Assembly: GCA_004563595.2 (NCBI GenBank) | Contig: CP042461.1 | Location: 630,001 to 662,000 of the forward strand | Source: Candidatus Saccharimonadota bacterium | GTDB lineage: Bacteria > Patescibacteriota > Gracilibacteria > BD1-5 > UBA6164 | Direction: 5' to 3' | Length of the DNA: 32,000 nt | Shown: one piece after another, positions 1 through 32,000 of the stretch | Layout of the letters: every line of letters begins with the position of its first letter | Numbering within the stretch: the first letter of the stretch is position 1 | Position numbers and translations under genes: made by a program | The notes under the pieces: generated by a model | What the model was told of the DNA's origin: nothing | Databases searched by the model: none | Seen by the model: the letters and a program-made list of their open reading frames with translations, nothing else

Positions 1-1
1 T

Positions 2-190
2 AGGAACAATTTTGCGAAGATCACAGGATATAAAATTCCTTCCAAACCAAAAACAAAATGACTTATAGGGTATGTTTTAGATTCTGAGAGAAAAATATTT
101 GAAGATTCTATTGAAGATAACCCAAATCGGATTGATATAATTACTTATGATGAACTTTATAAGAGATTTAAAAAGTTTTATGAGTCTTAA
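2..190 (+). CDS. 3' end (62 codons) of an unidentified gene entering from the left edge; ends ...NRIDIITYDELYKRFKKFYES*
   Basis: Frame 2 is open from nt 2 to TAA 188-190 if TGA 59-61 is read as Gly. A hairpin and T-run follow. Too short to assign a family. Confidence 0.35.
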
Positions 191-210
191 ATAATATACT
201 TATATAAATA

Positions 211-244
211 AAAAAAGGCTAGACTTTCATCTAACCTTTTTTTT
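211..244. terminator. A-run / imperfect hairpin / T-run, intrinsic-terminator-like
   Basis: aaaaaaGGcTAG-actttcat-CTAaCCtttttttt directly after the stop at 188-190. Confidence 0.5.
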
Positions 245-435
245 AACCTTTAAAGGTTATCTTGTGGACTATTCTATCCACTCAAAATATATCTCTTGGA
301 TTATCTCATTTTATGAGATCTCATTTCTTTAGCACTGTGGTTAAATCAAATGAACAATAGTTTTGCTCATCGTAGTGTGTTCAGTCGGCATCAACTGACT
401 CTATTGCATATTCGTACATAATATAAAAATTGTAA

Positions 436-518
436 AAGGACCCTAGCAGGAAGATCACCACAATCGTACACCTGCTAAGGTCCTTAAATAAGGTGATCTA
501 TTTAAATACGATTGTGGT
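436..518. repeat. Interlocked inverted repeats (pseudoknot-like topology)
   Basis: aaggaccctagcagg (436-450) pairs with cctgctaaggtcctt (471-485), 14 of 15. Its 20-nt loop contains gatcacc (453-459), complementary to ggtgatc (492-498), and ccacaatcgta (458-468), complementary to tacgattgtgg (508-518). Confidence 0.7.
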
Positions 519-1043
519 ATATTAGTTATAGCTATAAATAAATTATTTGCAAATTGTTTTTAAATGTAAAATAAATGACGTCACTGGAGTATAGCATAAT
601 AGTTTTTATAAAAGCAAAAGTTTTTTCGACTTTCTTGGCTTTGTGTAGGTGATATATCGATATTATAAGTACAAATAAACTATTGATTATAATGAAGTGA
701 TATTAACAGGGCATTAATATTGAGGATTAAAGTAATAATTTCTTTGATAGGTTAATATTACTGAGTCGAACTTTTCGTCTCATGGGAGGAATTCTTGAGT
801 GGTATATTGTTTATAGCTTTCTAATGTAAGATTTGGTACTTGTGTTTTTAAAGACATGTTATAAATTAAATAATACTTTAAATTTTTCTATTGAATCAAC
901 TCCATTCATTCATAGATACCACCCTATTGATGTATAGAATAGTATATTTATCAAGGTCATTAATGTACTAGACGTAAAGTCACTTATGAATTCTCAGAAT
1001 TGTATTATGAGAAACTCTCAATAAGTTCATATGTCTGGATCGC

Positions 1044-2312
1044 TTAAGCACTTATCACATTTCACTTTTTTTCATAGGATTTCTTTCATAATTTAATTTT
1101 AGGTTTTATAGTATATTTCTTTAAGATTCTATTAATTATAGATGCTTCAAGTCATTGTTCTTGTAAATATATGATTAAATTTTCTAGTAGATCATATCAA
1201 TTAAATAGTTTTCTATTCACAAGTTTGAATTGTTTCACATTATATCATTTACTTTTAGCATATTCATATTGATATAAGCTAGTTCTATCTCTTATAGTCT
1301 CTTTTGATTCTTTTTGAACTCATAGAACGGTATCAAAGAGTCAAACATATCATGTATTATTTTGAATAGTTTTTAAATATCAGTGTGACCTAGAGAGATA
1401 ATCTTTTGGAATATGTCAGTGCTGTAAATAATAACTTTTTAGATCAAATTTTACGTTAGTATATTTTTTGAGCTCTATATCTTTGTAATGTAACTCGTGT
1501 TCTGTATATCTATTGAAGTATTTTGTAAATATTCTTTGAATAGGTTTATTTCTATTCTCTAATATATCAGAGATGGAGAAATCTGTTATTCTTTTACATT
1601 CTTCGGGTCTGAGTTCTAGTTCAATTCTTCTTACATCATGATTATGTATGAGGTGAGGATAGAGGAATCATTTTTGTTTTTTCCAGGTATCAAGTATTTT
1701 ATCATAAACTCTAAATAGAAATTTACGGTTTGAATTACTTTGTGGATTATTGATATAGTAGGTTTGACTAAACTCAGGGTGTTTTTTGTCATTTCATATT
1801 TCAGAAAAGAAATTTACGTCTTTGAGGAGTTGGGATTTAATCTTTTTAATATCATAGGGTAAATCTATAGCAATATCTAACCTGTGTAAATCTGTTTTAT
1901 CATCTGTGAAAAATGCTTCATAGAATTCTTTTATGGAGAAATCTAGTTTGTCGCTCTTTTCTAAAACAAAAAAAGTAGAATAAAAAACTACTTTATCTTT
2001 TGAACGTTGTCATATTCCCCTATTCTCTTTTCATTTCAATATAGCAAAGAGACTCACGCTTCGTCATTCAAAGGAGGCTGAAAATCTTAATCAATCAGAG
2101 TATCAAGGAGGAGAAAAGCGATGATAGGTCCAGTGTATTCAAGCAAAACTCATATGTCATCAGTCTGAATTATCCCAATCAATATTAAAGCATGGTCATT
2201 CTTGTGTATTATAATCATAGAGAGATGGAGATTCTTGATAATCTTTTATAGTAAATTCTAGATGATCTAATCAGAAGAAGATATAATCATCTTTTATATT
2301 AATTTGGGTCAT
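1044..2312 (-). CDS. Replication initiation protein, Rep_trans (PF02486-like) rolling-circle initiator, 422 aa under code 25
   Basis: Hand translation is continuous from ATG 2312 to TAA 1044, with an in-frame TAA 12 nt upstream of the ATG. Family-typical motifs are present: HRLDIAIDL, NRKFLFRVYDKILD and VRRIELELRPEEC. By my count there are 22 in-frame TGA against one GGA for Gly. No SD. Confidence 0.8.
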
Positions 2313-3005
2313 TTGGATTTTTTACGCAATTAAAAGGACTTTTCGAGTGATAACATTCTTCCGGATTTACGCTCTGTAGACGTCCGGTGTTAGCAATGGA
2401 AAGCCAGTATGGCGGTGTATGTGCCAGTAAAGTTGTAAGGACATTATTGTAGTCCTATTTTAAAAAAAAGTGGGCTCTCAGAGCAGGATATTTGATGCTT
2501 TTTTAAGCATTTTTTATCTTTTTCTGAGAACTCACTAAACATAACAGGAGTTATGTTAATAAGAATCTATTTTAAATGGTTTTCAAATGTTAATAGCTTT
2601 AATATGCGTTTAATGTCTATTTAATGCGGATCTCCCCACATGCTATAACTTATGTTAAGTAGATCTTAACCATTTAAAGGGATAAGCTGTACTCTCACAA
2701 ATTACATTAATCACATAAAAATATGTTTTTAAAGATTTTTTAAGCCATTACTGGCTGAAATGCTCATTTTTGTACTTTCAATGTATATACACTGCAAACT
2801 TAGCTTTTTCAGTATCTCTTGACTGTTCAATCTGTAAAATCCTTATAAGCTGTTTTTGTAATTTTAACTCAAAACATGTTTCTAATGATGTCATAATTGA
2901 ATGTTCAATCATATTTGTTATTTCAATATAAAAATTTGACTACATATAATATTTACGTAAAATATTTTTATTCCGCTTATTCAATAAATAACTTGAGGTA
3001 TTTTT

Positions 3006-3311
3006 ATGAAAATTGGGTTGATCGTTTGTATTATAGTATTAGCTATTGTTTCTTTTGATAACTATCATATCAGGGTAAAACTTAGCAACCAAGTAAGTAT
3101 GACGAATCAGGTTCGATTTCATTTTGATCATTATAATGATGGAATAAGTGCGATTGTTTCAGCTTATAATGAAAAATGTCAAATTCCTACAGATACTGTA
3201 TTGGAGTTATCACTTTCTAAGCTATCTGGAAAGGAAAAATCTTATCCTGCTGTTACTCATATTATGAATAAACTCTCGGAATCTATAGGTGCTGTATCAA
3301 GTAATTGATAA
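3006..3311 (+). CDS. Small membrane-anchored protein, 100 aa (101 with a terminal Gly under code 25); autonomous cassette
   Basis: TTGACT-N16/17-TAAAAT promoter-like sequence at about 2937-2965 and GAGG 8 nt before the ATG. The N-terminus MKIGLIVCIIVLAIVSF is hydrophobic. All 4 internal Gly are GGN. The ORF ends TGA TAA (3306-3311), and a terminator follows. Confidence 0.6.
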
Positions 3312-3337
3312 TTTGTCGCTGAATAGAGTTAAAATAT

Positions 3338-3364
3338 CCCCCCTTAATAGGGGGTTTTATTTTA
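3338..3364 (+). terminator. Intrinsic terminator of the 3006 cassette
   Basis: ccccc-ttaata-ggggg hairpin followed by ttttatttt. Confidence 0.7.
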
Positions 3365-3465
3365 TTGATTTTTTTGTGGGTGTAGGCTACCCTTTAATTT
3401 AAATTATGACCTAAAGATGAAGACTACCCTCTTTCTTCGCTATGCTACGAAACAAATAGAAGAAT

Positions 3466-3502
3466 AAAAAACTAGCCCCCTAAAGCGTGGGGCTAGTTTT
3501 TT
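3466..3502. terminator. Bidirectional intrinsic terminator
   Basis: aaaaaa-CTAGCCCC-ctaaagcgt-GGGGCTAG-tttttt. It lies downstream of the minus-strand gene ending at 3548. Confidence 0.7.
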
Positions 3503-3547
3503 ATAGTAAATTTTATTCTATCTGATATAGAAGTATAAAGTATTATA

Positions 3548-3898
3548 CTACATATATTTTTTTGTAAGCTCATTTAATTCATCCATATCTATTTTTGCTA
3601 ATTTTTCAAGTCATATATCATTTATGTCTTCAGCAGATAACATATAACCAATTACAGTAATTTTTTCTACTGTCATTGATTCTAAAGAAAGAATTTCTAA
3701 TCAAATAGTATTTTTTTGTTGTTCGCTTAGATTGTTATTTATAGCTTCAAGTTTTTCTTTAGAAATATCTGAAGAATTAATGATTTCAGCATTTGTACGA
3801 GTAGTCTCTACAACTGCATTAATACCTTTTCACTGTTTAGATTCATTTTCTAATGAATTATTTTCTAGTTCTTCTCAATTCTCAGGTAATTTATCCAT
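3548..3898 (-). CDS. Hypothetical acidic protein, 116 aa (code 25)
   Basis: ATG 3898 to TAG 3548 is continuous with 4 TGA read as Gly (MDKLPENGEELENNSLENE...LTKKYM*). No SD and no recognisable domain. Confidence 0.5.
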
Positions 3899-4037
3899 TG
3901 TTTTATTTTAATTAATAATATTTATTTACGTAGATACTTGATATTAACATATAAATCATTAATTGTCAAATATATATTATTTTCATCATCTTGAAGTATT
4001 CAACAATAAGATAATAAGTTGCACTTAATTATATCTT

Positions 4038-4217
4038 TTATATATTCATAACATTATGGATAGAAGCATAAAACCAGATAGACATAATAAGAGCACTAAA
4101 TAGAATCTTGAAATGTCATTCTTGTTTCAGGATTATTAGAAAGATGATCAAAGGAATTATAAGAGTTTGGAACAAAAAGAAGGGGTAGTCTCATAGTCAT
4201 ATAAAATAATTGTACAT
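4038..4217 (-). CDS. Possible small membrane protein, 59 aa (code 25 only)
   Basis: GAGGAGGGGAG lies 10 nt upstream of ATG 4217. The translation MYNYFIGLGDYPFFLFQTLIIPLIIFLIILKQEGHF... is hydrophobic. It needs 3 TGA read as Gly; under the standard code it is only 6 codons. Confidence 0.3.
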
Positions 4218-4492
4218 AGGGTTATACTCCCCTCCTCAGATATTCAAAACAAGCTTGGTGGTAACTGAGTCAAAAATGAAGTAAAGACTAATCAGGTTAA
4301 TATTATATTTATAACCTGAATGTAACTTTAATATACTTAACTGATTCTTTATAGTTTTGTTTGTATAATTATTAACAAGGTAATAAATTTATGATTAAAT
4401 AATAATTTTTTATTTATGTTTTTACAAAATAATAGAATATTATATAATAATTTTGTTTTAGGTTAGCGTAATTTTACTAATATGGAGGATAT

Positions 4493-4792
4493 ATGTTACA
4501 TTCTAAAATTTCTGATGTAATAACCGGAGTGTTAAGAATAGTTTTTATTAGATCCTCAGGGTCAAAATTTATAACAATTTTTTTTATATTATGGTTTTTG
4601 ATATTACCATTTACATCATTGATTTCATTATCTATGTTGCTGATTAATTTTGGTTTTCCTATAATGTTAGAACATAAATTGCTTTATATTATACCTATAG
4701 GAGGTCTTATAGTCTCAGTAATATTGCCTTATTTTATTTATAAGCATGGTAAGCATTACTTGTTTTTCCACGTTATTGATAATGATTGATAA
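4493..4792 (+). CDS. Small integral membrane protein, 98 aa (99 with a terminal Gly under code 25); autonomous cassette
   Basis: TTTACA-N17/18-TATAAT upstream and GGAGG 5 nt before the ATG. Two or three hydrophobic segments. All 6 internal Gly are GGN. Ends TGA TAA (4787-4792). Confidence 0.55.
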
Positions 4793-4928
4793 GTATGTAA
4801 ATATGAAACCTTTGGCAGACATGCTAGAGGTTTTTATTTATCTTAATAGTCAGAAAAATCAATCCTTTTTGTTGACAATACAATTAATAATATATAATTA
4901 TACTGAAATTGTTCTAAGGAGACGAAAA

Positions 4929-5108
4929 ATGAATACTCAAAATATTCAATCTAATAAACTAACTAAGCAAGAGGAATCTCGTGCTGCTGTAGAATTATTA
5001 GTATCTGATGTAGATTTTGAAAGTATTGCTAAACGTACATGTGAACGTGATAGACTAAGAAGGATAAGACCATCTGATATGAAGAAGGTTTATAACTTTC
5101 GTAGATAA
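4929..5108 (+). CDS. Small basic protein, 59 aa
   Basis: AAGGAG lies 7 nt before ATG 4929 (MNTQNIQSNKLTKQEES...RIRPSDMKKVYNFRR*). Ends TAA TAA and is followed by a terminator. The 5' extension in the ORF track (from 4746) has no SD. Confidence 0.5.
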   Translation: MNTQNIQSNKLTKQEESRAAVELLVSDVDFESIAKRTCERDRLRRIRPSDMKKVYNFRR

Positions 5109-5131
5109 TAAATATTTCGTTACAATTTCAT

Positions 5132-5156
5132 AAGGGCCTAATGGCCCTTTTTTTAT
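5132..5156 (+). terminator. Intrinsic terminator of the 4493/4929 unit
   Basis: aaGGGCC-taat-GGCCCttttttt. Confidence 0.75.
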
Positions 5157-5192
5157 TGTTTAGACAATTGAGTTTTATCTTTAATTAGACAT

Positions 5193-5220
5193 AAAAAAAA
5201 AGCCGTGAAATTCACGGCTT
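5193..5220 (-). terminator. Intrinsic terminator of cassette 5225-5653
   Basis: aaaaaaaaa-GCCGTG-aaatt-CACGGC-tt, which reads as hairpin plus U-run on the minus strand. It is homologous to the hairpins at 5754 and 6274. Confidence 0.75.
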
Positions 5221-5224
5221 ATAT

Positions 5225-5653
5225 TTAGTAAGCAACAATTATATGATAATTATTCTCAGAATCTATTTCTGGAAAACTAACTTCACCAAAATGATTTATA
5301 CTTACTGTAATTCTTGATGAATGATCTTTTCTTAAAAGCACAATCTTTACTTTAGATAAGTCACCCCGAAACTTTCTTCCTATAAAGTTTCTTCCTAATT
5401 GAAATTTAAACCCTAACTTGATACCGTCATTATTAAAGCGTTTACGTACTTCAATAGATAAGTCACCCTCAAAATCTTCATAATTATCAAGGTTACTTTC
5501 ACTTAATACATAATCTTTTAATAGATTATGTATATGATCTTTTAGTTGAGGTGTTTCTATCTTAACAGAATTTGCTTTTTGTTGAGCTAGTTCTGTAATA
5601 TTTAGGCACGTTATATCATTTCCTTTATGATAACTTCTTTTTGCACTTTCCAT
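5225..5653 (-). CDS. Hypothetical protein, 142 aa; member 1 of a tandem paralog trio
   Basis: AAGGAG lies 8 nt before ATG 5653; the ORF-track start at 5722 has no SD. There is a TTGACT-N16/17-TAGTAT promoter. 8 Gly, none TGA. The C-terminal block is INHFGEVSFPEIDSENNYHIIVAY. Confidence 0.6.
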   Translation of the reverse strand: MESAKRSYHKGNDITCLNITELAQQKANSVKIETPQLKDHIHNLLKDYVLSESNLDNYEDFEGDLSIEVRKRFNNDGIKLGFKFQLGRNFIGRKFRGDLSKVKIVLLRKDHSSRITVSINHFGEVSFPEIDSENNYHIIVAY

Positions 5654-5753
5654 AACTACTACTCCTTTTAATATGGATTTCCATTTGCGCGTGCATACTA
5701 TCCAGACTTTTTTGTAAGTCAAGAATAAACTTTTATCTACTCATTTAAGCGTG

Positions 5754-5781
5754 AAAAAAGCCGTGAAGATCCACGACTTTT
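5754..5781 (-). terminator. Intrinsic terminator of cassette 5793-6170
   Basis: aaaaaaGCCGTG-aagatc-CACGaCtttt. Confidence 0.65.
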
Positions 5782-5792
5782 CATTTTCTAGA

Positions 5793-6170
5793 TTAAAAAA
5801 CGTTTAAGCTATATTCATTTATATGATGAGGTAAGACGAAAAAAAATCGACCATACTTATCCAGATTTGTGCATTTTATCTTGTTACCAAAACTGGTCAC
5901 AAGAATATTGGTAGTAGTAAAATGAACCTTTTTAGTATACTCTTTGTGTACTTGAAAAGATATATAAACTACTCTCCCCGCTTCTGTTATAAATGAACTT
6001 ATTAGAAGGTTCAAAAAGACTCCGTCTTTTGAAATTAATTCTACTAAATTACCTTCTTCGTCTTTTAATTTGAGGTTGTGCATAAGATCACTAACCTCCT
6101 TTACTAAGTCTTCATCAAAACAAATATCTTCTGATGTTTCATTAGTAATATTTACTTCAGCCACACCCAT
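5793..6170 (-). CDS. Hypothetical protein, 125 aa; member 2 of the tandem paralog trio
   Basis: AAGGAG lies 6 nt before the ATG, and TTGACA-N17-ACTATA is upstream. 6 Gly, none TGA. The C-terminal block is NLDKYGRFFFVLPHHINEYSLNVF. Confidence 0.65.
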   Translation of the reverse strand: MGVAEVNITNETSEDICFDEDLVKEVSDLMHNLKLKDEEGNLVELISKDGVFLNLLISSFITEAGRVVYISFQVHKEYTKKVHFTTTNILVTSFGNKIKCTNLDKYGRFFFVLPHHINEYSLNVF

Positions 6171-6273
6171 TTCATTCTCCTTTTAAAATTGGGTTCCATG
6201 CTATTTTATAGTATAGTAATTTAATCATATGTCAAATTTGAAAGTTTTGTATTCGGTTATTTAATATGCAAAT

Positions 6274-6299
6274 AAAAAGCCGTAAGATATACGGCTTTT
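6274..6299 (-). terminator. Intrinsic terminator of cassette 6318-6641
   Basis: aaaaAGCCGTA-agata-TACGGCTtttt. Confidence 0.75.
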
Positions 6300-6317
6300 A
6301 CATGTCTTAGCTTTTGA

Positions 6318-6641
6318 TTACAATTTTACTTTTATGGTGATAAGCGTTACTTGGTCCGTTAGAAACTCTATCATACCATTACTATCTACTTCCTGAAAAT
6401 CTTGTATATTAACCCCGTTAATTTCAACTGCAGCCCAAATTTGGCTTAGATTTATATTTTTTTTAGACTTATTATTAAAAGTTAGATAGATAAGTTTAGT
6501 CTTCCCTATATATTGAGTAATGAGCTCAAAATATAGGGAATAAGAAATAGAATCATTATCTTCATTCTGAAGGATAAGATTTCCTTTTATTTCTTCAATA
6601 CCTTCTTGTAATGTAATCATTGCTACTTGAGTATTTATCAT
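6318..6641 (-). CDS. Hypothetical protein, 107 aa; member 3 of the tandem paralog trio
   Basis: AAGGAG lies 5 nt before ATG 6641. A TTGACT-N17-ATTATA promoter sits just after the recX stop. 5 Gly, none TGA. The C-terminal block is VDSNGMIEFLTDQVTLITIKVKL. Confidence 0.6.
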   Translation of the reverse strand: MINTQVAMITLQEGIEEIKGNLILQNEDNDSISYSLYFELITQYIGKTKLIYLTFNNKSKKNINLSQIWAAVEINGVNIQDFQEVDSNGMIEFLTDQVTLITIKVKL

Positions 6642-6727
6642 TCTAGCTCCTTTTTGAATTATTTTACTCAGCATCTGTATAATATATATAAAATTAGAAG
6701 AGTCAAGTATGTCCTGATAATATATAT

Positions 6728-7321
6728 TTATTTATTTATTATTTCTTTAATATCACCATAGAAAAATCATTTTCTGAGAAGCTTTTCTATAATTTTCTTT
6801 TTTTCATATTTTCATTCAAGTTTTTGGTACTCATGAGCAAGGTTTTCATTATCTCACTTATCTCAAAATACAACACTCAGGGCATTCTCAACTCATTCTC
6901 TATCTAATTTTCTTTCTATTAATTTTATTTTTATATATTGAATAGACTTCCCTTTATTTTTAAAATTTTCAATTTTTCTGACAAGTGAATGCACATTTAA
7001 CAAACTATGTTCTTCGCTTCAAAATTCATTTGTTAATATTTCATTTATTCTATCTTTTGGAAATTGTTTTTTCATGAGATTGAGTTTGATATAGTTCACA
7101 TTTTTATTTCTAAAAATATAATTTTTTATGTTTGATCTGATAATATCATCCTCAGTGAATAGATGTTTAATTTGATCCAATACTCAATCTACGAGTTCCC
7201 TATCTTGTAGCGTTTTTTCTAATAATTTATTTTCAAGTTTTTTGTTTGATGGAAAATACCTAAAATAATACCATAAAGCATAGTCTTTGAGTCGAATGGA
7301 TGTTGTTATTATTTTATTCAT
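6728..7321 (-). CDS. recX: RecX-like regulatory protein, 197 aa (code 25)
   Basis: Continuous translation with 6 TGA read as Gly. The N-terminus YALWYYFRYFPSNKKLENKLLEK and the C-terminus KKIIEKLLRKGFFYGDIKEII match the repeated three-helix pattern of RecX (PF02631). No SD. Confidence 0.7.
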
Positions 7322-7333
7322 ATTCTAGATGTA

Positions 7334-7367
7334 TAAAAAAAGTGGCCCTGACTATTGAGTCAGGGCT
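7334..7367 (-). terminator. Intrinsic terminator of the 7380-7526 cassette
   Basis: GCCCTGACT-attg-AGTCAGGGC (9-bp stem), with the run of A (U on the minus strand) at 7335-7341. Confidence 0.75.
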
Positions 7368-7379
7368 ATGAAAAGTATA

Positions 7380-7526
7380 TTAATATACTTTAATAACGGG
7401 AGCCGGAAATGATGGATTTAATAATTTTTTTTGTTCCATTCGAGTCCGAAAAAACCTAAACACTCCATATAATGAGCCAAGTATAGCAACGCATACGAAG
7501 ATCCCATATAAGATTGATTGAATCAT
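7380..7526 (-). CDS. Small single-pass membrane protein, 48 aa; autonomous cassette
   Basis: AAGGAG lies 7 nt before ATG 7526 (MIQSILYGIFVCVAILGSLYGVFRFFRTRMEQKK...). 3 Gly, none TGA. TAA stop, then a terminator. Confidence 0.5.
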   Translation of the reverse strand: MIQSILYGIFVCVAILGSLYGVFRFFRTRMEQKKLLNPSFPAPVIKVY

Positions 7527-7578
7527 CTTTTTTCTCCTTGAGGTCTAAAAACCGTCTGTATTATAGTGATATTTATTG

Positions 7579-7626
7579 AATGTCAATCAAAAAAACATTG
7601 ACTTACTTATACATACAAATATTATT
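7579..7626 (+). promoter_or_regulatory. groESL promoter region with a 9-N9-9 inverted repeat across the -35 element
   Basis: aatgtcaat (7579-7587), N9, attgactta (7597-7605), with 7 of 9 positions complementary. TTGACT is at 7598-7603 and an A/T-rich -10 candidate lies 17 nt downstream. No CIRCE consensus (TTAGCACTC-N9-GAGTGCTAA) is present. Confidence 0.35.
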
Positions 7627-7657
7627 TTATATATTTATTTTTTTAAAGTTGAAATCT

Positions 7658-7933
7658 ATGGGTATCAAGCCATTAGCTGATAGAGTTTTATTAAAAGCAG
7701 TTACAAAAGAGAATGTGACAGCATCAGGGATATATTTACCAGAATCTGCAAATAAAGAAAGGTCGTATATGTATGAAGTAGTAGCTGTTTGAGCTGGAAA
7801 AAAAGATATTGATATGTCAGTCAAAATCTGAGATAAGGTTCTGAGTGGTCAATACTCATGAGATGATGTTAAAGTTGATGGAAATGAATACAAGATAGTT
7901 GCGATGGATTATATATTAGCAATTGTTGAGTAA
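7658..7933 (+). CDS. groES: Co-chaperonin GroES, 91 aa (code 25)
   Basis: MGIKPLADRVLLK...VAV[G]AGKK...VKI[G]DKVL...YS[G]DDVKVDGNEYKIV. All three in-frame TGA fall on conserved GroES glycines. Confidence 0.95.
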
Positions 7934-7950
7934 AAAGAGGAAAATAAAAA

Positions 7951-7996
7951 ATAACCCATCCCCCTTCGGGGACTTCCCTTCATCCGAATGGAAGAC
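7951..7996 (+). repeat. 46-nt double-hairpin intergenic element, copy 1 (after groES)
   Basis: ataacccatcccccttcggggacttcccttcatccgaatggaagac. Nearly identical to 9703-9748. Confidence 0.8.
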
Positions 7997-8027
7997 ATTC
8001 ATGTATTACCTATTAATCAAATAAACA

Positions 8028-9677
8028 ATGTCGAAAGAAATCAAGTACTCAGATGATGCAAGATCAATGATATTTAAAGGGATAGAGGTAGTTGCTAAAA
8101 CAGTAACTGTTACTATGGGGCCTAAATGAAGAAATGTTATCTTAGAGAAAGCATATTGAGCTCCTCAAGTAACAAATGATGGAGTAACTATTGCAAGAGA
8201 AATAGAGTTGGAAGATAAATATGAAAGTTTATGAGCTGAACTTGTAAAAGAAGCTGCTGAAAAAACGAATACTATTGCTGGAGATGGTACAACTACTGCT
8301 ACTCTATTAACATATGCACTTGCAAAAGAATGACTCAGATATATTAAGTCTTGAGTAAATGCAGTTGAATTAAAAAATGGTATGAAAAAAGCTGTTCAGC
8401 TAGTTTCTGATGAACTTGCTAAGAATTCAAAAGCTATTTCATCAAAAGAAGAAATAGCTCAAGTAGCGAGTATTTCTGCTCAAGATCCAGTGGTATGAGA
8501 AATTATTGCTGAAGCAATGGATAAAGTATGAAACGATGGGATTATTTCAGTTGAAGAAGGTCAAACTTTTGGTTTAGAAGTCGAAATAACTGAATGAATG
8601 GAATTTGATCAAGGATATTTGAGTCCTTATATGGTTTCAAATCCTGAAAAAATGCTTTCAGAAATAAAAGATGCTTCAATTCTTATTACAGATGGGAAAA
8701 TATCTAATATGCAAGACTTGTTACCTCTATTAGAATCTTTGGTTCAATCAGGAAAAAAAGATCTTGTTATCATTGCTGAAGATATTGAATGAGAAGTCCT
8801 CACTACGATTATTTTAAATAAACTCAAAGGTATATTAAATGTTCTTGCGATAAAAGCTCCATGATTTGGAGATACAAAAAAAGAAATGATAAAAGATATA
8901 GCTATTCTTACTTGAGCGAATGTCATTGCATCAGACTTAGGTATGAAAGTATCAGAAGTGAGTTTAGATGATTTATGAAGTGCGAAGAATGTGATGGCAT
9001 CAAAAGACGCAACCACTATTATTGCATGAAGCTGACATAAATCAGATATTGAATCCAGGGTTTCAGAGTTAAAACTTGCTATAGAAAACAGTGATTCTAC
9101 TTTTAATAAAGACAAATTAGCTGAGAGAATTGCAAAACTTGCATGAGGAGTTGCTATGATTAAAGTATGAGCTGCTTCAGAAGTTGAAATGAAAGAAAAG
9201 AAATTAAGAATTGAAGATGCATTAAATGCTACCAGAGCTGCTGTCTCAGAATGAGTTGTTGCATGAGGTTGAGTTGCTTTACTTACTGCTTCAAAGATTT
9301 TGAAATGAGTTGATTTTTGAAATGAAGACCAAACTCTTTGAGCTTCTATAGTGAAACAAGCTTTATCTTACCCAATGAAACAAATCGCAGAAAACTCTGG
9401 GAAGGAATGATCAGTAATTATGAGTAAAATTGAAGAGAGTGATAATATATTTTTCTGATATGATGCTGCTTGAGATAAATATGTTGATATGATTGTTGCT
9501 TGAATTCTAGATCCTAAAAAAGTTGCGAGAGTTGCTCTTGAAGAAGCTGTTTCACTTGCTGGTATGTTTTTAACTACAGAAGCTGCTATCACTTCCCTTC
9601 CTAAATCGGAATCAGATCTTCCAATGGGATGAATGTGAGCTGGAATGCCAGGTATGGGTGGAATGCCAATGATGTAA
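8028..9677 (+). CDS. groEL: Chaperonin GroEL, 549 aa (code 25)
   Basis: [12 protein letters not shown]...GPK[G]RNV (TGA 8127-8129)...AGDGTTTAT...C-terminal [12 protein letters not shown]. It shares its frame with the ORF-track fragment 8598-8792, and dozens of in-frame TGA align to Gly. Confidence 0.97.
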
Positions 9678-9702
9678 TAGAAAAATAATTGAAAAACCTT
9701 TA

Positions 9703-9748
9703 ATAACCCATCGCCCTTTGGGCACTTCCCTTCATCCGAATGGAAGAC
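9703..9748 (+). repeat. 46-nt double-hairpin intergenic element, copy 2 (after groEL)
   Basis: ataacccatcgccctttgggcacttcccttcatccgaatggaagac. It differs from copy 1 only within hairpin 1, and the stem is preserved. Confidence 0.8.
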
Positions 9749-9767
9749 TTATTTTGTTATAATTATC

Positions 9768-10178
9768 ATGATTTGCAATAAAAAAGCTTTTTCATTGGTC
9801 GAGGTAATTGTTGCTGCAACGATATTATCAATTTCAGTTTTTTGAGTATACAAATTAATATGAGAGAATAATAAATTGTTACATAATTCAGGGAATTATC
9901 TCCAGGCAAATATGTTATTTATTCCTTTTATCGAATGTCTTGATAATATTTGATTTGATTCATTTTCTGGATCAAGTACTCAGAACTATACTTTTAATTT
10001 TTGATCAGATAAAACATGATGTTTTACATGATCTATAGATGTAGTAGAACTTGATAATATTGAATATGAATTATCTTGAGTTATTACTGGTTCTTGATCT
10101 GAGTTTATCGACTGGGATTTACAGATTTCGAATGATAATATATGAGTTATTGAAAATACATATAAACAAATAAAATAA
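9768..10178 (+). CDS. Prepilin-type N-terminal cleavage/methylation domain protein (pseudopilin or minor pilin), 136 aa (code 25)
   Basis: MICNKKAFSLVEVIVAATILSISVF has a class III signal-peptide-like motif with Glu at +5 and Ala instead of Gly at -1. Checked codon by codon; about 11 TGA read as Gly. Confidence 0.75.
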
Positions 10179-10180
10179 AT

Positions 10181-10218
10181 AAAAAAAAGACACGAGTAGC
10201 TTTCTCTTGTCTTTTTTT
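10181..10218 (+). terminator. Intrinsic terminator after the pseudopilin gene
   Basis: aaaaaaaAGACAcGAG-tagcttt-CTCtTGTCTtttttt. Confidence 0.7.
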
Positions 10219-10518
10219 ATATAATGCTTACTAATTCCTTTTTTTCAGATAGAGTCATATATCAGATATATCGTAAAAATGAAACTTTTTCAGCGATAGT
10301 TAATTTTTTAGAACATGATATTGCATCCAAGACCATTGGTTCTAAAATTACTTTACTTTTTCACATATTTTTTTATATTATAATGAATAATATTGTTATT
10401 TGGAGTTTTAATCTATTATTAACTTCTCCACTAAAATAATTTAAGTATACCTCTATATTAAACCATAGATATTAATAATTGTCAAATATCTTCCTATTTT
10501 TTAAAAGACTTCTTCTTT

Positions 10519-10995
10519 ATGATTATTCTTTGAATTGATCCATGAACAACAACAACGGGTTTTGCTCTTATTAAAAAGGAATCTTGAAATTTTACATTAC
10601 TTGATTATGGTATATTTAAAACGACTCCAAAAATAGATTTAGCAATTAAGCTTTTAGAAATCTGAAATGATATAAAAGAAATTATATCTTCTTTTAAGCC
10701 TGATGTTGTAGTTATTGAAAAGCTTTTCTTTCAAACAAATTTAAAAACAGGTATCGACGTAGCACAAGCAAGATGAGTTGTTATGTATGAGTCAATAAGA
10801 GCTGATACAAAGATACTTGAGTATACTCCCCTTCAGGTAAAAAAAGCTATCACATGAAATGGTCAAGCAAATAAACTCCAACTTCAGAATGCAATTAAGA
10901 TGATATTTAAGCTTGATGAAATCCCAAAACCTGATGATGCTGCTGATGCTATTGGTCTTGCGTATATGGGTGCTTTGAATAATAGGTTGACTTAA
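10519..10995 (+). CDS. ruvC: Holliday junction resolvase RuvC, 158 aa (code 25)
   Basis: MIIL[G]IDP[G]TTTTGFALI (TGA 10531-10533 and 10543-10545 on the invariant glycines)...VVVIEKLFF...PDDAADAIGLAYM. Confidence 0.92.
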
Positions 10996-11071
10996 CTTTG
11001 CTCTCAGAAAATAAATATAGCAGATGTGGTTAATGTATAGACTTTTTAATGTCTACTAAAATTAAAATTGC

Positions 11072-11103
11072 AAAAACCATTCATTTTAAATGAATGGTTT
11101 TTT
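11072..11103. terminator. Bidirectional intrinsic terminator (ruvC and the 11138 cassette converge on it)
   Basis: aaaaaCCATTCAT-ttta-ATGAATGGttttttt. Confidence 0.75.
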
Positions 11104-11137
11104 AGATAACAGTTTTCATATTGAAACACCGAGTTTT

Positions 11138-11365
11138 TTATAACATGAGAAGTATAAATAATTTATCATATTCTGATAAATGGTATTCATATTCTATATA
11201 TAAATCTTCGTGAATACACCAGAGAGAACAAGTAACATTATTGTATGTATCAATATTTGATAAACAATAAGCTATAAGTAGCTCAATATGTTTTATACTT
11301 AGTTTTGTATTTTCTATTTTTATTTTCCTCTCGTTGAGTTGCGTTTCTATTATGTTTTTAGTCAT
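11138..11365 (-). CDS. Hypothetical protein, 75 aa; autonomous cassette
   Basis: GGAGG lies 6 nt before ATG 11365. TAA stop, no TGA, and the terminator at 11072-11103 is downstream. No recognisable domain. Confidence 0.5.
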   Translation of the reverse strand: MTKNIIETQLNERKIKIENTKLSIKHIELLIAYCLSNIDTYNNVTCSLWCIHEDLYIEYEYHLSEYDKLFILLML

Positions 11366-11540
11366 GAATATCCTCCATGTAGTTTATTTAATGTATTCTT
11401 TTGTTATAGAATACATACTTATTTATACTAATTTTTTTTATAAAATCAATTCATTGATTTGCTATAATGGTTCTCTCTTTTTTAAAACTCTCTTTTTCTT
11501 TTGCAAAACATCTATTTTCTATATAATTTTAATGCTTTCT

Positions 11541-11617
11541 AAGGACCTAGCTTAATTAGAAGAGTGCTCGGATTCCGACCCCGAGAAGCGTACGTGCAAT
11601 TCGTGCGGTCCTTGCCA
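11541..11617 (+). tRNA. Atypical tRNA-like gene with encoded CCA; probable anticodon CCG (Arg)
   Basis: Perfect 7-bp acceptor stem AAGGACC/GGTCCTT, discriminator G, then CCA. T arm is GTACG-TGCAATT-CGTGC. Anticodon stem is CTCGG/CCGAG with a 9-nt loop ATTCCGACC, or a 7-nt loop TTCCGAC if A.C closes it. The D stem is weak (G.T, C-G, T-A, T.G), and the loop AATTAGAA lacks GG. Confidence 0.55.
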
Positions 11618-11632
11618 TATAAATTTTAAGCC

Positions 11633-11671
11633 AAAAACCACTTATTTTCAAGAAAAAAATAGGTGGTTTTT
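11633..11671 (+). terminator. Long hairpin plus T-run after the tRNA
   Basis: aaaaaCCACTTATTTT-caagaaa-AAAATAgGTGGttttt. Confidence 0.65.
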
Positions 11672-11711
11672 ATAATATACTAGTATTTTTATATATTATG
11701 TGTTTACTTTT

Positions 11712-12239
11712 TTATAACTCATTTTCTAAATGAATCAAAGCAGTTAAAATTGCTTGTTTAGTAAAATCTTTTCTAAGTAATCTATTTTTTGATAATATGC
11801 CAATTGCTCATCATGCTTGTCATAATGATGGATTATCAGTAAAACCAGCTTTTAAATACGCTTGGTTCATATCTAGTTTTTCGACCAAGATTAAGTCTAT
11901 AATAGTTTTTGGACTTTCATAAGCAGAAGATAATCCTATATGATATTGATTTCCATCATAAATTACACATGCACATACGTTCATAAAGCCTGACTTAGTA
12001 TTAGCTACAAGCATCAGTCCATCTTCTATGCCAAAACTAATTCAATCAGATTCATAAGAGTTATAAGCTCTATTTTTAGCTCCTTCAATTGTTTCTTCTA
12101 ATGACTTAGGTTGTTCAGAGACATGAGAAGGAACAACTTTTTCAAATATTTTTGCTTCCCTAAATAACTCGTAATCTCTAATACTTTCTTCAACTGCAGT
12201 TACTTTATTTTGATTTTTAGAACCTACAAAAACTTTCAT
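11712..12239 (-). CDS. Non-canonical purine NTP phosphatase (YjjX / NTPase I-T, DUF84-like), 175 aa (code 25)
   Basis: MKVFVGSKNQNKVTAVEE...VPSHVSEQPKSLEETIEGAKNRA...[G]ISFGIEDG...[G][G]AIGILSKNRLLRKDFTKQAILTAL. This joins ORF-track fragments 12042-12239 and 11820-12014 in one frame. Confidence 0.8.
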
Positions 12240-12467
12240 AAAAATAATACTTATTAAATATATTTATTTTAGTCTATGATAATAAAATAGCTAGTCAAAG
12301 TATTCTTTATTTTAGATTAAAGTATTTATTATTATTTGTTAAAGATTGCATCTCTATCAAATAATAATAAACTGGTGAATGATATTTATTAGAAGAAACT
12401 TTATTAATTCTATAGTTTTCGATCTTAATTATTACTCAATATATACTAATATGTTATAACTTTATTT

Positions 12468-13160
12468 ATGATCCAAGCTCATTTAAAGACATTAAAATTT
12501 GATTTTTCTCAACTTGATGGTAAGCAAAAATATATATGAGATATTCCCTCTTTAAGGAAACTTACTGAATTGGAGATAAATAACAAAATTACGTATTTTG
12601 TTTGAGAAAATGGTGCTTGAAAATCTACATTAATAGAAGCTATAGCAACCAGTTTTTGATTTAACAAAGAATGATGAACGAAACATTCATTATATCAAAC
12701 AAATGATACTGATAATGGAGTATCAGATTGGATTAACTTATCATGGCAGCCTATAAAATATAAAAATGGTTTTTTCTTCAGAGCTGAATGAATATATAAC
12801 TTTAATAATTATTTAGAAGAAATCGATGGTTTTTCTGCATATTGATGAGATAATTTACACAATTTCTCTCATGGTGAACAATTTATGAAAATTATTGAAT
12901 CGAGAATGGATACTGTTTGATTTTATATACTTGATGAAATAGAATCTGCCTTATCAGCAACAAATCAGCTAAAATTAGTTGAAATCATAAAATATATGAG
13001 ATCAATGTGAAGTCAGTTTATCATAGCAACCCACTCCCCTATAATATTATCAATATCAGATAGTGATATATTATCATTTGATGATTGAGAGATACAAAAA
13101 ATTGATTATGATTTTACCCCCTGTGTAGATATATATAAAAGAGTTTTACTTAAAAAATAA
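12468..13160 (+). CDS. ABC/AAA-type ATPase of unknown role, 230 aa (code 25)
   Basis: Walker A is FV[G]EN GA[G]KSTLIEAIA, there is an SHGE signature-like motif, Walker B is FYILDEIESALS, and IIATHSP follows. Checked codon by codon; ends TAA 13158-13160. Confidence 0.8.
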
Positions 13161-13220
13161 TAGATCTCTATGAAAAAACCTTAAATAGCTATATTTTACT
13201 TATATTTTCTCTTCTGCACT

Positions 13221-13251
13221 AAAAAGCACAGGATAAAATCCTGTGCTTTTT
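13221..13251. terminator. Bidirectional intrinsic terminator between convergent genes
   Basis: aaaaaGCACAGGA-taaaa-TCCTGTGCttttt. Confidence 0.8.
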
Positions 13252-13259
13252 AGTTTTTC

Positions 13260-14846
13260 TTAATTCTTAAAACAACGAATAGCAGAACCCGTTGGACGTT
13301 CTATAGAATGAATAGCAGAAACGGCTGATTGAGTTGATACTCTTAAGACGTATCCATTCAAACTTGCTGGTGAAGCACTTGCATAAAATCCTATGATTTC
13401 TGTAGATGCTAAGTAAGCATTCCAATGTTGACGGTACCCATTTAATGGTAATTTAAGAGTACTTCTTATGGCTGCCCCATTATTTTGCCATCATCATGCT
13501 ATTACTACACCACTCCATTCCGTATAGGCAGGTATATGATATCATGTAACACATGGTCATTGCATTTTAGTTTGGTTACTAGGATCTGAGCTAGAATAAG
13601 TAGCTGTTGAACTATTTACAACTCACCAATCATTGGCACTTCATGCATTGGTTCATCCTGGTGACTTCCAATCATAACTCCATGAAGAGTTTGAATTAGT
13701 CCATGTTCCGTCTTCATAACTTACGTTTCTACCAAATTGGAAATGACCTCAGTATGAACTTGCAGTTGTTCATGCTATATTAGTTCATAGATTACAAGCT
13801 GATATTGTAAAAGGTCAATATCAATTTGCTGCTGGAACTGTTATATCATCTGTATCACATCATGGGTAATTAGCGTATTCATGGAATGCACTACAAGCAT
13901 TATTTTCTCATCAATTCAGACCATCACATGTCCATGTATAATTACTTCATTCTCATCCATCTGTTACGCTTGTTTGTGTTCAAGTGACACAGAGGTTAGT
14001 TGGTGTGGTTATGAAACTTCATGAATTATCTGATCCACATATCCCATTTTCTGGTGCTACATAATCTGATACTTTTCCTGTAATAATAGTTTCTGCAAAA
14101 TTTCGAGCTGTTGAGCTATCTAAACTTGCTACCACTGCATATATTTCATCATTCAACTCTGAAGTTGTTGAATATGCTGTTTTAAGGGCAAGAGCAAAAT
14201 TTTCATAGTTATCTTTTATATTATTACTGGTAAGTATTACTCATGAATTTGTAAGTTGTACTACTTGATAGTTTACAATTTTATCATTGAGTTCAAAATC
14301 CACTGCAGTGTCTAAGTCTTCTGCTGATGTATGAAGTCATGGGACTCCATAATAACTTCCATTATCTGCCAATAGATATAATCAGTTATATGTTCATTTT
14401 ACATATGGTGAAGTTGATTCTGCATAGCTTGTATTTGTGATGTTATTTTGTGCTAATTCAAAGTCATATTTTAATTCATATTCTTTCCTACTTAATGTCG
14501 TTGCATATTTCATAGTTTCCCCTGTTTTTGGATCTAGTGGTAATTTAGAAAGTCTTTCCACTTGTGTTTGTACTGTAGTATCCATATTTCAAGACTTCCA
14601 TAATATAACGGTTCATCATGAGGCTGTTATGTCTGAAGAATTTCAAGGGAGTGGATATTTTCCAGTTTTTAATGCAAAGAATTCTAATACATTTTCAGTA
14701 TTTTTTATATCTGTTATTCTTGCTCCATTTCGTGCATGCTTACTATATCATTGTAATGATATAAACGCTATAGTTCATAGGATTGTTAGAATAGTAATCA
14801 CTACTATTAATTCTACCAGAGTAAATGCTTGTTTTTTTAGATTCAT
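13260..14846 (-). CDS. Type IV pilin-like protein with a C-terminal FISUMP (Fibrobacter succinogenes major paralogous, TIGR02145-like) domain, 528 aa (code 25)
   Basis: MNLKKQAFTLVELIVVITILTIL[G]TIAF prepilin motif. The C-terminus carries [G]PCVT[G]YHIPAYTEWSGV...FYASASP...SAIRCFKN*. The whole ORF was checked codon by codon, and it includes ORF-track fragment 14394-14585. Confidence 0.8.
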
Positions 14847-15058
14847 AATATATATATTAGTAATAATAAGACTTATAACTTATTCACACAATAATGTATC
14901 AATGAAAAAATAATATTTTTAAATGAGTGTATGTCAAGTAAAAAATCCCTTTATCTAGCTTAAAACTACTAGGCATCATTTTTCAAATTAATCAAATAAA
15001 ATGCTTTGTATTTTAGTTTGGAGAAAAATAAAATTTTTAATAGATTAACTCTAAAAAC

Positions 15059-15086
15059 AAAAAAAAGGTGTGAACACACCTTTTTT
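15059..15086 (-). terminator. Intrinsic terminator of the PilZ cassette
   Basis: aaaaaaaGGTGT-gaac-ACACCtttttt. Confidence 0.75.
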
Positions 15087-15097
15087 ATCATTCATAT

Positions 15098-15550
15098 CTA
15101 TCACTTAGGCATAAGTGATAGTCCCCTTTTTTGCATTATTTTTTTTGGTTTATAGGAGTCAAAAATTTCAATTGCACTGTGTAATTGATCTTCATGAACA
15201 GCTGATAAATGCGTAAATACAAATGCAGTACCATCACCTTTATCATCCCTGACGTGACGTAAGAAGCGAGCTTGGAGTTTTTTCAATGTTAATTTTTCTG
15301 ATGGTGAGTGTAAAATCAGTGTACTAAAATTACAAATCTCTCCTTGTTTTAGTGTTTTAAATCCACAACTATCATCTAACGTTGATAGATAGACACAACC
15401 CCCTTTTGTATTGATATTAATAATACCAGTAGTAAATGGTGCATGTGTTGCTGGAGTACCAAACCTAGGAATATAAATTTGAGCTTGAAAATTTGCATTG
15501 ACTCGAGAACTTTTTCTATCAGTTTTTTCATTAGGTTGTGCTATAGACAT
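15098..15550 (-). CDS. PilZ-domain-like protein, 149 aa (150 with a terminal Gly under code 25); autonomous cassette
   Basis: RKSSR (RxxxR) is followed 29 residues later by NINTKGG (D/N-x-S-x-x-G-like). GAGG lies 6 nt before the ATG. 9 internal Gly, none TGA. Ends TGA TAG (15103-15098). Confidence 0.6.
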
Positions 15551-15972
15551 AACAGCCTCACATTAGTTTTTGTATACGTCAGTTTATTTATTATACTGAC
15601 TCAATTCAAAATTACAATCTTTTTCAACGTGCTGTCATTTCTGTATCTATATACAGATAAAATCTATCAGTATACAGTTGACTCCAGTAGTTTTATGTCT
15701 ATACTTATTATTATTTTATATGCTTATAAATATGAGAAACAAAAATATTATGCTGAGTGGAAATCAATTAGACTTAATTTGAGAAAAATGGATTAGTCAT
15801 GAATCTATGACTCCTGAAAGAATAAAAATAATAAGAGAATATTTAACATCTATCGAAATTGAGAGGATATTAAAAAAATGATGAGAAAAATTACTTTGAA
15901 TGAATATAGTTCAGGTAAAAGAGTATAGATAGTCTGCAGATACAAATATTTAAAACTACAAAATATACTTTT

Positions 15973-16785
15973 ATGCCAAAATATTACAAATCAAAATTTT
16001 ATGATTCACCAATTGAGGTCCTTAATGATAATTGAGATGTTTCAGTGACCATAAAAGATTGTTTTGGAAGAAAATCAATTTATAGCTGGTATAATTTAGA
16101 AGATAAAAATTCTCAAAGTCATTATATTAATAAGTGTTTACTTGGAGGTTTTTTGCAGCAAGATATTAAAAATATTCTCGTGATTTGAGTTTGATGAGGT
16201 GCTTTTGTGAAATATTTAGAAGATCATGTACCTGGAGTGACTATTACTGGTATTGAAATAGATGAAGCTATGATTGAGATTGCTCAAAAGGAATTGAATA
16301 TAAAATCTAAGGACATGATTGTATGAGATATTTCTGATGTTATTGATCAATTGAGTGATAGGGGGGCTTATTATGATCTTATCTTGTTTGATGTATATTG
16401 ATGAACTTGAGAAATACCAAAATCAGTTACTAATAATGATCTATTTTTAAAATTAAAGTCTTTACTAGAAAACGATTGAATTTTTTCAATAAATTATTCT
16501 AACTTTTATCCTCTCTGAGAGAGTTTTATAGATATTTCAGTATCAAAGTATTATAAAACTATTCACAAGAGTCTGCAGGATGTTTTTTGAGGCAATTTTC
16601 TTGCTTTTCTCTCTGGAGAAAGTGAATGAGGAAATGTTGCGGGGATTTATAATTTGAAGAAAAAACATACTTTGAATGAGATAAAGAGTATTTATTATAA
16701 AAAGGTTCAGAGTAATGAGATTATTCTTGATTCAAGAATAATCGAATGAATTTATTTAGATAACTTGTGAAATTTTCTTGCTTAA
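15973..16785 (+). CDS. Spermidine-synthase-like class I SAM-dependent methyltransferase fold protein, 270 aa (code 25)
   Basis: ILVI[G]V[G][G]GAFVKYL...GIEIDEAMIEIA...LILFDVY. Checked codon by codon; 14 TGA against 11 GGN for Gly by my count. Confidence 0.75.
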
Positions 16786-16810
16786 TACTCTAAAAAAATA
16801 TAAATATTTT

Positions 16811-16849
16811 AAAGACCAGTATCATTTCTGATACTGGTCTTTATTTTTT
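16811..16849. terminator. Bidirectional intrinsic terminator (12-bp stem)
   Basis: AGACCAGTATCA-tttc-TGATACTGGTCT flanked by A and T runs, between the convergent methyltransferase and PiT genes. Confidence 0.85.
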
Positions 16850-16872
16850 CTCCTTAATTGTTTTGTTTTTGT

Positions 16873-18600
16873 TTATGGTAAAGCTATACCTCTTGTCATA
16901 AAATATATAATTGCGCAGAGACTTCCTGATCCAGGAACTGTTAGTACCCATGCTGATGCAATTTGTATCATATTTTTTTTAAGATTCAAGCTTCTTTGCT
17001 CTATTTCATGTTCTTTTTCTTGTGCTTTTCCTTTTTTCCTTTTAGCTTCTAATAATGAAATATTTAGGTGTATAAGTGTATCTTGTAACTTAATTATCTC
17101 ATCTTTAGTTATCTCATCTGGTTCAGCGATTGCTGATTTTCCATCTAAGACTGATTCGGTTTCTTTTATTTCTTTTTTTATTCTGTTTACTTTTTTCTTT
17201 CTTTTATTAATTTTTTTATGTGCATTCTCAAGTAGATTTGCATTTTCCCAGAATTTCGATCTTTCGCTATCTCCTTGTGGTTCTAGGATAACTACAATTT
17301 TATTTATCCATCCAATTATAGTTGGAAAATAAGCAACTGCAAATACACCTCCAACAGCTATATGAGTAGAACTAACTGGTATTCCTAGTTGTGACGCAAG
17401 AATTACAGTACAAGTTGATCCCATTGCAATAGAGAACGATCTTATTGGGGTAAGTTCTGTTATATCGCTTCCGACTTTTTTGATAATTCTTTTTCCAAAG
17501 AATCCAAGTCCGATCACAAGTCCTACAATACCAATGCCCATTATCCATAGGGGTATTGCTGCTTTTTTTGATATGCCATTATTAATAATCGCATCATAAA
17601 TTGCTGCGTATGGACCAATTGCATTTGCTATATCATTTGCTCCATGCGCAAAACATAACAGACAGGCTGCTCCTATTAATGGTTTGATAAAAAGATCATT
17701 TATCCAGTTGATGTTAGTAACAGAATTAGTAATACTCTTCTTATCAATTTTTGAAGTAGCTTTCTTAATTATTGGTTTTGCTATCAAATACGCTACAGTT
17801 GCTATACCAAACCCAATGAGTACTGCAACACTGGCATCTAAGCTTATTACTTTTTTTAATCCTTTAAGTAAAAGATAAGTAGTTGCTGACCATGTCATTA
17901 TTGCAATAACTAATGGAATTACTTTTTGTGCTGCAGCTAATTGATCTTTTTGATAAACAATAAATCTCTTAATAAACCATAAGAAGATAGCTGTTATTAT
18001 TCCACCAAGTACTGGTGAAGCAACCCAACTTCCAACAATTTTTAAAACTGTCCACCAAGCCACAATATCAAGACCACCAGCTGCTATTCCTCCTCCCAAT
18101 ACTGCTCCTACAATAGAGTGAGTCGTTGAGACCGGTGCTCCTAGTTTTGTTGCGATATTTAACCATATTCCTGCAGCAAGTAATGATGAAACCATTAAGA
18201 AAATATATTCATGTATATTTGATGAAAACATACTAGGATCAATAATTCCTTTTTTGATCGTTTTAACAACATCACCACCAGCTATGAATGCACCACCAGC
18301 CTCAAAAATAGCAGCTACAATAAGTGCAGTAGTTAATGAAAATGCTCCTGCTCCATATGCAGGACCAATATTGTTTGCTACGTCATTTGCACCAATATTT
18401 ACTGCCATATAGCCACAAACTAATGCACCAAATGCAAGAGTATAACTTGCGTTTATAATTGTGTTATCATATAGTGTAATTGTTCCAGCAAAGTATACAT
18501 ATATAGAACATGTAAGTGTTGCTAGGACTATTGCAGTAATAATGATAAAAAAATTATTAATTGTAATAGACTTATTATTGTCTACAGTTGTAGTATTCAT
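16873..18600 (-). CDS. Inorganic phosphate transporter, PiT/PHO4 family (PF01384-like), 575 aa from the second ATG
   Basis: The two PiT signature repeats GANDVANNIGP and GANDIANAIGP are present, with many TM segments. GAGGGG lies 6 nt before ATG 18600, and TTGACA-N18-TATATA is upstream. About 48 Gly codons, none TGA. A charged coiled-coil-like insert of about 100 aa lies near the C-terminus. Confidence 0.9.
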   Translation of the reverse strand: MNTTTVDNNKSITINNFFIIITAIVLATLTCSIYVYFAGTITLYDNTIINASYTLAFGALVCGYMAVNIGANDVANNIGPAYGAGAFSLTTALIVAAIFEAGGAFIAGGDVVKTIKKGIIDPSMFSSNIHEYIFLMVSSLLAAGIWLNIATKLGAPVSTTHSIVGAVLGGGIAAGGLDIVAWWTVLKIVGSWVASPVLGGIITAIFLWFIKRFIVYQKDQLAAAQKVIPLVIAIMTWSATTYLLLKGLKKVISLDASVAVLIGFGIATVAYLIAKPIIKKATSKIDKKSITNSVTNINWINDLFIKPLIGAACLLCFAHGANDIANAIGPYAAIYDAIINNGISKKAAIPLWIMGIGIVGLVIGLGFFGKRIIKKVGSDITELTPIRSFSIAMGSTCTVILASQLGIPVSSTHIAVGGVFAVAYFPTIIGWINKIVVILEPQGDSERSKFWENANLLENAHKKINKRKKKVNRIKKEIKETESVLDGKSAIAEPDEITKDEIIKLQDTLIHLNISLLEAKRKKGKAQEKEHEIEQRSLNLKKNMIQIASAWVLTVPGSGSLCAIIYFMTRGIALP

Positions 18601-18882
18601 ACACATCCCCTCATTATGAGTTTTTGAAAAGTTTATAAAACAACGTATATATAGTATGATTTTTTGTATATTGTCAAAAAGTATTTTAAATAATACTTGT
18701 ATAGTAACTGCACATGTAACAATTTACATTAGGTTCTTTTAAGACTTCGATGCTAATATAAGATTCTAATTATTTGATAATGATATATGTTAGAGGTAAT
18801 TTAGATATAGAAATTATAAATGAGTACTTAGAAAAACCTGGTTTTGAGCTTTTAATAATTGAAGCTTTTGGATAAATAATTT

Positions 18883-18914
18883 AAAAACCCTCAACCTTAT
18901 AGTTGAGGGTTTTT
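18883..18914 (-). terminator. Intrinsic terminator of cassette 18917-19324
   Basis: aaaaaCCCTCAAC-cttata-GTTGAGGGttttt. Confidence 0.8.
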
Positions 18915-18916
18915 AT

Positions 18917-19324
18917 TTACGATAACAATGGTTCTTTCAAAACTAGAGATGCATTTGGAGCAAATTCTTCGAATGCACTAATTACTTTATCTAAAGCATG
19001 TTTATTGTTAAATAATGATGGTAAAATTGGGCTGATGTTCAGTTTCTTCAATACCTCTTCAGTTTCATTAGAAAATTTAACTGTACTCATAAGAGCTTGA
19101 GATATTTGAGAATTATCAAAATCAGGTCCTTCAATATTGCTAATTATAGCCGACTGTGAAGAGTCTAGCGTCAATATTCCATGCCAGTATTCAAAGGCTG
19201 CAGAACTACTTTCATCACGTAGTTTTCTAATATCGTTACATAATGATTCTACGTTTACTTCAGCTACATATGATGATAACTCTAGAGCATCTTTCAATAA
19301 TTCATCACCATCTTTATTATCCAT
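18917..19324 (-). CDS. Hypothetical acidic protein, 135 aa; autonomous cassette
   Basis: AAGGAG lies 8 nt before the ATG. TAA stop. 3 Gly, none TGA. No recognisable domain. Confidence 0.55.
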   Translation of the reverse strand: MDNKDGDELLKDALELSSYVAEVNVESLCNDIRKLRDESSSAAFEYWHGILTLDSSQSAIISNIEGPDFDNSQISQALMSTVKFSNETEEVLKKLNISPILPSLFNNKHALDKVISAFEEFAPNASLVLKEPLLS

Positions 19325-19438
19325 TATTATTACTCCTTTTTAATTTTTAATAATTATGGCCTAAATATTTATACGAATACTTTGTAATAAGTCAAAATAG
19401 TTTTCTTTTATTTAGAAAATAAGTGAGAAAGGTAAATT

Positions 19439-19469
19439 AAAAGGCTCACTTATAAGTGAGCCTTTTTTT
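19439..19469 (-). terminator. Intrinsic terminator of cassette 19491-19865
   Basis: aaaaGGCTCACT-tata-AGTGAGCCttttttt. Confidence 0.8.
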
Positions 19470-19490
19470 AATCATGAGACATAGGTCTAT

Positions 19491-19865
19491 TTATGCATAT
19501 TGCTTCAATGGAACCTTATCTATTACCGTAACGTTATATGAAGATATATTGCTTAATATTTCTTGCATTTCTCCAATTTCGCTGGAATTTGAGAACATGT
19601 TATCAGTTAAATAACATATTACGTCGTATGATTTTGTTTCTGTTGGTACTAAAAAAGTTATTTTATCTTTTTTAGGTGGGTTAATTAAACGATCAAGAAG
19701 CCCCTTTTTTCTCACTAATTTCATTTCCCAAAGAGTTTTTTTATAAGGATTAAATAGCCATTTTCGTCTGAATACAATCCCTTCAACTTTATATCTGTTT
19801 TTTATAGATGAAGGCAAATTTTGTTTAAAGCCTAGTATTATTTTTTTACTTGCTTTTTTAGGCAC
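19491..19865 (-). CDS. Hypothetical basic protein, 124 aa (GTG start); autonomous cassette
   Basis: AAGGAA lies about 9 nt before GTG 19865. The N-terminus PKKASKKIILGFKQ...RRKW is Lys/Arg-rich. 4 Gly, none TGA. TAA stop. Confidence 0.5.
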   Translation of the reverse strand: MPKKASKKIILGFKQNLPSSIKNRYKVEGIVFRRKWLFNPYKKTLWEMKLVRKKGLLDRLINPPKKDKITFLVPTETKSYDVICYLTDNMFSNSSEIGEMQEILSNISSYNVTVIDKVPLKQYA

Positions 19866-19972
19866 TTTTCACTTTTCCTTTTTTGATTATTGTCAATGAC
19901 GAAGGAGTTATATTGATAAATATGACTAAGTCAAGAAAATATATAAAAATAAAGTATTGTATTATACAAGTT

Positions 19973-20000
19973 AAAAGAGCTATTATTCAATAGCTCTTTT
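19973..20000 (-). terminator. Intrinsic terminator of cassette 20035-20391
   Basis: aaaaGAGCTATT-attc-AATAGCTCtttt. Confidence 0.75.
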
Positions 20001-20034
20001 AATTGTATTCAATATATTTTGGTAATTCTTAACT

Positions 20035-20391
20035 CTATATATTTTCCCTTTCTCTATTTATATGAGCAATAAATCTTTTAATCATATTCACTAATTTTAT
20101 TACTTCATCAGCTGATAAATCAGGTCGATTATCATTATCAAAATAAGGCTTATCTTTACTTTTACAAGTCATATCTAGTGTGTAATCATCGAGATATTTC
20201 TTCCTTTGATGGTTATTTTCTATAAAACCCTGATAATTTTCTAAACATCCACGTAATGTTCGTTTTTCCAGGGATTTAATTATTTCAACTACTATACCAT
20301 AATCTCTTTCTATATTTTTTCCTTCATCTTCTATACTCTTACTTGAAGAAGAACCTATACTGAAAGAGGAATAGCTTAATTCTTTACTCAT
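20035..20391 (-). CDS. Hypothetical protein, 118 aa; autonomous cassette
   Basis: AGGGAG lies 9 nt before ATG 20391; the ORF-track start at 20421 has no SD. 5 Gly, none TGA. TAG stop. Confidence 0.5.
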   Translation of the reverse strand: MSKELSYSSFSIGSSSSKSIEDEGKNIERDYGIVVEIIKSLEKRTLRGCLENYQGFIENNHQRKKYLDDYTLDMTCKSKDKPYFDNDNRPDLSADEVIKLVNMIKRFIAHINRERENI

Positions 20392-20476
20392 ATTTAATAC
20401 TCCCTTTTTTATTATAAACAATATGTATAAAAAACATATTATTTATAATGTTATTTAATATTAAGTCAATATTAAC

Positions 20477-21955
20477 TTAATATATTACATTATATGCAAT
20501 TCTATATTCATATTCTGCGTCTGATAGTTTCCATTTAAAAAGGTAGTATCAATCTAAATTATATTGTACTTGTTCTAAAAAATTATCTATTTTATCTTCA
20601 TTAATTACATAATAAGATAACTTCTTTAATTTTTGATTTTTTCAATCTTTTTTGAAATTAAAATTATCTACTTCATAATATGGGAGAATATTTTTTAAAT
20701 GAGAGAATTTAAGAGTTTCATAGGCGAGAAGTCAGTTATTTTTTCTGAACTGAATAGGTTTTAATATATTATAATCATCCCCTTCATATTTGCTACTGAG
20801 AATTGATAGATTCTTTCTAATAAATGATGTTCTATAATTGAGATCAGAGTTTTTTATCTGTTCAGGAAGATCGGAGTAATTGAATCTATTTGTGTACAAT
20901 AAATCTTTTGGAAGATTAAAGTATTTATATTCATCTTTTTCCCTTGTTTCAAGTCATCAAACTGGGTCATCAAAGGTTGGATCATAATATGTATCTCAAA
21001 CTCTTACCCATGCGTGTCATATGTTTGGAAAGTCCTGAGCATCTATTACATATCACCTAATAACTTCTGCATCTCCTATTCAGGCAAAGTATAACATATA
21101 AGTAAAATATTTTGCGTATCATTCACATACTCATTCATTATTCTTATAGGTTAATATTCATGAAAATATTTTTCTATCAGTAAGGTCGATCTCTTTTGTA
21201 TATTGAGTATTATCCAATACATAACTATAAATTTTTTGAATTTTTTCTTCCCTATTAAGTCATTTTGTTAATTGAATAGTCTTTTCCCTTAAGTCAGAAA
21301 AAAGGTCATCTGTATCACTCCATAAAGTTATTTTATCATCCTTTATTTCTAATAACAACTTAAATTTATCTGGAACTCAAAAAATGATATCATCAGGTAT
21401 GAGTTTAATCTTATTGAACTCTTTTACGAAAGCAGGTTCTCAATCATCTTTTATGAATAAGAGATGATCTTGAGTGGATATATTATTATAGCTCAGGTCT
21501 TGACTCCTTATATTTGTTCCTTTTGGAAATCATAGGTAACTTTTGAATATATAACTATACCAAACTCAGTCTTCTAAGAATATATTTTCTTTCCCATATA
21601 TTTTTTTTCTAAAATCATTACTGAAGGTAAATAACTTCATTTGCTGATTTCATTTATCGATTTTTTGTGATAATTCTAGACTAAATAACTTTTCATTTGA
21701 GAGTGCTATAATATCATTTACAAGTTCTTCTTTTTTTGTTGAAAGTTTTTTCTTCTCTTTTATCTGTTCTAATTTTTTATTAAGATTATTTAGGAATTCT
21801 ATTTCTTTTGAAAGAGAGTATTTTTTCTCTAATTTGATAATAAACTTTGAAAAAACTCGTTTTAATTTTGGATCAATAGAATTATAGGTATATGTTTGTA
21901 TTGGGATAAATAATAAAAAACTTGTACATATAATTGATGCTATGATTCTTTTCAT
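20477..21955 (-). CDS. Secreted transglutaminase-like (Cys-His-Asp core, PF01841-like) protein, 492 aa (code 25)
   Basis: Signal peptide MKRIIASIICTSFLLFIPIQTYTY. The core is NNE[G]VCE[G]YAKYFTYMLYFA[G]IGDAEVIR[G]YV...[G]HAWVRV[G]DTYYDPTFD. The whole ORF was checked codon by codon. Confidence 0.8.
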
Positions 21956-21966
21956 TTTTGTAATAA

Positions 21967-23526
21967 TTATTTAAGTAGTCTTGCTTTGTCTAGTTGGTTA
22001 TCAGCTCAATCTTTTTTATATTGCTCTGAATCAAATTCTAATTCAATAGTCGGAAGAATACCTATTCAATCAATTCCTGTTTGAGTTTTTCCTGTGAACC
22101 ATTTAGCGATTGTATATTTAAGTGTTGATCCATCTTTGTATTCTCTTATTGTTTGCACAGATCATTTTCAATATGATTTTTCTCAAATTATAGTTGTATT
22201 TGGGAAGTAGTCTTTTATAGTTCCAATTAGAATCTCAGAAGCTGAAGCGGTTCATGAGTTTTGTAAAATAACTATTTTATAGTCGTTAAAATCTATCATA
22301 TTATATCAACGTGATGTGTATTGTTGATTTGATTTTAAGTATTTTACTACTGCTGTTGGTTTTCACTCTTCTACGAAGTGTGAAAGTATATCAGCAACTT
22401 GTCAGAGGTAACCTCATCCGTTATTTCTAAGATCTATTATTACTTTTTTTACCCTTCTTTGTTTTTTTAGCCCCTCTAATGCATTTTTAAAGTTTTTTGA
22501 TACATTATCTCAAAAACTTTTAATTTGGATGTAATACGTATCTTTTGTTAATAGTTTTGATTCAACATTTATAATAATAATTTTTTCTCTCGTAACATCT
22601 ATATTATATTCATTTCATCATCTTATTATAGTAAGTGTTACAGCGCTTCAAGCTGGTCATTTAATCCATGATATAACTTCTTTGAGAGAATTTTCTTTCG
22701 TCACTATTTTTCCATTTACTTTTGATATAATATCTCAGCTTTGTAGTCATGCTTTTTGAGATGGAGATCATGAAATTGGAGATATTATTTTTACAATTCA
22801 GGGAGTTTCCATAAGTACGTATGAACCTATTCCTTCATATTCACCATTGAGTCACTCATTAAAGTCTTTGCTTTCTGTTGGTGGAAAATATACTGTATGT
22901 TTATCTCCTATTCCTTTTGTAATTCACTCTATGGCAGAATTGAGTATCTCATCTTCACTAATATTCCCCTTCTCATAGTGTTCTTTGATAAGAATATCAT
23001 ATACATCAACTAAGATAGATTTTTTTTGTTTTATTTGTGATGTTTGTCAATATCTTCTAAATTTTGTAAACTCAATATTTATGCGTGAGTTAAGTTTTTT
23101 CAGGTCATTTTTTGTTGTATTCCTTGCCTTTAGTTTTTCTATTTCATTTGGGTTAATCATATCAAATCCTAATACTTTTTCAGATAATCTTAAAAAAGAG
23201 TATAATTCTATCTTTTTTTCTGGATGAATGCTTGTTTCAGTATTTTTTATAAGGTCCAAAAAAACAAGTTTTTGGAGTGATTTATAGAGCTCACTATTTG
23301 TATCTAGATTTTTAAATTTTAAATCTATATATTTATAGCTTGATGTTACCTCTTTATCTATGAGTGATGCAAGGTGGTTAAAAATATCTCTTCTGCTCAC
23401 TTCATTTGAAGTTGAGATATTCGTTGTTTCAATTCAATTCATTTTTATTTTTACTGCAAAAGATTCTTGTTGAAACGATGAAAATAAAATAAAAATAGTA
23501 GTAAGTATCAGTGTAATTTTTTTCAT
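21967..23526 (-). CDS. C-terminal processing peptidase, family S41 with a PDZ domain, about 519 aa (code 25); reading frame interrupted in 22861-22922
   Basis: Signal peptide MKKITLILTTIFILFSSFQQESFA. PDZ region is SPIS[G]SPSQKA[G]LQS[G]DII. Also DLRNNG[G]GYL, catalytic-Ser motif [G]TASASEI and catalytic-Lys motif [G]K[G]SVQ. A 59-nt segment encoding TKGIGDKHTVYFPPTESKD is one nucleotide out of frame relative to both flanks. Confidence 0.85.
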
Positions 23527-23574
23527 ATTTTAATTATTGTAAATAAGTTTAATTTTTAGTTTTTCTATATTATA

Positions 23575-23799
23575 TTAATTTGAGATAAATAATTCTTTTC
23601 CTCAAAATGGGTATGTGACTCAGAAGAATATCAATAACATTCATATGAGAATAATAACCAGGTAGGTTCACCCACTTCATATATATTTTTCAGCCCAATA
23701 AAAGTTTCATGTCCAGGATTTAATTATTTTTCTGTATTTTAATATTCCACTTCACAGAAATATAAGGAAAATTCAGTACAGTATTTCTACTATGATCAT
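23575..23799 (-). CDS. Small two-TM membrane protein, 74 aa (code 25)
   Basis: MIIVEILY[G]IFLIFL[G]SGILKYRK...[G]S G[G]TYLVIILI[G]MLLIFF[G]VTYPF[G]GKELFISN*. It lies 18 nt after the polA stop. 8 of 11 Gly are TGA. Confidence 0.45.
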
Positions 23800-23817
23800 T
23801 ATTTATTTGTTATTGTA

Positions 23818-25251
23818 TTATTTTGCTTCTTTCCAACTTAATCATGACTCTATATCCACTTTGAGTGGAATTGGGATGTCTTGAACTATGTTTTCCATTA
23901 TTATTTTTATTTCTGTTTTTAATATTTCCTTTTCTTCAGGAATAACATCAAAGACAAGTTCATCATGTACTTGCATGATCATCTTTGATTTGAGTGAATT
24001 TCTTTTTAAAAATTCTGCAATTTTTATCATTGCAATTTTTATAATATCTGCATTTGTTCATTGAATCGGCATATTTATCGCTTCCCTATTCGCAGCACTC
24101 TTTATAATACTATTTCTGTCGTTTATAGAGGGGAGATACCTTCGTCTTCAAAACATTGTTTCTACATATCCTTTTTCCTCACAATTTTTAATTGTGTTAT
24201 CAAGGTATTCTCTTACTTTTGGGTAATTTTCATAGAACTTATCAATATATATTTTTGCATCCTTCATATTTATCCCTAGCATTTTACTCAGTCAAAATCA
24301 GCTAATTCAATATATAACTCAGAAATTTACTGCTTTTGCAATTTTTCTCTCATTGTTAGTGATTGTTGATCATGGGAAAATAAATTCTGCTGTTTTATGA
24401 TGAATATCAATTTCATTTTTAAATGCTCAGAGTAAGTTTTCATCTCCTGACATGATAGCAAGAAGTCTTACTTCTACTTGTGAATAATCAGCTGCCATTA
24501 TAATTCAGTTTTCAAATCTAGATACAAATGCTGATCGAATTTCTCAGGCAATTCAATGAGATGAAGGGATATTTTGAAGATTTGGTTTCGTGCTTGAAAG
24601 TCTTCAAGTTGTTGTAACTGCAGAGTTATATGATGTATGAACCAATTCATTATCATCCAATAAGTCTAACAATCATTCAACATATGTAGATTGGAGTTTT
24701 GAATAATGTCTATAATCTACAATATTTTGAGCAATCGGGAATTCATGAGAAAGTTCTCAAAGTACATCAGCACTTACACTATATCAAGTTTTCGTTTTTT
24801 TACCTTTCGGGAGTCAGAGTTTTTCAAATAATACTTCTCCAACTTGTTTAGGAGATTTTATATTAAATTCTTCTCCAGCTTCATGAATAATTGTTTTTTC
24901 TAAAGAGTCGATTTCATTTTCAAGCAAAAGCCCTATTCCTTTGAGAGTATCTCTATTAATATGAACTCAAGTAAGCTCCATGTTCATAAGTACTTCTAAT
25001 AGAGGAAGTTCTATATCATTTAATATTTTTATATCGGTTGTTCCCTCTTCTTTATGCTGTAGGAAGATTTGATTTGTAATATATACATCTTCAGCTGAAT
25101 ATATAGCTGCTGAATCGAGTTCAACTTCTTTAAAATTAAGCTTTTTCTTATTGGTAACCTGATCATATGAAATCATTTCATAATTATCATTTTTTAATGC
25201 TAATTTATCTAATGATAATCATCTGACTCAGGGGTTTTTTATATATTCTCA
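23818..25251 (-). CDS. polA: DNA polymerase I, polymerase domain only, 477 aa (code 25)
   Basis: Checked codon by codon. Motifs: YSAEDVYIT (Exo III-like remnant), TTT[G]RLSSTKPNLQNIP, DYSQVEVRLLA (motif A), RKIAKAVNF[G]VIY[G]IS (motif B), QVHDELVF (motif C). First ATG is 25251, with an in-frame TAA at 25270-25272 and only stop-filled AT-rich DNA upstream. Confidence 0.93.
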
Positions 25252-25353
25252 TAAGAGAGTGTCATAATATTTAGCCACTTTTTATTATTAATAACTATTA
25301 ATTTTTATTATACATAGATAATCGATTATTTATAATTTGAAAAATAATTAATA

Positions 25354-25381
25354 TTGACAATATATAAGTTTTATATATATT
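25354..25381 (+). promoter_or_regulatory. Sigma-70-like promoter of the lipoprotein cassette
   Basis: TTGACA (25354-25359), N16, TATATT (25376-25381). The 16-mer tatatatttctgttgc (25374-25389) is identical to 26098-26113. Confidence 0.6.
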
Positions 25382-25469
25382 TCTGTTGCTTTTTAGATTT
25401 GCAGAGGATTGTTGTAATTCTAAAAAGGGGAAATCAAAACAAAATTATATGAGAAAAGGAGATTATCTC

Positions 25470-25991
25470 ATGCTACATAAAAGTGTTCTTTTAATGTTTC
25501 TACTTATAGCTATATATATTTTGGCTTCTTGTGGAGGAGGAAATCCTGGACCACCAGATCCACTCCCTGAACCTGAATATAATAATGAGAATCAAGACAC
25601 GGTTGGTGATGATTTAGAAGAATTATCTAAATCACCGATATCTTTTTATGATCTAAATATTGATGATGAAAAGTATTGGGAATCACAATTTGATATAGGA
25701 TATATTCTGACTGCAGAAATACCCTTAGATATTACGTTAGAATTATCTGGAAATACAAAACTATGTTTTTCTGTGGATTATTTAAGTGATGTTGATGACT
25801 GTGATGAGATTCAACTTCAAACAAAAGGACAGCTTGGTGATTTAGATATTACTGTAACTATTGATTCTGTAGCCCAGAATTATGAAAATAATTCTGTAAT
25901 ATATATTGAGGAAGATTCATTCGTTCATATACAGGCATATAGTTTAAAAGAAATACTTCTAAAAACTCAATTTGTTTTTAATATAAAATAA
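25470..25991 (+). CDS. Lipoprotein, 173 aa; autonomous cassette
   Basis: AAGGAG lies 7 nt before ATG 25470. MLHKSVLLMFLLIAIYILAS-C-GGGNPGPP has a lipobox (LAS|C). The mature part is acidic. 9 Gly, none TGA. TAA stop. Confidence 0.7.
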   Translation: MLHKSVLLMFLLIAIYILASCGGGNPGPPDPLPEPEYNNENQDTVGDDLEELSKSPISFYDLNIDDEKYWESQFDIGYILTAEIPLDITLELSGNTKLCFSVDYLSDVDDCDEIQLQTKGQLGDLDITVTIDSVAQNYENNSVIYIEEDSFVHIQAYSLKEILLKTQFVFNIK

Positions 25992-26014
25992 TTACTCAAG
26001 GAGGAGTAATCAAC

Positions 26015-26050
26015 AAAAAAGGAGCCATTATTGGCTCTTTTTATTTTTTT
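26015..26050 (+). terminator. Intrinsic terminator of the lipoprotein cassette
   Basis: aaaaaagGAGCCA-ttat-TGGCTCtttttatttttt. Confidence 0.8.
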
Positions 26051-26077
26051 ATAAGATTTAACTCATTCAAACAGATA

Positions 26078-26105
26078 TTGACATTGGAATATTTTTTTAT
26101 ATATT
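26078..26105 (+). promoter_or_regulatory. Sigma-70-like promoter of the mini-lipoprotein cassette (duplicate of 25354-25381)
   Basis: TTGACA (26078-26083), N16, TATATT (26100-26105), followed by the same tctgttgc. Confidence 0.6.
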
Positions 26106-26160
26106 TCTGTTGCAATACAAAAAAATATATAAAAAAATAGAAACGGGAATGGAAAATATT

Positions 26161-26268
26161 ATGATAAAAAATATGCTCTATGCTATAATATTATCGTCAA
26201 TTATAATGTTATCTGGTTGTCAAATACCATGTTTCGGACTCGATTTTGGGCAATTTTGTACTGAATAA
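26161..26268 (+). CDS. Mini-lipoprotein, 35 aa, with a Cys-rich 16-aa mature peptide
   Basis: MIKNMLYAIILSSIIMLSG-C-QIPCFGLDFGQFCTE* has a lipobox LSG|C. The SD-like sequence GGGAATGGAAA is weak. It sits between the duplicated promoter and the duplicated terminator. Confidence 0.45.
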   Translation: MIKNMLYAIILSSIIMLSGCQIPCFGLDFGQFCTE

Positions 26269-26290
26269 TTTAAATTGGAGGAAATATACA

Positions 26291-26319
26291 TAAAAAAAGA
26301 GCCATTACTGGCTCTTTTT
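26291..26319 (+). terminator. Intrinsic terminator of the mini-lipoprotein cassette (duplicate of 26015-26050)
   Basis: aaaaaaaGAGCCA-ttac-TGGCTCtttttt. Confidence 0.8.
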
Positions 26320-26330
26320 TCGTATTTATT

Positions 26331-27173
26331 TTACTGAATTATTTTGATATTGAATCTACAATCAAGTTCATCAGCGAGAAGTTTTACTCATATCAGTCAA
26401 AGTCATATTGATGAAACTCAAACATGTGTTCATGCTGTGAACCTTCAATCGGAGTCACTCACATCAATTGCGTAGAACTTGTTAGCAAGGGTTTTTAGAT
26501 TTACTAAACTATCTTTATATTTAATTGCTTTATCTATACACTCTTGTTTATTATGTTTCTCTCATGCTTTTTGTAATACCTCTATTTCTTTTCAAAGTTC
26601 ATTTATATACGTTGAATAAGTTGTATCAAAATCACTTTTTAATTCTGAAGGGAATTTAAAATCAATAAATAATTTATTATCCTTAAACACTGGCTTAATT
26701 CATTTATTTAATGAGTTAAACTTTTTCAATAGTGTTTCAATCTCCGTTCATGCTTTTACAAGTGAATGATTTTTTAATATTTCAAGATAGATAGATGAAT
26801 CAACTTTTGTTCATTTCTTTTTTGCAATATTTTGTATAATTTTCTGAGTATATTTTCCTTGAGATATTTTTATATCTAAGCTTTCATCTAAAGCACTTAA
26901 TAAAGAAATTTGAATAAGCTTTCTTTTATCTGAAATTTTTGAACTTCATTCAACTTTCTCTATTAATTTTGTTATTTTTGACTTGAGAGTTTCTCTTTGA
27001 GTTTTTGAGAGCTTTGATAAAGCTTTCGAAAACTTTTTTTCTATTATTAGTTTGTATTGTGATTTTTTTGCTTCAAAATCTGATTCTGAATATCAATTTG
27101 ATACTCAGAAACTTAATAAGATAATAATTGAAACCAATAAGGTTTTTTTGAAAAATATTCAGAAATAACTCAT
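26331..27173 (-). CDS. Secreted hypothetical protein, 280 aa (code 25)
   Basis: Signal-peptide-like N-terminus MSYF[G]IFFKKTLLVSIIILLSF[G]VSN[G]YS. The body is Lys/Glu-rich and helical-looking. Checked codon by codon from ATG 27173 to TAA 26331. Confidence 0.6.
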
Positions 27174-27208
27174 AATATAGTTTTAAATAAATACAAATAT
27201 TTAGTTTA

Positions 27209-27652
27209 TTATAATACTTCGTCAGTAAGTTTGTTATAAGTGAAAATATCAGTTCCTTTAAAGAATCTATTTAGTTCAATTTCAGCATTTTCTGAAGTAT
27301 CTGAAGCGTGGATAATATTTGCATCTATAGATAATGCAAGGTCACCTCTAATTGATCCTGGTAATGCTTCAACTGGATTTGTTGCACCAGTTAACATTCT
27401 TACTGTAGCTATTGCATTTGCACCTTTAGCTGCTATTGCTACAATTGGAGTTCTTGTCATATATTTTTTAATATTTGGAAAGAATGGTTTATCCATTAAG
27501 AAATCATAATGTTCTTCGATGATAGCATCATCTAATTGCATCATTTTTAATCCTGTAATTTTTAATCCTTTTGCTTCTAATCTAGCGATAACTTGACCAA
27601 TTAAACTTCTTTCAATTGTATCTGGTTTTAATAGTATAAGTGTAGTTTCCAT
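27209..27652 (-). CDS. ndk: Nucleoside diphosphate kinase, 147 aa
   Basis: METTLILLKPD...FFPNIKKYMTRTPIVAIAAKGANAI...NIIHASD (active-site His). No SD. All 8 Gly are GGN. Start chosen at the conserved N-terminus rather than the ORF-track start at 27685. Confidence 0.93.
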   Translation of the reverse strand: METTLILLKPDTIERSLIGQVIARLEAKGLKITGLKMMQLDDAIIEEHYDFLMDKPFFPNIKKYMTRTPIVAIAAKGANAIATVRMLTGATNPVEALPGSIRGDLALSIDANIIHASDTSENAEIELNRFFKGTDIFTYNKLTDEVL

Positions 27653-27811
27653 ATCGGCTATTTTTATAATTATAAAATACGTCAAGATTATATATATATT
27701 CTGAAAAAAGCAATCTTTTCTTTACTATACTTTGATTCTTGAAGGGTTGCTTTTTAATGATTATTGCATATATTTAGCTGCAATATATATATTATAAATA
27801 AAAAGAGAGGA

Positions 27812-30235
27812 ATGAATAGCGCAATTAATAGTAGTCCAGTAGAAAATGAAATATTAAAGACTCAGACTTTACTTGAGAAGTTTCCAAATGAGGTAAATGA
27901 ATTTCTAGAAGATATAAGGGGTTATTTAAAACTTGAGAAAGGTTTCGATTTTTCATCAATTACATTTGATCCAGATATAGATATATGTGAAGATGGTATT
28001 TCATTGGAGCTAAAAGAATCATGAAAAAAGAAATTAATAAAACTTCTTACTTATAGAGCTTTTGAGAAGGAGCTTGTAAATGAATGAGGAATTGATGATA
28101 TTAAGCTTAGTAAGGTGATTTTTCATATAGAAAGAGCTCAACAAGCACTTGATATAAGTGAAAATGCAAAAAATAAAAAACTGAATGATATTAAGACCTT
28201 AATTGGGGAATTAGATTGAAAGTGAATTGATAAATCCGAAGTACAGGAAGAAATTAATTCATTAAATGAAGACTTTATAGATCTGAATAATGATTGTATA
28301 ATTACAAATAACACACTAGAAAATAAAAAAAATAAAAAAAATGATTATTTAAAAAAAACTGATTTTTTTAAATCTTTTTCATCTAATTTTATATGATATA
28401 TACTTTTTTCTGAGGGAAGTACTTGTATTAATACGGTACGAATGTTAGAAGAAGATACGGAAATAATAACTGACAAAGAAGTAGAAAAAAATAAAATAGA
28501 AGAAAAAAATGTGCAAAAATATATTTCAATTTTAAATTTATTTCTACAAACATCATACTCTGATTCAAAAAAAACAGTTTCTTTAATAAAACCATTTGAA
28601 TTATCAGTTCAAGAAAAAGTATCTGGAATTACATATAGTGATGTTAATTCCTCTATTGATAATCGTACTATATGAATTTCACAGAAAATTAATGACTTTA
28701 TTGAGAAAAATAAGAAGATGGCAAGAATCATACTATTTTCTTGTATATGAATAGCTTCTAATTATATGATTTATTCAGATCCAAATACAAAAGATATACC
28801 CTATAATACTGCAGATTATAAAGATCAAAGCTTTTTAAAAGCACAAGTTGAGAAATTTATGAAAGACTCCATAGCTGATTCAGGCTCTATGCATGCTATT
28901 TGATATCACTTTAAGCAAAACTTTACAAAGAGTAAACTTTATTCACCTTCATCATTAAGTTCATATTGATACGAAGTTGTAAGTAGTGATAATGAATGAA
29001 TTGAAATTAGTTTTACAGAAAAGGGTTATAATAAGGTATTTTTTACTTATAAATATCTTTTTAATACTGATGAAAAAGAACACATTCAAGAATGAGCTGA
29101 TAAAGTCTTGAAAAATAGACTTAACTTTCTGATAGATGAATCAATTTCAATAGCGGTAAAAGAATTAGGTTTTAATTTAAATAGCCTCGGAGTAGAGGAG
29201 CTTTTAAAAAATAAAATTCTTGATGGAATTGATAATAAAGATTTAAGTCCTGATTTTAAACTAGATGTATCTGTTGATATGGTAGAAAACCAAGAGGAAT
29301 CATTAATAAATATTAAGATTACTAGTATTGTTCGACCAGAATTTCTTATTGAGTATCAAAAGAATCCCCCAGTTGAGAATATCTATAAAAAATATATGGA
29401 TCCAAGGCTCAGTTGATTTGAAAAGATGGTTATAGAAAATCTTCCTTCATTTAATACAATAAATACAGTTGTTTATGAAAGACTCTTTGAGAGTTACCTA
29501 GAGAACCATTTATTAAAATTTCTTAGACTAAATTCAAAAAAATATGATAGGTATATTTCATCTGTTGAAATAAAGAGCCTTAAATATAAAAATCAAAGCT
29601 TGCATTATGAATTATTTTTTACTTATGAAGATCGTTCAGTTGATAAAAAACCGCAATTAAGAGTTATTCCATTAGATGAATTGTATTTCCCTATGTGGAT
29701 CAATTGAAAACTTATGGATATGATATATTCTTCTATAAAGAGAACCACTCCTGAAAATATATCACAAGATCTGCTAAATAGGTTTTTTATTCTTTTGCGT
29801 CGTGATTTACCAGAGGATAAGTATAGTTTATTATTAAAAAATGAATGAAATATTTATACTTTCACTTTTAAAAATAAAGCATGACTAACTATCTATGAAA
29901 TAGATCAAGACATAAGGCTAGGAGGTGCATCAAATATTGTATCTTGCAATTTATGTAAGATACAAAATAAATTTTTAGAGTCGATGAATCATATTTATGA
30001 AAATTGAAATTTAGCGAACCTTGATCTAATTAAATTTAAAATTTCTACTGATATTAGATGACTTCTCGATACTTTTTGATGAGATTATCAAGAGGGAAAA
30101 TATGATGATAGAGAAATAATTGTTGGTATTCCGGATCTTTATTCAGGTAAAACACCTATTTATTCATTATTTTTACCAATTTTATCAAAAAATGGTTTTA
30201 AGATGGAGGATTTTTACTATTCTCCTACAGAATAA
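27812..30235 (+). CDS. Large hypothetical protein, 807 aa (code 25), no recognisable domain
   Basis: ORF-track fragments 27764-28024, 28442-28675, 29108-29416 and 29426-29707 share one frame. I checked every gap and the tail codon by codon and found only TGA, never TAA or TAG, up to TAA 30233-30235. Confidence 0.65.
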
Positions 30236-30249
30236 GAATGTAAATATTC

Positions 30250-30294
30250 AAAAAAAAAGAAACACTTATTAATCAATAATAAGTGTTTCTTTTT
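30250..30294. terminator. Bidirectional intrinsic terminator (13-bp stem)
   Basis: AGAAACACTTATT-aatcaat-AATAAGTGTTTCT flanked by A and T runs. It overlaps the last codons of trhO. Confidence 0.8.
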
Positions 30295-31354
30295 GTGATA
30301 TTTTATGGTTAAATGATACTCCTTCCAATTTCTCAGATAAATGCGTTCTTATTTTATTCATGATTTCATCTTTTTTCTCTGGGTGAACTTTTATATCTGC
30401 CCTGAGTAATTTATAATTCATTCTATCAAAATCAGATGTTTTGATATGCCCTGTTTCCAGTGCATTATCTACACATTCTTGACTACAAAATCAGTAATGA
30501 TTTTTGTATTCTTTTTCATCAGCGATAATTCTAGCATTACAATGACTATACCTACAGTTTTCACAATTATCTGTTTTTTTATCTGAAAAAATACATTCTC
30601 AAATAATGGTATGAGTATTTTCATCTCATACATAGTCAGAAACTCTATCATCAAATACATATAAGTTTCCTTCCCAGTTTCCATCGTTAAATGTATTTAT
30701 ATATTTAACCACTCCACCATCAAGCTGATATGTATTTTTGAGTCCTGCTTTTTGAAGCATAACCGTTGATTTCTCACATCTTATACCTCATGTACAATAT
30801 GAAATAACCTTTTTATCTCAGAATTGTTTTTTGTAGTTTTCTATTTCAGTTTCTAGTTCTCTAAAATTAAGTGTATTCGCTGGAATTGCATTTTTGAAAT
30901 GTCCCACTTTGTATTCATGATTATTTCTCATATCTAGTATTATATAATCATCGGTATTTCCGTTATCAATAATATCTTTAAAATCCTCGATTGACATTCT
31001 ATTCCCTGCTTCATCTATTTCTGATTTTGAATATTTTTTTCCAAGTGCTACAATTTCTTCTTTGTACTTCACGGCCATTCTTGGGAATTTATGTCCGTCT
31101 ACTTTTGAGGTTTTGATATCAAAATCTTCTGGGTTATTGAATAATGGGTGTTGATCTAAATACATTTTGTATGCTTTTAGTTGTCATTCATTACAAGTAA
31201 CAGTTGATGAGATTCCTTCTGTTCATATATAGATTCTTCATTTCATTCAGATATCTTTACAGAATTTAAGGTGATCTTCTACTTCTTTCTCTGGATTTAC
31301 TACGTCTACAAACTTATAAAAAGTTATAAGTTTAAATTGTTCTTTATATAACAT
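30269..31354 (-). CDS. trhO: Rhodanese-domain tRNA uridine(34) hydroxylase TrhO (YceA/UPF0176 family), 361 aa (code 25)
   Basis: MLYKEQFKLITFYKFVDV...[G]RIYI[G]TEGISSTVT...ILDMRNNHEYKVGHFKNA...SYCT[G]GIRCEKS (rhodanese active-site Cys loop)...Cys-rich C-terminus. Confidence 0.85.
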
Positions 31355-31582
31355 ATAATATATTTCTAAATAATAACTTGCATGGTTATTGCAAAAATAT
31401 CTCTGATCCATTTGTGTGGTAGAGTGCGTGTATTATAAGAATAATTCTCATATTGCAAGATAGATAATAGTATATAAAATAATATTTTGATTTTAATGAA
31501 ATATTGAATACCTTGTTGTTACATTATTTTATATGTCGTAAGGCTAACTTACCCTTAGTTTTATTCACTAACCCTGTATATT

Positions 31583-32000
31583 ATGACAAAACAACTAGAA
31601 CTCCTCATGCCTGCATGAGATTTTGAGAAATTAAAATTCGCTTATGCATATGGTGCTGATGCATGTTATGTATGAGTGCCAATGTTTTCACTCAGAGCAA
31701 GAACGAATACTTTTAATATGAAAACAATCAAAGAAGCCGTAGATTATGCTCATAATTTGTGAAAAAAAATATACTTTACTGCAAATATATATGCACATAA
31801 TGTAAAAATTAAACCATTTATGGCTCAGTTTTCTAAAATGGTTGAAATGAAACCCGATGCTTTTATTATGGCTGATCCATGATTGATTAGTATAGTAAGA
31901 AAGCAATTTCCAGATGTAGAAATTCATCTCTCAGTTCAAGCAAATAATACAAACTGGGCCCAAGCTGAGTTTTGGAGTGATTTAGGAATAAAAAGAATTA
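31583..32000 (+). CDS. Peptidase U32 family protein (YegQ/TrhP-like), N-terminal 139 codons, continues past the window edge (code 25)
   Basis: MTKQLELLMPA[G]DFEKLKFAYAYGADACYV[G]VPMFSLRARTN...FTANIYAHN...FIMADP[G]LISIVRKQFPDVEIHLSVQAN closely follows the N-terminal pattern of E. coli YegQ as I recall it. Confidence 0.88.

Follow-up and report, generated by a model that had tools for sequence, protein, structure and literature searches.

A very divergent Rep_trans-type initiator, probably of an integrated inovirus-like prophage, in a gracilibacterium that reads TGA as glycine

The stretch of DNA analysed here, a 32,000-nt window of contig CP042461.1, carries on its minus strand (1044-2312, ATG at 2312) a gene for a 422-aa protein, Rep, which the initial annotation had singled out for three Rep_trans motifs and for an extreme use of TGA as a glycine codon. 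Both observations stand: RLDIAIDL, FRVYDK and RRIELELR are all present in the product, and its glycines are encoded by 22 TGA codons and a single GGA, a TGA share (0.96, against 0.49 overall) that is the highest among window ORFs of at least 100 aa. That TGA means glycine in this DNA follows from its occurrence at conserved glycine sites of GroEL (GPKxRN, APxFGD, VAxGxVAL) and from the much longer ORFs obtained in the window under code 25. Neighbouring genes of the element are likewise TGA-rich (40 of 49 glycine codons in a 603-aa protein, 15 of 18 in a protein I-like ATPase), in agreement with the earlier view that the element is native to a code-25 host; Rep is part of a mobile element committed to this code.

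Scans of Rep against Pfam, PHROGs and NCBIfam families gave no usable match, and the HMM check against PF02486 that had been proposed for it failed, no Pfam family being matched even at E ≤ 10. Nor did profile searches of PDB sequences, run with the close and with the distant alignment, yield anything relevant. A profile of the Rep family found 296 relatives. PF02486 is matched by two of the 35 close homologs (best E 0.0016) and by 26 of 81 distant relatives (best 9.2e-07), four of the latter matching PF05144; through these intermediates, PF02486 is linked to Rep at the sequence level. Structural comparison relied on an AF2 model (pLDDT 83) of a homolog, P0012, which is truncated at its N-terminus and stands in for the window protein. 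At E ≤ 1e-3 the only PDB entries that this model matches are 4CWC and 4CIJ, both of them Rep_trans initiators, with probability 1.0 and a moderate similarity (TM 0.38-0.45, normalised to the target), and its best viral structural match is an Inoviridae protein (E 3.8e-11). Judged on this homolog, the catalytic domain would form the crescent-shaped beta-sheet of RepSTK1 and RepDE.

The catalytic residues listed for RepD and RepSTK1 (in RepD, D46; R140, D142, A144, D146; T176, Y178; R189, Y191, K193, E196; R212, E214; PMC4797284) are invariant or nearly so in the Rep family. In RepC, RLDLAFD is the aligned counterpart of the RxDxAxD motif (R144-L-D146-I-A148-I-D150; D146 and D150 invariant, R144 kept in at least 90% of sequences) and RIYNK that of the RxYxK motif, which is invariant throughout (R201-V-Y203-D-K205..D208); these residues are also brought together by hhalign of the Rep family with pT181 RepC, but the match is weak (E 0.05). 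T184-Y-Y186 (TxY) and R229-I-E231 (RxE) are invariant and lie on beta-strands in the P0012 model, and D16, the candidate counterpart of the metal-binding D46 of RepD, is kept in at least 90% of sequences; the modelled homolog is truncated in this N-terminal part. Y203 is the predicted nucleophile, and the helical C-terminal half is likely the DNA-binding domain. Fold, catalytic motifs and transitive homology thus support a very divergent Rep_trans-type rolling-circle initiator, and the family assignment of the initial annotation is upheld by this route.

The structural module lies beyond the window and is known from a second assembly of the same organism (L001), which is identical to window positions 1-2717 and runs 6.7 kb further left. 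On this extension lie genes for an SSB (PF00436, 1.8e-27), an 85-aa coat-like protein, the 603-aa protein, which has a signal peptide and a membrane anchor, a membrane protein of 83 aa and an ATPase with a Walker A motif. The 85-aa protein has a hydrophobic segment near its end followed by KKGGRS, with membrane proteins of 68 and 83 aa alongside and homologs in L032 and L034; it was called a coat protein by a hydropathy rule, not a family model. The ATPase of the element (296 aa) matches a protein in NCBI from Ca. Gracilibacteria bacterium 28_42_T64 (1.34-Mb contig) at 100% identity and gives a weak match to PHROG 1675 (M13 protein I, 4e-5); it scores 11.7 bits on PF05707, below the Pfam Zot threshold, a threshold that the ATPase of L007 passes (37.4 against 20.3 bits). 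Rep and a protein I-like ATPase occur together in 15 loci. Relatives that share the gene set are found on circles, L004 (7,378 nt) and L007 (7,404 nt); inovirus genomes are small circles of about 5-15 kb. The genes run in the order Rep, SSB, small coat proteins, a large adsorption-like protein, a small membrane protein and the protein I/Zot-like ATPase, and an opposite-strand defence cassette separates the replication module from the structural one: a 385-aa SduA (Shedu)-like nuclease gene, whose 3' end is at 1-190 on the plus strand, and a 204-aa PDC-S35-like gene. Pfam and PHROGs scans of the proteins of the element detected neither a capsid nor portal, terminase or tail genes, and the available sequence of the element shows no integrase.

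Upstream of Rep lies an intergenic region of about 690 nt (2313-3005), whose counterpart by position in L004 is the stretch between the protein I gene and Rep; that circle has its long non-coding stretch on the upstream side of Rep and not on the downstream side. A hairpin 126-144 nt 5' of the Rep ATG (2438-2456, minus strand; AGGAC-tacaataat-GTCCT as read on the Rep-coding strand) is a candidate nick-site hairpin of a double-strand origin. Of 25 non-redundant loci, 18 have this hairpin in front of Rep, with a covarying stem and a loop ending in A[AG]TAAT, where the background rate (5 hits in 481 kb) would predict 0.27. Among the loci whose loop is 9 nt long (11 loci), pairing is kept in 98.5% of cells and double changes occur at six of six pairs, a count that is partly circular because the scan that collected the hairpins required pairing. 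The hairpin at 2438-2456 is the best origin candidate. Two bases 3' of it on the minus strand is a CAACTT box (2430-2435) that is kept in the closest relatives, L002, L003, L004, L011, L029, L030 and L031, and between the hairpin and the Rep start, on the same strand, are a partly conserved block (ACTGGCTTTCCATTGC, 2393-2408) and a CCGGA...TCCGG inverted repeat (2361-2387); the segment 2361-2408 could possibly be a binding site for Rep. Just 5' of the origin hairpin, a long hairpin (2469-2535) followed by T8 (2461-2468), both on the minus strand, looks like a terminator.

On the other side of Rep, the initial annotation had described some 800 nt free of ORFs, which does not hold: three minus-strand code-25 ORFs, each with homologs in related elements, cover about 550 of the roughly 800 nt. 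The first (859-1089, 76 aa, 5 TGA) overlaps the Rep 3' end and has a homolog at the equivalent position in L029; the next (714-857, 47 aa) carries a GDEKF...TY..(D/N)Y motif and has homologs near the Rep 3' end in L009, L028, L029, L030 and L031; the last (243-419, 58 aa, 4 TGA) has homologs in L030 and L009 and contains the palindrome at 313-324. Only 420-713, a palindrome-rich segment, is non-coding in all six frames. Relatives carry a small membrane-protein gene at this place, and a decayed copy of it was considered and rejected, as tblastn gave no significant match.

The palindromes and repeats themselves were correctly seen. atgagatctcat (313-324) and atatcgatat (654-663) are present within 1 nt of where they had been placed, and the interlocked repeats exist as 436-450/471-485, 457-468/507-518 and 453-459/492-498. 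No other 804-nt stretch of the window is as dense in palindromes as 240-1043, which has seven of 10 nt; dinucleotide shuffles give 1.54 +/- 1.25, and none of 300 reaches seven. The segment 428-526 folds as single-stranded DNA with a z of -4.56. On the minus strand, two helices interlock at 436-518 (helix A, 436-450/471-485; helix B, 457-468/507-518), and this element is kept in one relative only, L028, by four compensatory double substitutions and one coordinated pair deletion. Palindrome density, fold and compensatory changes argue for a cis-acting signal in 240-1043, and the interlocked repeats are a real, conserved cis element. Rfam gave no family across the window at the gathering score and nothing notable in 1-4600 at E ≤ 1. 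Helix A was rejected as a plain intrinsic terminator: the T tract behind it is weak, and it is absent from the list of the terminator scan. The proposal of a double-strand origin downstream of Rep finds nothing to mark it there, the conserved origin-like hairpin being at 2438-2456 instead; the interlocked repeats may be a single-strand origin or a packaging signal. Our best guess for them is a single-strand signal (packaging or complementary-strand origin), otherwise an RNA-level switch.

A direct repeat at 4215-4305 is 93% identical over 92 nt to a copy that abuts the stop codon of the protein I-like gene, 10,968 nt leftward; about 11 kb lie between the copies, the left one is cut by a contig end, and the repeat is a candidate att site or border repeat. 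A second repeat (4319-4375) shares 87% identity with a segment that lies 87 nt 5' of the SSB gene of the prophage, and could have arisen by duplication of a promoter or an operator. Between the direct repeat and the intergenic region, three small ORFs with no family matches (3006-4217; 101 aa on the plus strand, 116 and 59 aa on the minus strand) may be phage genes. The 58-aa ORF and the Shedu-like gene converge on a 15-pair hairpin (210-243) that has A and T runs on its flanks and resembles a terminator acting in both directions.

We consider it probable that 1044-2312 encodes the replication initiator of an integrated inovirus-like prophage whose host, Ca. Gracilibacteria bacterium 28_42_T64, reads TGA as glycine. 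The analysis established the fold (on the homolog model), the catalytic motifs, the gene neighbourhood, the circular relatives and the conserved covarying hairpin. Among the plasmid, phage and ICE origins that the initial annotation had left side by side, the phage, specifically an integrated filamentous one, is the option that the evidence favours. If Rep works as RepC/RepD of pT181 and RstA of CTXphi do, a Rep dimer would bind the origin in the intergenic region 5' of its own gene and cut the plus strand, which is the coding one, at the hairpin 2438-2456 or beside it, with Y203 as the nucleophile and D16, D146 and E231 holding a divalent metal. Rep would then keep a covalent bond to the 5' end during extension of the 3'-OH by a helicase and a polymerase of the host, and after one round it would reseal the displaced strand. 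The phage-encoded SSB would coat the resulting single-stranded circles, which could either be converted back to duplex DNA or be extruded, together with the small coat proteins, by way of the protein I/Zot-like ATPase. In this scheme we infer the exact cut site, the activity of Rep, any continued excision and replication of this copy, and the role of 436-518.

Other arrangements of the same parts can be envisaged. The core of the replicon might consist of Rep together with 240-1043, the palindromes and interlocked repeats acting as the double-strand and/or single-strand origin; the unequalled palindrome density, the fold of 428-526 and the helices kept in L028 by compensatory changes, which do point to a cis-acting signal, speak for such a layout. 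We nevertheless regard it as improbable, given that most of the stretch is taken up by small ORFs with homologs, that the 436-518 element recurs in one relative against 18 of 25 loci for the upstream hairpin, and that the L004 circle has its long non-coding stretch 5' of Rep. The prophage could also be a relic, defective or domesticated, in which Rep no longer drives replication of the element. The defence cassette (Shedu-like plus PDC-S35-like) that splits the replication and structural modules from the opposite strand, the presence of related elements in the same ruvC-pilin neighbourhood in four genomes and the lack of an integrase in the available sequence would all fit decay or domestication. 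Against this, all ORFs are intact, each catalytic residue is retained, the structural module is complete and close relatives occur as free circles; moreover, module identities are mosaic between genomes (Rep 45% and ATPase 78% identical to L031, Rep 61% and ATPase 27% to L029, RuvC 73-76% to all), which suggests recent exchange among active phages, not vertical decay. A relic is therefore unlikely in our view.

Small Gram-positive plasmids, pT181 among them, typically use Rep_trans initiators (PMC4797284), and several homologs of this Rep are on contigs of just 2-2.5 kb, as might be expected if a rolling-circle plasmid had integrated next to unrelated phage-like genes. These contigs were rejected as tiny plasmids, having neither terminal overlap nor a circular signature; tblastn against 72,556 PLSDB plasmids gave no match, and the association of Rep with a protein I-like ATPase, in 15 shared loci and on the same circles of 7.4 kb, makes an integrated plasmid very unlikely. 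Nor was a relative found among phages, be it in a scan of IMG/VR with the Rep profile or in tblastn against INPHARED phages. A relaxase of the MOB_T type, serving an integrative conjugative or mobilisable element, has precedents in the Rep_trans relaxases that two papers place in ICESt3, Tn916 and ICEBs1-type elements (PMC9371924, PMC6499999), and is extremely improbable here: neither the 9.5 kb of L001 nor window positions 1-7000 contain a coupling protein, VirB4 or other conjugation genes, and the neighbours are instead an SSB, coat-like proteins and the Zot/protein I-like ATPase.

The inovirus-like prophage that we favour has counterparts among known systems, each similar in some respects only. 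With RepC/RepD of the pT181 family and with RepSTK1 (4CWC, 4CIJ), Rep shares the predicted fold (on the homolog model), a similarly spaced motif set and the succession of a catalytic and a helical C-terminal domain; it is, however, 10-15% identical to Rep_trans initiators, about 100 aa longer and without a Pfam match. Compared with pT181, the candidate origin is 5' of Rep and has an A[AG]TAAT loop, and the context is that of a phage, not a plasmid; the nick site CTACTCTAATAGCCGG, which we located in pT181, was not seen in the sequence upstream of this Rep. The Ff gene II protein (PF05144, Phage_CRI), whose motifs resemble those of Rep_trans (PMC4797284), is likewise a filamentous-phage rolling-circle initiator, and here too the candidate origin is in the intergenic region 5' of rep, but relatives of this Rep match PF02486 more often than PF05144 (26 versus 4) and the origin sequence differs from that of f1.

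The gene order found here is shared by inoviruses whose initiator is of the Rep_trans type, for example CTXphi (RstA), and by the cryptic inoviruses (Roux et al., 2019, PMC6813254). As in these phages, there are small circles among the relatives, and the element is integrated, bears cargo and is mosaic by module; in contrast to them, it uses code 25 throughout, Pfam hardly recognises its ATPase, neither an integrase nor a secretin was seen, and its relatives carry a protein of roughly 600 aa that has several membrane segments at the C-terminal end. For the Candidate Phyla Radiation, inoviruses have been reported (Roux et al., PMC6813254), Gracilibacteria being absent from the main text of that study. 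Code-25 prophages of Gracilibacteria and Absconditabacteria have been reported (Liu et al., 2023, PMC10746230) and are similarly integrated, with TGA read as glycine and dense in-frame TGA; they were recognised through portal, tail, terminase or integrase genes, marking them as tailed phages. The present element is of the filamentous type and, in the available sequence, lacks portal, tail, terminase and integrase genes.

The mobile elements of code-25 bacteria are barely described, and we know of no genetic tools for Patescibacteria, so that a small rolling-circle replicon with a defined origin could become a vector backbone. The genome paper of this organism mentions neither prophages nor plasmids (PMC6851277), and a filamentous prophage that reads TGA as glycine would add a second phage type to the tailed prophages reported in these lineages. 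Such elements escape detection because 22 in-frame TGA codons shatter rep under code 11 and because no profile library recognises Rep; a profile of Rep and the conserved origin hairpin provide simple handles for locating more of them. We tentatively suggest, holding it to be possible though somewhat short of an even chance, that the element belongs to a Patescibacteria-restricted, probably family-level clade of filamentous phages that includes those of code-25 Gracilibacteria and that would have four traits: (i), it is mostly missed by standard-code gene calling and absent from the copies of IMG/VR, INPHARED and PLSDB searched; (ii), its Rep proteins form a Rep_trans-like subfamily of their own, and its origin is marked by a diagnostic hairpin whose loop is A[AG]TAAT; (iii), it favours integration beside the ruvC-pilin locus; (iv), it carries Shedu-like and PDC-S35-like anti-phage cargo in a host without CRISPR-Cas. 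The Shedu-like cargo suggests that, in this CRISPR-Cas-less host, defence is supplied by the prophage.

The Rep gene (1044-2312, minus strand; ATG at 2312, 422 aa) encodes its glycines with 22 TGA codons and a single GGA, which is the highest TGA share (0.96) of all window ORFs of at least 100 aa, against 0.49 overall. Under code 25 the window holds 58 ORFs of this size versus 22 under code 11, and in its GroEL gene TGA falls on glycines conserved in GroEL (GPKxRN, APxFGD and VAxGxVAL), indicating that the code is 25 and not 4. Several window ORFs nevertheless lack TGA altogether although about half of the glycine codons are TGA (a run of four ORFs at 4746-6674; 16873-18606; 18917-20391; 25449-25991; 27209-27652), the clearest case being 16873-18606, where a multi-pass membrane protein of 577 aa uses TGA for none of its 48 glycine codons. 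It is possible that these genes are recent imports from standard-code organisms, or that selection acts on certain genes.

RLDIAIDL, FRVYDK and RRIELELR are all present in Rep. Searched directly, the protein did not give the PF02486 match that the initial annotation had anticipated: there was no Pfam match even at E ≤ 10, no PHROGs match and only noise in NCBIfam. A word-seeded search returned 35 homologs that all lacked a Pfam domain; the best of them (P0001) was the window Rep itself translated with Trp at TGA. A structure model was built not on the window protein but on P0012, a correctly translated NCBI homolog from Gracilibacteria, with the family alignment (pLDDT 83). At E ≤ 1e-3 its only PDB matches were RepDE (4CWC) and RepSTK1 (4CIJ), the two solved Rep_trans initiators, with probability 1.0 and a target-normalised TM of 0.38-0.45; no other match was better than E 0.27, and the best match in a viral structure library was an uncultured Inoviridae protein (E 3.8e-11). 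The catalytic residues of RepD are D46, R140xD142xA144xD146, T176xY178, R189xY191xK193..E196 and R212xE214, Y191 being the nucleophile and D46, D142 and E214 holding the metal (PMC4797284). Their counterparts in Rep (D16, R144xD146xA148xD150, T184xY186, R201xY203xK205..D208 and R229xE231) are invariant or nearly so across the family alignment, the motifs that follow D16 sit on beta-strands in the P0012 model (a homolog truncated at the N-terminus), and hhalign of the Rep family with RepC, its sequence taken from pT181, placed them opposite each other, with a weak single-sequence score (E 0.05). When the family profile was run in a full HMMER search, 296 relatives came up; among 81 distant ones, 26 matched PF02486 (best 9.2e-07) and four PF05144, the filamentous-phage gene II family. 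Searches of IMG/VR, INPHARED and PLSDB found no Rep relatives. Given the modelled fold, the catalytic motifs and the transitive homology, we conclude that Rep is best read as a very divergent Rep_trans-type initiator, with Y203 as the predicted nucleophile. The initial gene call is right, and so is its broad reading as the rolling-circle Rep of a mobile element that is native to its code-25 host.

More of the element is seen in L001, a Logan contig (run SRR3580189) from a second assembly of the same organism, which is identical to window 1-2717 and runs 6.7 kb further left. Its genes, translated with code 25 and matched to Pfam, PHROGs and PADLOC, follow Rep in the order of three small ORFs, an opposite-strand pair of 385 and 204 aa, a single-strand binding protein (SSB; PF00436, 1.8e-27), membrane proteins of 68 and 85 aa, a 603-aa protein that has a signal peptide and is anchored at its C-terminus, a further membrane protein of 83 aa and a Walker-A ATPase (PHROG 1675, "morphogenesis (protein I of M13)", 4e-5). 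At the end of the 85-aa protein stands a hydrophobic segment and then KKGGRS, as in a filamentous-phage major coat protein. These genes are rich in TGA as well: the 603-aa protein uses it for 40 of its 49 glycine codons, the ATPase for 15 of 18. Portal, terminase, tail and conjugation genes were not found in the element. Rep relatives in genome and metagenome collections show the same gene order, Rep and ATPase occurring together in 15 loci; in one of these relatives, L007, the ATPase exceeds the Pfam Zot threshold (37.4 vs 20.3 bits). L007 has a 7,404-nt repeating unit, and in L004 a 107-nt terminal overlap closes a 7,378-nt circle. Taken together, the gene set, the co-occurrence of Rep and ATPase, the Zot match and the circular relatives favour an inovirus-like phage over a plasmid or ICE. 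In L003, L004, L005, L007 and L008 a conserved protein of about 600-680 aa, which combines a signal peptide with five or six membrane segments at its C-terminal end, lies just before the ATPase; these multiple segments would be unusual for an inovirus adsorption protein.

The opposite-strand pair, a Shedu (SduA)-like nuclease and a PDC-S35-like protein, forms a cassette between the replication and structural modules (window 1-190; L001 2528-4377). The 385-aa protein matches Pfam SduA_C at 27.8 bits (threshold 27) and PADLOC SduA at 2.4e-10, the 204-aa protein PADLOC PDC-S35 at 1e-7. The host genome paper describes an organism without CRISPR-Cas (PMC6851277).

An NCBI protein encoded on a 1.34-Mb contig of Candidatus Gracilibacteria bacterium 28_42_T64 shares 100% identity with the ATPase, which places the element in the chromosome of that organism, whose genome paper makes no mention of prophages or plasmids (PMC6851277). 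A 92-nt repeat at 4215-4305 recurs with 93% identity directly after the ATPase stop, 10,968 nt to the left, and L001 ends exactly at the start of this left copy; a second repeat (4319-4375) is similar to sequence lying 87 nt ahead of the SSB gene. The 92-nt pair is a candidate for attachment sites or for part of a tandem array. The other end of L001, at window 2717, falls inside the intergenic region upstream of Rep, and no repeat explaining it was found. The sole tRNA of the window, a tRNA-Arg (CCG) at 11541-11617, lies about 9 kb from Rep and adjoins neither repeat; no tmRNA was found in the window. L032, whose ATPase is 70% identical to that of the window element, carries a tyrosine recombinase (PF00589; 9693-10589) shortly after its ATPase gene, and the window element may have one beyond its sequenced part.

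Upstream of Rep lie RuvC, a 49-aa ORF and a pilin-like gene (9768-10995), a neighbourhood shared by L009 (6598-7794), L029 (1089-2305) and L031 (133-912, lacking the pilin-like gene), with RuvC 73-76% identical in all three. The elements themselves are mosaic: compared with that of the window, L031 has a Rep 45% and an ATPase 78% identical, L029 a Rep 61% and an ATPase 27% identical. Such modules beside a like RuvC suggest that elements integrated repeatedly, or exchanged modules, in a preferred neighbourhood instead of stemming from a single old insertion, and this neighbourhood may be an integration hot spot in four Gracilibacteria genomes. Two window proteins (9768-10178; 13260-14846) start with N-termini like those of type IV pilins, FSLVEVIVA and FTLVELIVV respectively. 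Filamentous phages commonly use type IV pili as receptors.

The region downstream of Rep (240-1043) had been flagged as ORF-free and origin-like. Its palindromes and interlocked repeats are real, within 1 nt of where they had been placed, and it is the most palindrome-dense such stretch of the window, with seven 10-nt palindromes where dinucleotide shuffles give 1.54 +/- 1.25 and none of 300 has as many; 428-526 folds as single-stranded DNA at z = -4.56. Sequence conservation with several relatives is found only upstream of Rep, where the Rep-coding strand carries a hairpin (2456-2438, AGGAC-tacaataat-GTCCT, 126-144 nt before the ATG) followed 3' by TA and CAACTT (2435-2430). A scan was made for stems of five or more pairs, G-C in two or more, that enclose an 8-10-nt loop ending in A[AG]TAAT. 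Of 25 non-redundant loci, 18 have such a hairpin on the coding strand no more than 1,400 nt ahead of Rep, where about 0.27 would be expected, and all the other 481 kb gave only five matches; in L029 the structure recurs with a single mismatch. The stems vary widely (AGGAC, AACCAT, GTACGGGC, AACCGCC and others), reaching 17 bp in L007 (GGTATTTGTAGCCCGTC-actaataat-...). Where the loop measures 9 nt (11 loci), pairing holds in 98.5% of cells, against 32-47% in slid controls, and all six pairs are changed on both sides; pairing, double-change cells and covariation score were each reached by 0 of 500 shuffles, a count that is partly circular because the scan demanded pairing, positional enrichment being the independent evidence. 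Rolling-circle nick sites classically look like this, with a fixed loop on a free stem, placed on the plus strand a short way upstream of rep. The nick sites of pT181 (CTACTCT/AATAGCCGG, located in pT181 itself) and f1 (TTCTTT/AATAGTGG) both have AATAG at the cut, and the L002 loop, with AATAGTAAT, offers a lead through its likeness to them. In circular L004 the intergenic region lies between ATPase and Rep, as in Ff phages. The origin is more likely to lie at the upstream hairpin than in the flagged region.

Nor is that region ORF-free, since three small minus-strand ORFs have homologs in related elements: a 76-aa ORF overlapping the Rep stop (859-1089; same place in L029, 1e-14), a 47-aa ORF (714-857; L009, L028, L029, L030 and L031, with a common GDEKF...TY..(D/N)Y motif) and a 58-aa ORF (243-419; L030 and L009). 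A hairpin at 210-243 resembles a terminator acting in both directions, which the converging Shedu-like gene would share. The one part with no open frame out of six is 420-713; that it is a decayed copy of the membrane-protein gene found there in relatives was considered and rejected, as tblastn gave no significant match. The interlocked repeats lie within 420-713 and are kept at a comparable position in L028 (74% over 121 nt), both helices being fully retained through four double substitutions and one coordinated pair deletion, a comparative pattern that marks them as a real cis element. Given that the arms interleave (5' arm B, 5' arm A, 3' arm B, 3' arm A), the helices would form a pseudoknot or two alternative states. 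Our first guess at its role is a phage single-strand signal, for packaging or as a complementary-strand origin; our second, an RNA-level switch before the 58-aa ORF.

Roux et al. (2019; PMC6813254) reported inoviruses from the Candidate Phyla Radiation, the main text making no mention of Gracilibacteria. According to a later preprint, nine filamentous phages were linked to Patescibacteria in that work. Twelve Gracilibacteria prophages, all code 25, were recognised by tailed-phage genes (Liu et al., 2023; PMC10746230). The literature searched yielded no description of a filamentous prophage from any code-25 genome. L007 and L016-L020, sharing the 7,404-nt unit, represent a standard-code relative (GC 37-38%, 7.4-kb circle) and L008 is binned with Saccharibacteria, meaning that the phage lineage reaches beyond code-25 hosts. 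As a Rep_trans initiator and as an inovirus-like prophage, the element is of a known kind on both counts; neither this lineage nor its Rep subfamily appears to have been described.

Follow-up and report, generated by a model that had tools for sequence, protein, structure and literature searches.

Can a genome that translates TGA as glycine harbor genes that avoid this codon, and where would such genes come from? The question is raised by a 32,000-nucleotide stretch of DNA (hereafter, the window) that belongs to Candidatus Gracilibacteria bacterium 28_42_T64, an organism with a closed genome and genetic code 25 (TGA = Gly). The initial annotation had singled out 15 ORFs, here called cassettes, that lack TGA and are led by Shine-Dalgarno (SD) sites, in contrast to the surrounding TGA-rich backbone genes. 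All 15 are present, and their coordinates and strands proved correct. Small genes of the cassette type comprise approximately 40% of genes in the window; cassette coding sequences occupy 19.5% of it, less than the initial estimate of roughly a quarter.

Two classes of genes

When read in code 25, the 15 cassettes within the window contain 113 GGN glycine codons and no internal TGA. A 16th cassette at 33018-33425, just beyond the window end, raises the total to 117 GGN, still without internal TGA. In the 20 native backbone genes, 292 glycine codons are TGA and 180 are GGN, yielding a TGA share of 62% (Fisher 1e-41). The claim that cassettes have no TGA holds for internal positions only, as c3006, c4493, and c15098 each have one TGA, as the last sense codon. 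The depletion is confined to the reading frame, and other frames are unaffected: off-frame TGA codons occur at 0.019 and 0.051 per codon in cassettes and at 0.017 and 0.054 in the backbone.

The same two classes differ in translation initiation signals. The SD/anti-SD duplex energy ranges from -4.9 to -9.3 kcal/mol in cassettes and from -1.1 to +2.9 kcal/mol in backbone genes, and SD presence is associated with the TGA-free status (16/0 vs. 1/20, P = 1e-9). All 16 cassettes, including the one at 33018-33425, are SD-led, even the c26161 mini-lipoprotein gene, for which only a weak site had been claimed. As the initial annotation had suspected, one backbone gene alone departs from this pattern: in the 807-aa ORF, GAGAGGA lies directly next to the ATG. 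Intermediate genes, SD-led and with few TGA codons, are absent save for a doubtful, unannotated 59-codon ORF (4038-4217, minus strand) with a strong SD and three TGA codons, which may be an exception to the two-class rule.

A typical native locus is the groES-groEL operon (7658..9677, plus strand), TGA-rich and without SD, whose orthologs in other Gracilibacteria are 73-75% identical. groES has three TGA and five GGN codons (dG -0.7 kcal/mol), and groEL has 28 and 24, respectively (dG +2.2 kcal/mol). The TGA counts reported earlier for groES (three of eight glycine codons), the methyltransferase (14 of 25), and "rep" (22 of 23) are exact; the names "rep" and "recX" had to be abandoned, since neither protein matches any family. 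The ndk gene (27209..27652, minus strand; PF00334) has eight GGN codons, no TGA, and no SD. With 76-95% identity to its counterparts in many Gracilibacteria, and zero or one TGA in relatives, it is a native gene despite its zero TGA count.

Could this class be an artefact, produced by chimeric assembly or by spurious ORFs, that is, TGA-free stretches picked for their standard-code appearance? The ORFs had been selected by eye, TGA-free ORFs are easier to see, and some of the cassettes have as few as 35-59 codons. However, an ORF pipeline without bias toward the original list returns the same class, and annotations of the genes exist in NCBI, JGI, or Logan. Their three-position coding signature is normal (GC1>GC2>GC3, with 65% purines in position 1), and at 28% GC chance would hardly ever leave 100-575 codons in a row without TAA or TAG. 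Three assemblies agree fully: over the junctions from position 4215 to the end, the curated genome, a JGI contig, and two Logan contigs show 100% identity. Hence, from 4215 onward the cassettes are no assembly artefact, making this explanation extremely improbable. The cassettes are true coding genes with host-like GC3, and the two-class split is confirmed as real and, as had been argued initially, far outside chance.

Structure of individual cassettes

Apart from PiT, the cassettes encode short proteins. On the plus strand, c3006 (3006..3311) encodes a protein of 100 aa that has a membrane anchor at its N-terminus and no match in family searches. It has four GGN codons, GAGG 7 nt upstream of the ATG (dG -7.0), a promoter-like site at 2936-2963, and a terminator at 3339-3354. 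The small multi-pass membrane protein c4493 (4493..4792) has six GGN codons, GGAGG 4-5 nt upstream of the ATG (dG -9.3), an 11/12 promoter-like site (4421-4448), and its own terminator (4805-4834). The 59-aa basic protein c4929 (4929..5108), a called gene in the Logan assembly, has neither TGA nor any other glycine codon; AAGGAG is 7 nt upstream (dG -8.2), with a promoter-like site at 4872-4901 and a terminator at 5132-5149. The other two plus-strand cassettes are lipoprotein genes with paralogous 3' flanks. The predicted 173-aa lipoprotein c25470 (25470..25991), with an LASC lipobox, has nine GGN codons, AAGGAG 8 nt upstream (dG -8.9), an 11/12 promoter-like site (25354-25381), and its own terminator (26017-26042). 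The 35-aa mini-lipoprotein c26161 (26161..26268) has three GGN codons, the weakest SD among cassettes (dG -4.9), an 11/12 promoter-like site (26078-26105), and likewise a terminator (26293-26320).

The remaining cassettes are on the minus strand. The soluble alpha+beta orphan c5225 (5225..5653; 142 aa, eight GGN) has AAGGAG 8 nt upstream (dG -8.4) and a terminator at 5220-5200; for its single-sequence AF2 model (pLDDT 66), no fold match was found. It is weakly similar (BLASTP E = 0.003, z = 4.7) to the orphan c6318 (6318..6641; 107 aa, five GGN; AAGGAG 5 nt upstream, dG -8.1; promoter-like site 6706-6679), which is possibly its remote paralog. Between them lies the orphan c5793 (5793..6170; 125 aa, six GGN) with AAGGAG 6 nt upstream (dG -8.9) and the promoter-like TTGACA-16-TACTAT at 6235-6208. 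The 48-aa single-pass membrane peptide c7380 (7380..7526; three GGN; AAGGAG 7 nt upstream, dG -8.3; terminator 7366-7345) is located between the recX-like gene and groES. The 75-aa orphan c11138 (11138..11365), which has no TGA or other glycine codons and GGAGG 6 nt upstream (dG -9.3), is 176 nt away from tRNA-Arg(CCG) (11541-11617). The 149-aa orphan c15098 (15098..15550; nine GGN) has GAGG 5 nt upstream (dG -5.6), a promoter-like site at 15617-15590, and a terminator at 15086-15061. Three more orphans are acidic c18917 (18917..19324; 135 aa, three GGN; AAGGAG 8 nt upstream, dG -8.4; terminator 18915-18882), basic c19491 (19491..19865; 124 aa, four GGN; GTG start; SD AAAGGAA, dG -7.7; promoter-like site 19990-19961, terminator 19466-19439), and c20035 (20035..20391; 118 aa, five GGN; GGGAG 8 nt upstream, dG -8.1).

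The promoters and terminators ascribed to most cassettes fared differently. Overall, promoter-like sites are no more frequent than expected (125 vs. 123; 88 vs. 96), but matches of at least 10/12 occur within approximately 100 nt upstream of nine of the 15 cassettes, with 1.1 expected. Terminator-like hairpins are enriched (25 vs. 4.2; 11 vs. 2.3) and follow 11 of the 15. Most cassettes thus carry their own promoter-like site and terminator, placed as expected. The three TGA ends, TGA-TAA in c3006 and c4493 and TGA-TAG in c15098, are all backed by TAA or TAG; given a tandem-stop background of 5/37, P is ~0.0025. The cassette GC3 is 0.18, and nearly all codon preferences are those of the host. 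Codon usage differs from the backbone at Gly, Arg, and Leu only: AGA and CGN comprise 0.48 and 0.34 of Arg codons in cassettes vs. 0.70 and 0.12 in the backbone (p = 0.002), and Leu usage is also different (p = 0.0045).

Homologs in other genomes and the PiT gene

The small cassettes were scanned against Pfam, PHROG, PADLOC, and NCBIfam with no match, except two marginal ones below the threshold, of c18917 to SPO22 and of c5793 to a PADLOC methyltransferase model. For ten cassettes, 90%-identity clusters were looked up and contain this genome only. The exhaustive search, covering one small cassette, c15098, found no homolog among 1.84 billion representative proteins. The cassettes tested against GenBank phages and IMG/VR have no match, and no carrying element was found, whether by an integrase, by phage genes, or by flanking repeats.

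For comparison with the window, we used 38 groEL loci of other Gracilibacteria, all of them code 25, with 299 ORFs in 279 kb. These loci contain homologs of backbone proteins and none of cassette proteins. ORFs that are both TGA-free and SD-led number two of 299 there and 11 of 38 here (P = 6e-10). One of the two encodes a C92-family (YaeF/YiiX) peptidase lipoprotein; the product of the other has a signal-peptide-like N-terminus, an HExxH motif seen by eye, and no Pfam match. The synteny of the recX-like gene and groES recurs in relatives without a comparable cassette. In loci L009, L076, L068, and L046 this spacer has no ORF of at least 80 codons, a scan that leaves ORFs of the c7380 size outside, and in L048 it holds two small TGA-poor ORFs, neither SD-led. 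By this comparison, the cassettes are lineage-specific insertions.

The only cassette with a known family is PiT (16873..18600, minus strand), a 575-aa inorganic phosphate transporter (PF01384 at 1.3e-90) with 48 GGN and no TGA codons, GAGGGG 8 nt upstream (dG -8.4), and a terminator at 16843-16810. Its best homologs, at only ~50% identity, belong to Gammaproteobacteria and Campylobacterales and not to Gracilibacteria. PiT, the only cassette with homologs, is thus closest to standard-code Proteobacteria and Campylobacterales, the small cassettes lack even a family match, and the searches revealed no donor. Since PiT is ~50% identical to any standard-code homolog, a recent import from a sampled lineage can be dismissed. 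A closer relative, 88.5% identical, likewise TGA-free and with the same SD, is found on L007, a 1.8-kb contig that holds PiT only and from which the genetic code is not readable. The two copies differ at 27% of fourfold sites, with SD and the -35 element conserved; 18 conserved glycine sites changed codon within GGN, and neither copy gained a TGA. In native groEL pairs of the same divergence, TGA and GGN switched at 24-31% of conserved glycine sites. This calibration predicts 5-14 TGA gains in PiT, and none is observed (P < 0.01). Thus, neutral drift within code-25 genomes cannot account for the PiT pair.

Origin of the cassettes

In several respects, the cassettes act like genes of a foreign type: they are lineage-specific, orphan, and slightly different in Arg and Leu usage. 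The absence of internal TGA combined with a classical ribosome-binding site makes them look like arrivals from a pool read in the standard code. The reading we favor, with a slight preference, is import, in the form of moron-like units, out of a mobile gene pool that is AT-rich, uses SD sites, and does not tolerate TGA. It merges two possibilities of the initial annotation, both compatible with the data: imports from standard-code, SD-using donors and moron-like modules able to work under both codes. Code-11-compatible phages of Gracilibacteria have no in-frame TGA, and their TGA stops are backed by nearby alternative stops (Liu et al., 2023); the cassettes resemble them in both respects, with TGA-free frames and TGA followed by TAA or TAG. 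However, integrated prophages in these phyla are TGA-dense (Liu et al., 2023), so that chromosomal TGA-free genes of phage type are without precedent, which counts against import. Because GC3 and codon preferences match the host, the donor pool would have to be almost identical to it in composition. Moreover, neutral drift would require that the arrival of all 16 cassettes date back no further than roughly 3-4% synonymous divergence; for a symbiont genome of 1.3 Mb, such an influx is very high. Plain recent import followed by neutral drift is strained both by this composition, identical to that of the host, and by the PiT pair, still TGA-free at 27% fourfold divergence.

A rather unlikely alternative is a resident gene class, maintained long-term in the lineage by purifying selection against in-frame TGA, with the cell or selection at the gene level preserving readability in the absence of UGA-to-Gly decoding. 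Such genes may be needed at times when tRNA-Gly(UCA) runs short, or they may have to be legible to standard-code ribosomes as well, those belonging to a partner cell or to a shuttling element. Such a class would explain composition and codon usage host-like save at Gly, Arg, and Leu, the lack of TGA gains in PiT, the near absence of intermediates, and the TGA-free state of both c5225 and c6318, which may be old paralogs. Yet it is hardly seen in other code-25 Gracilibacteria (the two of 299 ORFs), a maintained function is not expected of unconserved orphans, the cassette Arg usage is not equilibrated with the backbone, and the divergence of the PiT pair may have arisen in a standard-code pool. 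The stronger version put forward initially, a class independent of the UGA-decoding tRNA, is disfavored: three cassettes end in a UGA that needs decoding as glycine, which contradicts independence from tRNA-Gly(UCA), the class is essentially absent from other Gracilibacteria sharing the code, and its members are unconserved orphans. Overall, the initial interpretation is supported in part, for the split and the foreign-type class. Direct recent transfer from cellular standard-code bacteria with no mobile pool, from the host of the symbiont or an AT-rich community member such as Campylobacterota, via competence and illegitimate recombination, is distinctly unlikely. The top PiT matches include Campylobacterales and marine Gammaproteobacteria, a CGN share of ~34% among Arg codons may resemble that of AT-rich standard-code genomes, and the sporadic SD-led TGA-free genes of other Gracilibacteria resemble ordinary secreted proteins or lipoproteins. 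But the small cassettes tested have no detectable homologs in well-sampled cellular genomes, PiT is at most ~50% identical to cellular ones, and GC3 of Colwellia-like hosts is far above 0.18. Random chromosomal fragments would not systematically have their own promoter and terminator.

According to the favored scenario of moron-like import, each cassette would be an autonomous promoter-SD-ORF-terminator unit, acquired horizontally as an accessory gene and probably inserted one at a time between native operons of a code-25 Gracilibacterium. The presumed donor pool would not tolerate in-frame TGA, would use SD starts, and would resemble the recipient in base composition; the likeliest candidates are mobile elements with a known link to Gracilibacteria, the code-11-compatible phages among them, and a partner organism, AT-rich and of standard code, is less likely. 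The recipient would read cassettes via SD/anti-SD pairing, and native genes would start independently of SD from A/T-rich leaders. Genes arriving with an original TGA stop would survive only if TAA or TAG were directly next to it, and three of three such cases comply. The TGA-free state may reflect fast turnover, with all cassettes young, or purging of copies that gain TGA, because the genes pass again and again through contexts of the standard code. Transfer from one code to the other would work because a TGA-free gene has an identical meaning under both codes.

TGA and Shine-Dalgarno usage in two gene classes

The curated set comprises 37 genes from the window and from 5.6 kb downstream of it, recovered from a JGI contig. 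The initial annotation had described 15 cassettes in the window, i.e., ORFs led by a Shine-Dalgarno (SD) sequence and free of TGA, and all 15 (c3006 to c26161, named here by start coordinate) are present as described; a sixteenth lies at 33018-33425 (TTG start, GGAG 7 nt upstream). The 20 backbone genes contain 292 TGA and 180 GGN glycine codons (62% TGA), with TGA shares from 31% to 96% among native genes, versus 0 internal TGA and 117 GGN in the 2190 codons of the 16 cassettes (Fisher P = 1e-41). The SD score, defined as the hybridization energy between CACCUCCUUU and the 22 nt preceding the start codon, ranges from -4.9 to -9.3 kcal/mol for the cassettes and from -1.1 to +2.9 kcal/mol for the backbone, apart from an 807-aa ORF whose GAGAGGA abuts the ATG. 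Genes with and without an SD number 16/0 in the TGA-free class versus 1/20 in the backbone (P = 1e-9); thus, the proposed split is borne out for both characteristics, and an unsupervised ORF pipeline recovers the same SD-led TGA-free class. The claim that the cassettes lack TGA holds for internal codons, but three have TGA as the last sense codon: c3006 and c4493 end with TGA-TAA and c15098 with TGA-TAG. The remaining cassettes stop directly at TAA or TAG.

The cassettes are real coding sequences. Their GC content decreases over the three codon positions (0.41, 0.32, and 0.18) and purines occupy 65% of first positions, the backbone being alike; this coding signature and the ORF lengths rule out spurious ORFs. 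TGA is missing in frame only, and its off-frame density is equal in cassettes and backbone, which excludes avoidance of the trinucleotide at the RNA level. Avoidance of TGA in highly expressed genes is contradicted by groEL (8028-9677), with 28 in-frame TGA and 24 GGN, and avoidance in membrane proteins by TGA counts of 18/25 in MscS and 19/33 in the Na/H exchanger of L009, a locus from a relative.

The most extreme TGA share in the window, 22 of 23 Gly codons, is found in the ORF at 1044-2312 (-). Since it matches no Pfam or PHROG family, its initial label "rep" is unsupported. The conserved native gene ndk (27209-27652, -), 76-95% identical to many Gracilibacteria relatives, has TGA at 0 of 8 Gly codons and no SD. 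An ndk at 94% identity occurs in ENA ERZ24794642/ERZ24794644. The examined ndk genes of relatives have 0-1 TGA; thus, some native genes are persistently TGA-poor, and ndk is not an intermediate import. An unannotated hydrophobic ORF of 59 codons at 4038-4217 (-) carries 3 in-frame TGA and, 9 nt ahead of its ATG, a very strong SD-like GGAGGGGAG (dG -11.6). Were it real, it would be the sole SD-led gene with TGA; the standard code would end it after 6 codons. Another ORF, 18903-19343 (+), with 146 codons and 2 TGA, is antisense over the whole of c18917 and is probably a by-product of codon bias.

Host genome and affinities of the cassettes

The window is AT-rich (GC 24-34%), and its conserved genes are intact only with TGA as a sense codon. 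Translation of groEL in code 25 gives, at 100% identity, the GroEL that NCBI lists for Candidatus Gracilibacteria bacterium 28_42_T64, and the protein of the PiT cassette likewise is that of this 1.34-Mb closed genome. The TGA codons of groEL and the alternation of TGA and GGN at conserved Gly sites in groEL pairs of relatives identify the host as a code-25 member of the Gracilibacteria. The genome was published with code 25 applied and prfB not found, and the genome paper does not mention the pattern of SD-led TGA-free genes (Sieber et al., 2019). Exact-protein look-ups also match the window to JGI contig Ga0239576_1000035 (418 kb) and to Logan contigs from SRR3580189; for c4929 only a 10-kb Logan contig, inside the window, was returned, and the c3006 protein minus its terminal Gly had no record. 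A lineage-specific repeat pattern gave 0 matches in the metagenomic contig set, yet the JGI contig does contain this repeat. The three assemblies are base-for-base alike across the junctions from 4215 onward, which rules out a chimera; these cassette junctions are not assembly artifacts, a concern of the initial annotation. Inside the 528-aa pilin-like gene 13260-14846 (-), the two Logan contigs of this sample terminate within 6 bp of each other (14499 and 14505), which hints at a repeat or population variation within this surface-protein gene near position ~14500.

The groEL neighborhoods of 2 relatives and 67 further metagenomic loci were fetched, and the comparison set consists of 38 loci that are clearly code 25 (279 kb, with 299 ORFs no shorter than 80 codons). 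ORFs both TGA-free and SD-led make up 2/299 in this set versus 11/38 here (P = 6e-10), and SD is absent from AT-rich Gracilibacteria genes in general. These loci contain homologs of the recX-like gene, groES, groEL, ruvC, and the pilin gene, and no homologs of the cassettes. In relatives, the recX-like/groES arrangement recurs without a comparable ORF between the two genes; here the spacer is occupied by c7380 (7380-7526). With the exception of one relative at 88.5%, the nearest PiT homologs are ~50% identical and belong to Gammaproteobacteria and Campylobacterales, not Gracilibacteria. The codon usage of cassettes equals that of the backbone for 15 amino acids and differs for Arg (AGA 0.48 vs. 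0.70, CGN 0.34 vs. 0.12, p = 0.002) and Leu (p = 0.0045). Two analogs are observed in other Gracilibacteria, a C92-family peptidase lipoprotein and an HExxH protein with a signal-peptide-like N-terminus and no Pfam match. These four lines from sequence comparison, namely lineage-specific presence, PiT affinities, codon usage, and analogs elsewhere, point to a foreign origin of the cassettes. In three code-25 loci of ~40% GC (L016, L043, and L066), there are 4 SD-like leaders per locus on TGA-containing genes; thus, SD use may vary among lineages of Gracilibacteria and Absconditabacteria.

Native groEL pairs from other lineages provide a clock for TGA gain, in small counts, by switches between TGA and GGN at conserved Gly sites. 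At a fourfold-site divergence of 0.07 (loci L038/L039), 2/44 Gly sites are switched, rising to 14/59 at 0.28 (L009/L048) and 16/51 at 0.32 (L049/L054); the native rate of TGA gain thus calibrated is about 0.8 x d4 of Gly sites. A GGA to TGA change is also observed in a sister ndk at 86.5% nucleotide identity. The PiT genes of the window (16873-18600) and of locus L007, from JGI sample 3300017613, differ at 27% of fourfold sites, and 19/20 G-containing fourfold sites have changed. Codons are swapped among GGN at 18 conserved Gly sites, with TGA absent from both copies; the pair also shares the SD (GAGGG) and the -35 TTGACA. L007 is a 1.8-kb contig that carries PiT only. If both copies evolved in code-25 genomes, neutral drift would have produced ~5-14 TGA gains in PiT (P < 0.01). 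Because both copies lack TGA against this prediction, either TGA is selected against in this gene, or the two copies entered independently after diverging in a TGA-intolerant pool. Taken together, the 16 cassettes would fit neutrality only if all had arrived within roughly 3-4% synonymous divergence.

Cassette architecture, proteins, and search for a donor

Promoters and terminators were called by consensus matches only. The initial annotation had assigned most cassettes a promoter and a terminator of their own. Promoter matches are not globally enriched in this AT-rich DNA, but matches of at least 10/12 lie upstream of 9/15 cassettes, against 1.1 expected (P = 3e-6). Terminator-like hairpins are 5-6x enriched and follow 11/15 cassettes. 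Self-BLAST for shared flanking repeats detected only two items: a dispersed 47-nt element that follows native genes, and a terminator module duplicated between c25470 (25470-25991) and c26161 (26161-26268). These two cassettes encode lipoproteins, and their 3' flanks, at 25992-26060 and 26269-26335, are paralogous, with ~83% mean column identity over 69 columns. Both contain GGAGGA followed by the same GAGCCATTAxTGGCTC terminator hairpin, and each cassette has an 11/12 TTGACA-16-TATATT promoter-like site, which suggests local duplication of a cassette module.

Integron cassettes, promoterless ORFs with an attC site beside an integrase and attI, and classical genomic islands, unbroken blocks of deviant composition with an integrase and a boundary at a tRNA, provide no match. 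The former are excluded by the promoter-like sites of the individual cassettes, by the lack of a common 3' repeat other than the one duplicated terminator, and by the lack of an integrase in the window. The latter are excluded by the single interleaving of cassettes over >30 kb and by their GC and GC3, equal to those of the backbone, and again by the lack of an integrase. Only c11138 (11138-11365) is close to a tRNA.

The conserved ~47-nt element, AACCCATC[C/G]CC...ACTTCCCTTCATYCGAATGGAAGAC, is located on the sense strand 3' of the native genes groES (7950-7996), groEL (9702-9748), and mscS, the third copy being ~2.8 kb past the window end (L002:2847-2895, minus strand). It folds into two adjacent hairpins (z = -2.2 and -2.8), with a compensatory change in the first and no T-run. 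It matches no Rfam family, is absent from the fetched relatives, and may be a lineage-specific 3'-UTR or REP-like element. Among the native neighbors, the DNA polymerase I homolog at 23818-25278 (-), 486 aa with a GTG start, has the DNA_pol_A domain only; thus, its 5'-3' exonuclease part is separate or missing.

The PiT cassette belongs to the PiT/PHO4 family (PF01384, E = 1.3e-90, 304 bits with the gathering threshold at 33.7, alignment to profile positions 1-348 of 350). For the other cassettes, Pfam, PHROGs, PADLOC, and NCBIfam yielded nothing significant, only 2 marginal sub-threshold matches. The 90%-identity clusters of the 10 cassettes looked up contain this genome alone, and c15098 (15098-15550) has zero homologs in 1.84 billion representative proteins. 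Judged by eye, c3006, c4493, c7380, c25470, and c26161 encode small membrane proteins or lipoproteins. For c5225, AF2 gave a mediocre model (pLDDT 66) without a PDB fold match, and for c15098 an unusable one (pLDDT 35). The proteins of c5225 (5225-5653, -) and c6318 (6318-6641, -), two genes apart, share 25% identity over 83 residues (E = 0.003; 0/500 shuffles as high), and these TGA-free genes may be old paralogs. Apart from this weak similarity, self-BLAST found no paralogy among cassettes. A c5793/c25470 similarity seen in shuffling was not sustained by BLASTP and was dropped.

Donors using the standard code had been proposed initially. The homology searches run here detected PiT relatives in Gammaproteobacteria and Campylobacterales (~50% identical), but no donor. 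Among the matches listed in a GTDB scan with PiT, only distant proteobacterial and Bacilli loci are present. Searches of 50,697 phage records with four cassettes (tblastn) gave no hits, and IMG/VR scans with three cassettes found no relatives. The window itself contains no phage genes and gives no PHROG hits; by these searches, the cassettes are not carried on a phage genome.

Origin of the cassettes and the code boundary

In UGA-reassigned genomes, such as those of Mycoplasma and Spiroplasma (code 4), genes imported from the standard code initially lack the reassigned codon and gain it over time. The locus differs from this situation in the far higher density of such genes (16/37 in ~37 kb), in the perfect link with SD, in amelioration that is complete except for Gly, Arg, and Leu, and in the PiT evidence for TGA gain below the native rate. 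Bacteroidetes initiate translation independently of SD and retain the anti-SD, and their few SD-led genes are conserved native ones. For the CPR, anti-SD retention and bS21 loss are described. As in Bacteroidetes, native genes here have A/T-rich leaders without SD and a minority of genes has a strong SD; in contrast, the SD-led genes here are lineage-specific orphans.

Phage morons, described by Hendrix and colleagues, are single extra genes with their own promoter and factor-independent terminator, inserted in an otherwise conserved gene order. Their products are often small lipoproteins or membrane proteins without a known function; morons are defined within prophage genomes and usually deviate in base composition. 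By the consensus matches, the cassettes similarly are single genes with their own promoter-like site and intrinsic terminator between conserved neighbors. However, these neighbors are chromosomal (groES/EL, ruvC, polA, an S41 peptidase gene, and ndk) rather than prophage genes, and the composition is that of the backbone; the cassettes are marked out instead by codon reassignment and the mode of translation initiation.

The closest described phenomenon is the set of code-11-compatible phages predicted to infect Gracilibacteria and Absconditabacteria (Liu, Jaffe, Chen, Bor & Banfield, mBio 2023; PMC10746230). They comprise entire phage genomes recognized through matches to CRISPR spacers, and the integrated prophages found were TGA-dense. 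The cassettes share with these phages the absence of in-frame TGA, the backing of TGA stops by a close second stop (c3006, c4493, c15098), and the tie to a code-25 host with the same reading under codes 11 and 25. Unlike the phages, they are single units scattered among core chromosomal genes, without phage genes or, for the cassettes searched, similarity to known phages, and their SD usage lies outside the phage description.

Because the cassettes combine the signature described by Liu et al. with the promoter-gene-terminator architecture of morons, we favor as their source a TGA-intolerant, SD-using, AT-rich mobile gene pool. The code boundary would then act as an import filter, passing TGA-free genes, and TGA-terminated ones only when TAA or TAG comes next; high turnover or continued selection would explain why no cassette has accumulated TGA. 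Against this reading, neither a donor nor a vehicle was found in the searches, only TGA-dense prophages were seen by Liu et al. in these phyla, and the cassette composition is indistinguishable from that of the host. The initial suggestion of a gene class kept independent of the UGA-decoding tRNA is disfavored, since three cassettes reach their stop only if UGA is decoded and the class is not conserved among organisms with the same code. A bolder reading, which we consider improbable, is a code-neutral mobile compartment actively kept readable by both translation systems. The code-25 episymbiont would exchange these genes with partners using the standard code, the host bacterium or shared phages, where they might even be expressed. 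Selection acting on the shuttling genes would maintain an SD, freedom from in-frame TGA, and the TGA+TAA/TAG double stops, all three abandoned by native genes.

Stop-codon reassignment is often portrayed as a firewall to gene exchange; at this locus the firewall seems to leak, and in one direction only. TGA-free SD-led genes, ~40% of the genes here, appear to enter the code-25 symbiont in large numbers while keeping the marks of the other code, and native genes, with their 62% TGA share, would be unable to work elsewhere. This internal contrast provides a built-in marker of foreign versus native genes for Gracilibacteria and Absconditabacteria, and the GGA-to-TGA clock from groEL pairs offers a way to time imports. 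Two questions become testable: whether SD-dependent initiation is still functional in a lineage whose own genes forgo SD, and whether symbiont, host, and phages have a code-neutral gene pool in common.

Follow-up and report, generated by a model that had tools for sequence, protein, structure and literature searches.

Three small genes ending in TGA and an immediate stop codon in a code-25 Gracilibacteria genome are probably imports from standard-code organisms

Why should small genes of an organism that reads TGA as glycine end in a TGA directly followed by TAA or TAG? Three ORFs with this ending lie in the window, the whole stretch of 32,000 nucleotides analyzed here, which is a 100% match to Ca. 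Gracilibacteria bacterium 28_42_T64. In the publication of this genome, genetic code 25 (TGA = Gly) was assigned and no prfB was detected; the sequence covered amounts to ~37 kb of its 1.34 Mb. Code 25 is evident in the window itself, where GroEL places TGA at universally conserved glycines (the motif VVAGGGV is encoded by GTT GTT GCA TGA GGT TGA GTT). The 19 native genes use TGA for 252 of their 407 Gly codons (62%) and terminate with TAA and TAG only. Many of the flanking native genes, namely those for GroES/EL, a RecX-like protein, RuvC, PolA, S41, a transglutaminase-like protein, rhodanese, and Ndk, are shared with syntenic relatives.

Table 1. Positions of features in the window and of three compared ORFs at other code-25 loci; the terminal codons of ORFs 1 to 3 were read from the sequence.
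Feature	Position	Strand	Remarks
ORF 1 (accessory)	3006-3311	+	100 aa + 1 Gly; small, hydrophobic N-terminus; 0 internal TGA, 4 GGN
ORF 1 promoter-like site	2936-2963	+	TTGACT, 16 nt, TAAAAT
ORF 1 SD motif	2995-2998	+	GAGG
ORF 1 putative relic stop, working stop	3306-3311	+	TGA 3306-3308, TAA 3309-3311
ORF 1 intrinsic terminator hairpin	3339-3354	+	CCCCCTTAATAGGGGG, then T run
ORF 2 (accessory)	4493-4792	+	98 aa + 1 Gly; hydrophobic, membrane-protein-like; 0 internal TGA, 6 GGN
ORF 2 promoter-like site	4421-4448	+	TTTACA, 16 nt, TATAAT; 11/12 matches
ORF 2 SD motif	4484-4488	+	GGAGG
ORF 2 putative relic stop, working stop	4787-4792	+	TGA 4787-4789, TAA 4790-4792
ORF 2 terminator hairpin	4805-4834	+	
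ORF 3 (accessory)	15098-15550	-	149 aa + 1 Gly; ORFan; 0 internal TGA, 9 GGN
ORF 3 promoter-like site	15617-15590	-	TTGTAA, 16 nt, TATAAT
ORF 3 SD motif	15559-15556	-	GAGG
ORF 3 putative relic stop, working stop	15098-15103	-	TGA 15103-15101, TAG 15100-15098
ORF 3 hairpin	15098-15121		perfect, 10 bp; contains both TGA and TAG
ORF 3 terminator	15086-15061	-	
Further TGA-free accessory ORF	4929-5108	+	ends TAA
Further TGA-free accessory ORF	5225-5653	-	ends TAA
Further TGA-free accessory ORF	5793-6170	-	ends TAA
Further TGA-free accessory ORF	6318-6674	-	ends TAA; SD in three of these four ORFs
groES-groEL (native)	7658-9677	+	comparator; TGA at conserved Gly, 28/52 in GroEL; no SD
TGA-free island	16873-20421	-	PiT/PHO4 transporter and three orphan ORFs
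PiT/PHO4 phosphate transporter	16873-18606	-	48 GGN, 0 TGA
Orphan ORFs of PiT island	18917-19324, 19491-19865, 20035-20421	-	
Tandem TGA-free lipoprotein units	25351-26329	+	two units; ORFs 25449-25991, 26161-26268; promoter and terminator duplicated
Ndk (native)	27209-27652	-	0 TGA, 8 GGN; no SD; outside the imported set
TGA-using ORF ending TGA-stop	L023 368-1324		
TGA-using ORF ending TGA-stop	L055 28-618		
TGA-using ORF ending TGA-stop	L110 185-406		

The endings, AAT TGA TAA (3303-3311, plus strand), GAT TGA TAA (4784-4792, plus strand), and AAG TGA TAG (15106-15098, minus strand), are as described in the sequence-only reading, and in each ORF the terminal TGA is the sole one in frame. 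Within the window it also holds that no backbone gene ends this way (0/19 native genes). That all three TGAs among 118 Gly codons should be C-terminal has a chance probability of 4e-6. Such endings are rare in native genes elsewhere, too: among ~485 TGA-using ORFs of the pooled code-25 loci only three possess them (3/15 vs. 3/485; Fisher p = 4e-4).

The three ORFs belong to a second gene class of the window, which consists of ~13 small accessory ORFs and a PiT phosphate transporter. Not one of the 115 internal Gly codons of this TGA-free set is TGA, compared to 252/407 in native genes (P = 5e-49), and TGA use across the window genes is bimodal. SD motifs are present at 10 of the 13 TGA-free accessory ORFs, among them all three that end in TGA, versus 0/19 native genes of the window and 8/455 TGA-using ORFs of the code-25 loci (accessory vs. 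TGA-using ORFs, Fisher p = 1e-12 even counting Ndk). The accessory units, which carry their own promoter, SD (in the proportion just given), and terminator, occur one by one or a few together amid housekeeping genes, and no counterparts of the accessory ORFs were found in the syntenic relatives. The PiT island is flanked by native transglutaminase-like and spermidine-synthase-like genes, and its content was not found at the equivalent position in three relatives (L044, L047, and L054). Similarly, the lipoprotein units are located between PolA and a native 280-aa ORF (26331-27173), which itself precedes Ndk; in relatives Ndk directly adjoins PolA. The 14 TGA-free accessory ORFs of the window terminate with TAA (nine), TAG (two), and TGA (three), a mix expected of a standard-code, AT-rich donor. 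SD-bearing, TGA-free accessory genes also occur in other Gracilibacteria (MlaA of L047, 0/25; an SPFH operon of L053; L017).

On the basis of the SD motifs, the absence from relatives, and the stop-codon mix, we infer that the terminal TGAs are relic stops, and the same three observations support the earlier suggestion that these genes evolved with TGA as stop. Most probably, the accessory genes are fairly recent imports from a standard-code pool, whose old stop now specifies one extra Gly. The source would have been a standard-code gene pool of bacteria or of their mobile elements, rich in AT and using SD motifs. The genes are self-contained, with a sigma-70-type promoter, a Shine-Dalgarno site (10/13), and an intrinsic terminator of their own. 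Internal TGA would be missing because TGA was a stop in the donor, and about one fifth of the imported genes would have ended in it. In a host presumed to lack RF2 and to possess a glycine tRNA that reads UGA, the old TGA would be decoded as glycine and RF1 would end translation at whichever TAA or TAG comes next in frame; as this working stop is the very next codon, the products should equal the donor version plus a single C-terminal Gly. Residence in the host was probably short, because TGA is still at 0/115 despite the TGA-GGN switching seen in native genes (8/180 Gly pairs between close relatives). Gly aside, the codon usage of the TGA-free set is indistinguishable from that of native genes (GC3 0.175 vs. 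0.177), and therefore the donor pool would have been as AT-rich as the recipient.

The TGA-free state alone is no proof of import, for TGA is also scarce in two native genes, those of Ndk and an RRM protein. Ndk, which was considered as a member of the TGA-free set, was rejected since it lacks an SD and has syntenic orthologs in many Gracilibacteria. Could the accessory ORFs likewise be ordinary native genes that avoid a slow or inaccurate UGA glycine codon, their terminal TGAs being incidental glycines? Ndk is TGA-poor across the lineage (17% of Gly codons in 43 orthologs vs. 55% in neighboring genes, with no TGA at all in many lineages) and has a raised use of NNC codons, and the RRM protein is likewise TGA-free and without SD. 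However, NNC codons are not enriched in the accessory ORFs (0.15), and in GroEL, a textbook example of high expression, TGA is not depleted (0.67 vs. 0.71). A gene avoiding TGA would, moreover, not reserve its sole TGA for the final codon, as is seen three times here, and neither the SD motifs, which are missing from Ndk, the RRM protein, and 98% of native genes, nor the relatives without the accessory ORFs agree with this explanation, which we regard as very improbable.

Even less credible is that the pattern arose by chance or as an artifact, with the ORFs not being genes, the contig being a chimera of code-25 and standard-code organisms, or the three endings being coincidental. Admittedly, the ORFs encode only 59-180 aa and have no homologs, and the window holds only three cases. 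But at 28% GC, 32 kb should contain only ~1 spurious standard-code ORF of 100 codons (estimated from base composition), compared to the 13 present with correctly placed promoter, SD (10/13), and terminator. Along the window the genes switch between native and TGA-free at least eight times, so that no single mis-join accounts for the pattern, and the same proteins are encoded in two assemblies, the curated and closed genome of 1.34 Mb and an independent JGI contig of 418 kb. The PiT transporter has an ortholog on L002 (89% amino acid identity), which is also TGA-free with conserved promoter and SD; over 575 codons the two differ by 102 synonymous and 66 non-synonymous codons, raw counts that we read as a sign of purifying selection. 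The chance probabilities range from 4e-6 to 6e-3.

The second stop deserves separate attention. Directly 3' of a stop, an in-frame TAA or TAG has a base rate of 26/312 (8.3%), the median distance being 6 codons, and thus an immediate backup in 3/3 cases has p = 6e-4, or ~6e-3 once TGA stops are taken to favor T at +4. In all three ORFs the base following TGA is T, which would be favored by RF2 in the donors and would also make a following TAA or TAG likelier. Two further relic-stop endings were found in Gracilibacteria, GGC TGA CTG TAA (L072, 9981-10406; GC of the ORF 0.38, of the locus 0.25) and TGA GGC CTC TTT TAA (L109, 9208-9444). The backup distances of the five cases are thus 0, 0, 0, 1, and 3 codons (5/5 within 3 codons, p ~1e-3, for cases chosen post hoc), which suggests that imports with short read-through tails may have been kept preferentially. 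The earlier idea that a following backup stop let the genes survive is thereby suggested, but not proven. Fail-safe tandem or additional stops downstream of leaky stops have been reviewed and tested by Ho and Hurst (2019, PLoS Genet, PMC6764699), who in standard-code bacteria found enrichment only in TGA-terminating genes at position +1 and attributed it to the +4 T preference rather than to backup selection. As in such fail-safe arrangements, read-through is limited by an in-frame stop that immediately follows the first; in the code-25 host, however, in which no RF2 gene was detected, TGA should be read through constitutively, and the second stop would therefore be the only one.

The same logic is known from phages with predicted hosts among the Gracilibacteria and Absconditabacteria, which lack in-frame TGA and whose TGA stops are followed by nearby alternative stops (Liu, Jaffe, Chen, Bor, and Banfield, 2023, mBio, PMC10746230). 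The relic-stop idea is thus less new than it seemed, as the principle has already been described for these standard-code-compatible phages, and chromosomal genes are the new setting. In both cases genes without in-frame TGA work in a code-25 host. In contrast to the phages, which are free genomes linked to their hosts by CRISPR spacers, the window genes are chromosomal, located among housekeeping genes without phage hallmarks, and have SD motifs unlike the host genes. Alternatively, then, a mobile pool of broad-host-range phages or plasmids might shuttle between the codes, with selection maintaining TGA-free ORFs, SD motifs, and backed TGA stops so that either host makes an identical protein. 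Besides the pattern in these phages (Liu et al., 2023), the short backup distances and the TGA-free state of the PiT ortholog despite its 102 synonymous differences are in line with this possibility, and most accessory members are ORFans organized like phage morons with their own promoter and terminator. The host-like usage of non-Gly codons is expected of such a co-adapted mobilome, and the matching AT-richness would fit it as well as one-way import. Nevertheless, phage or plasmid hallmark genes are absent, the accessory ORFs tested had no PHROG, PADLOC, IMG/VR, or GenBank-phage match, and the units are dispersed among housekeeping genes and do not form one element. By calibration the gain of TGA is slow, and the TGA-free state of the PiT pair is not significant (~2.5 gains expected, p ~0.08). 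Furthermore, the integrated prophages examined by Liu et al. (2023) were all TGA-rich, code-25 elements. We therefore consider shuttling unlikely, and prefer import from a standard-code pool.

Database searches yielded no donor: homologs of the three TGA-ending ORFs were found neither in protein searches nor in viral scans or phage tblastn. ORFs 1 and 2 had no match in Pfam, PHROGs, PADLOC, and NCBIfam, and no relative of ORF 1 in viral contigs or related loci or of ORF 2 in viral contigs was detected. The sole match of ORF 3 is itself (NCBI A9Q91_03075), with no homolog among 1.84 billion representative proteins. Its former designation as a PilZ cassette is unsupported, as no Pfam match was obtained even at E <= 10; the structure model is unusable (AF2 mean pLDDT 35). 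For the four accessory ORFs between 4929 and 6674, too, family searches gave no match. The nearest named PiT homologs outside the lineage are Campylobacterales and Gammaproteobacteria proteins with ~50% identity. The term cassette is not supported in the integron sense, either. Like integron gene cassettes, the units are small, mostly orphan ORFs arranged in series at particular sites between conserved genes. Integron cassettes are largely promoterless, whereas here a separate promoter, SD, and terminator belong to each unit, and neither an integrase nor a shared attC-like repeat at the unit boundaries is present.

Compositional signatures of horizontally acquired genes decay after transfer, a process known as amelioration. 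The accessory genes resemble such acquisitions in being told by host-discordant features, namely absent TGA-Gly, present SD, and, in L072, higher GC. Their foreign features should decay with time, and partly TGA-bearing accessory genes do occur in relatives (the aldo-keto reductase of L047, 2/14; MscL of L048, 1/10). The difference from ordinary amelioration is that the discriminating codon has another meaning in donor and recipient, that its count starts at exactly zero, and that the old stop persists as a sense codon. A terminal TGA with an immediate TAA or TAG would thus mark these three small genes as imports from standard-code organisms.

Under the standard code, the window contains only 22 ORFs of at least 100 codons, and treating TGA as a sense codon yields long ORFs with 18–29 in-frame TGAs each. 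GroEL carries 28 TGA codons, including some in the GGG and AGILDP motifs, and since TGA stands there at universally conserved glycines, the code in use is code 25. The share of TGA in the native, TGA-using ORFs (approximately 5% of codons) is also more in keeping with Gly than with Trp. The proteins encoded in the window match, with 100% identity, those of Candidatus Gracilibacteria bacterium 28_42_T64, whose closed genome was annotated with code 25 and in which prfB, the gene for RF2, was not detected (Sieber et al., 2019; PMC6851277). Neither an RF2 gene nor a tRNA-Gly with anticodon UCA lies within the window; the sole tRNA there is a tRNA-Arg(CCG), and Rfam identified no family at its gathering threshold.

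The protein-coding genes fall into two classes. In the native class, represented by 19 window genes that include groES/EL, ruvC, polA, an S41 peptidase, pilins and a rhodanese-like gene, TGA accounts for 252/407 Gly codons (62%). In the TGA-free set of accessory ORFs (Table), none of 115 internal Gly codons is TGA (P = 5e-49 compared to the native class). GC3 is 0.175 and 0.177 in the two classes, and codon usage is alike for all amino acids except Gly. The sequence-only reading had claimed that three TGA-free ORFs end in TGA followed directly by TAA or TAG, and that this TGA is the only one in frame in each; both statements agree with the sequence. The probability that the only three TGAs of the set fall at three C-terminal codons by chance is 4e-6. 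The terminal TGAs behave as stops, unlike the Gly codons of the same genes.

Features discussed in the text; coordinates refer to the window unless a comparison locus (L-number, gathered from related genomes or metagenomes) is named
Feature	Coordinates (strand)	Remarks
TGA-free ORF with relic stop	3006-3311 (+)	ends AAT TGA TAA (3303-3311)
TGA-free ORF with relic stop	4493-4792 (+)	ends GAT TGA TAA (4784-4792)
TGA-free ORF with relic stop	15098-15550 (-)	ends AAG TGA TAG (15106-15098)
TGA-free ORF	4929-5108	left part of window
TGA-free ORF	5225-5653	left part of window
TGA-free ORF	5793-6170	left part of window
TGA-free ORF	6318-6674	left part of window
TGA-free PiT/PHO4 phosphate transporter	16873-18606 (-)	48 GGN codons
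TGA-free ORF	18917-19324
TGA-free ORF	19491-19865
TGA-free ORF	20035-20421
TGA-free ORF	25449-25991
TGA-free small lipoprotein ORF	26161-26268	35 aa
TGA-free ORF		just outside window
Ndk (native)	27209-27652 (-)
tRNA-Arg(CCG)	11541-11617 (+)	found with ARAGORN
TGA-rich ORF	1044-2312 (-)	422 aa, 22 TGA
ORF-free stretch	2313-3000	slightly GC-richer
Palindrome	2455-2548	long, imperfect
Repeat just 3' of groES	7950-7996 (+)	47 nt
Repeat just 3' of groEL	9702-9748 (+)	47 nt
Stem-loop	15098-15121	perfect 10-bp stem CTATCACTTA/TAAGTGATAG, 4-nt loop
Lipoprotein pair	25351-26329 (+)	two adjacent units
Promoters of the pair	25351-25389, 26075-26113	TTGACA, 16 nt, TATATT
Terminators of the pair	25987-26052, 26264-26329
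Relic-stop ORF	L072 9981-10406	ends GGC TGA CTG TAA
Relic-stop ORF	L109 9208-9444	ends TGA GGC CTC TTT TAA
SD-bearing TGA-free operon	L053 4766-7236 (-)	three genes including Band_7/SPFH; TGA 0/15, 0/19, 0/10
SD-bearing TGA-free MlaA lipoprotein	L047 4214-4987 (+)	TGA 0/25
SD-bearing TGA-free glucosaminidase-like protein	L017 3056-3523 (-)	TGA 0/11
RRM-type RNA-binding protein	L053 7494-7754 (-), L061 5914-6174 (+)	86 aa, 0 TGA, 8 GGN, SD-less

As a reference, code-25 ORFs were pooled from the window, from 8-kb blocks around groEL in approximately 33 GTDB genomes, from Ndk loci and from 55 metagenome loci. Endings in TGA followed by a stop occur in only three (on L023, L055 and L110) of the approximately 485 TGA-using ORFs in this pool, compared to 3/15 ORFs of the TGA-free set (Fisher p = 4e-4). 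Such endings are therefore not equally common among TGA-rich backbone genes, as the reading of the terminal TGAs as fossil stops had foreseen.

Several features that do not depend on TGA content separate the accessory ORFs from their neighbours. A Shine-Dalgarno (SD) motif (GGAG, GAGG or AGGAG, 5–10 nt upstream of the start) precedes 10/13 accessory ORFs, including all three with a relic stop, but none of the 19 native window genes and only 8/455 TGA-using ORFs across the collected code-25 loci. Native genes of this lineage are essentially devoid of SD sites, whereas the imports have them. Syntenic relatives located via Ndk (L044 on a 1.05-Mb contig, L045–L047, L054, and L055) have kept the gene order Ndk, PolA, small ORF, S41 peptidase, and transglutaminase-like gene, with a rhodanese beside Ndk in several, and the window's TGA-free accessory ORFs have no homologs in any of these loci. 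The TGA-free insertions of the window lie between PolA and a 280-aa native ORF beside Ndk, and after the transglutaminase-like gene; in L047, other TGA-free, SD-bearing ORFs follow the transglutaminase-like gene plus one more native ORF. The stop codons of 14 accessory ORFs (9 TAA, 2 TAG, and 3 TGA) form the mix expected of an AT-rich standard-code organism, while native genes use TAA and TAG only. Each accessory unit is furnished with a promoter-like site and an intrinsic terminator. The nearest named homologs of the phosphate transporter PiT outside the lineage, from Campylobacterales and Gammaproteobacteria, are approximately 50% identical at best, and the ORFans yielded no homologs in the searches made; no donor lineage was found. 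Judged by these sequence features, which are independent of TGA absence, the accessory TGA-free genes are foreign. The SD contrast, synteny, the stop mix and the terminal placement of the TGAs together lend the fossil-stop interpretation good support. SD-bearing TGA-free genes were also observed in L053, L047, and L017 (Table), and partly TGA-bearing accessory genes, e.g., an aldo-keto reductase in L047 (TGA 2/14) and MscL in L048 (1/10), look like older imports.

As the genome showed no detectable RF2 gene, UGA should not terminate translation in this host. Given what is established about code 25, UGA would be decoded as Gly and RF1 would terminate at the next UAA or UAG, so that the three proteins are predicted to be extended by a single C-terminal Gly (...SSNG, ...DNDG, and ...MPKG).

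An in-frame TAA or TAG immediately 3' of the stop is found in 26/312 genes (8.3%), with a median distance of 6 codons to the next one; at this base rate, immediate backups (distance 0) in 3/3 window cases have a probability of 6e-4. Standard-code bacteria favor T after TGA stops, which alone is enough to enrich stops at position +1 (Ho and Hurst, 2019; PMC6764699). T follows TGA at all three window sites, and allowing for this preference raises p to approximately 6e-3. A metagenome motif scan yielded two additional relic-stop cases in other Gracilibacteria, both with an SD motif: in L072 the backup follows at a distance of 1 codon (ORF GC 0.38, locus GC 0.25) and in L109 at 3 codons. No ORF was seen to combine a TGA-free body with a lone TGA 4–29 codons before its end. 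A backup within 3 codons in 5/5 relic-stop cases (p about 1e-3 for a small sample that was partly picked post hoc) suggests that imports bearing long read-through tails get lost.

The age of the imports can be gauged from native genes, in which 8/180 conserved Gly pairs have switched between TGA and GGN when L044 is compared to L045 and L046 (four-fold-site identity 0.59–0.85). Among deep relatives, 22/51 Gly pairs in PolA and S41 have switched, and the TGA and GGN states are equilibrated. Given this rate of switching, the absence of TGA from all 115 internal Gly codons indicates a short residence of the imports, and their AT-rich codon usage would have arrived with the genes instead of being gained in place. 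An ortholog of PiT on L002 (89% amino acid identity, promoter and SD conserved) is also TGA-free. It was considered as proof of selection against TGA and rejected, because switching is so slow that only approximately 2.5 gains are expected, compared to zero seen (p about 0.08). The 66 non-synonymous and 102 synonymous codon differences between these two transporters over 575 codons are read as purifying selection, which also makes it unlikely that the TGA-free genes are an artifact or a chance pattern. Moreover, a curated closed genome contains the region, as does an independent 418-kb JGI contig, and native and TGA-free genes alternate many times along the window.

Translational selection against UGA appears to act in this lineage and could be invoked for the TGA-free genes. 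Its putative example is ndk (window, L035, L044, L047, L048, L051, L053–L055, and L057–L111), for which 43 orthologs were fetched via a glycine-free DNA motif. TGA makes up 17% of Gly codons in these orthologs compared to 55% in neighboring genes, and in many lineages 0 of 10–14 compared to 70–85%. TGA-free and TGA-rich ndk alleles are interleaved in a neighbor-joining tree, and the use of NNC codons is raised. That Ndk is itself an imported cassette was rejected, as it lacks an SD motif and its syntenic orthologs share 67–95% identity; alignments inspected by eye also revealed a lineage-specific HASD motif. The ndk motif occurs on the standard-code contigs L075, L084, and L090 as well. Another native gene with TGA avoidance is that for the RRM-type protein of two Gracilibacteria (Table). 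High expression was dismissed as a general cause of this avoidance, because GroEL is not TGA-depleted. Since Ndk and the RRM-type protein are TGA-free yet native, absence of TGA alone is insufficient to call a gene foreign, and an SD motif and synteny are also required. Selection against UGA, however, fails to account for a single TGA in the final codon position and for the SD motifs.

A maintained pool of bilingual genes that shuttle between code-25 and standard-code hosts would produce the same picture. The principle of backed TGA stops has already been stated for standard-code-compatible phage genes (Liu et al., 2023; PMC10746230), and the window set resembles these phages in that it lacks in-frame TGA and its TGA stops are closely backed by TAA or TAG (at 0, 0, and 0 codons, and at 1 and 3 in L072 and L109). 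Unlike those phage genomes, the window genes sit between chromosomal housekeeping genes; the units are scattered and devoid of phage or plasmid hallmarks, and the integrated prophages of that study were TGA-rich. The accessory ORFs tested have no match in PHROGs and no relatives in IMG/VR or among GenBank phages, and tblastn against 50,697 phage records retrieved nothing. We therefore rate the bilingual pool lower than import, and regard it as improbable that selection maintains these doubly stopped, UGA-free, SD-bearing genes as a set that can be transcribed and translated in both the Gracilibacterium and SD-dependent standard-code cells. The cause of such a set could be broad-host-range elements shuttling between the episymbiont and bacterial hosts; in a more radical version, some genes, e.g., the phosphate transporter, may be destined for expression inside the host or prey cell. 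If so, the UGA avoidance of ndk would point to a second layer, of genes that have to be readable even where UGA cannot be decoded. L004 (IMG/VR UViG_3300030685_000003), a 70-kb contig filed as viral, has a match (9543-9577) to a groEL-derived DNA motif with TGA at a Gly position, and TGA makes up approximately 34% of the Gly codons in its ORFs; it represents a code-25 element or else a Gracilibacteria/Absconditabacteria contig filed in error.

Except for PiT, the accessory units have no match in Pfam, PHROGs, PADLOC, or NCBIfam. A phage or defense origin was rejected, as PHROGs, PADLOC, and NCBIfam were empty save one weak, implausible methyltransferase match for 5796-6170. The ORFs 3006-3311 and 4493-4792 have no relatives in viral contigs or related loci, and the 100-aa code-11 product of the former is not on record, public gene calls using code 25. 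PiT peptides matched nothing in a metagenome collection that does not hold this sample (the source contig is absent too). The product of 15098-15550 had been called a PilZ protein, a label that found no support: no Pfam family, PilZ (PF07238) included, matches at E <= 10, phmmer against 1.84e9 representative proteins finds only the protein itself, and AlphaFold2 in single-sequence mode gives an unusable model with a pLDDT of 35. Among 5.8e9 clustered proteins, too, its sole match is itself. The c-di-GMP-binding motifs of PilZ are RxxxR and (D/N)xSxxG; by eye, RKSSR at residues 12–16 fits the first, and NINTKG follows approximately 30 residues on, with N where serine is expected. Likewise, the term cassette does not apply in the integron sense, as no attC-like repeat family is common to the unit boundaries and no integrase is found among the ORFs. 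The only repeats there are local duplicates at the lipoprotein pair plus simple terminator hairpins.

The promoters of this lipoprotein pair are near-identical, as are its terminators, and the mature parts of the two products, encoded by a 180-aa and a 35-aa ORF, are unrelated; a public gene call in the region of the smaller one (37 aa, opposite strand) is probably wrong. The repeats that follow groES and groEL are 94% identical and relatively GC-rich, and could form two hairpins. The stem-loop at 15098-15121 is formed from the last eight codons of its ORF, so that TGA TAG lies inside the stem; the real terminator is located just downstream (fold z-score of the region -4.1). Neither Pfam nor PHROGs gave a match for the TGA-rich 422-aa ORF, which adjoins the TGA-free cluster on the left; its motifs HRLDIAIDLPYD and VRRIELELR are reminiscent of rolling-circle replication initiators. 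In the ORF-free stretch beside it, the palindrome obtained only chance-level miRNA matches in Rfam.

In the window, a principle known from phages is clearly exemplified by resident chromosomal genes, and the SD contrast is a new marker. Recent imports into code-25 genomes appear to be flagged even without homologs, by the absence of internal TGA, an SD motif and a TGA near the true stop, and a gene's residence time can be roughly clocked from its number of TGAs. For annotation, this implies that code-25 genomes hold genes seemingly complete under code 11, and that read-through may account for C-terminal residues past a lone TGA. Very short tails are in excess, a hint that imports are kept or lost according to the length of their read-through, and with SD motifs on most imports but on almost no native genes, one may ask how initiation on such mRNAs proceeds in this host. 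Gene flow between genetic codes is seen here in concrete form: genes written in the standard code can arrive in a UGA-reassigned bacterium and remain functional, the sole scar of the transfer being a stop codon turned C-terminal glycine.

What the first reader, a model, noticed from the sequence alone, without database searches (positions are those of the whole stretch)
5193..6727. Tandem trio of diverged paralogous mini-genes, each a full promoter-SD-ORF-terminator unit with homologous terminators
Three consecutive minus-strand units (5225-5653, 5793-6170, 6318-6641) each have a TTGAC(A/T)-N16/17 -10 promoter, AAGGAG and a terminator of the same sequence family (aaaaaGCCGTGaa..CACGGCtt, aaaaaGCCGTGaa..CACGaCtt, aaaaAGCCGTAag..TACGGCTtt). 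So the whole unit was duplicated. The proteins (142, 125 and 107 aa) have diverged almost beyond recognition. They keep a shared architecture and a C-terminal block (D/N)xxGxxxF...Yx(I/L)xV: NLDKYGRFFFVLPHHINEYSLNV, VDSNGMIEFLTDQVTLITIKV and INHFGEVSFPEIDSENNYHIIV. That block recalls the last strands of small beta-sandwich (carboxypeptidase-regulatory-like) domains. None has a signal peptide. A fast-diverging cytoplasmic family in individually transcribed units fits an arms-race or immunity-type role rather than housekeeping.
Basis: partly seen in the sequence, partly recalled or inferred. Interest (0 to 1): 0.72.

Follow-up and report, generated by a model that had tools for sequence, protein, structure and literature searches.

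The report
Three stand-alone orphan paralog genes, UGA-free
Three neighbouring small genes in a Gracilibacteria genome are very old copies of one self-contained promoter-gene-terminator unit; they encode small proteins (all-beta in the one that could be modelled) with no known relatives, and they completely avoid the UGA codon that this organism otherwise uses for most of its glycines, which points to an origin outside the resident gene pool.

Summary
Three minus-strand units (A 6318-6641, B 5793-6170, C 5225-5653) each have a TTGAC(A/T)-N16 -10 box, AAGGAG, an ORF and a hairpin terminator. The stem GCCGTR..YACGRC occurs only at these three places in 32 kb, against 0 expected.

The proteins are barely alignable (A-C BLASTP E=0.003). 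Leave-one-out profiles still rank each at or near the top of 1,628 background ORFs, so diverged paralogy is supported.

AlphaFold2 gives an 8-strand all-beta fold for A (pLDDT 81). Foldseek, Pfam, PHROGs, NCBIfam and PADLOC give no assignable family. A profile search of 1.84 billion proteins finds only the trio and one ortholog.

Gracilibacteria 28_42_T64, which uses genetic code 25. About 61% of glycine codons in native genes here are TGA; the trio has 0 of 19, and its orthologs 0 of 11.

The trio sits in a variable slot downstream of a recX-like gene and is absent from 48 related loci. It evolves unevenly between two strains (A 52% aa identity, B 81%, omega about 0.9).

Best reading: foreign or code-neutral, moron-like cassettes. 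The arms-race or immunity role is untested. Interest is moderate.

The parts
6679..6706 (-). Promoter-like site of unit A (TTGACT-16-TATTAT); the -10 box ends 38 nt before the ATG
   Evidence: sequence
6647..6652 (-). Shine-Dalgarno AAGGAG of A, 5 nt before the ATG
   Evidence: read
6318..6641 (-). Gene A, 107 aa, pI 4.5; AF2 model with 8 beta strands (pLDDT 81); no in-frame TGA; TAA stop
6270..6300 (-). Terminator of A: AAAAGCCGTA-loop-TACGGCTTTTT, -13.4 kcal/mol; 90% conserved in L001
6208..6235 (-). Promoter-like site of unit B (TTGACA-16-TACTAT); the -10 box ends 38 nt before the ATG; conserved in L001
6177..6199 (-). 5'UTR box plus AAGGAG of B; 83% identical to the same stretch of C
5793..6170 (-). 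Gene B, 125 aa, pI 5.3; N-terminal extension (helix 20-32 in a low-confidence AF2 model) followed by the segment that aligns with A; no in-frame TGA; TAA stop; 81% identical ortholog P0003
5754..5782 (-). Terminator of B: AAAAGTCGTG-loop-CACGGCTTTTTT, -13.2 kcal/mol
5695..5722 (-). Promoter-like site of unit C (TTGACT-16-TAGTAT); the -10 box ends 42 nt before the ATG
5662..5684 (-). 5'UTR box (contains the palindrome ATGGAAATCCAT) plus AAGGAG of C
5225..5653 (-). Gene C, 142 aa, pI 7.9; longest N-terminal extension; no in-frame TGA; TAA stop
5193..5223 (-). Terminator of C: AAGCCGTG-loop-CACGGCTTTTTTTTT, -13.4 kcal/mol; an A run on the other side makes it potentially bidirectional
6728..7321 (-). 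Upstream co-directional recX-like gene (native: 7 of 9 Gly codons are TGA). It is the anchor of conserved synteny with groES/groEL. No terminator lies between it and A.

Best explanation
The locus is a tandem array of three anciently duplicated, autonomous gene cassettes. Each has a sigma-70-type promoter, a short 5'UTR with AAGGAG, one small ORF and its own intrinsic hairpin terminator. The ORFs encode soluble proteins of 107-142 aa. A is predicted to be an 8-strand all-beta domain. B and C carry extra N-terminal extensions. The family is an ORFan restricted to this Gracilibacteria lineage.

Shown: homology of the units at the DNA level; weak but reproducible homology of the proteins; absence of the family from related genomes and from all protein libraries searched; location in a variable slot downstream of recX-like; total avoidance of the reassigned TGA-Gly codon; uneven divergence between two strains.

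Inferred: the array did not diversify within the resident code-25 gene pool. It came from, or still exchanges with, a standard-code or code-neutral pool such as the TGA-free phages reported for Gracilibacteria. It behaves like phage 'morons', that is, self-transcribed add-on genes inserted between conserved genes.

Speculative: the proteins act as cytoplasmic protein-binding or inhibitor modules in some conflict or accessory role.
For: - Unit homology. The terminator stem is unique to the three sites (0 expected). Repeats link terminators and UTRs. Promoter-to-ATG geometry is equal across units.
- Protein homology. A-C gives BLASTP E=0.003 and Smith-Waterman z=4.1. Three iterative aligners give one register. 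Leave-one-out profiles against 1,628 real ORFs give AC->B 0 better, AB->C 1, BC->A 6 and BB->A-ortholog 0.
- Real coding genes. Intact orthologs occur in a second strain. A has omega 0.39. The AF2 model of A has pLDDT 81 and pTM 0.71.
- ORFan status. Three word-indexed searches of 5.8 billion proteins found only self plus P0003. The profile search of 1.84 billion representatives added only two repeat-protein artefacts.
- Variable slot. L002 (GroES 83% identical) keeps recX-like/groES/groEL/pilin but has a lipoprotein and thrS where the trio sits. 36 other genome loci and 11 metagenome loci lack the trio.
- TGA avoidance. Native genes use TGA for 239 of 389 Gly codons. The trio has 0 of 19, with 27 out-of-frame TGAs. 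The orthologs have 0 of 11. All stops are TAA. In other Gracilibacteria loci, 0 of 108 comparable genes are TGA-free.
- Literature. 34 of 38 putative Gracilibacteria phages lack in-frame TGA (PMC10746230).
- Uneven evolution. Nucleotide identity to L001 is 55-78% in A and 92-100% in the B core. Omega for B is 0.92.
Against: - No phage hallmark, integrase or mobile-element gene was recognised next to the trio.
- There is no similarity to phage records or IMG/VR contigs.
- Apart from TGA, codon usage and GC3 of the trio look native. A recent transfer from a compositionally different donor is therefore unlikely, and selection against TGA is an alternative.
- The prophages reported in Gracilibacteria are TGA-rich, unlike this locus.
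- Homology of B rests on weak statistics. B's AF2 model failed (pLDDT 35), and one MAFFT run gave another register.
- Single-gene units with their own terminators also occur elsewhere in the window, so autonomy as such is not special.
- No evidence bears on function.
Confidence: 0.55

Rival explanations
1. The trio is an array of orphan immunity or anti-defence proteins. These would be small cytoplasmic binders that neutralise toxins or phage or defence factors and diversify under an arms race.
For: The genes are small, soluble, tandem, ORFan paralogs. B has omega about 0.9-1.3. A has only 52% aa identity between strains whose B core is about 95% identical at the nucleotide level. The trio sits in a variable genomic slot.
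Against: No toxin, secretion-system, Rhs/CDI, defence or phage gene is adjacent. There is no match to immunity or defence families. Each gene has its own promoter and terminator, unlike immunity arrays that are read from the toxin operon. An omega near 1 from 34 substitutions cannot separate positive selection from relaxed constraint.
Confidence: 0.2
2. The trio consists of decaying, functionless remnants of an old insertion that drift neutrally in a gene-poor variable region.
For: B has omega 0.92 overall and 1.27 in its core. The family is an ORFan with no relatives. The neighbouring 1-5200 region is gene-poor, with small ORFs and long gaps. The trio is absent from the closest complete genome.
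Against: 374 codons carry no stop of any of the three kinds in DNA of about 28% GC. Both strains keep intact ORFs, start codons, SD sequences, promoter and terminator. A has omega 0.39. A folds confidently in AF2. In-frame TGA is avoided while 27 occur out of frame, which neutral drift in a code-25 genome would not maintain.
Confidence: 0.15
3. The three genes are unrelated. They merely share a locally spreading terminator or repeat element, or are integron-type cassettes separated by recombination sites.
For: A-B and B-C pairwise comparisons are at chance level. hhalign probabilities are below 7%. One alignment run shifted B by a hairpin.
Against: Leave-one-out profiles place each protein at rank 1-7 of 1,628. 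The motifs EG(N/D)L, DG(V/I)xL, the hydrophobic strand after xG, and (E/N)(V/I/L)D are collinear. B and C also share the UTR box and N-terminal NIT..HNL.LKD motifs. The hairpins span 17-30 nt and are followed by U runs, so they look like terminators rather than attC sites of 57-141 nt. Each unit has its own promoter.
Confidence: 0.1

Closest known systems
Phage 'morons' (autonomous promoter-ORF-terminator units inserted between conserved genes; Juhala/Hendrix concept, from my own knowledge)
   Same: Each gene has its own promoter and factor-independent terminator. The array lies between genes that are close neighbours in relatives (recX-like and thrS). Its codon signature differs from the surroundings (no TGA). 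It is accessory and restricted to one lineage.
   Different: It is not inside a recognisable prophage. It consists of three diverged paralogs in tandem rather than one insert. There is no homolog in any phage collection searched. GC content and other codon usage look native.
Code-11-compatible (TGA-free) phages predicted to infect Gracilibacteria and Absconditabacteria (Liu et al. 2023, PMC10746230)
   Same: In-frame TGA is absent and stops are not TGA, so the product is the same under code 11 and code 25.
   Different: The locus is chromosomal and has no phage genes. The prophages described in that paper are TGA-rich. No sequence link to any phage was found.
Orphan immunity-gene arrays of polymorphic toxin systems (CDI, Rhs, T6SS; from my own knowledge)
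   Same: Tandem small cytoplasmic paralogs that diverge fast and are often ORFans.
   Different: No toxin or delivery genes are present within the flanks examined. The units are transcribed individually. There is no match to known immunity families.
Integron gene-cassette arrays
   Same: Same-orientation small ORFan genes separated by hairpin-forming repeats of one sequence family.
   Different: The hairpins are short GC stems with U tails, so they are terminators. Each gene has a promoter. No integrase was seen in the flanks examined, and attC architecture is absent.
MATH/TRAF-like and other 8-strand beta-sandwich domains; CarboxypepD_reg
   Same: A is predicted as an 8-strand antiparallel all-beta domain of about 100 aa. 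Its weak best Foldseek hits include the USP7 TRAF-like domain and giant-virus proteins.
   Different: All matches have E >= 0.016. TM (query-normalised) is at most 0.41 against PDB and at most 0.56 against BFVD. There is no Pfam hit. The resemblance is at the level of a generic beta-sandwich only.

Membership tests
Tandem paralog family (A, B, C derived from one unit) | Flanking regulatory DNA is homologous between units | tested here: met
   The terminator stem is unique to the three sites. Repeats D2, D7 and D4 link terminators and UTRs.
Tandem paralog family (A, B, C derived from one unit) | Proteins are significantly similar in sequence | tested here: met
   Met only weakly. A-C gives E=0.003 and z=4.1. 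Leave-one-out profile ranks are 1-7 of 1,628. A-B and B-C are not significant pairwise.
Tandem paralog family (A, B, C derived from one unit) | Proteins share one fold | tested here: inconclusive
   A is modelled confidently. B's model failed (pLDDT 35).
Phage moron | Own promoter and own intrinsic terminator around a single ORF | tested here: met
   (sequence-level prediction only)
Phage moron | Inserted between genes that are adjacent in related genomes | tested here: met
   Relatives have recX-like followed within 0.1-2.5 kb by other genes and thrS, without the trio.
Phage moron | Resides in a phage or prophage genome | tested here: not met
   No phage families were found in the neighbours. 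No phage or IMG/VR similarity was found.
Code-neutral (code 11 and code 25 compatible) gene set | No in-frame TGA although the host uses TGA for most Gly; stop codon is not TGA | tested here: met
   The trio has 0 of 19 Gly codons as TGA, against 61% in native genes. All stops are TAA.
Polymorphic-toxin immunity array | Adjacent toxin or delivery gene, or a match to a known immunity family | tested here: not met
   No such Pfam, NCBIfam or PADLOC hits in the trio or its neighbours.
Integron cassette array | attC sites (57-141 nt with R''/L''-L'/R' cores) and a nearby intI | tested here: not met
   The inter-ORF hairpins are 17-30 nt with U tails. intI was not searched for systematically across the whole window.
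CarboxypepD_reg-like beta-sandwich | Match to the Pfam family or a structural match to such domains | tested here: not met
   No Pfam hit even at E <= 10. There is no significant Foldseek match, and no carboxypeptidase-regulatory-domain entry is recognisable among the 50 best listed.

The most novel reading that the evidence does not exclude
The trio belongs to a pool of 'code-neutral' cassettes that move between recoded Gracilibacteria and standard-code partners such as phages, plasmids or the bacterial host or prey. These cassettes would be kept free of UGA so that they are translated identically on both sides of the genetic-code barrier. The small all-beta proteins would then be conflict or interaction factors of that shared mobilome. 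Other UGA-free genes in the same window (PHO4 transporter, ndk, several small ORFs) would be further members. In-frame UGA content would then be a simple marker of cross-code gene flow in recoded bacteria.
Probability: 0.15. Interest if true: 0.7.

Novelty: new variant of a known kind. Interest (0 to 1): 0.42.

Why it matters
In itself the trio is one more lineage-specific family of hypothetical proteins in a CPR genome. It has two wider points of interest.

First, it is a clean example of whole transcription units (promoter, UTR, ORF and terminator) being duplicated and then diverging until the proteins are almost unrecognisable.

Second, in an organism that reads UGA as glycine, these genes and a handful of others in the window contain no UGA at all while otherwise using native-like codons. 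If that reflects gene flow from a standard-code or code-neutral pool, in-frame UGA content gives a cheap way to map what crosses the genetic-code barrier in Gracilibacteria and Absconditabacteria.

A practical consequence is that these genes can be expressed in E. coli without recoding.

Tried and rejected
- Family libraries. Pfam, PHROGs, NCBIfam and PADLOC scans of A, B and C gave nothing usable. The best hits were E 0.001-1.4 on short stretches.
- Solved structures by sequence. The PDB profile search gave only a de novo design at E=1.2.
- Fold searches. Foldseek of the A model against PDB and BFVD found no match at E <= 0.001.
- AF2 of B with its ortholog failed (pLDDT 35).
- Profile search of 1.84 billion representatives. 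The two non-self hits, P0005 and P0006, are long internally repetitive proteins that score by summed weak repeats. I rejected them as artefacts.
- hhalign between small profiles gave probabilities below 7%.
- Collection scans. The metagenome scan with B found nothing. The IMG/VR scan with the trio profile found nothing. tblastn against 50,697 phage records found only chance hits.
- Rfam found nothing near threshold in 4000-8000.
- The 422-aa neighbour at 1044-2312 looked to me, from memory, like a Rep_trans-type initiator (motifs LDIAID, YDK, RIELEL). No library supported this, so I do not use it.
- Integron cassettes were considered and rejected on hairpin architecture.
- High expression as the cause of TGA avoidance was rejected because groEL uses TGA for 28 of 52 Gly codons.
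Full report
**Source and genetic code.** The three proteins match, at 100% identity, hypothetical proteins A9Q91_03015, 03020 and 03025 of Candidatus Gracilibacteria bacterium 28_42_T64. This is the closed 1.34-Mb BD1-5 genome of Sieber et al. 2019 (PMC6851277). Under table 11 the window yields 2,933 aa in ORFs of at least 100 aa. Under table 25 it yields 9,611 aa. groEL, for example, is only intact when TGA is read as a sense codon. All further ORF work used code 25.

**The observation.** On the minus strand lie gene A (6318-6641, 107 aa), gene B (5793-6170, 125 aa) and gene C (5225-5653, 142 aa).
- Each is preceded by TTGAC(T/A), a 16-nt spacer and TA(T/C/G)TAT.
- The -10 box ends 38, 38 and 42 nt before the ATG. 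AAGGAG lies 5, 6 and 8 nt before the ATG.
- Promoter-like matches are not enriched in this AT-rich DNA in general (47 found, 39.6 expected). The weight therefore lies on the identical geometry and on conservation of the B promoter in a second strain.
- Each gene is followed by a hairpin plus U run. The pattern GCCGTR-N3-8-YACGRC occurs only at these three places in 32 kb, with 0.00 expected. Free energies are -13.2 to -13.4 kcal/mol, z -5 to -6.
- The repeat finder independently links terminators C and A (31 nt, 81%) and C and B (14 nt exact). It also links a 23-nt 5'UTR box of B and C (83%).

**Are the proteins paralogs?**
- Pairwise evidence is thin. A-C gives BLASTP E=0.003 and Smith-Waterman z=4.1 with 0 of 500 shuffles as good. 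A-B and B-C are at chance. hhalign probabilities are below 7%.
- Three iterative MAFFT modes, helped by two orthologs, give one collinear register. It contains the blocks EG(N/D)L, (N)DG(I/V)xL, a hydrophobic strand after xG, and (E/N)(V/I/L)D(S/K)xG. The automatic mode once shifted B by one hairpin, so the register is not beyond doubt.
- In leave-one-out tests I built a profile from two members and scored the third against 1,628 real code-25 ORFs of 80-200 aa from Gracilibacteria loci. The number of background ORFs scoring at least as well was 0 for B, 1 for C, 6 for A and 0-3 for A's ortholog. Against shuffles, p was 0.001-0.035.

Together with the homologous flanks and adjacency, I take paralogy as supported at roughly 85%. 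In this register C's EIDSEN, not INHFG, aligns with A's EVDSNG and B's NLDKYG.

**Fold and family.**
- AF2 of A with the three-sequence alignment gives pLDDT 81.4 and pTM 0.71. The model has eight beta strands and no helix.
- Foldseek finds nothing at E <= 0.001. In PDB the best hit has E=0.03 and query-normalised TM is at most 0.41. In BFVD the best has E=0.016 and TM 0.56. The USP7 TRAF-like domain and giant-virus proteins are among these weak hits. This is only a generic beta-sandwich resemblance.
- AF2 of B failed (pLDDT 35).
- Pfam, PHROGs, NCBIfam and PADLOC give no usable match.
- None of the three proteins has a hydrophobic segment or signal-like N-terminus. Their pI values are 4.5, 5.3 and 7.9.

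**Distribution.**
- Searches of 5.8 billion proteins return only the proteins themselves plus P0003, an 80% identical ortholog of B.
- P0003 lies on a 788-nt ENA contig (L001). That contig also carries the 3' part of an A ortholog and the conserved terminator and promoter.
- A profile of the trio run against 1.84 billion representatives adds only two internally repetitive proteins, which I reject as artefacts.
- There are no relatives in phage records or IMG/VR.
- Loci anchored on groES from 37 genomes, nearly all labelled Gracilibacteria or related Patescibacteria, contain no homolog of the trio. Neither do 11 metagenome loci anchored on the recX-like gene.
- The closest genome, L002 (CP060226, GroES 83% identical), keeps recX-like, groES, groEL and a pilin-like gene in order. 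Where the trio sits, it has a small lipoprotein gene and thrS.
- In other relatives the stretch between recX-like and thrS holds different genes each time.

The trio is therefore a lineage-specific insert in a variable slot.

**Evolution between the two strains.** All values come from a Nei-Gojobori estimate under code 25.

| Segment | aa identity | dS | dN | omega |
|---|---|---|---|---|
| A | 52% | 0.92 | 0.36 | 0.39 |
| B (whole) | 81% | 0.10 | 0.096 | 0.92 |
| B N-terminal 38 codons | not computed | 0.28 | 0.19 | 0.67 |
| B core | not computed | 0.046 | 0.058 | 1.27 |

The B core value rests on only 14 substitutions and is not different from 1. Nucleotide identity along the locus is mosaic: 55-78% in A, 90% around A's stop and terminator, 65-82% between A and B, 68-75% in B's N-terminal part and 92-100% in the B core. 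This fits recombination or local diversification. It does not by itself prove positive selection.

- In 16 clearly native genes of the window, 239 of 389 glycine codons (61%) are TGA.
- The trio has 0 of 19, although TGA occurs 27 times in its other two frames. Its L001 orthologs have 0 of 11. All stops are TAA. With native usage, the chance of 0 of 19 is about 1e-8.
The contrast with the genome is nevertheless real.
- In other Gracilibacteria loci with comparable TGA use, 0 of 108 genes with at least 8 Gly codons are TGA-free. The window has 4 of 21.
- The other TGA-free genes are a PHO4 phosphate transporter (0 of 48), ndk, and several small ORFs.
- Outside glycine, the trio's codon usage and GC3 fall within the range of single native genes.
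- The paralogs are saturated in divergence and still carry no TGA. So either they diversified where TGA is a stop and arrived as an array, or TGA is selected against in them.
- Liu et al. 2023 (PMC10746230) report that 34 of 38 putative Gracilibacteria phages above 20 kb lack in-frame TGA and are compatible with both codes. Integrated prophages, by contrast, are TGA-rich.

**Interpretation.** The architecture corresponds to what phage biologists call morons: an autonomous promoter-ORF-terminator unit, inserted between otherwise neighbouring genes, with a deviant codon signature. Membership fails on the defining point that no phage context exists. I therefore describe the units as moron-like, code-neutral accessory cassettes.

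A role as cytoplasmic binders in some conflict (immunity or anti-defence) remains possible, but no result here supports it directly. There is no toxin, defence or secretion gene nearby, and omega near 1 is equally compatible with relaxed constraint.

Pure relics are unlikely. Both strains keep intact ORFs and regulatory signals, A is under purifying selection, and all three stop triplets are absent in frame.

**Verdict.** Novelty is a new variant of a known kind. Interest is moderate and rests mostly on the UGA-free signature in a recoded genome.

Noticed in passing
window 1-32000: The window uses genetic code 25 (TGA = Gly). Coding capacity in ORFs of at least 100 aa is 2,933 aa under table 11 and 9,611 aa under table 25. 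The source is Ca. Gracilibacteria bacterium 28_42_T64.
   Followed up: yes
window 16873-18606(-), 18917-19324(-), 19491-19865(-), 20035-20421(-), 25386-25991(+), 27209-27685(-): This is a second set of genes with no in-frame TGA: a PHO4 phosphate transporter (0 of 48 Gly codons), ndk (0 of 8), a 201-aa ORF (0 of 11) and three small ORFs. Native genes use TGA for 61% of Gly codons. Their other codon usage is native-like. Two of the small genes and PHO4 have terminator hairpins of other sequence families; none was listed for the third (20035-20421).
   Followed up: partly
window 5662-5684 and 6177-6199: The 5'UTRs of C and B share a 23-nt box (83%) between the -10 box and the ATG. In C it contains the palindrome ATGGAAATCCAT, and the box is conserved in L001. 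It may be an operator or simply a leftover of the duplication.
   Followed up: no
window 1-5200: This is a gene-poor stretch with long gaps and small ORFs that has no counterpart in the 10-kb flanks of the closest genome L002. It includes a native (TGA-rich) 422-aa ORF at 1044-2312(-) with motifs LDIAID, YDK and RIELEL. These reminded me of Rep_trans-type replication initiators, but Pfam, PHROGs, NCBIfam, PDB and phage tblastn gave nothing.
   Followed up: partly
L002, L040-L050 (downstream of the recX-like gene): The slot between recX-like and thrS differs in every related Gracilibacteria locus examined. Contents include a lipoprotein, a pilT-like gene, 445-476-aa ORFs and small coiled-coil ORFs. 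This suggests a recurrent insertion or turnover site next to groESL.
   Followed up: partly
L001 1-788 versus window 5780-6600: Nucleotide identity between the two strains jumps from 55-78% (gene A) to 90% (A's stop and terminator), falls to 65-82%, and then rises to 92-100% (B core). This is a mosaic suggestive of recombination breakpoints. A 1-nt indel extends the A ortholog by 4 residues.
   Followed up: partly
window 5132-5149(+) and 5193-5223: Two terminator hairpins lie about 50 nt apart, facing each other at the convergent junction between the + strand small ORF 4929-5108 and gene C. C's hairpin has A and T runs on both sides and could act in both directions.
   Followed up: no

Follow-up and report, generated by a model that had tools for sequence, protein, structure and literature searches.

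Which genetic code is used in the 32,000-nucleotide stretch of DNA analysed here (the window), and which residue do its many in-frame TGA codons specify? The original prediction held that TGA stands for Gly and that reading it as a stop breaks up the genes. The source of the window bears on the answer. Its GroEL, PiT and NDK proteins match those deposited at NCBI for Candidatus Gracilibacteria bacterium 28_42_T64 (GCA_004563595.2; 1,343,103-bp contig; GTDB order BD1-5) at 100% identity, in line with the earlier placement of the contig among Gracilibacteria/Absconditabacteria-type CPR bacteria. The other top GroEL matches with a source name were all Gracilibacteria except one, 'Candidatus Altimarinota'. 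The window thus almost certainly comes from the chromosome of 28_42_T64 (Candidate Phyla Radiation, BD1-5 lineage), or of a strain nearly identical to it, an organism that uses translation table 25.

UGA=Gly here is known biology and no discovery. The source genome was published in 2019 with genes predicted in code 25, prfA being present and prfB not detected (PMC6851277), and Codetta infers UGA=Gly for the same assembly (PMC8629427 source data). Knowledge of UGA=Gly in Gracilibacteria dates from 2013-2014; proteomics confirmed it in a BD1-5 bacterium (PMC4032931). Its confirmation in the window raises no new question. The window shares with table 25, the SR1 and Gracilibacteria code, UGA as Gly, stops at UAA and UAG, low G+C (28% for this genome) and the BD1-5 lineage.

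Reading frames and gene models

With table 11 the window yields 19 ORFs of at least 100 aa, totaling 2,933 aa; with TGA as sense it yields 41, totaling 9,619 aa. Taking TAG as sense instead, as a control, hardly changes the table 11 result (21 ORFs, 3,165 aa). TGA as a stop therefore fragments the ORF track, as had been claimed. Nearly every conserved gene is interrupted under table 11, and end-to-end Pfam domains appear only under the TGA-sense reading (Cpn60, 1-486/490; DNA_pol_A, 3-381/381; RuvC, 1-145/148; Peptidase_S41, 4-164/165).

The TGA-sense reading gives 30 gene models, 29 of them complete (main features in Table 1). These 29 stop at TAA (26) or TAG (3), with ends that fit those of their families; the GroEL model terminates in the usual Gly/Met-rich tail. 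The merged genes are thus full-length and end in TAA or TAG, as foreseen. In-frame codons in the 30 models include 251 TGA, 270 GGN and 45 TGG, making TGA 2.6% of all codons and ~48% of Gly codons. Because TGA supplies about half of the Gly codons, gene callers set to table 11 fragment most genes, and pipelines that use this table truncate most genes on the contig. Each TGA codon singled out in the original prediction was found in the frame and context given for it (Table 1).

Table 1. Features of the window and TGA codons named in the original prediction (positions are those of the window)
Feature	Coordinates	Strand	Length (aa)	In-frame TGA	Basis or remark
Protein	1044..2312	-	422	22 (of 23 Gly codons)	Codon count; no Pfam or PHROGs match
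groES	7658..7933	+	91	3	Pfam Cpn10, 86 bits; 3/3 TGA = Gly in two PDB GroES
groEL	8028..9677	+	549	28	PDB GroEL matches, E = 1e-160; TAA end
Small pilin-like protein	9768..10178	+	136	9	Pfam N_methyl
ruvC	10519..10995	+	158	6	Pfam RuvC, 150 bits
tRNA, anticodon CCG, atypical	11541..11617	+			ARAGORN; Rfam tRNA model, 39.6 bits
NTPase_I-T family protein	11712..12239	-	175	4	Pfam PF01931
AAA/ABC-type ATPase	12468..13160	+	230	12	Pfam AAA_21, SMC_N
Pilin-like, N-terminal methylation motif	13260..14846	-	528	29	Pfam N_methyl; 9 TGG
Methyltransferase / spermidine-synthase-like	15973..16785	+	270	14	Pfam
PiT/PHO4 phosphate transporter	16873..18606	-	577	0	Pfam PHO4
Transglutaminase-like protein	20477..21955	-	492	18	Pfam Transglut_core
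S41 C-terminal processing peptidase + PDZ	21967..23526	-	519	23	Pfam Peptidase_S41, PDZ
polA, polymerase domain only	23818..25278	-	486	21	Pfam DNA_pol_A, 473 bits
ndk	27209..27652	-	147 (from ATG)	0	Pfam NDK
Large protein without assigned function	27764..30235	+	823	19	Gene model
UPF0176 / rhodanese (TrhO-like)	30269..31411	-	380	9	Pfam UPF0176_N, Rhodanese, Rhodanese_C
U32 peptidase, 5' part, runs off window	31559..31999	+		4	Pfam Peptidase_U32
groES VAV-TGA-AGKK	7790-7792	+
groEL GPK-TGA-RNV	8127-8129	+
ruvC IL-TGA-IDP-TGA	10531-10533, 10543-10545	+
S41 TGA-K-TGA-SVQ	22168-22170, 22162-22164	-
S41 NNG-TGA-G	22414-22416	-
polA NF-TGA-VIY-TGA	24319-24321, 24307-24309	-
polA TTT-TGA-RLSS	24604-24606	-

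The residue at TGA codons

Table 25 translations of GroES, GroEL, RuvC, PolA and the S41 peptidase were compared with solved structures (PDB) from standard-code organisms, one reference per family. TGA columns held Gly in 51 of 78 cases and Trp in one. The window's own GGN codons met Gly at the same rate (33/53), and the references carried Gly at 2.5% of non-Gly columns. With groES set aside (3/3 Gly), the remaining four families gave 48 of 75 TGA columns with Gly, far more than chance allows (binomial p = 4.5e-34, background 8%), and BLOSUM62 scores summed over these 75 columns were +247 for Gly and -1 for the next best residue, Ser. In the references, roughly one TGA column in three carries a residue other than Gly, and GGN codons at variable positions deviate just as often.

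By family, TGA matched Gly at 25/28 groEL columns in Paracoccus 1IOK (23/26 in 9RWR), at 4/6 ruvC columns in E. coli, 6LW3 and Thermus RuvC, and at 9/21 polA columns in Bst Pol I, with one Trp (GGN columns, 4/9 Gly). The check proposed with the original prediction, alignment of table 25 GroEL, RuvC and PolA to reference families, thus placed TGA mostly opposite Gly. For the S41 peptidase against B. subtilis CtpB, 10 of 20 aligned TGA and 7 of 15 GGN columns were Gly. The claim that Trp fits none of the named positions held for all of them, but could not be extended to the whole of PolA, where the TGA in FEN-TGA-IIMAADYSQ aligns with Trp in Bst polymerase.

These comparisons of aligned sequences support Gly rather than Trp as the meaning of TGA in the window. 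The organism thus decodes UGA as Gly, presumably with a tRNA-Gly whose anticodon is UCA and without RF2; UAA and UAG, recognised by RF1, are the only stops; and TGA, about half of the Gly codons, is freely exchanged with GGN at corresponding sites of the proteins.

Codes other than table 25

At UGA the window shows no difference from table 25; the codon on which a departure might turn is CGG, which Codetta gives as '?' for GCA_004563595.2 and as Trp in two other BD1-5 genomes (PMC8629427 source data). A code in which UGA is Gly and CGG is no longer Arg (Trp or unassigned) is unlikely. CGG occurs once in ~9,600 ORF codons of the window, and the atypical tRNA(CCG) downstream of ruvC has the Trp-type elements A1:U72 and G73; the same tRNA, however, has the Arg-type elements A20, C35 and G36. 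CGG in relatives falls, by eye, on conserved Arg of GroEL, ThrRS and DnaA, at loci (L123, L125) that have no such tRNA in the fetched stretch. The 51 loci that carry the tRNA(CCG) family span 313 kb, the window included; across them, the conserved columns of protein families with at least five members contained no CGG.

The tRNA(CCG) also lies 3′ of ruvC, in the same place, in a relative (L124), and its family has 37 distinct members with strong covariation. Its anticodon stem has six pairs, with A.C as the loop-closing pair in this genome, and its T-loop carries G55. A whole-window Rfam scan at the gathering threshold returned nothing and so missed this tRNA, which scored 39.6 bits in a local scan. 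A published tRNA table marks this genome as lacking both tRNA(CCG) and tRNA(UCG); the presence of tRNA(CCG) in the window may merit more attention than the UGA finding. We regard it as doubtful that this tRNA is the genome's only reader of CGA and CGG. Should it carry Trp, or decode CGA through C:A pairing, the organism would depart from table 25 at CGR codons. The tRNA stands outside the UGA reassignment and bears on whether the code is exactly table 25.

Another code to weigh is table 4, in which UGA is reassigned to Trp, as in Mycoplasmatales, in Mycoplasma and Spiroplasma and in several insect endosymbionts, likewise in AT-rich, reduced genomes without RF2. Tables 4 and 25 yield the same ORF map, so ORF lengths alone cannot tell them apart; the difference is in the residue inserted. 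Table 4 is nevertheless very improbable here. The single Trp in Bst polymerase stands against 51 Gly in the standard-code references, and the 28 Trp that table 4 would place in GroEL compare with none at any aligned column of the PDB GroEL references. In groEL DNA of four relatives (71-74% amino acid identity), the window's TGA columns hold TGA 41 times, GGN 59, other codons 12 and TGG in none of the 112 comparisons; TGA therefore alternates with GGN and never with TGG, which agrees with the earlier claim of Gly and not Trp. The Codetta inference for this genome is also Gly.

Public protein collections do hold this GroEL with W at all 28 sites, together with a second form with G at all 28, and the window's product is identical to 28_42_T64 GroEL outside the TGA sites. 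The W form accounts for 103 of 118 related GroEL entries. Across these 103 database translations, with W at TGA, the window's TGA columns show G in 47% and W in 43% of cases, its GGN columns G in 55% and W in 32%, and all other columns G in 1.1% and W in 0.6%. Falling back to table 4 inserts Trp where the cell inserts Gly, and profiles or structure predictions made from W-form sequences inherit the error.

Broken genes are also what pseudogenes, or TGA codons created by assembly or sequencing errors, would produce in a standard-code organism, and under table 11 nearly all conserved genes of the window are indeed broken. This explanation is extremely improbable: all 251 interruptions are TGA, with no TAA, TAG or frameshift; the genes affected are essential and highly conserved (GroEL, PolA, RuvC); independent assemblies of many relatives show the same TGA/GGN alternation; and an independently assembled Logan contig carries a PiT gene identical to the window's and shares its gene order over ~14 kb. 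The in-frame TGA codons, their match to Gly, termination at TAA or TAG and the identity of the source genome are direct observations.

Decoding by a tRNA-Gly(UCA) and RF2 loss are, for 28_42_T64, inferred or taken from the literature. ARAGORN found no tRNA(UCA) in the 32-kb window, which also holds no release-factor genes. A conserved 74-nt tRNA(UCA) is encoded in genomes of SR1, Absconditabacteria and Gracilibacteria and accounts for 62 of the 120 pattern matches listed; 53 of these 62 have a tRNA-Tyr gene close by, within a cluster of tRNA genes that recurs, and the 28_42_T64 chromosome is not among the 120. The Gly identity elements of this tRNA (G1:C72, C2:G71, G3:C70, U73) are not independent evidence, as the search pattern itself required a Gly-type acceptor stem. 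ARAGORN labels every tRNA(UCA) 'SeC', but UGA as selenocysteine, or as a site of occasional programmed readthrough, has a negligible probability, since TGA is far too common for it and lies opposite Gly and never Cys in the tabulated reference columns, and the tRNA(UCA) of relatives lacks the long variable arm of tRNA-Sec.

Genes without TGA

The original prediction expected standard-code annotation to fail throughout the region. It does so for most genes, but not for PiT, NDK and at least seven small ORFs, all of which lack in-frame TGA and give one and the same translation under codes 11 and 25. Per-gene TGA use has a bimodal distribution (TGA-free versus TGA-rich), an observation that may itself merit more attention than the UGA finding. 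Possibly the split sets apart genes that are maintained in a form readable under either code.

PiT has no TGA among 48 Gly codons (binomial p = 1.5e-14). Beyond 28_42_T64, its relatives are a single 89% match, from a short metagenome contig (JGI), and further homologs ~50% identical, the named ones being from Campylobacterales or Gammaproteobacteria. NDK has no TGA among eight Gly codons. Horizontal transfer as a general cause of TGA-free genes was rejected for NDK, whose nearest kin are Gracilibacteria proteins at 75-95% identity that are also low in TGA (at only ~11% of these Gly columns); transfer is kept as an explanation for PiT alone.

Phages predicted to infect Gracilibacteria have code-11-compatible genes (Liu et al. 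2023, PMC10746230), and the window likewise holds TGA-free ORFs. Unlike those phage genes, the ORFs here are chromosomal, have no PHROGs match and include the ordinary cellular PiT and NDK. A phage origin for the TGA-free ORFs was rejected after a PHROGs search with ten proteins of no assigned function, seven of them from the TGA-free or low-TGA set, gave no match; no phage hallmark genes were seen in the window. In two ORFs of this group the sole TGA comes at the very end, immediately before the TAA or TAG.

In-frame TGA codons and gene models

Every in-frame TGA that the original prediction listed in five genes lies where it had been placed, with the peptide context given for it (see table), and the observation of in-frame TGA is confirmed. 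Its claim that the standard code fragments these genes holds as well. In the window (28% G+C), the standard bacterial code (table 11) yields 19 ORFs of ≥100 aa summing to 2,933 aa, which become 41 ORFs and 9,619 aa when TGA is taken as sense; taking TAG as sense, as a control, leaves the ORF yield almost unchanged. The TGA-sense gene models, 29 without overlap, cover 75% of the window. A set of 30, which includes one doubtful overlapping ORF, contains 251 in-frame TGA, 270 GGN and 45 TGG codons. The merged genes end as had been claimed, in TAA (26) or TAG (3) for all 29 complete models. Pfam domains spanned end to end are Cpn60, Cpn10, RuvC, DNA_pol_A, Peptidase_S41 with PDZ, NTPase_I-T, PHO4, NDK, UPF0176/rhodanese and U32. 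The polA product, only 486 aa, aligns to Bst large-fragment residues 93-577 and is without a 5′-nuclease domain; it is a short, polymerase-domain-only Pol I, because the next gene upstream is on the opposite strand.

Window features discussed in the text (x = TGA)
Feature	Position	Strand	Observation
groES, in-frame TGA	7790-7792
groEL	8028-9677	+	in-frame TGA at 8127-8129
ruvC, in-frame TGA	10531-10533, 10543-10545
polA	23818-25278	-	TTT-x-RLSS, NF-x-VIY-x
S41 peptidase			NNG-x-G, x-K-x-SVQ
PiT/PHO4 phosphate transporter (PiT)	16873-18606	-	TGA 0/48 Gly codons, p = 1.5e-14
NDK	27209-27652	-	TGA 0/8 Gly codons
Lipoprotein-like ORF	25386-25991	+	TGA 0/11 Gly codons
Three adjacent ORFs	5225-6674	-	TGA 0/21 Gly codons
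Two ORFs	19491-20421	-	TGA 0/10 Gly codons
TGA-stop ORF	3006-3311	+	no PHROGs or Pfam match
TGA-stop ORF	15098-15550	-	no PHROGs or Pfam match
TGA-rich ORF	1044-2312	-	TGA 22/23 Gly codons
TGA-rich ORF	26331-27173	-	TGA 15/16 Gly codons
Doubtful overlapping ORF	18903-19343
tRNA(CCG)	11541-11617	+	anticodon CCG

The amino acid at TGA

Window proteins were aligned, with TGA masked as X, to solved structures from standard-code organisms. Gly occupies 25/28 TGA columns of GroEL against Paracoccus 1IOK and 23/26 against the ancestral chaperonin 9RWR, 4/6 of RuvC against each of E. coli 1HJR, 6LW3 and Thermus 4EP4, 9/21 of PolA against Bst 6MU4 (with Trp at one), and 10/20 of the S41 peptidase against B. 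subtilis CtpB 4C2C. These four, with GroES (3/3 against two references), make five proteins. Pooled with one reference per family, Gly is found at 51/78 columns and Trp at 1/78, in support of the predicted reading of UGA as Gly. Leaving out the three GroES columns, the 48/75 with Gly gave a binomial p = 4.5e-34 on an 8% background, and the BLOSUM62 sum over the 75 columns was +247 for Gly, with Ser the runner-up at -1. Window GGN codons meet Gly in the references at the same rate (33/53), and other columns hold 2.5% Gly.

A comparison at the DNA level, independent of any translation, used codon-by-codon alignments of groEL from four relatives (71-74% aa identity). Where the window has TGA, the relatives show TGA 41, GGN 59, TGG 0 and other codons 12 times; in reverse, the relatives' TGA columns hold TGA 41 and GGN 26 times in the window gene. 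A larger, protein-level sample comprised 103 related GroEL database entries translated with W at TGA: where the window has TGA they show G in 47% and W in 43%, at its GGN columns G in 55% and W in 32%, and elsewhere G in 1.1% and W in 0.6%. Throughout the lineage, TGA and GGN are thus used as synonyms.

Code 4, in which UGA is Trp, fails on both comparisons, with Trp at 1/78 aligned columns and TGG at none of the window's TGA columns in the relatives' groEL; GroEL would also gain 28 Trp, where reference GroELs have none. Nor do pseudogenes or sequencing errors fit, since the interruptions are exclusively TGA and their type is conserved across independent assemblies; in addition, a separately assembled Logan contig has an identical PiT and keeps the window's gene order over ~14 kb. 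With TGA at 2.6% of all codons and aligned with Gly, a selenocysteine reading does not fit either.

The reading of UGA as Gly is correct and already known for the lineage and this genome, from the published genome, a Codetta screen and proteomics. The prediction had placed the contig in Gracilibacteria/Absconditabacteria-type CPR bacteria; PiT and NDK share 100% identity with proteins that Candidatus Gracilibacteria bacterium 28_42_T64 encodes on a contig of 1,343,103 bp, and GroEL agrees with two database entries at every position other than its 28 TGA sites. These two (P0001 and P0002) are the same gene with W or with G at all 28 sites, the G form being named by NCBI 'chaperonin GroEL [Candidatus Gracilibacteria bacterium 28_42_T64]'. 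The 28_42_T64 genome is closed (1.34 Mb, 28.87% G+C, 33 tRNA genes), code 25 was used for its gene prediction, and prfB was undetected in it and in all other BD1-5 genomes then available, with prfA present (Sieber et al. 2019, PMC6851277). In the Codetta screen of Shulgina and Eddy, GCA_004563595.2 has UGA assigned to Gly, CGA to Arg and CGG to '?' (PMC8629427 source data), and proteomics confirmed UGA = Gly in another BD1-5 bacterium (Hanke et al. 2014, PMC4032931). W-style translation occurs in 103/118 related GroEL entries, so that a systematic translation error affects many Gracilibacteria proteins in these collections. The practical value of the analysis is a warning about these public entries; beyond that, the window offers little of interest except two side observations, its TGA-free genes and its tRNA(CCG).

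The 32-kb window holds no tRNA(UCA) and no release-factor gene. A scan of GTDB species genomes for tRNAs combining a UCA anticodon with an acceptor stem of the Gly type gave at least 120 places. One highly conserved, nearly invariant 74-nt tRNA(UCA) (GCGGRYRTGATGTARTTGGTGTAGCATRGCAGAMTTCAGCTCTG...) accounts for 62 of the 120 matches listed, with carriers among these labelled SR1, Absconditabacteria, Gracilibacteria, Patescibacteria or, for some MAGs, 'Peribacteria'; acceptor-stem features of the matches are not independent evidence, because the search pattern imposed them. A tRNA-Tyr gene lies within the fetched stretch at 53 of these 62 loci, and inspected loci share the cluster tRNA(UCA)-Tyr-Ala-Arg(UCU)-Glu(CUC)...Leu(UAA) (e.g. 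scan loci L044, 1670-3627, and L051, 1458-3405). At two Gracilibacteria loci (L044 and L079) rpsD-rpoA lies downstream of the cluster, and L079 has infC in between. The 120 matches listed do not include the 28_42_T64 chromosome; we infer that this genome, too, has such a tRNA(UCA). Gly-type tRNAs with a UCA anticodon also occur outside the code-25 clade (L003, L009, L024, L034, L039, L083, L084, L115), with ordinary tRNA-Gly sequences of 71-73 nt, for example in MAGs labelled Anaerolineaceae, Akkermansia, Archangium and Gemmatimonadales and in a Streptococcus sp.; opal suppression, contamination or assembly variation might account for them.

Genes without in-frame TGA

The prediction that every standard-code annotation of the region would be wrong was overstated, several genes having no in-frame TGA. 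The TGA share of Gly codons per gene is bimodal, 0.31-0.96 in most genes and zero in others; two ORFs at the opposite extreme, both for uncharacterised proteins, use TGA for nearly all Gly codons. Two further ORFs have TGA only as their final codon, immediately before a TAA or TAG (TGATAA, TGATAG).

The causes of TGA-free genes look mixed. For PiT, leaving aside the entry for the protein itself and an 89% match from a short JGI metagenome contig, the nearest relatives are ~50% identical, those named being Campylobacterales or Gammaproteobacteria; this suggests that the gene was acquired horizontally from a standard-code donor. The NDK relatives are Gracilibacteria (75-95% identical) with TGA at ~11% of Gly columns, versus 43% in GroEL; a native gene that is TGA-poor across the lineage points to gene-specific avoidance rather than transfer. 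Phages predicted to infect Gracilibacteria have been described that lack in-frame TGA and follow a TGA stop with a second stop close by (Liu et al. 2023, PMC10746230), features that window ORFs share with these code-11-compatible phages; a PHROGs search of ten uncharacterised window proteins, seven of which belong to the TGA-free or low-TGA group, gave no match. In PiT the PHO4 domain extends over residues 71-562, yet the profile has only 350 positions; a long charged, Lys/Glu-rich insertion lies near the C-terminal end, at roughly residues 430-545.

An atypical tRNA(CCG)

The window's sole tRNA, with anticodon CCG, is unusual and bears on whether the organism keeps exactly to table 25 at CGR codons; novelty in the window, if there is any, would lie here alone. 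It scores 39.6 bits against Rfam in a local scan and was missed by a whole-window scan at the gathering threshold. In one relative it likewise follows ruvC, and base changes in its acceptor and T stems are compensatory; a metagenome scan found 50 loci with 37 distinct sequences. Covariation strongly supports a cloverleaf for this family: 96.8% of cells are paired and 14/22 pairs have changed on both sides, values reached in 0/500 shuffles. The anticodon stem has six pairs; 17 sequences close the loop with U-G, C-G, U-A or A-U, and the other 20, the window's among them, with A.C. The invariant features include A1:U72, G73, A20 and an encoded CCA end. The D-loop AAUUAGAA and T-loop UGCAAUU (G55) do not vary either, but the search pattern fixed them.

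By the rules of Shulgina and Eddy, A20, C35 and G36 are identity elements for Arg, and A1:U72 and G73 for Trp, which leaves the amino acid accepted ambiguous between the two. Their table gives GCA_004563595.2 zero tRNA(CCG), zero tRNA(UCG) and CGG as uninferred, and CGG = Trp was inferred for two other BD1-5 genomes (PMC8629427). The window ORFs contain one CGG codon.

What the first reader, a model, noticed from the sequence alone, without database searches (positions are those of the whole stretch)
11541..11617. tRNA-like gene with a perfect acceptor and T stem but a non-canonical core: 9-nt anticodon loop, T-loop UGCAAUU, D-loop without GG
The acceptor stem (7 bp, starting with the rare A1-U72), discriminator G and encoded CCA are textbook, and the T stem is sound. 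Three things are not.
- The T loop reads TGCAATT, so G replaces the near-universal U55.
- The D loop AATTAGAA lacks the G18-G19 pair that docks onto 55 and 56. A18/G55 may be a covarying replacement, while G19/C56 is kept.
- The anticodon stem CTCGG/CCGAG encloses 9 nt (ATTCCGACC). A canonical 7-nt loop UUCCGAC (anticodon CCG, Arg, with U33 and A37) needs an extra A.C pair.
Expanded anticodon loops are associated with altered decoding, which matters in an organism that has already reassigned a codon. It could instead be a tRNA-like element used as an integration target.
Basis: partly seen in the sequence, partly recalled or inferred. Interest (0 to 1): 0.6.

Follow-up and report, generated by a model that had tools for sequence, protein, structure and literature searches.

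The report
Odd tRNA reading CGG as tryptophan
This is a real, strongly conserved but oddly built tRNA of an uncultured Gracilibacteria (BD1-5) bacterium that already reads TGA as glycine. It almost certainly inserts tryptophan, not arginine, at the rare codon CGG, a code change only tentatively predicted for this group.

Summary
Window 11541-11617(+) is a 77-nt tRNA gene with anticodon CCG, A1-U72, G73, encoded CCA, T loop UGCAAUU and D loop AAUUAGAA. It has 5 Watson-Crick anticodon-stem pairs around 9 nt.

The same gene occurs once per genome in 70 of 96 genomes (25 of 29 genera) of the family. All 66 titled records found are Gracilibacteria or Patescibacteria, some labelled Peribacteria. All four helices show compensatory changes.

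The "9-nt loop" is a family trait of another kind. There is one extra nucleotide after the D stem, a covarying Watson-Crick pair at 26:44, and a 31:39 position that pairs in 26 of 60 variants. In this genome's lineage that position is A·C.

The host reads TGA as Gly. Whole-genome codon comparisons among three tRNA-bearing genera put CGG opposite Trp (39 times) and never opposite Arg or Lys. CGA behaves as Arg. A sister genus without the tRNA uses CGG as Arg.

Only this tRNA and tRNA-Trp(CCA) carry A1-U72 plus G73. So ARAGORN's "tRNA-Arg(CCG)" is functionally a tRNA-Trp(CCG). The role of the odd core is unresolved, and no tRNA cognate to CGA was found.

An earlier finding of this scan (e1-2925659, another BD1-5 genome) reached the same reading. 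Shulgina & Eddy 2021 predicted CGG=Trp for two genomes of this order.

The parts
11541..11617 (+). tRNA gene, 77 nt, anticodon CCG, CCA encoded; functionally a Trp-type tRNA reading CGG
   Evidence: ARAGORN; Rfam tRNA 39.6 bits; 60 distinct homologues with compensatory changes; covariance model R1 scores it 99.2 bits.
11541..11547 (+). 5' half of the acceptor stem (AAGGACC). It pairs with 11607-11613 (GGTCCTT). A1-U72 is invariant; the discriminator G73 is at 11614 and CCA at 11615-11617.
   Evidence: A1-U73col 60/60, with pairs 2, 5, 6 and 7 covarying; in G000 and G005, A1:U72 plus G73 occurs only here and in tRNA-Trp(CCA).
11554..11561 (+). D loop AATTAGAA (A at position 18, then G19, A20, A21). 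It is flanked by a D stem with two invariant wobble pairs, G10·U25 and U13·G22.
   Evidence: The pattern scan required part of this motif, so its invariance there is partly by construction. The BLAST-found set of 19 genera shows the same motif, with A18 replaced by C in some.
11567..11585 (+). Anticodon arm. The extra Watson-Crick pair is C11567:G11585 (canonical 26:44 position). Four further pairs follow, then the A11572·C11580 opposition at canonical 31:39, and the loop UUCCGAC.
   Evidence: all six positions of helix 27-32:40-45 covary. The closing position is A·C in 31, U·G in 12, C-G in 10, A-U in 2 and U-A in 2 of 60. ARAGORN drawing.
11575..11577 (+). Anticodon CCG, invariant in all 85 genes found, with U33 and A37
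11595..11601 (+). T loop TGCAATT: G in place of the near-universal U55, with T54, C56 and A58 kept
   Evidence: it is the only tRNA of G000 and G005 with G at 55.
11500..11527 (+). Promoter-like site TTTGCA-16 nt-TATAAT, ending 13 nt before the tRNA 5' end
   Evidence: This is a consensus match only (4 found against 3.5 expected in shuffles), so it is weak on its own.
11632..11672 (+). A+T-rich hairpin followed by a T run, 15 nt after the CCA; probable intrinsic terminator
   Evidence: Sequence. Hairpin alignment shown incidentally. Not called by the terminator scan because its stem has too few G-C pairs.

Best explanation
The gene encodes a functional elongator tRNA with anticodon CCG that the cell's single tryptophanyl-tRNA synthetase charges with tryptophan. 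It reads the rare codon CGG as Trp, so it is the molecular agent of a CGG Arg-to-Trp reassignment in most genera of this Gracilibacteria (BD1-5) family, on top of TGA=Gly.

Shown:
- It is conserved under selection as a cloverleaf.
- It is the only tRNA cognate to CGG.
- CGG lies at Trp positions in genomes that carry it and at Arg positions in a sister genus that lacks it.
- It shares A1-U72 plus G73 only with tRNA-Trp(CCA), while the genome's Arg tRNAs have G1 and A73.

Inferred:
- Charging by TrpRS goes through G73, A1-U72, C34 and C35.
- ArgRS rejects it even though C35, G36 and an A at the naive position 20 remain.
- The fixed oddities of the core act as anti-determinants against ArgRS and/or tune strict G-only reading, because CGA must stay Arg. 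These oddities are A18/G55 at the elbow, A15 opposite C48, two G·U pairs in the D stem, the extra nucleotide with a Watson-Crick 26:44 pair, and A·C at 31:39 in this lineage.
For: Real tRNA.

Distribution:
- 70 of 96 family genomes and 25 of 29 genera, one copy each, 90-105 bits.
- 66 titled records, all Gracilibacteria, Patescibacteria or 'Peribacteria', including HOT-871, GN02-872 and UBA6164.

Genetic code:
- TGA is 4.0% of codons and GGN 3.1%.
- TGA aligns to Gly 5152 times out of 6122.

CGG = Trp:
- Codons opposite CGG in the G000/G005/G017 pairwise comparisons: Trp 39, other residues 22 (mostly F, Y, L, I), Arg or Lys 0.
- RelA CGG468 aligns to the conserved W of the PSxDW motif in B. 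subtilis Rel.

CGA = Arg:
- 47 R and 10 K of 75.
- RelA R302 (RFKDYI motif) and the helicase NYRS motif.

Natural control: G018, from genus g19, which has the tRNA in 0 of 13 genomes. There CGG aligns to R 27-30 and K 13-21, and to W only 0-2. The CGG codons of G000, G005 and G017 align to TGG in G018.

Identity. One TrpRS, one TyrRS, and one ArgRS with the N-terminal D-loop-binding domain.

Ancestry hint: outside the family, model R1's best hits are tRNA-Trp(CCA) genes at 55-62 bits, against 54-55 bits for genuine tRNA-Arg(CCG).

Literature: Codetta calls CGG=Trp in 2 and '?' in 6 of the low-GC BD1-5 genomes, and all carry only tRNA(GCG) with or without tRNA(CCG) (PMC8629427, Figure 4-source data).
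Against: - No expression, aminoacylation or proteomic data exist, so the amino acid is inferred from codon alignments.
- The tRNA keeps C35, G36, G73 and an A at the naive position 20. These are all the classical ArgRS determinants, so some Arg charging (ambiguous decoding) cannot be excluded.
- A36, a TrpRS determinant in E. coli (my knowledge of Himeno et al. 1991, as cited in PMC8629427), is replaced by G36.
- CGG counts are small, 15-23 aligned sites per genome pair, and the three comparisons share sites.
- In TGA-free, probably foreign genes such as PurB, CGG and CGA sit at Arg positions.
- Nothing tested here shows that the odd core has any function. It could be tolerated drift in a tRNA serving about 1.5 codons per 10,000.
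Confidence: 0.88

Rival explanations
1. It is what ARAGORN labels it: a structurally odd tRNA-Arg(CCG) that reads CGG as arginine.
For: Anticodon CCG with C35 and G36, G73, and an A at the naive position 20. ArgRS has its D-loop-binding N-terminal domain. In foreign TGA-free genes CGG aligns to Arg.
Against: - In native genes of three genera, CGG never aligns to R or K, and it aligns to W 39 times.
- The sister genus without this tRNA uses CGG as Arg.
- All true Arg tRNAs here have G1 and A73, whereas this one has A1-U72 and G73 like tRNA-Trp.
Confidence: 0.05
2. It is charged ambiguously with both Trp and Arg, so CGG is a dual-meaning, near-extinct codon in an intermediate stage of reassignment.
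For: Determinants of both synthetases coexist in one molecule. CGG is very rare, at 1.1-1.5 per 10,000 codons. Foreign genes still carry CGG at Arg sites.
Against: CGG sites are conserved as CGG or TGG across genera, including invariant-Trp motifs. None is shared with Arg or Lys codons, which argues that Trp is the selected meaning.
Confidence: 0.06
3. It is a tRNA-like element with a job outside decoding: a pseudogene, an integration (att) site, or a frameshift or quadruplet decoder using the 9-nt loop.
For: It is the lowest-scoring tRNA of the genome and is missed by filtered searches. G55 and A18 break the usual elbow contacts. This genome's copy has a 9-nt loop.
Against: - Compensatory changes occur in all helices, and the anticodon, U33, A37, G73 and CCA are invariant.
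- It is single-copy, with RuvC synteny and no integrase.
- 26 of 60 variants have a normal 7-nt loop.
- CGG codons are in frame at Trp positions.
- Its presence or absence tracks the meaning of CGG.
Confidence: 0.01

Closest known systems
Trp-type tRNA(CCG) and tRNA(UCG) of Absconditabacteria (SR1), with the Codetta prediction that some Gracilibacteria read CGG as Trp (Shulgina & Eddy 2021, eLife 10:e71402, PMC8629427)
   Same: - Same class of UGA=Gly bacteria and the same codon, CGG to Trp.
- Low GC and very rare CGG.
- tRNA(CCG) with G73 and A1-U72.
- The paper's source table lists tRNA(GCG)+tRNA(CCG) and no tRNA(UCG) or tRNA(ACG) for low-GC BD1-5 genomes, including HOT-871, GN02-872 and UBA6164.
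   Different: - In SR1, CGA and CGG both become Trp and a tRNA(UCG) exists. Here CGA stays Arg and no tRNA(UCG) exists.
- For this family the paper called CGG=Trp in only 2 genomes and '?' in 6.
- By the paper's rule (G73 and no A20), this tRNA is not cleanly Trp-type.
- I found no description of the G55/A18 elbow or of the extra nucleotide with the 26:44 pair in the papers searched.
- The D-arm/T-loop pattern scan of 185,579 species returned no record titled Absconditabacteria or SR1.
CGG to Trp reassignments in Anaerococcus and Onthovivens/UBA4855 (Bacillota), same paper
   Same: A dedicated tRNA(CCG) with Trp features reads CGG while CGA remains Arg, in low-GC genomes.
   Different: Those lineages read CGA with tRNA-Arg(ICG). 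Here there is neither an ACG nor a UCG anticodon. The lineage and the tRNA body are unrelated.
tRNAs with six-pair anticodon stems: tRNA-Pyl, tRNA-Sec, mammalian mitochondrial tRNA-Ser(UCN) (my knowledge)
   Same: A sixth stacked pair lengthens the anticodon stem at the expense of the 26/44 hinge and the variable loop. tRNA-Pyl also lacks G18G19 and the T-Psi-C sequence.
   Different: Here two nucleotides (U8, A9) still separate the acceptor and D stems, the D loop has 8 nt, and the variable region keeps 4 unpaired nt. There is no sequence relationship, and it serves a standard amino acid.
tRNAs whose anticodon-stem length or closing pair tunes C34 wobble. Examples: 4-bp anticodon-stem tRNA-Trp(CCA) reading UGA and the 'extended superwobble' hypothesis (PMC13092985); the broken closing pair in tRNA-Thr(CGU) next to a reassigned ACA codon (bioRxiv 10.64898/2026.04.02.715157)
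   Same: A C34 tRNA with an altered anticodon stem (A·C at the closing pair) sits next to an NNA codon of different meaning.
   Different: That NAR paper reports all Absconditabacterales tRNA(CCG) as having 5-bp stems and does not treat this family. Here reading of CGA by the CCG tRNA would be harmful, so the direction of any effect is unknown.

Membership tests
Bacterial elongator tRNA (Rfam RF00005) | Cloverleaf with a 7-bp acceptor stem, D, anticodon and T arms; score above the Rfam gathering threshold | tested here: met
   39.6 bits against a gathering score of 29; ARAGORN call; covariation in all four helices.
Bacterial elongator tRNA (Rfam RF00005) | Conserved elbow nucleotides G18, G19 and T54-Psi55-C56 | tested here: not met
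   A18-G19 and T54-G55-C56. This is invariant across the family except in G021, and unique among the 35 tRNAs of the genome.
Bacterial elongator tRNA (Rfam RF00005) | Five-pair anticodon stem, 7-nt loop with U33, and a single nucleotide 26 | tested here: inconclusive
   U33 and a 7-nt loop register are present. There is, however, one extra nucleotide, a Watson-Crick 26:44 pair, and A·C at 31:39 in this genome.
tRNA-Arg (bacterial ArgRS identity set: A20, C35, G/U36, A/G73) | C35, G36 and a purine at 73 | tested here: met
   Sequence. Note that the genome's own three Arg tRNAs all have A73 and G1.
tRNA-Arg (bacterial ArgRS identity set: A20, C35, G/U36, A/G73) | A20 presented in a normal D loop | tested here: inconclusive
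   An A occupies the naive position 20 of AAUUAGAA, but the loop lacks G18 and its partner U55, so the numbering and geometry are uncertain.
tRNA-Arg (bacterial ArgRS identity set: A20, C35, G/U36, A/G73) | Its codon occupies arginine positions in proteins | tested here: not met
   Arg or Lys 0 times and Trp 39 times opposite CGG among G000, G005 and G017. CGG aligns to the conserved W of RelA.
tRNA-Trp (bacterial TrpRS identity set: G73, A1-U72, C34, C35, A36) | G73 with A1-U72 | tested here: met
   Invariant in 60 of 60 variants. Shared only with tRNA-Trp(CCA) in G000 and G005.
tRNA-Trp (bacterial TrpRS identity set: G73, A1-U72, C34, C35, A36) | Anticodon CCA (A36) | tested here: not met
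   The anticodon is CCG. C34 and C35 are kept, and position 36 is G.
tRNA-Trp (bacterial TrpRS identity set: G73, A1-U72, C34, C35, A36) | Its codon occupies tryptophan positions; presence of the tRNA tracks that meaning | tested here: met
   Genus g19 lacks the tRNA (0 of 13 genomes) and its member G018 uses CGG as Arg.
tRNA-Trp (bacterial TrpRS identity set: G73, A1-U72, C34, C35, A36) | Aminoacylation with Trp by TrpRS | not testable with these tools
   Only one TrpRS gene is present. Charging itself needs an experiment.
Trp-type tRNA(CCG) of CGG-reassigned bacteria, by the rule of Shulgina & Eddy 2021 | G73 and no A20; A/G1:U72 as supporting evidence | tested here: inconclusive
   G73 and A1:U72 are met. 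The 'no A20' criterion is not clearly met, and the authors abstained where the D loop is unusual.
Expanded-anticodon-loop frameshift suppressor tRNAs | An 8-nt or larger anticodon loop as the constant, functional feature; quadruplet or shifted reading | tested here: not met
   26 of 60 family variants have a closed 7-nt loop. CGG codons are in frame at conserved Trp sites.

The most novel reading that the evidence does not exclude
The non-canonical core is not drift. It is the device that lets a bacterium without inosine split the CGA/CGG pair between two amino acids.
- The remodelled elbow (A18/G55, A15 opposite C48) hides a tRNA that still carries C35, G36 and A20 from ArgRS.
- The lengthened or mismatched anticodon arm confines it to CGG.
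- A co-evolving tRNA-Arg(GCG) with C32-C33 takes over CGA by an unprecedented G34·A reading.
Probability: 0.15. Interest if true: 0.85.

Novelty: new variant of a known kind. Interest (0 to 1): 0.58.

Why it matters
Sense-codon reassignments in bacteria are few, and all of them are predicted computationally.

**What this tRNA adds to the published prediction**
- For this family the published call was 'Trp' in two genomes and '?' in most others.
- The tRNA, its Trp-type acceptor end and the codon alignments turn that into a family-wide case.
- A built-in natural control supports it: one genus lacks the tRNA and reads CGG as Arg.

**Practical consequences**
- Table-25 annotation of these genomes puts Arg where the cell puts Trp.
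- Annotators will name the gene tRNA-Arg, and filtered searches can miss it.
- Foreign standard-code genes carrying CGG will be mistranslated.

**Why the molecule itself is interesting**
- It is a natural tRNA that works without U55 and G18.
- It has an extra nucleotide at the D/anticodon hinge.
- It carries the determinants of two synthetases at once.
- That makes it a ready-made test object for identity rules and for tRNA engineering.

**The question it raises**
Which tRNA reads CGA as Arg when there is no UCG or ICG anticodon?

Tried and rejected
1. **Code 4 (TGA=Trp, Mollicutes).** I rejected it because TGA is 4% of codons, tRNA(UCA) has Gly identity (G1-C2-G3, U73), and TGA aligns to Gly. 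The Mollicutes paper PMC3711424 therefore does not apply.

2. **PDB alignment of PurB (L028).** It suggested CGA and CGG are both Arg. The gene has no TGA at all and is probably foreign, so I set it aside and used native genes.

3. **A weak tRNA-model hit at window 13183-13252** (19 bits). It is a bidirectional terminator hairpin.

4. **Search for a hidden CGA decoder.**
   - ARAGORN at 85% thresholds and with introns gave two 'tcg' candidates.
   - Both have poor stems. One lies inside an ORF, and neither is conserved in G005, so both are false positives.

5. **Codon comparison on the 66 8-kb loci with stop-to-stop ORFs**. It is noisy because of shadow frames (CGA opposite Leu). I use it only as weak support.

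6. **Integration-site reading.** Rejected: no integrase, and the neighbours are housekeeping genes.

7. **Fetching the rest of G018 and several low-scoring family variants.** The G018 result therefore rests on its first 400 kb.

8. **Origin from tRNA-Arg or from tRNA-Trp.** The D arm resembles the generic Arg/Lys type, while model R1 prefers tRNA-Trp(CCA) slightly over tRNA-Arg(CCG). I regard the origin as unresolved.

Full report
**1. What is there**

Window 11541-11617(+) reads:
- AAGGACC-TA-GCTT-AATTAGAA-GAGT-G-CTCGG-ATTCCGACC-CCGAG-AAGC-GTACG-TGCAATT-CGTGC-GGTCCTT-G-CCA.

- ARAGORN reports one tRNA in the window, tRNA-Arg(ccg), 77 nt.
- The Rfam tRNA model scores it 39.6 bits (gathering score 29) when a 361-nt region is searched.
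- The match is lost to the speed filters in the whole-window search and in the whole-genome search.
- The genome's other 34 tRNAs score 45-76 bits.
- The single-sequence fold is the cloverleaf with five anticodon-stem pairs and a 9-nt loop, at z = -1.89.

**2. It is a gene under selection**

- BLAST of the 77 nt against 40 relatives found full-length, gap-free matches of 71-95% identity in 18 genera of the same family.
- A pattern scan of one genome per species (185,579 species) returned 66 records. All are titled Gracilibacteria, Patescibacteria group or (mislabelled) Peribacteria. They include 'Candidatus Gracilibacteria bacterium HOT-871' (CP017714), GN02-872 and UBA6164.
- Together these sets give 85 genes and 60 distinct sequences. 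All are 77 nt and all have anticodon CCG.

On this alignment:

| Measure | Observed | Control |
|---|---|---|
| Cells paired | 96.6% | 81.1% in shuffles |
| Pairs changed on both sides | 13 of 22 | - |
| Covariation score | 0.439 | 0.140 in shuffles; at most 0.109 with slid partners |

- A covariance model built from the alignment finds exactly one copy, at 90-105 bits, in 70 of 96 genomes and 25 of 29 genera of the family.
- Caveat: the pattern scan required part of the D arm and the T loop, so their invariance in that subset is partly by construction. The BLAST- and model-based sets show the same motifs.
- RuvC lies next to the gene in 34 of 66 loci.
- The window neighbours are GroEL, pilin-like genes, RuvC, a DUF84 NTPase and an ABC-type ATPase, with no integrase.
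- A promoter-like TTTGCA-16-TATAAT ends 13 nt upstream. An A+T-rich hairpin with a T run follows the CCA.

**3. Anatomy in family context**

The sixth position of the anticodon helix (columns 32:40) has these states among the 60 variants:

| State | Count |
|---|---|
| A·C | 31 |
| U·G | 12 |
| C-G | 10 |
| A-U | 2 |
| U-A | 2 |
| C·A | 2 |
| A·A | 1 |

- The five pairs above it all covary.
- In canonical numbering the loop is the normal 7 nt (Y32 U33 C34 C35 G36 A37 M38), and the A·C lies at 31:39.
- The top pair (columns 27:45; C-G 30, A-U 16, U-A 13) occupies the place of the 26:44 hinge.
- One extra unpaired purine lies between it and the D stem. ARAGORN draws it the same way.

Also invariant: G10·U25 and U13·G22 in the D stem; A14, A15, G19, A20 and A21; C at the last variable position, opposite A15; T54, G55, C56 and A58; G73; and CCA.

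The elbow occurs in three natural states:
- A18(C18)-G19 with G55-C56, in the main family.
- G18-A19 with U55-C56, in G021 (L173).
- G18-G19 with U55-C56, in a 72-bit homologue from another family of the class (G069, L174).

The G069 homologue already has A1-U72, G73, the six-pair stem and 77 nt. The Trp-type acceptor end and the long stem are therefore older than the elbow change. Positions 18 and 55 change together.

**4. The organism and its code**

- The window lies in a 1,343,103-bp single-contig genome with 28.9% GC.
- TGA makes up 4.0% of codons in long ORFs and GGN only 3.1%.
- The 'tRNA-Trp(tca)' of ARAGORN has G1-C72, C2-G71, G3-C70 and U73, which is glycine identity.
- TGA aligns with Gly codons of a relative 5152 times out of 6122.
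- This is code 25, in agreement with the record titles.

**5. What CGG and CGA mean**

I fetched two complete relatives from other genera that carry the tRNA: G005 (1,048,296 bp) and G017 (1,184,529 bp, the length of CP017714). I aligned best-hit ORFs, masking CGA and CGG as X. Codons opposite CGG in conserved contexts, besides CGG itself:

| Comparison | Residues opposite CGG |
|---|---|
| G000 vs G005 | W 3 and W 7 |
| G017 vs G000 | W 10 and W 3 |
| G017 vs G005 | W 8 and W 8 |

- The remainder are F, Y, L, I, M and a few others, 22 in all.
- Arg and Lys appear 0 times.
- For comparison, TGG aligns to W about 85% of the time, and AGA aligns to R 77% and K 12%.
- The sites are listed, for example ELSGFGVE[W/CGG]DFVELPSQ and HGIKMHRV[CGG/W]GIDYD.
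- Against solved structures, CGG468 of RelA/SpoT aligns with the conserved W of PSxDW in B. subtilis Rel.

CGA behaves as Arg:
- R 47 and K 10 of 75.
- R302 in the RFKDYI motif of RelA.
- The R of NYRS in a UvrD-type helicase.

CGG is very rare, at 1.1-1.5 per 10,000 codons.

**6. A natural control**

- Genus g19 lacks the tRNA in all 13 genomes. Genera g135 and g136 lack it too.
- G018 has 35% GC and uses CGG at 12 and CGA at 70 per 10,000 codons.
- Its CGG aligns to R 27-30 and K 13-21, and to W only 0-2, in the three comparisons.
- The CGG codons of G000, G005 and G017 align to TGG of G018 (5 of 6, 4 of 4 and 3 of 6).
- A g19 genome (G156) carries tRNA-Arg(GCG) followed by tRNA-Arg(UCG).
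- So within one family the meaning of CGG follows the presence of this tRNA.

**7. Identity**

- In G000 and G005 the combination A1:U72 plus G73 occurs in exactly two tRNAs: tRNA-Trp(CCA) and this one.
- The Arg tRNAs (GCG, UCU, CCU) have G1 and A73.
- The genome has one TrpRS (TIGR00233, 252 bits), one TyrRS, and one ArgRS with its N-terminal D-loop-binding domain.
- The tRNA also keeps C35, G36 and an A at the naive position 20, so rejection by ArgRS is inferred, not shown.
- Outside the family, the model's best hits are tRNA-Trp(CCA) genes at 55-62 bits, ahead of genuine tRNA-Arg(CCG) at 54-55 bits.
- This mildly favours a tRNA-Trp ancestry, but it partly reflects the shared identity nucleotides.

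**8. Comparison with the literature**

- Shulgina & Eddy 2021 (PMC8629427) reported CGA+CGG to Trp in Absconditabacteria. They noted that some Gracilibacteria are predicted to read CGG as Trp.
- Their source table for order BD1-5 lists, for the low-GC genomes, no tRNA(ACG), tRNA(GCG) present, no tRNA(UCG) and tRNA(CCG) usually present.
- In that table CGA is Arg or '?', and CGG is Trp in two genomes (UBA5194, UBA6489) and '?' in six, including HOT-871.
- My genome-wide comparison settles HOT-871-length G017 as CGG=Trp.
- The NAR 2026 survey of anticodon-stem lengths mentions only Absconditabacterales tRNA(CCG), describing them as 5-bp.
- I found no description of the G55/A18 elbow or of the extra hinge nucleotide.
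- An earlier finding of this scan on another BD1-5 genome (e1-2925659) reached the same reading. I saw it only after my own analysis.

**9. Open problems**

(a) No tRNA with anticodon UCG or ACG exists in G000, G005 or G017, yet CGA is Arg.

(b) The tRNA-Arg(GCG) of these genomes has C32-C33 (loop CCGCGRA) instead of U33.
- This form occurs in 48 of 96 family genomes, never in g19, g135 or g136.
- It is polymorphic with YUGCGRA inside tRNA(CCG)-bearing genera.
- Whether it bears on CGA reading is speculation.

(c) TGA-free, probably foreign genes are enriched in CGA and CGG at Arg positions. They would be mistranslated at CGG.

**Verdict**

This is a real, family-conserved tRNA that is functionally tRNA-Trp(CCG). 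It is the decoder behind a partly published CGG-to-Trp reassignment, and it has a non-canonical core that has not been described. The role of that core is unknown.

Noticed in passing
G000:C1:324996-325071 (minus strand; L256:1501-1576), outside the window: tRNA-Arg(GCG) has C32-C33 (loop CCGCGGA) instead of the near-universal U33. The CCGCGRA form is in 48 of 96 family genomes. It is in none of the genera lacking the Trp-type tRNA(CCG) (g19, g135, g136), which have CUGCGAA. It is polymorphic with YUGCGRA within some tRNA(CCG)-bearing genera, and other families of the class have UUGCGGA.
   Followed up: partly
whole genome G000, and G005 and G017: CGA behaves as an Arg codon at invariant Arg sites (RelA RFKDYI, helicase NYRS). 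Even so, no tRNA with anticodon UCG or ACG is found by ARAGORN, relaxed ARAGORN or the Rfam model. CGA is almost extinct in G005 (2 in 225,506 codons) but runs at 6.7 per 10,000 in G000.
   Followed up: partly
G000:C1:255263-256882 (L028, PurB) and other purine-synthesis genes at about 251-313 kb: 71 long ORFs have almost no TGA and carry CGG at 9.6 and CGA at 40.6 per 10,000 codons, against 1-2 and 5-8 in native genes. PurB has 0 TGA in 539 codons, and its CGA and CGG align to Arg of eukaryote-type adenylosuccinate lyases. These are probably acquired standard-code genes that would be mistranslated at CGG.
   Followed up: partly
G000:C1:431944-432021 (minus strand): A 78-nt tRNA(CAU) also has an extra nucleotide after the D stem and an A·C opposition closing the anticodon stem, plus A1-U72 and A73. 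G005 has a 77-nt counterpart with the same A·C. It is one of four CAU tRNAs, and its identity (Met or Ile2) was not worked out.
   Followed up: no
G018 (genus g19), first 400 kb: L286-L305: This genus of the same family has 35% GC against 23-29% in the others. It lacks the tRNA in 13 of 13 genomes, uses CGG as Arg, and uses CGA ten times more often. One of its genomes (G156) has tRNA-Arg(UCG).
   Followed up: partly
L120:4754-4830 and L120:5461-5537 (JAQTWP010000009.1): One Gracilibacteria MAG carries two diverged copies of this tRNA about 700 bp apart. Their acceptor stems differ and both are compensated.
   Followed up: no
L174:1501-1577 and 1671-1744 (G069, another family of the class): A 77-nt tRNA(CCG) has A1-U72, G73 and a six-pair anticodon stem but canonical GG and TTCGAAT loops. 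It lies directly upstream of tRNA-Arg(CCU). This suggests the Trp-type CGG reader is older than the elbow change and occurs outside this family.
   Followed up: no
window 13218-13256: A perfect hairpin (GCACTAAAAAGCACAGGAT...ATCCTGTGCTTTTTAGT) lies between convergent genes and acts as a bidirectional terminator. It produced a spurious 19-bit tRNA-model hit.
   Followed up: yes
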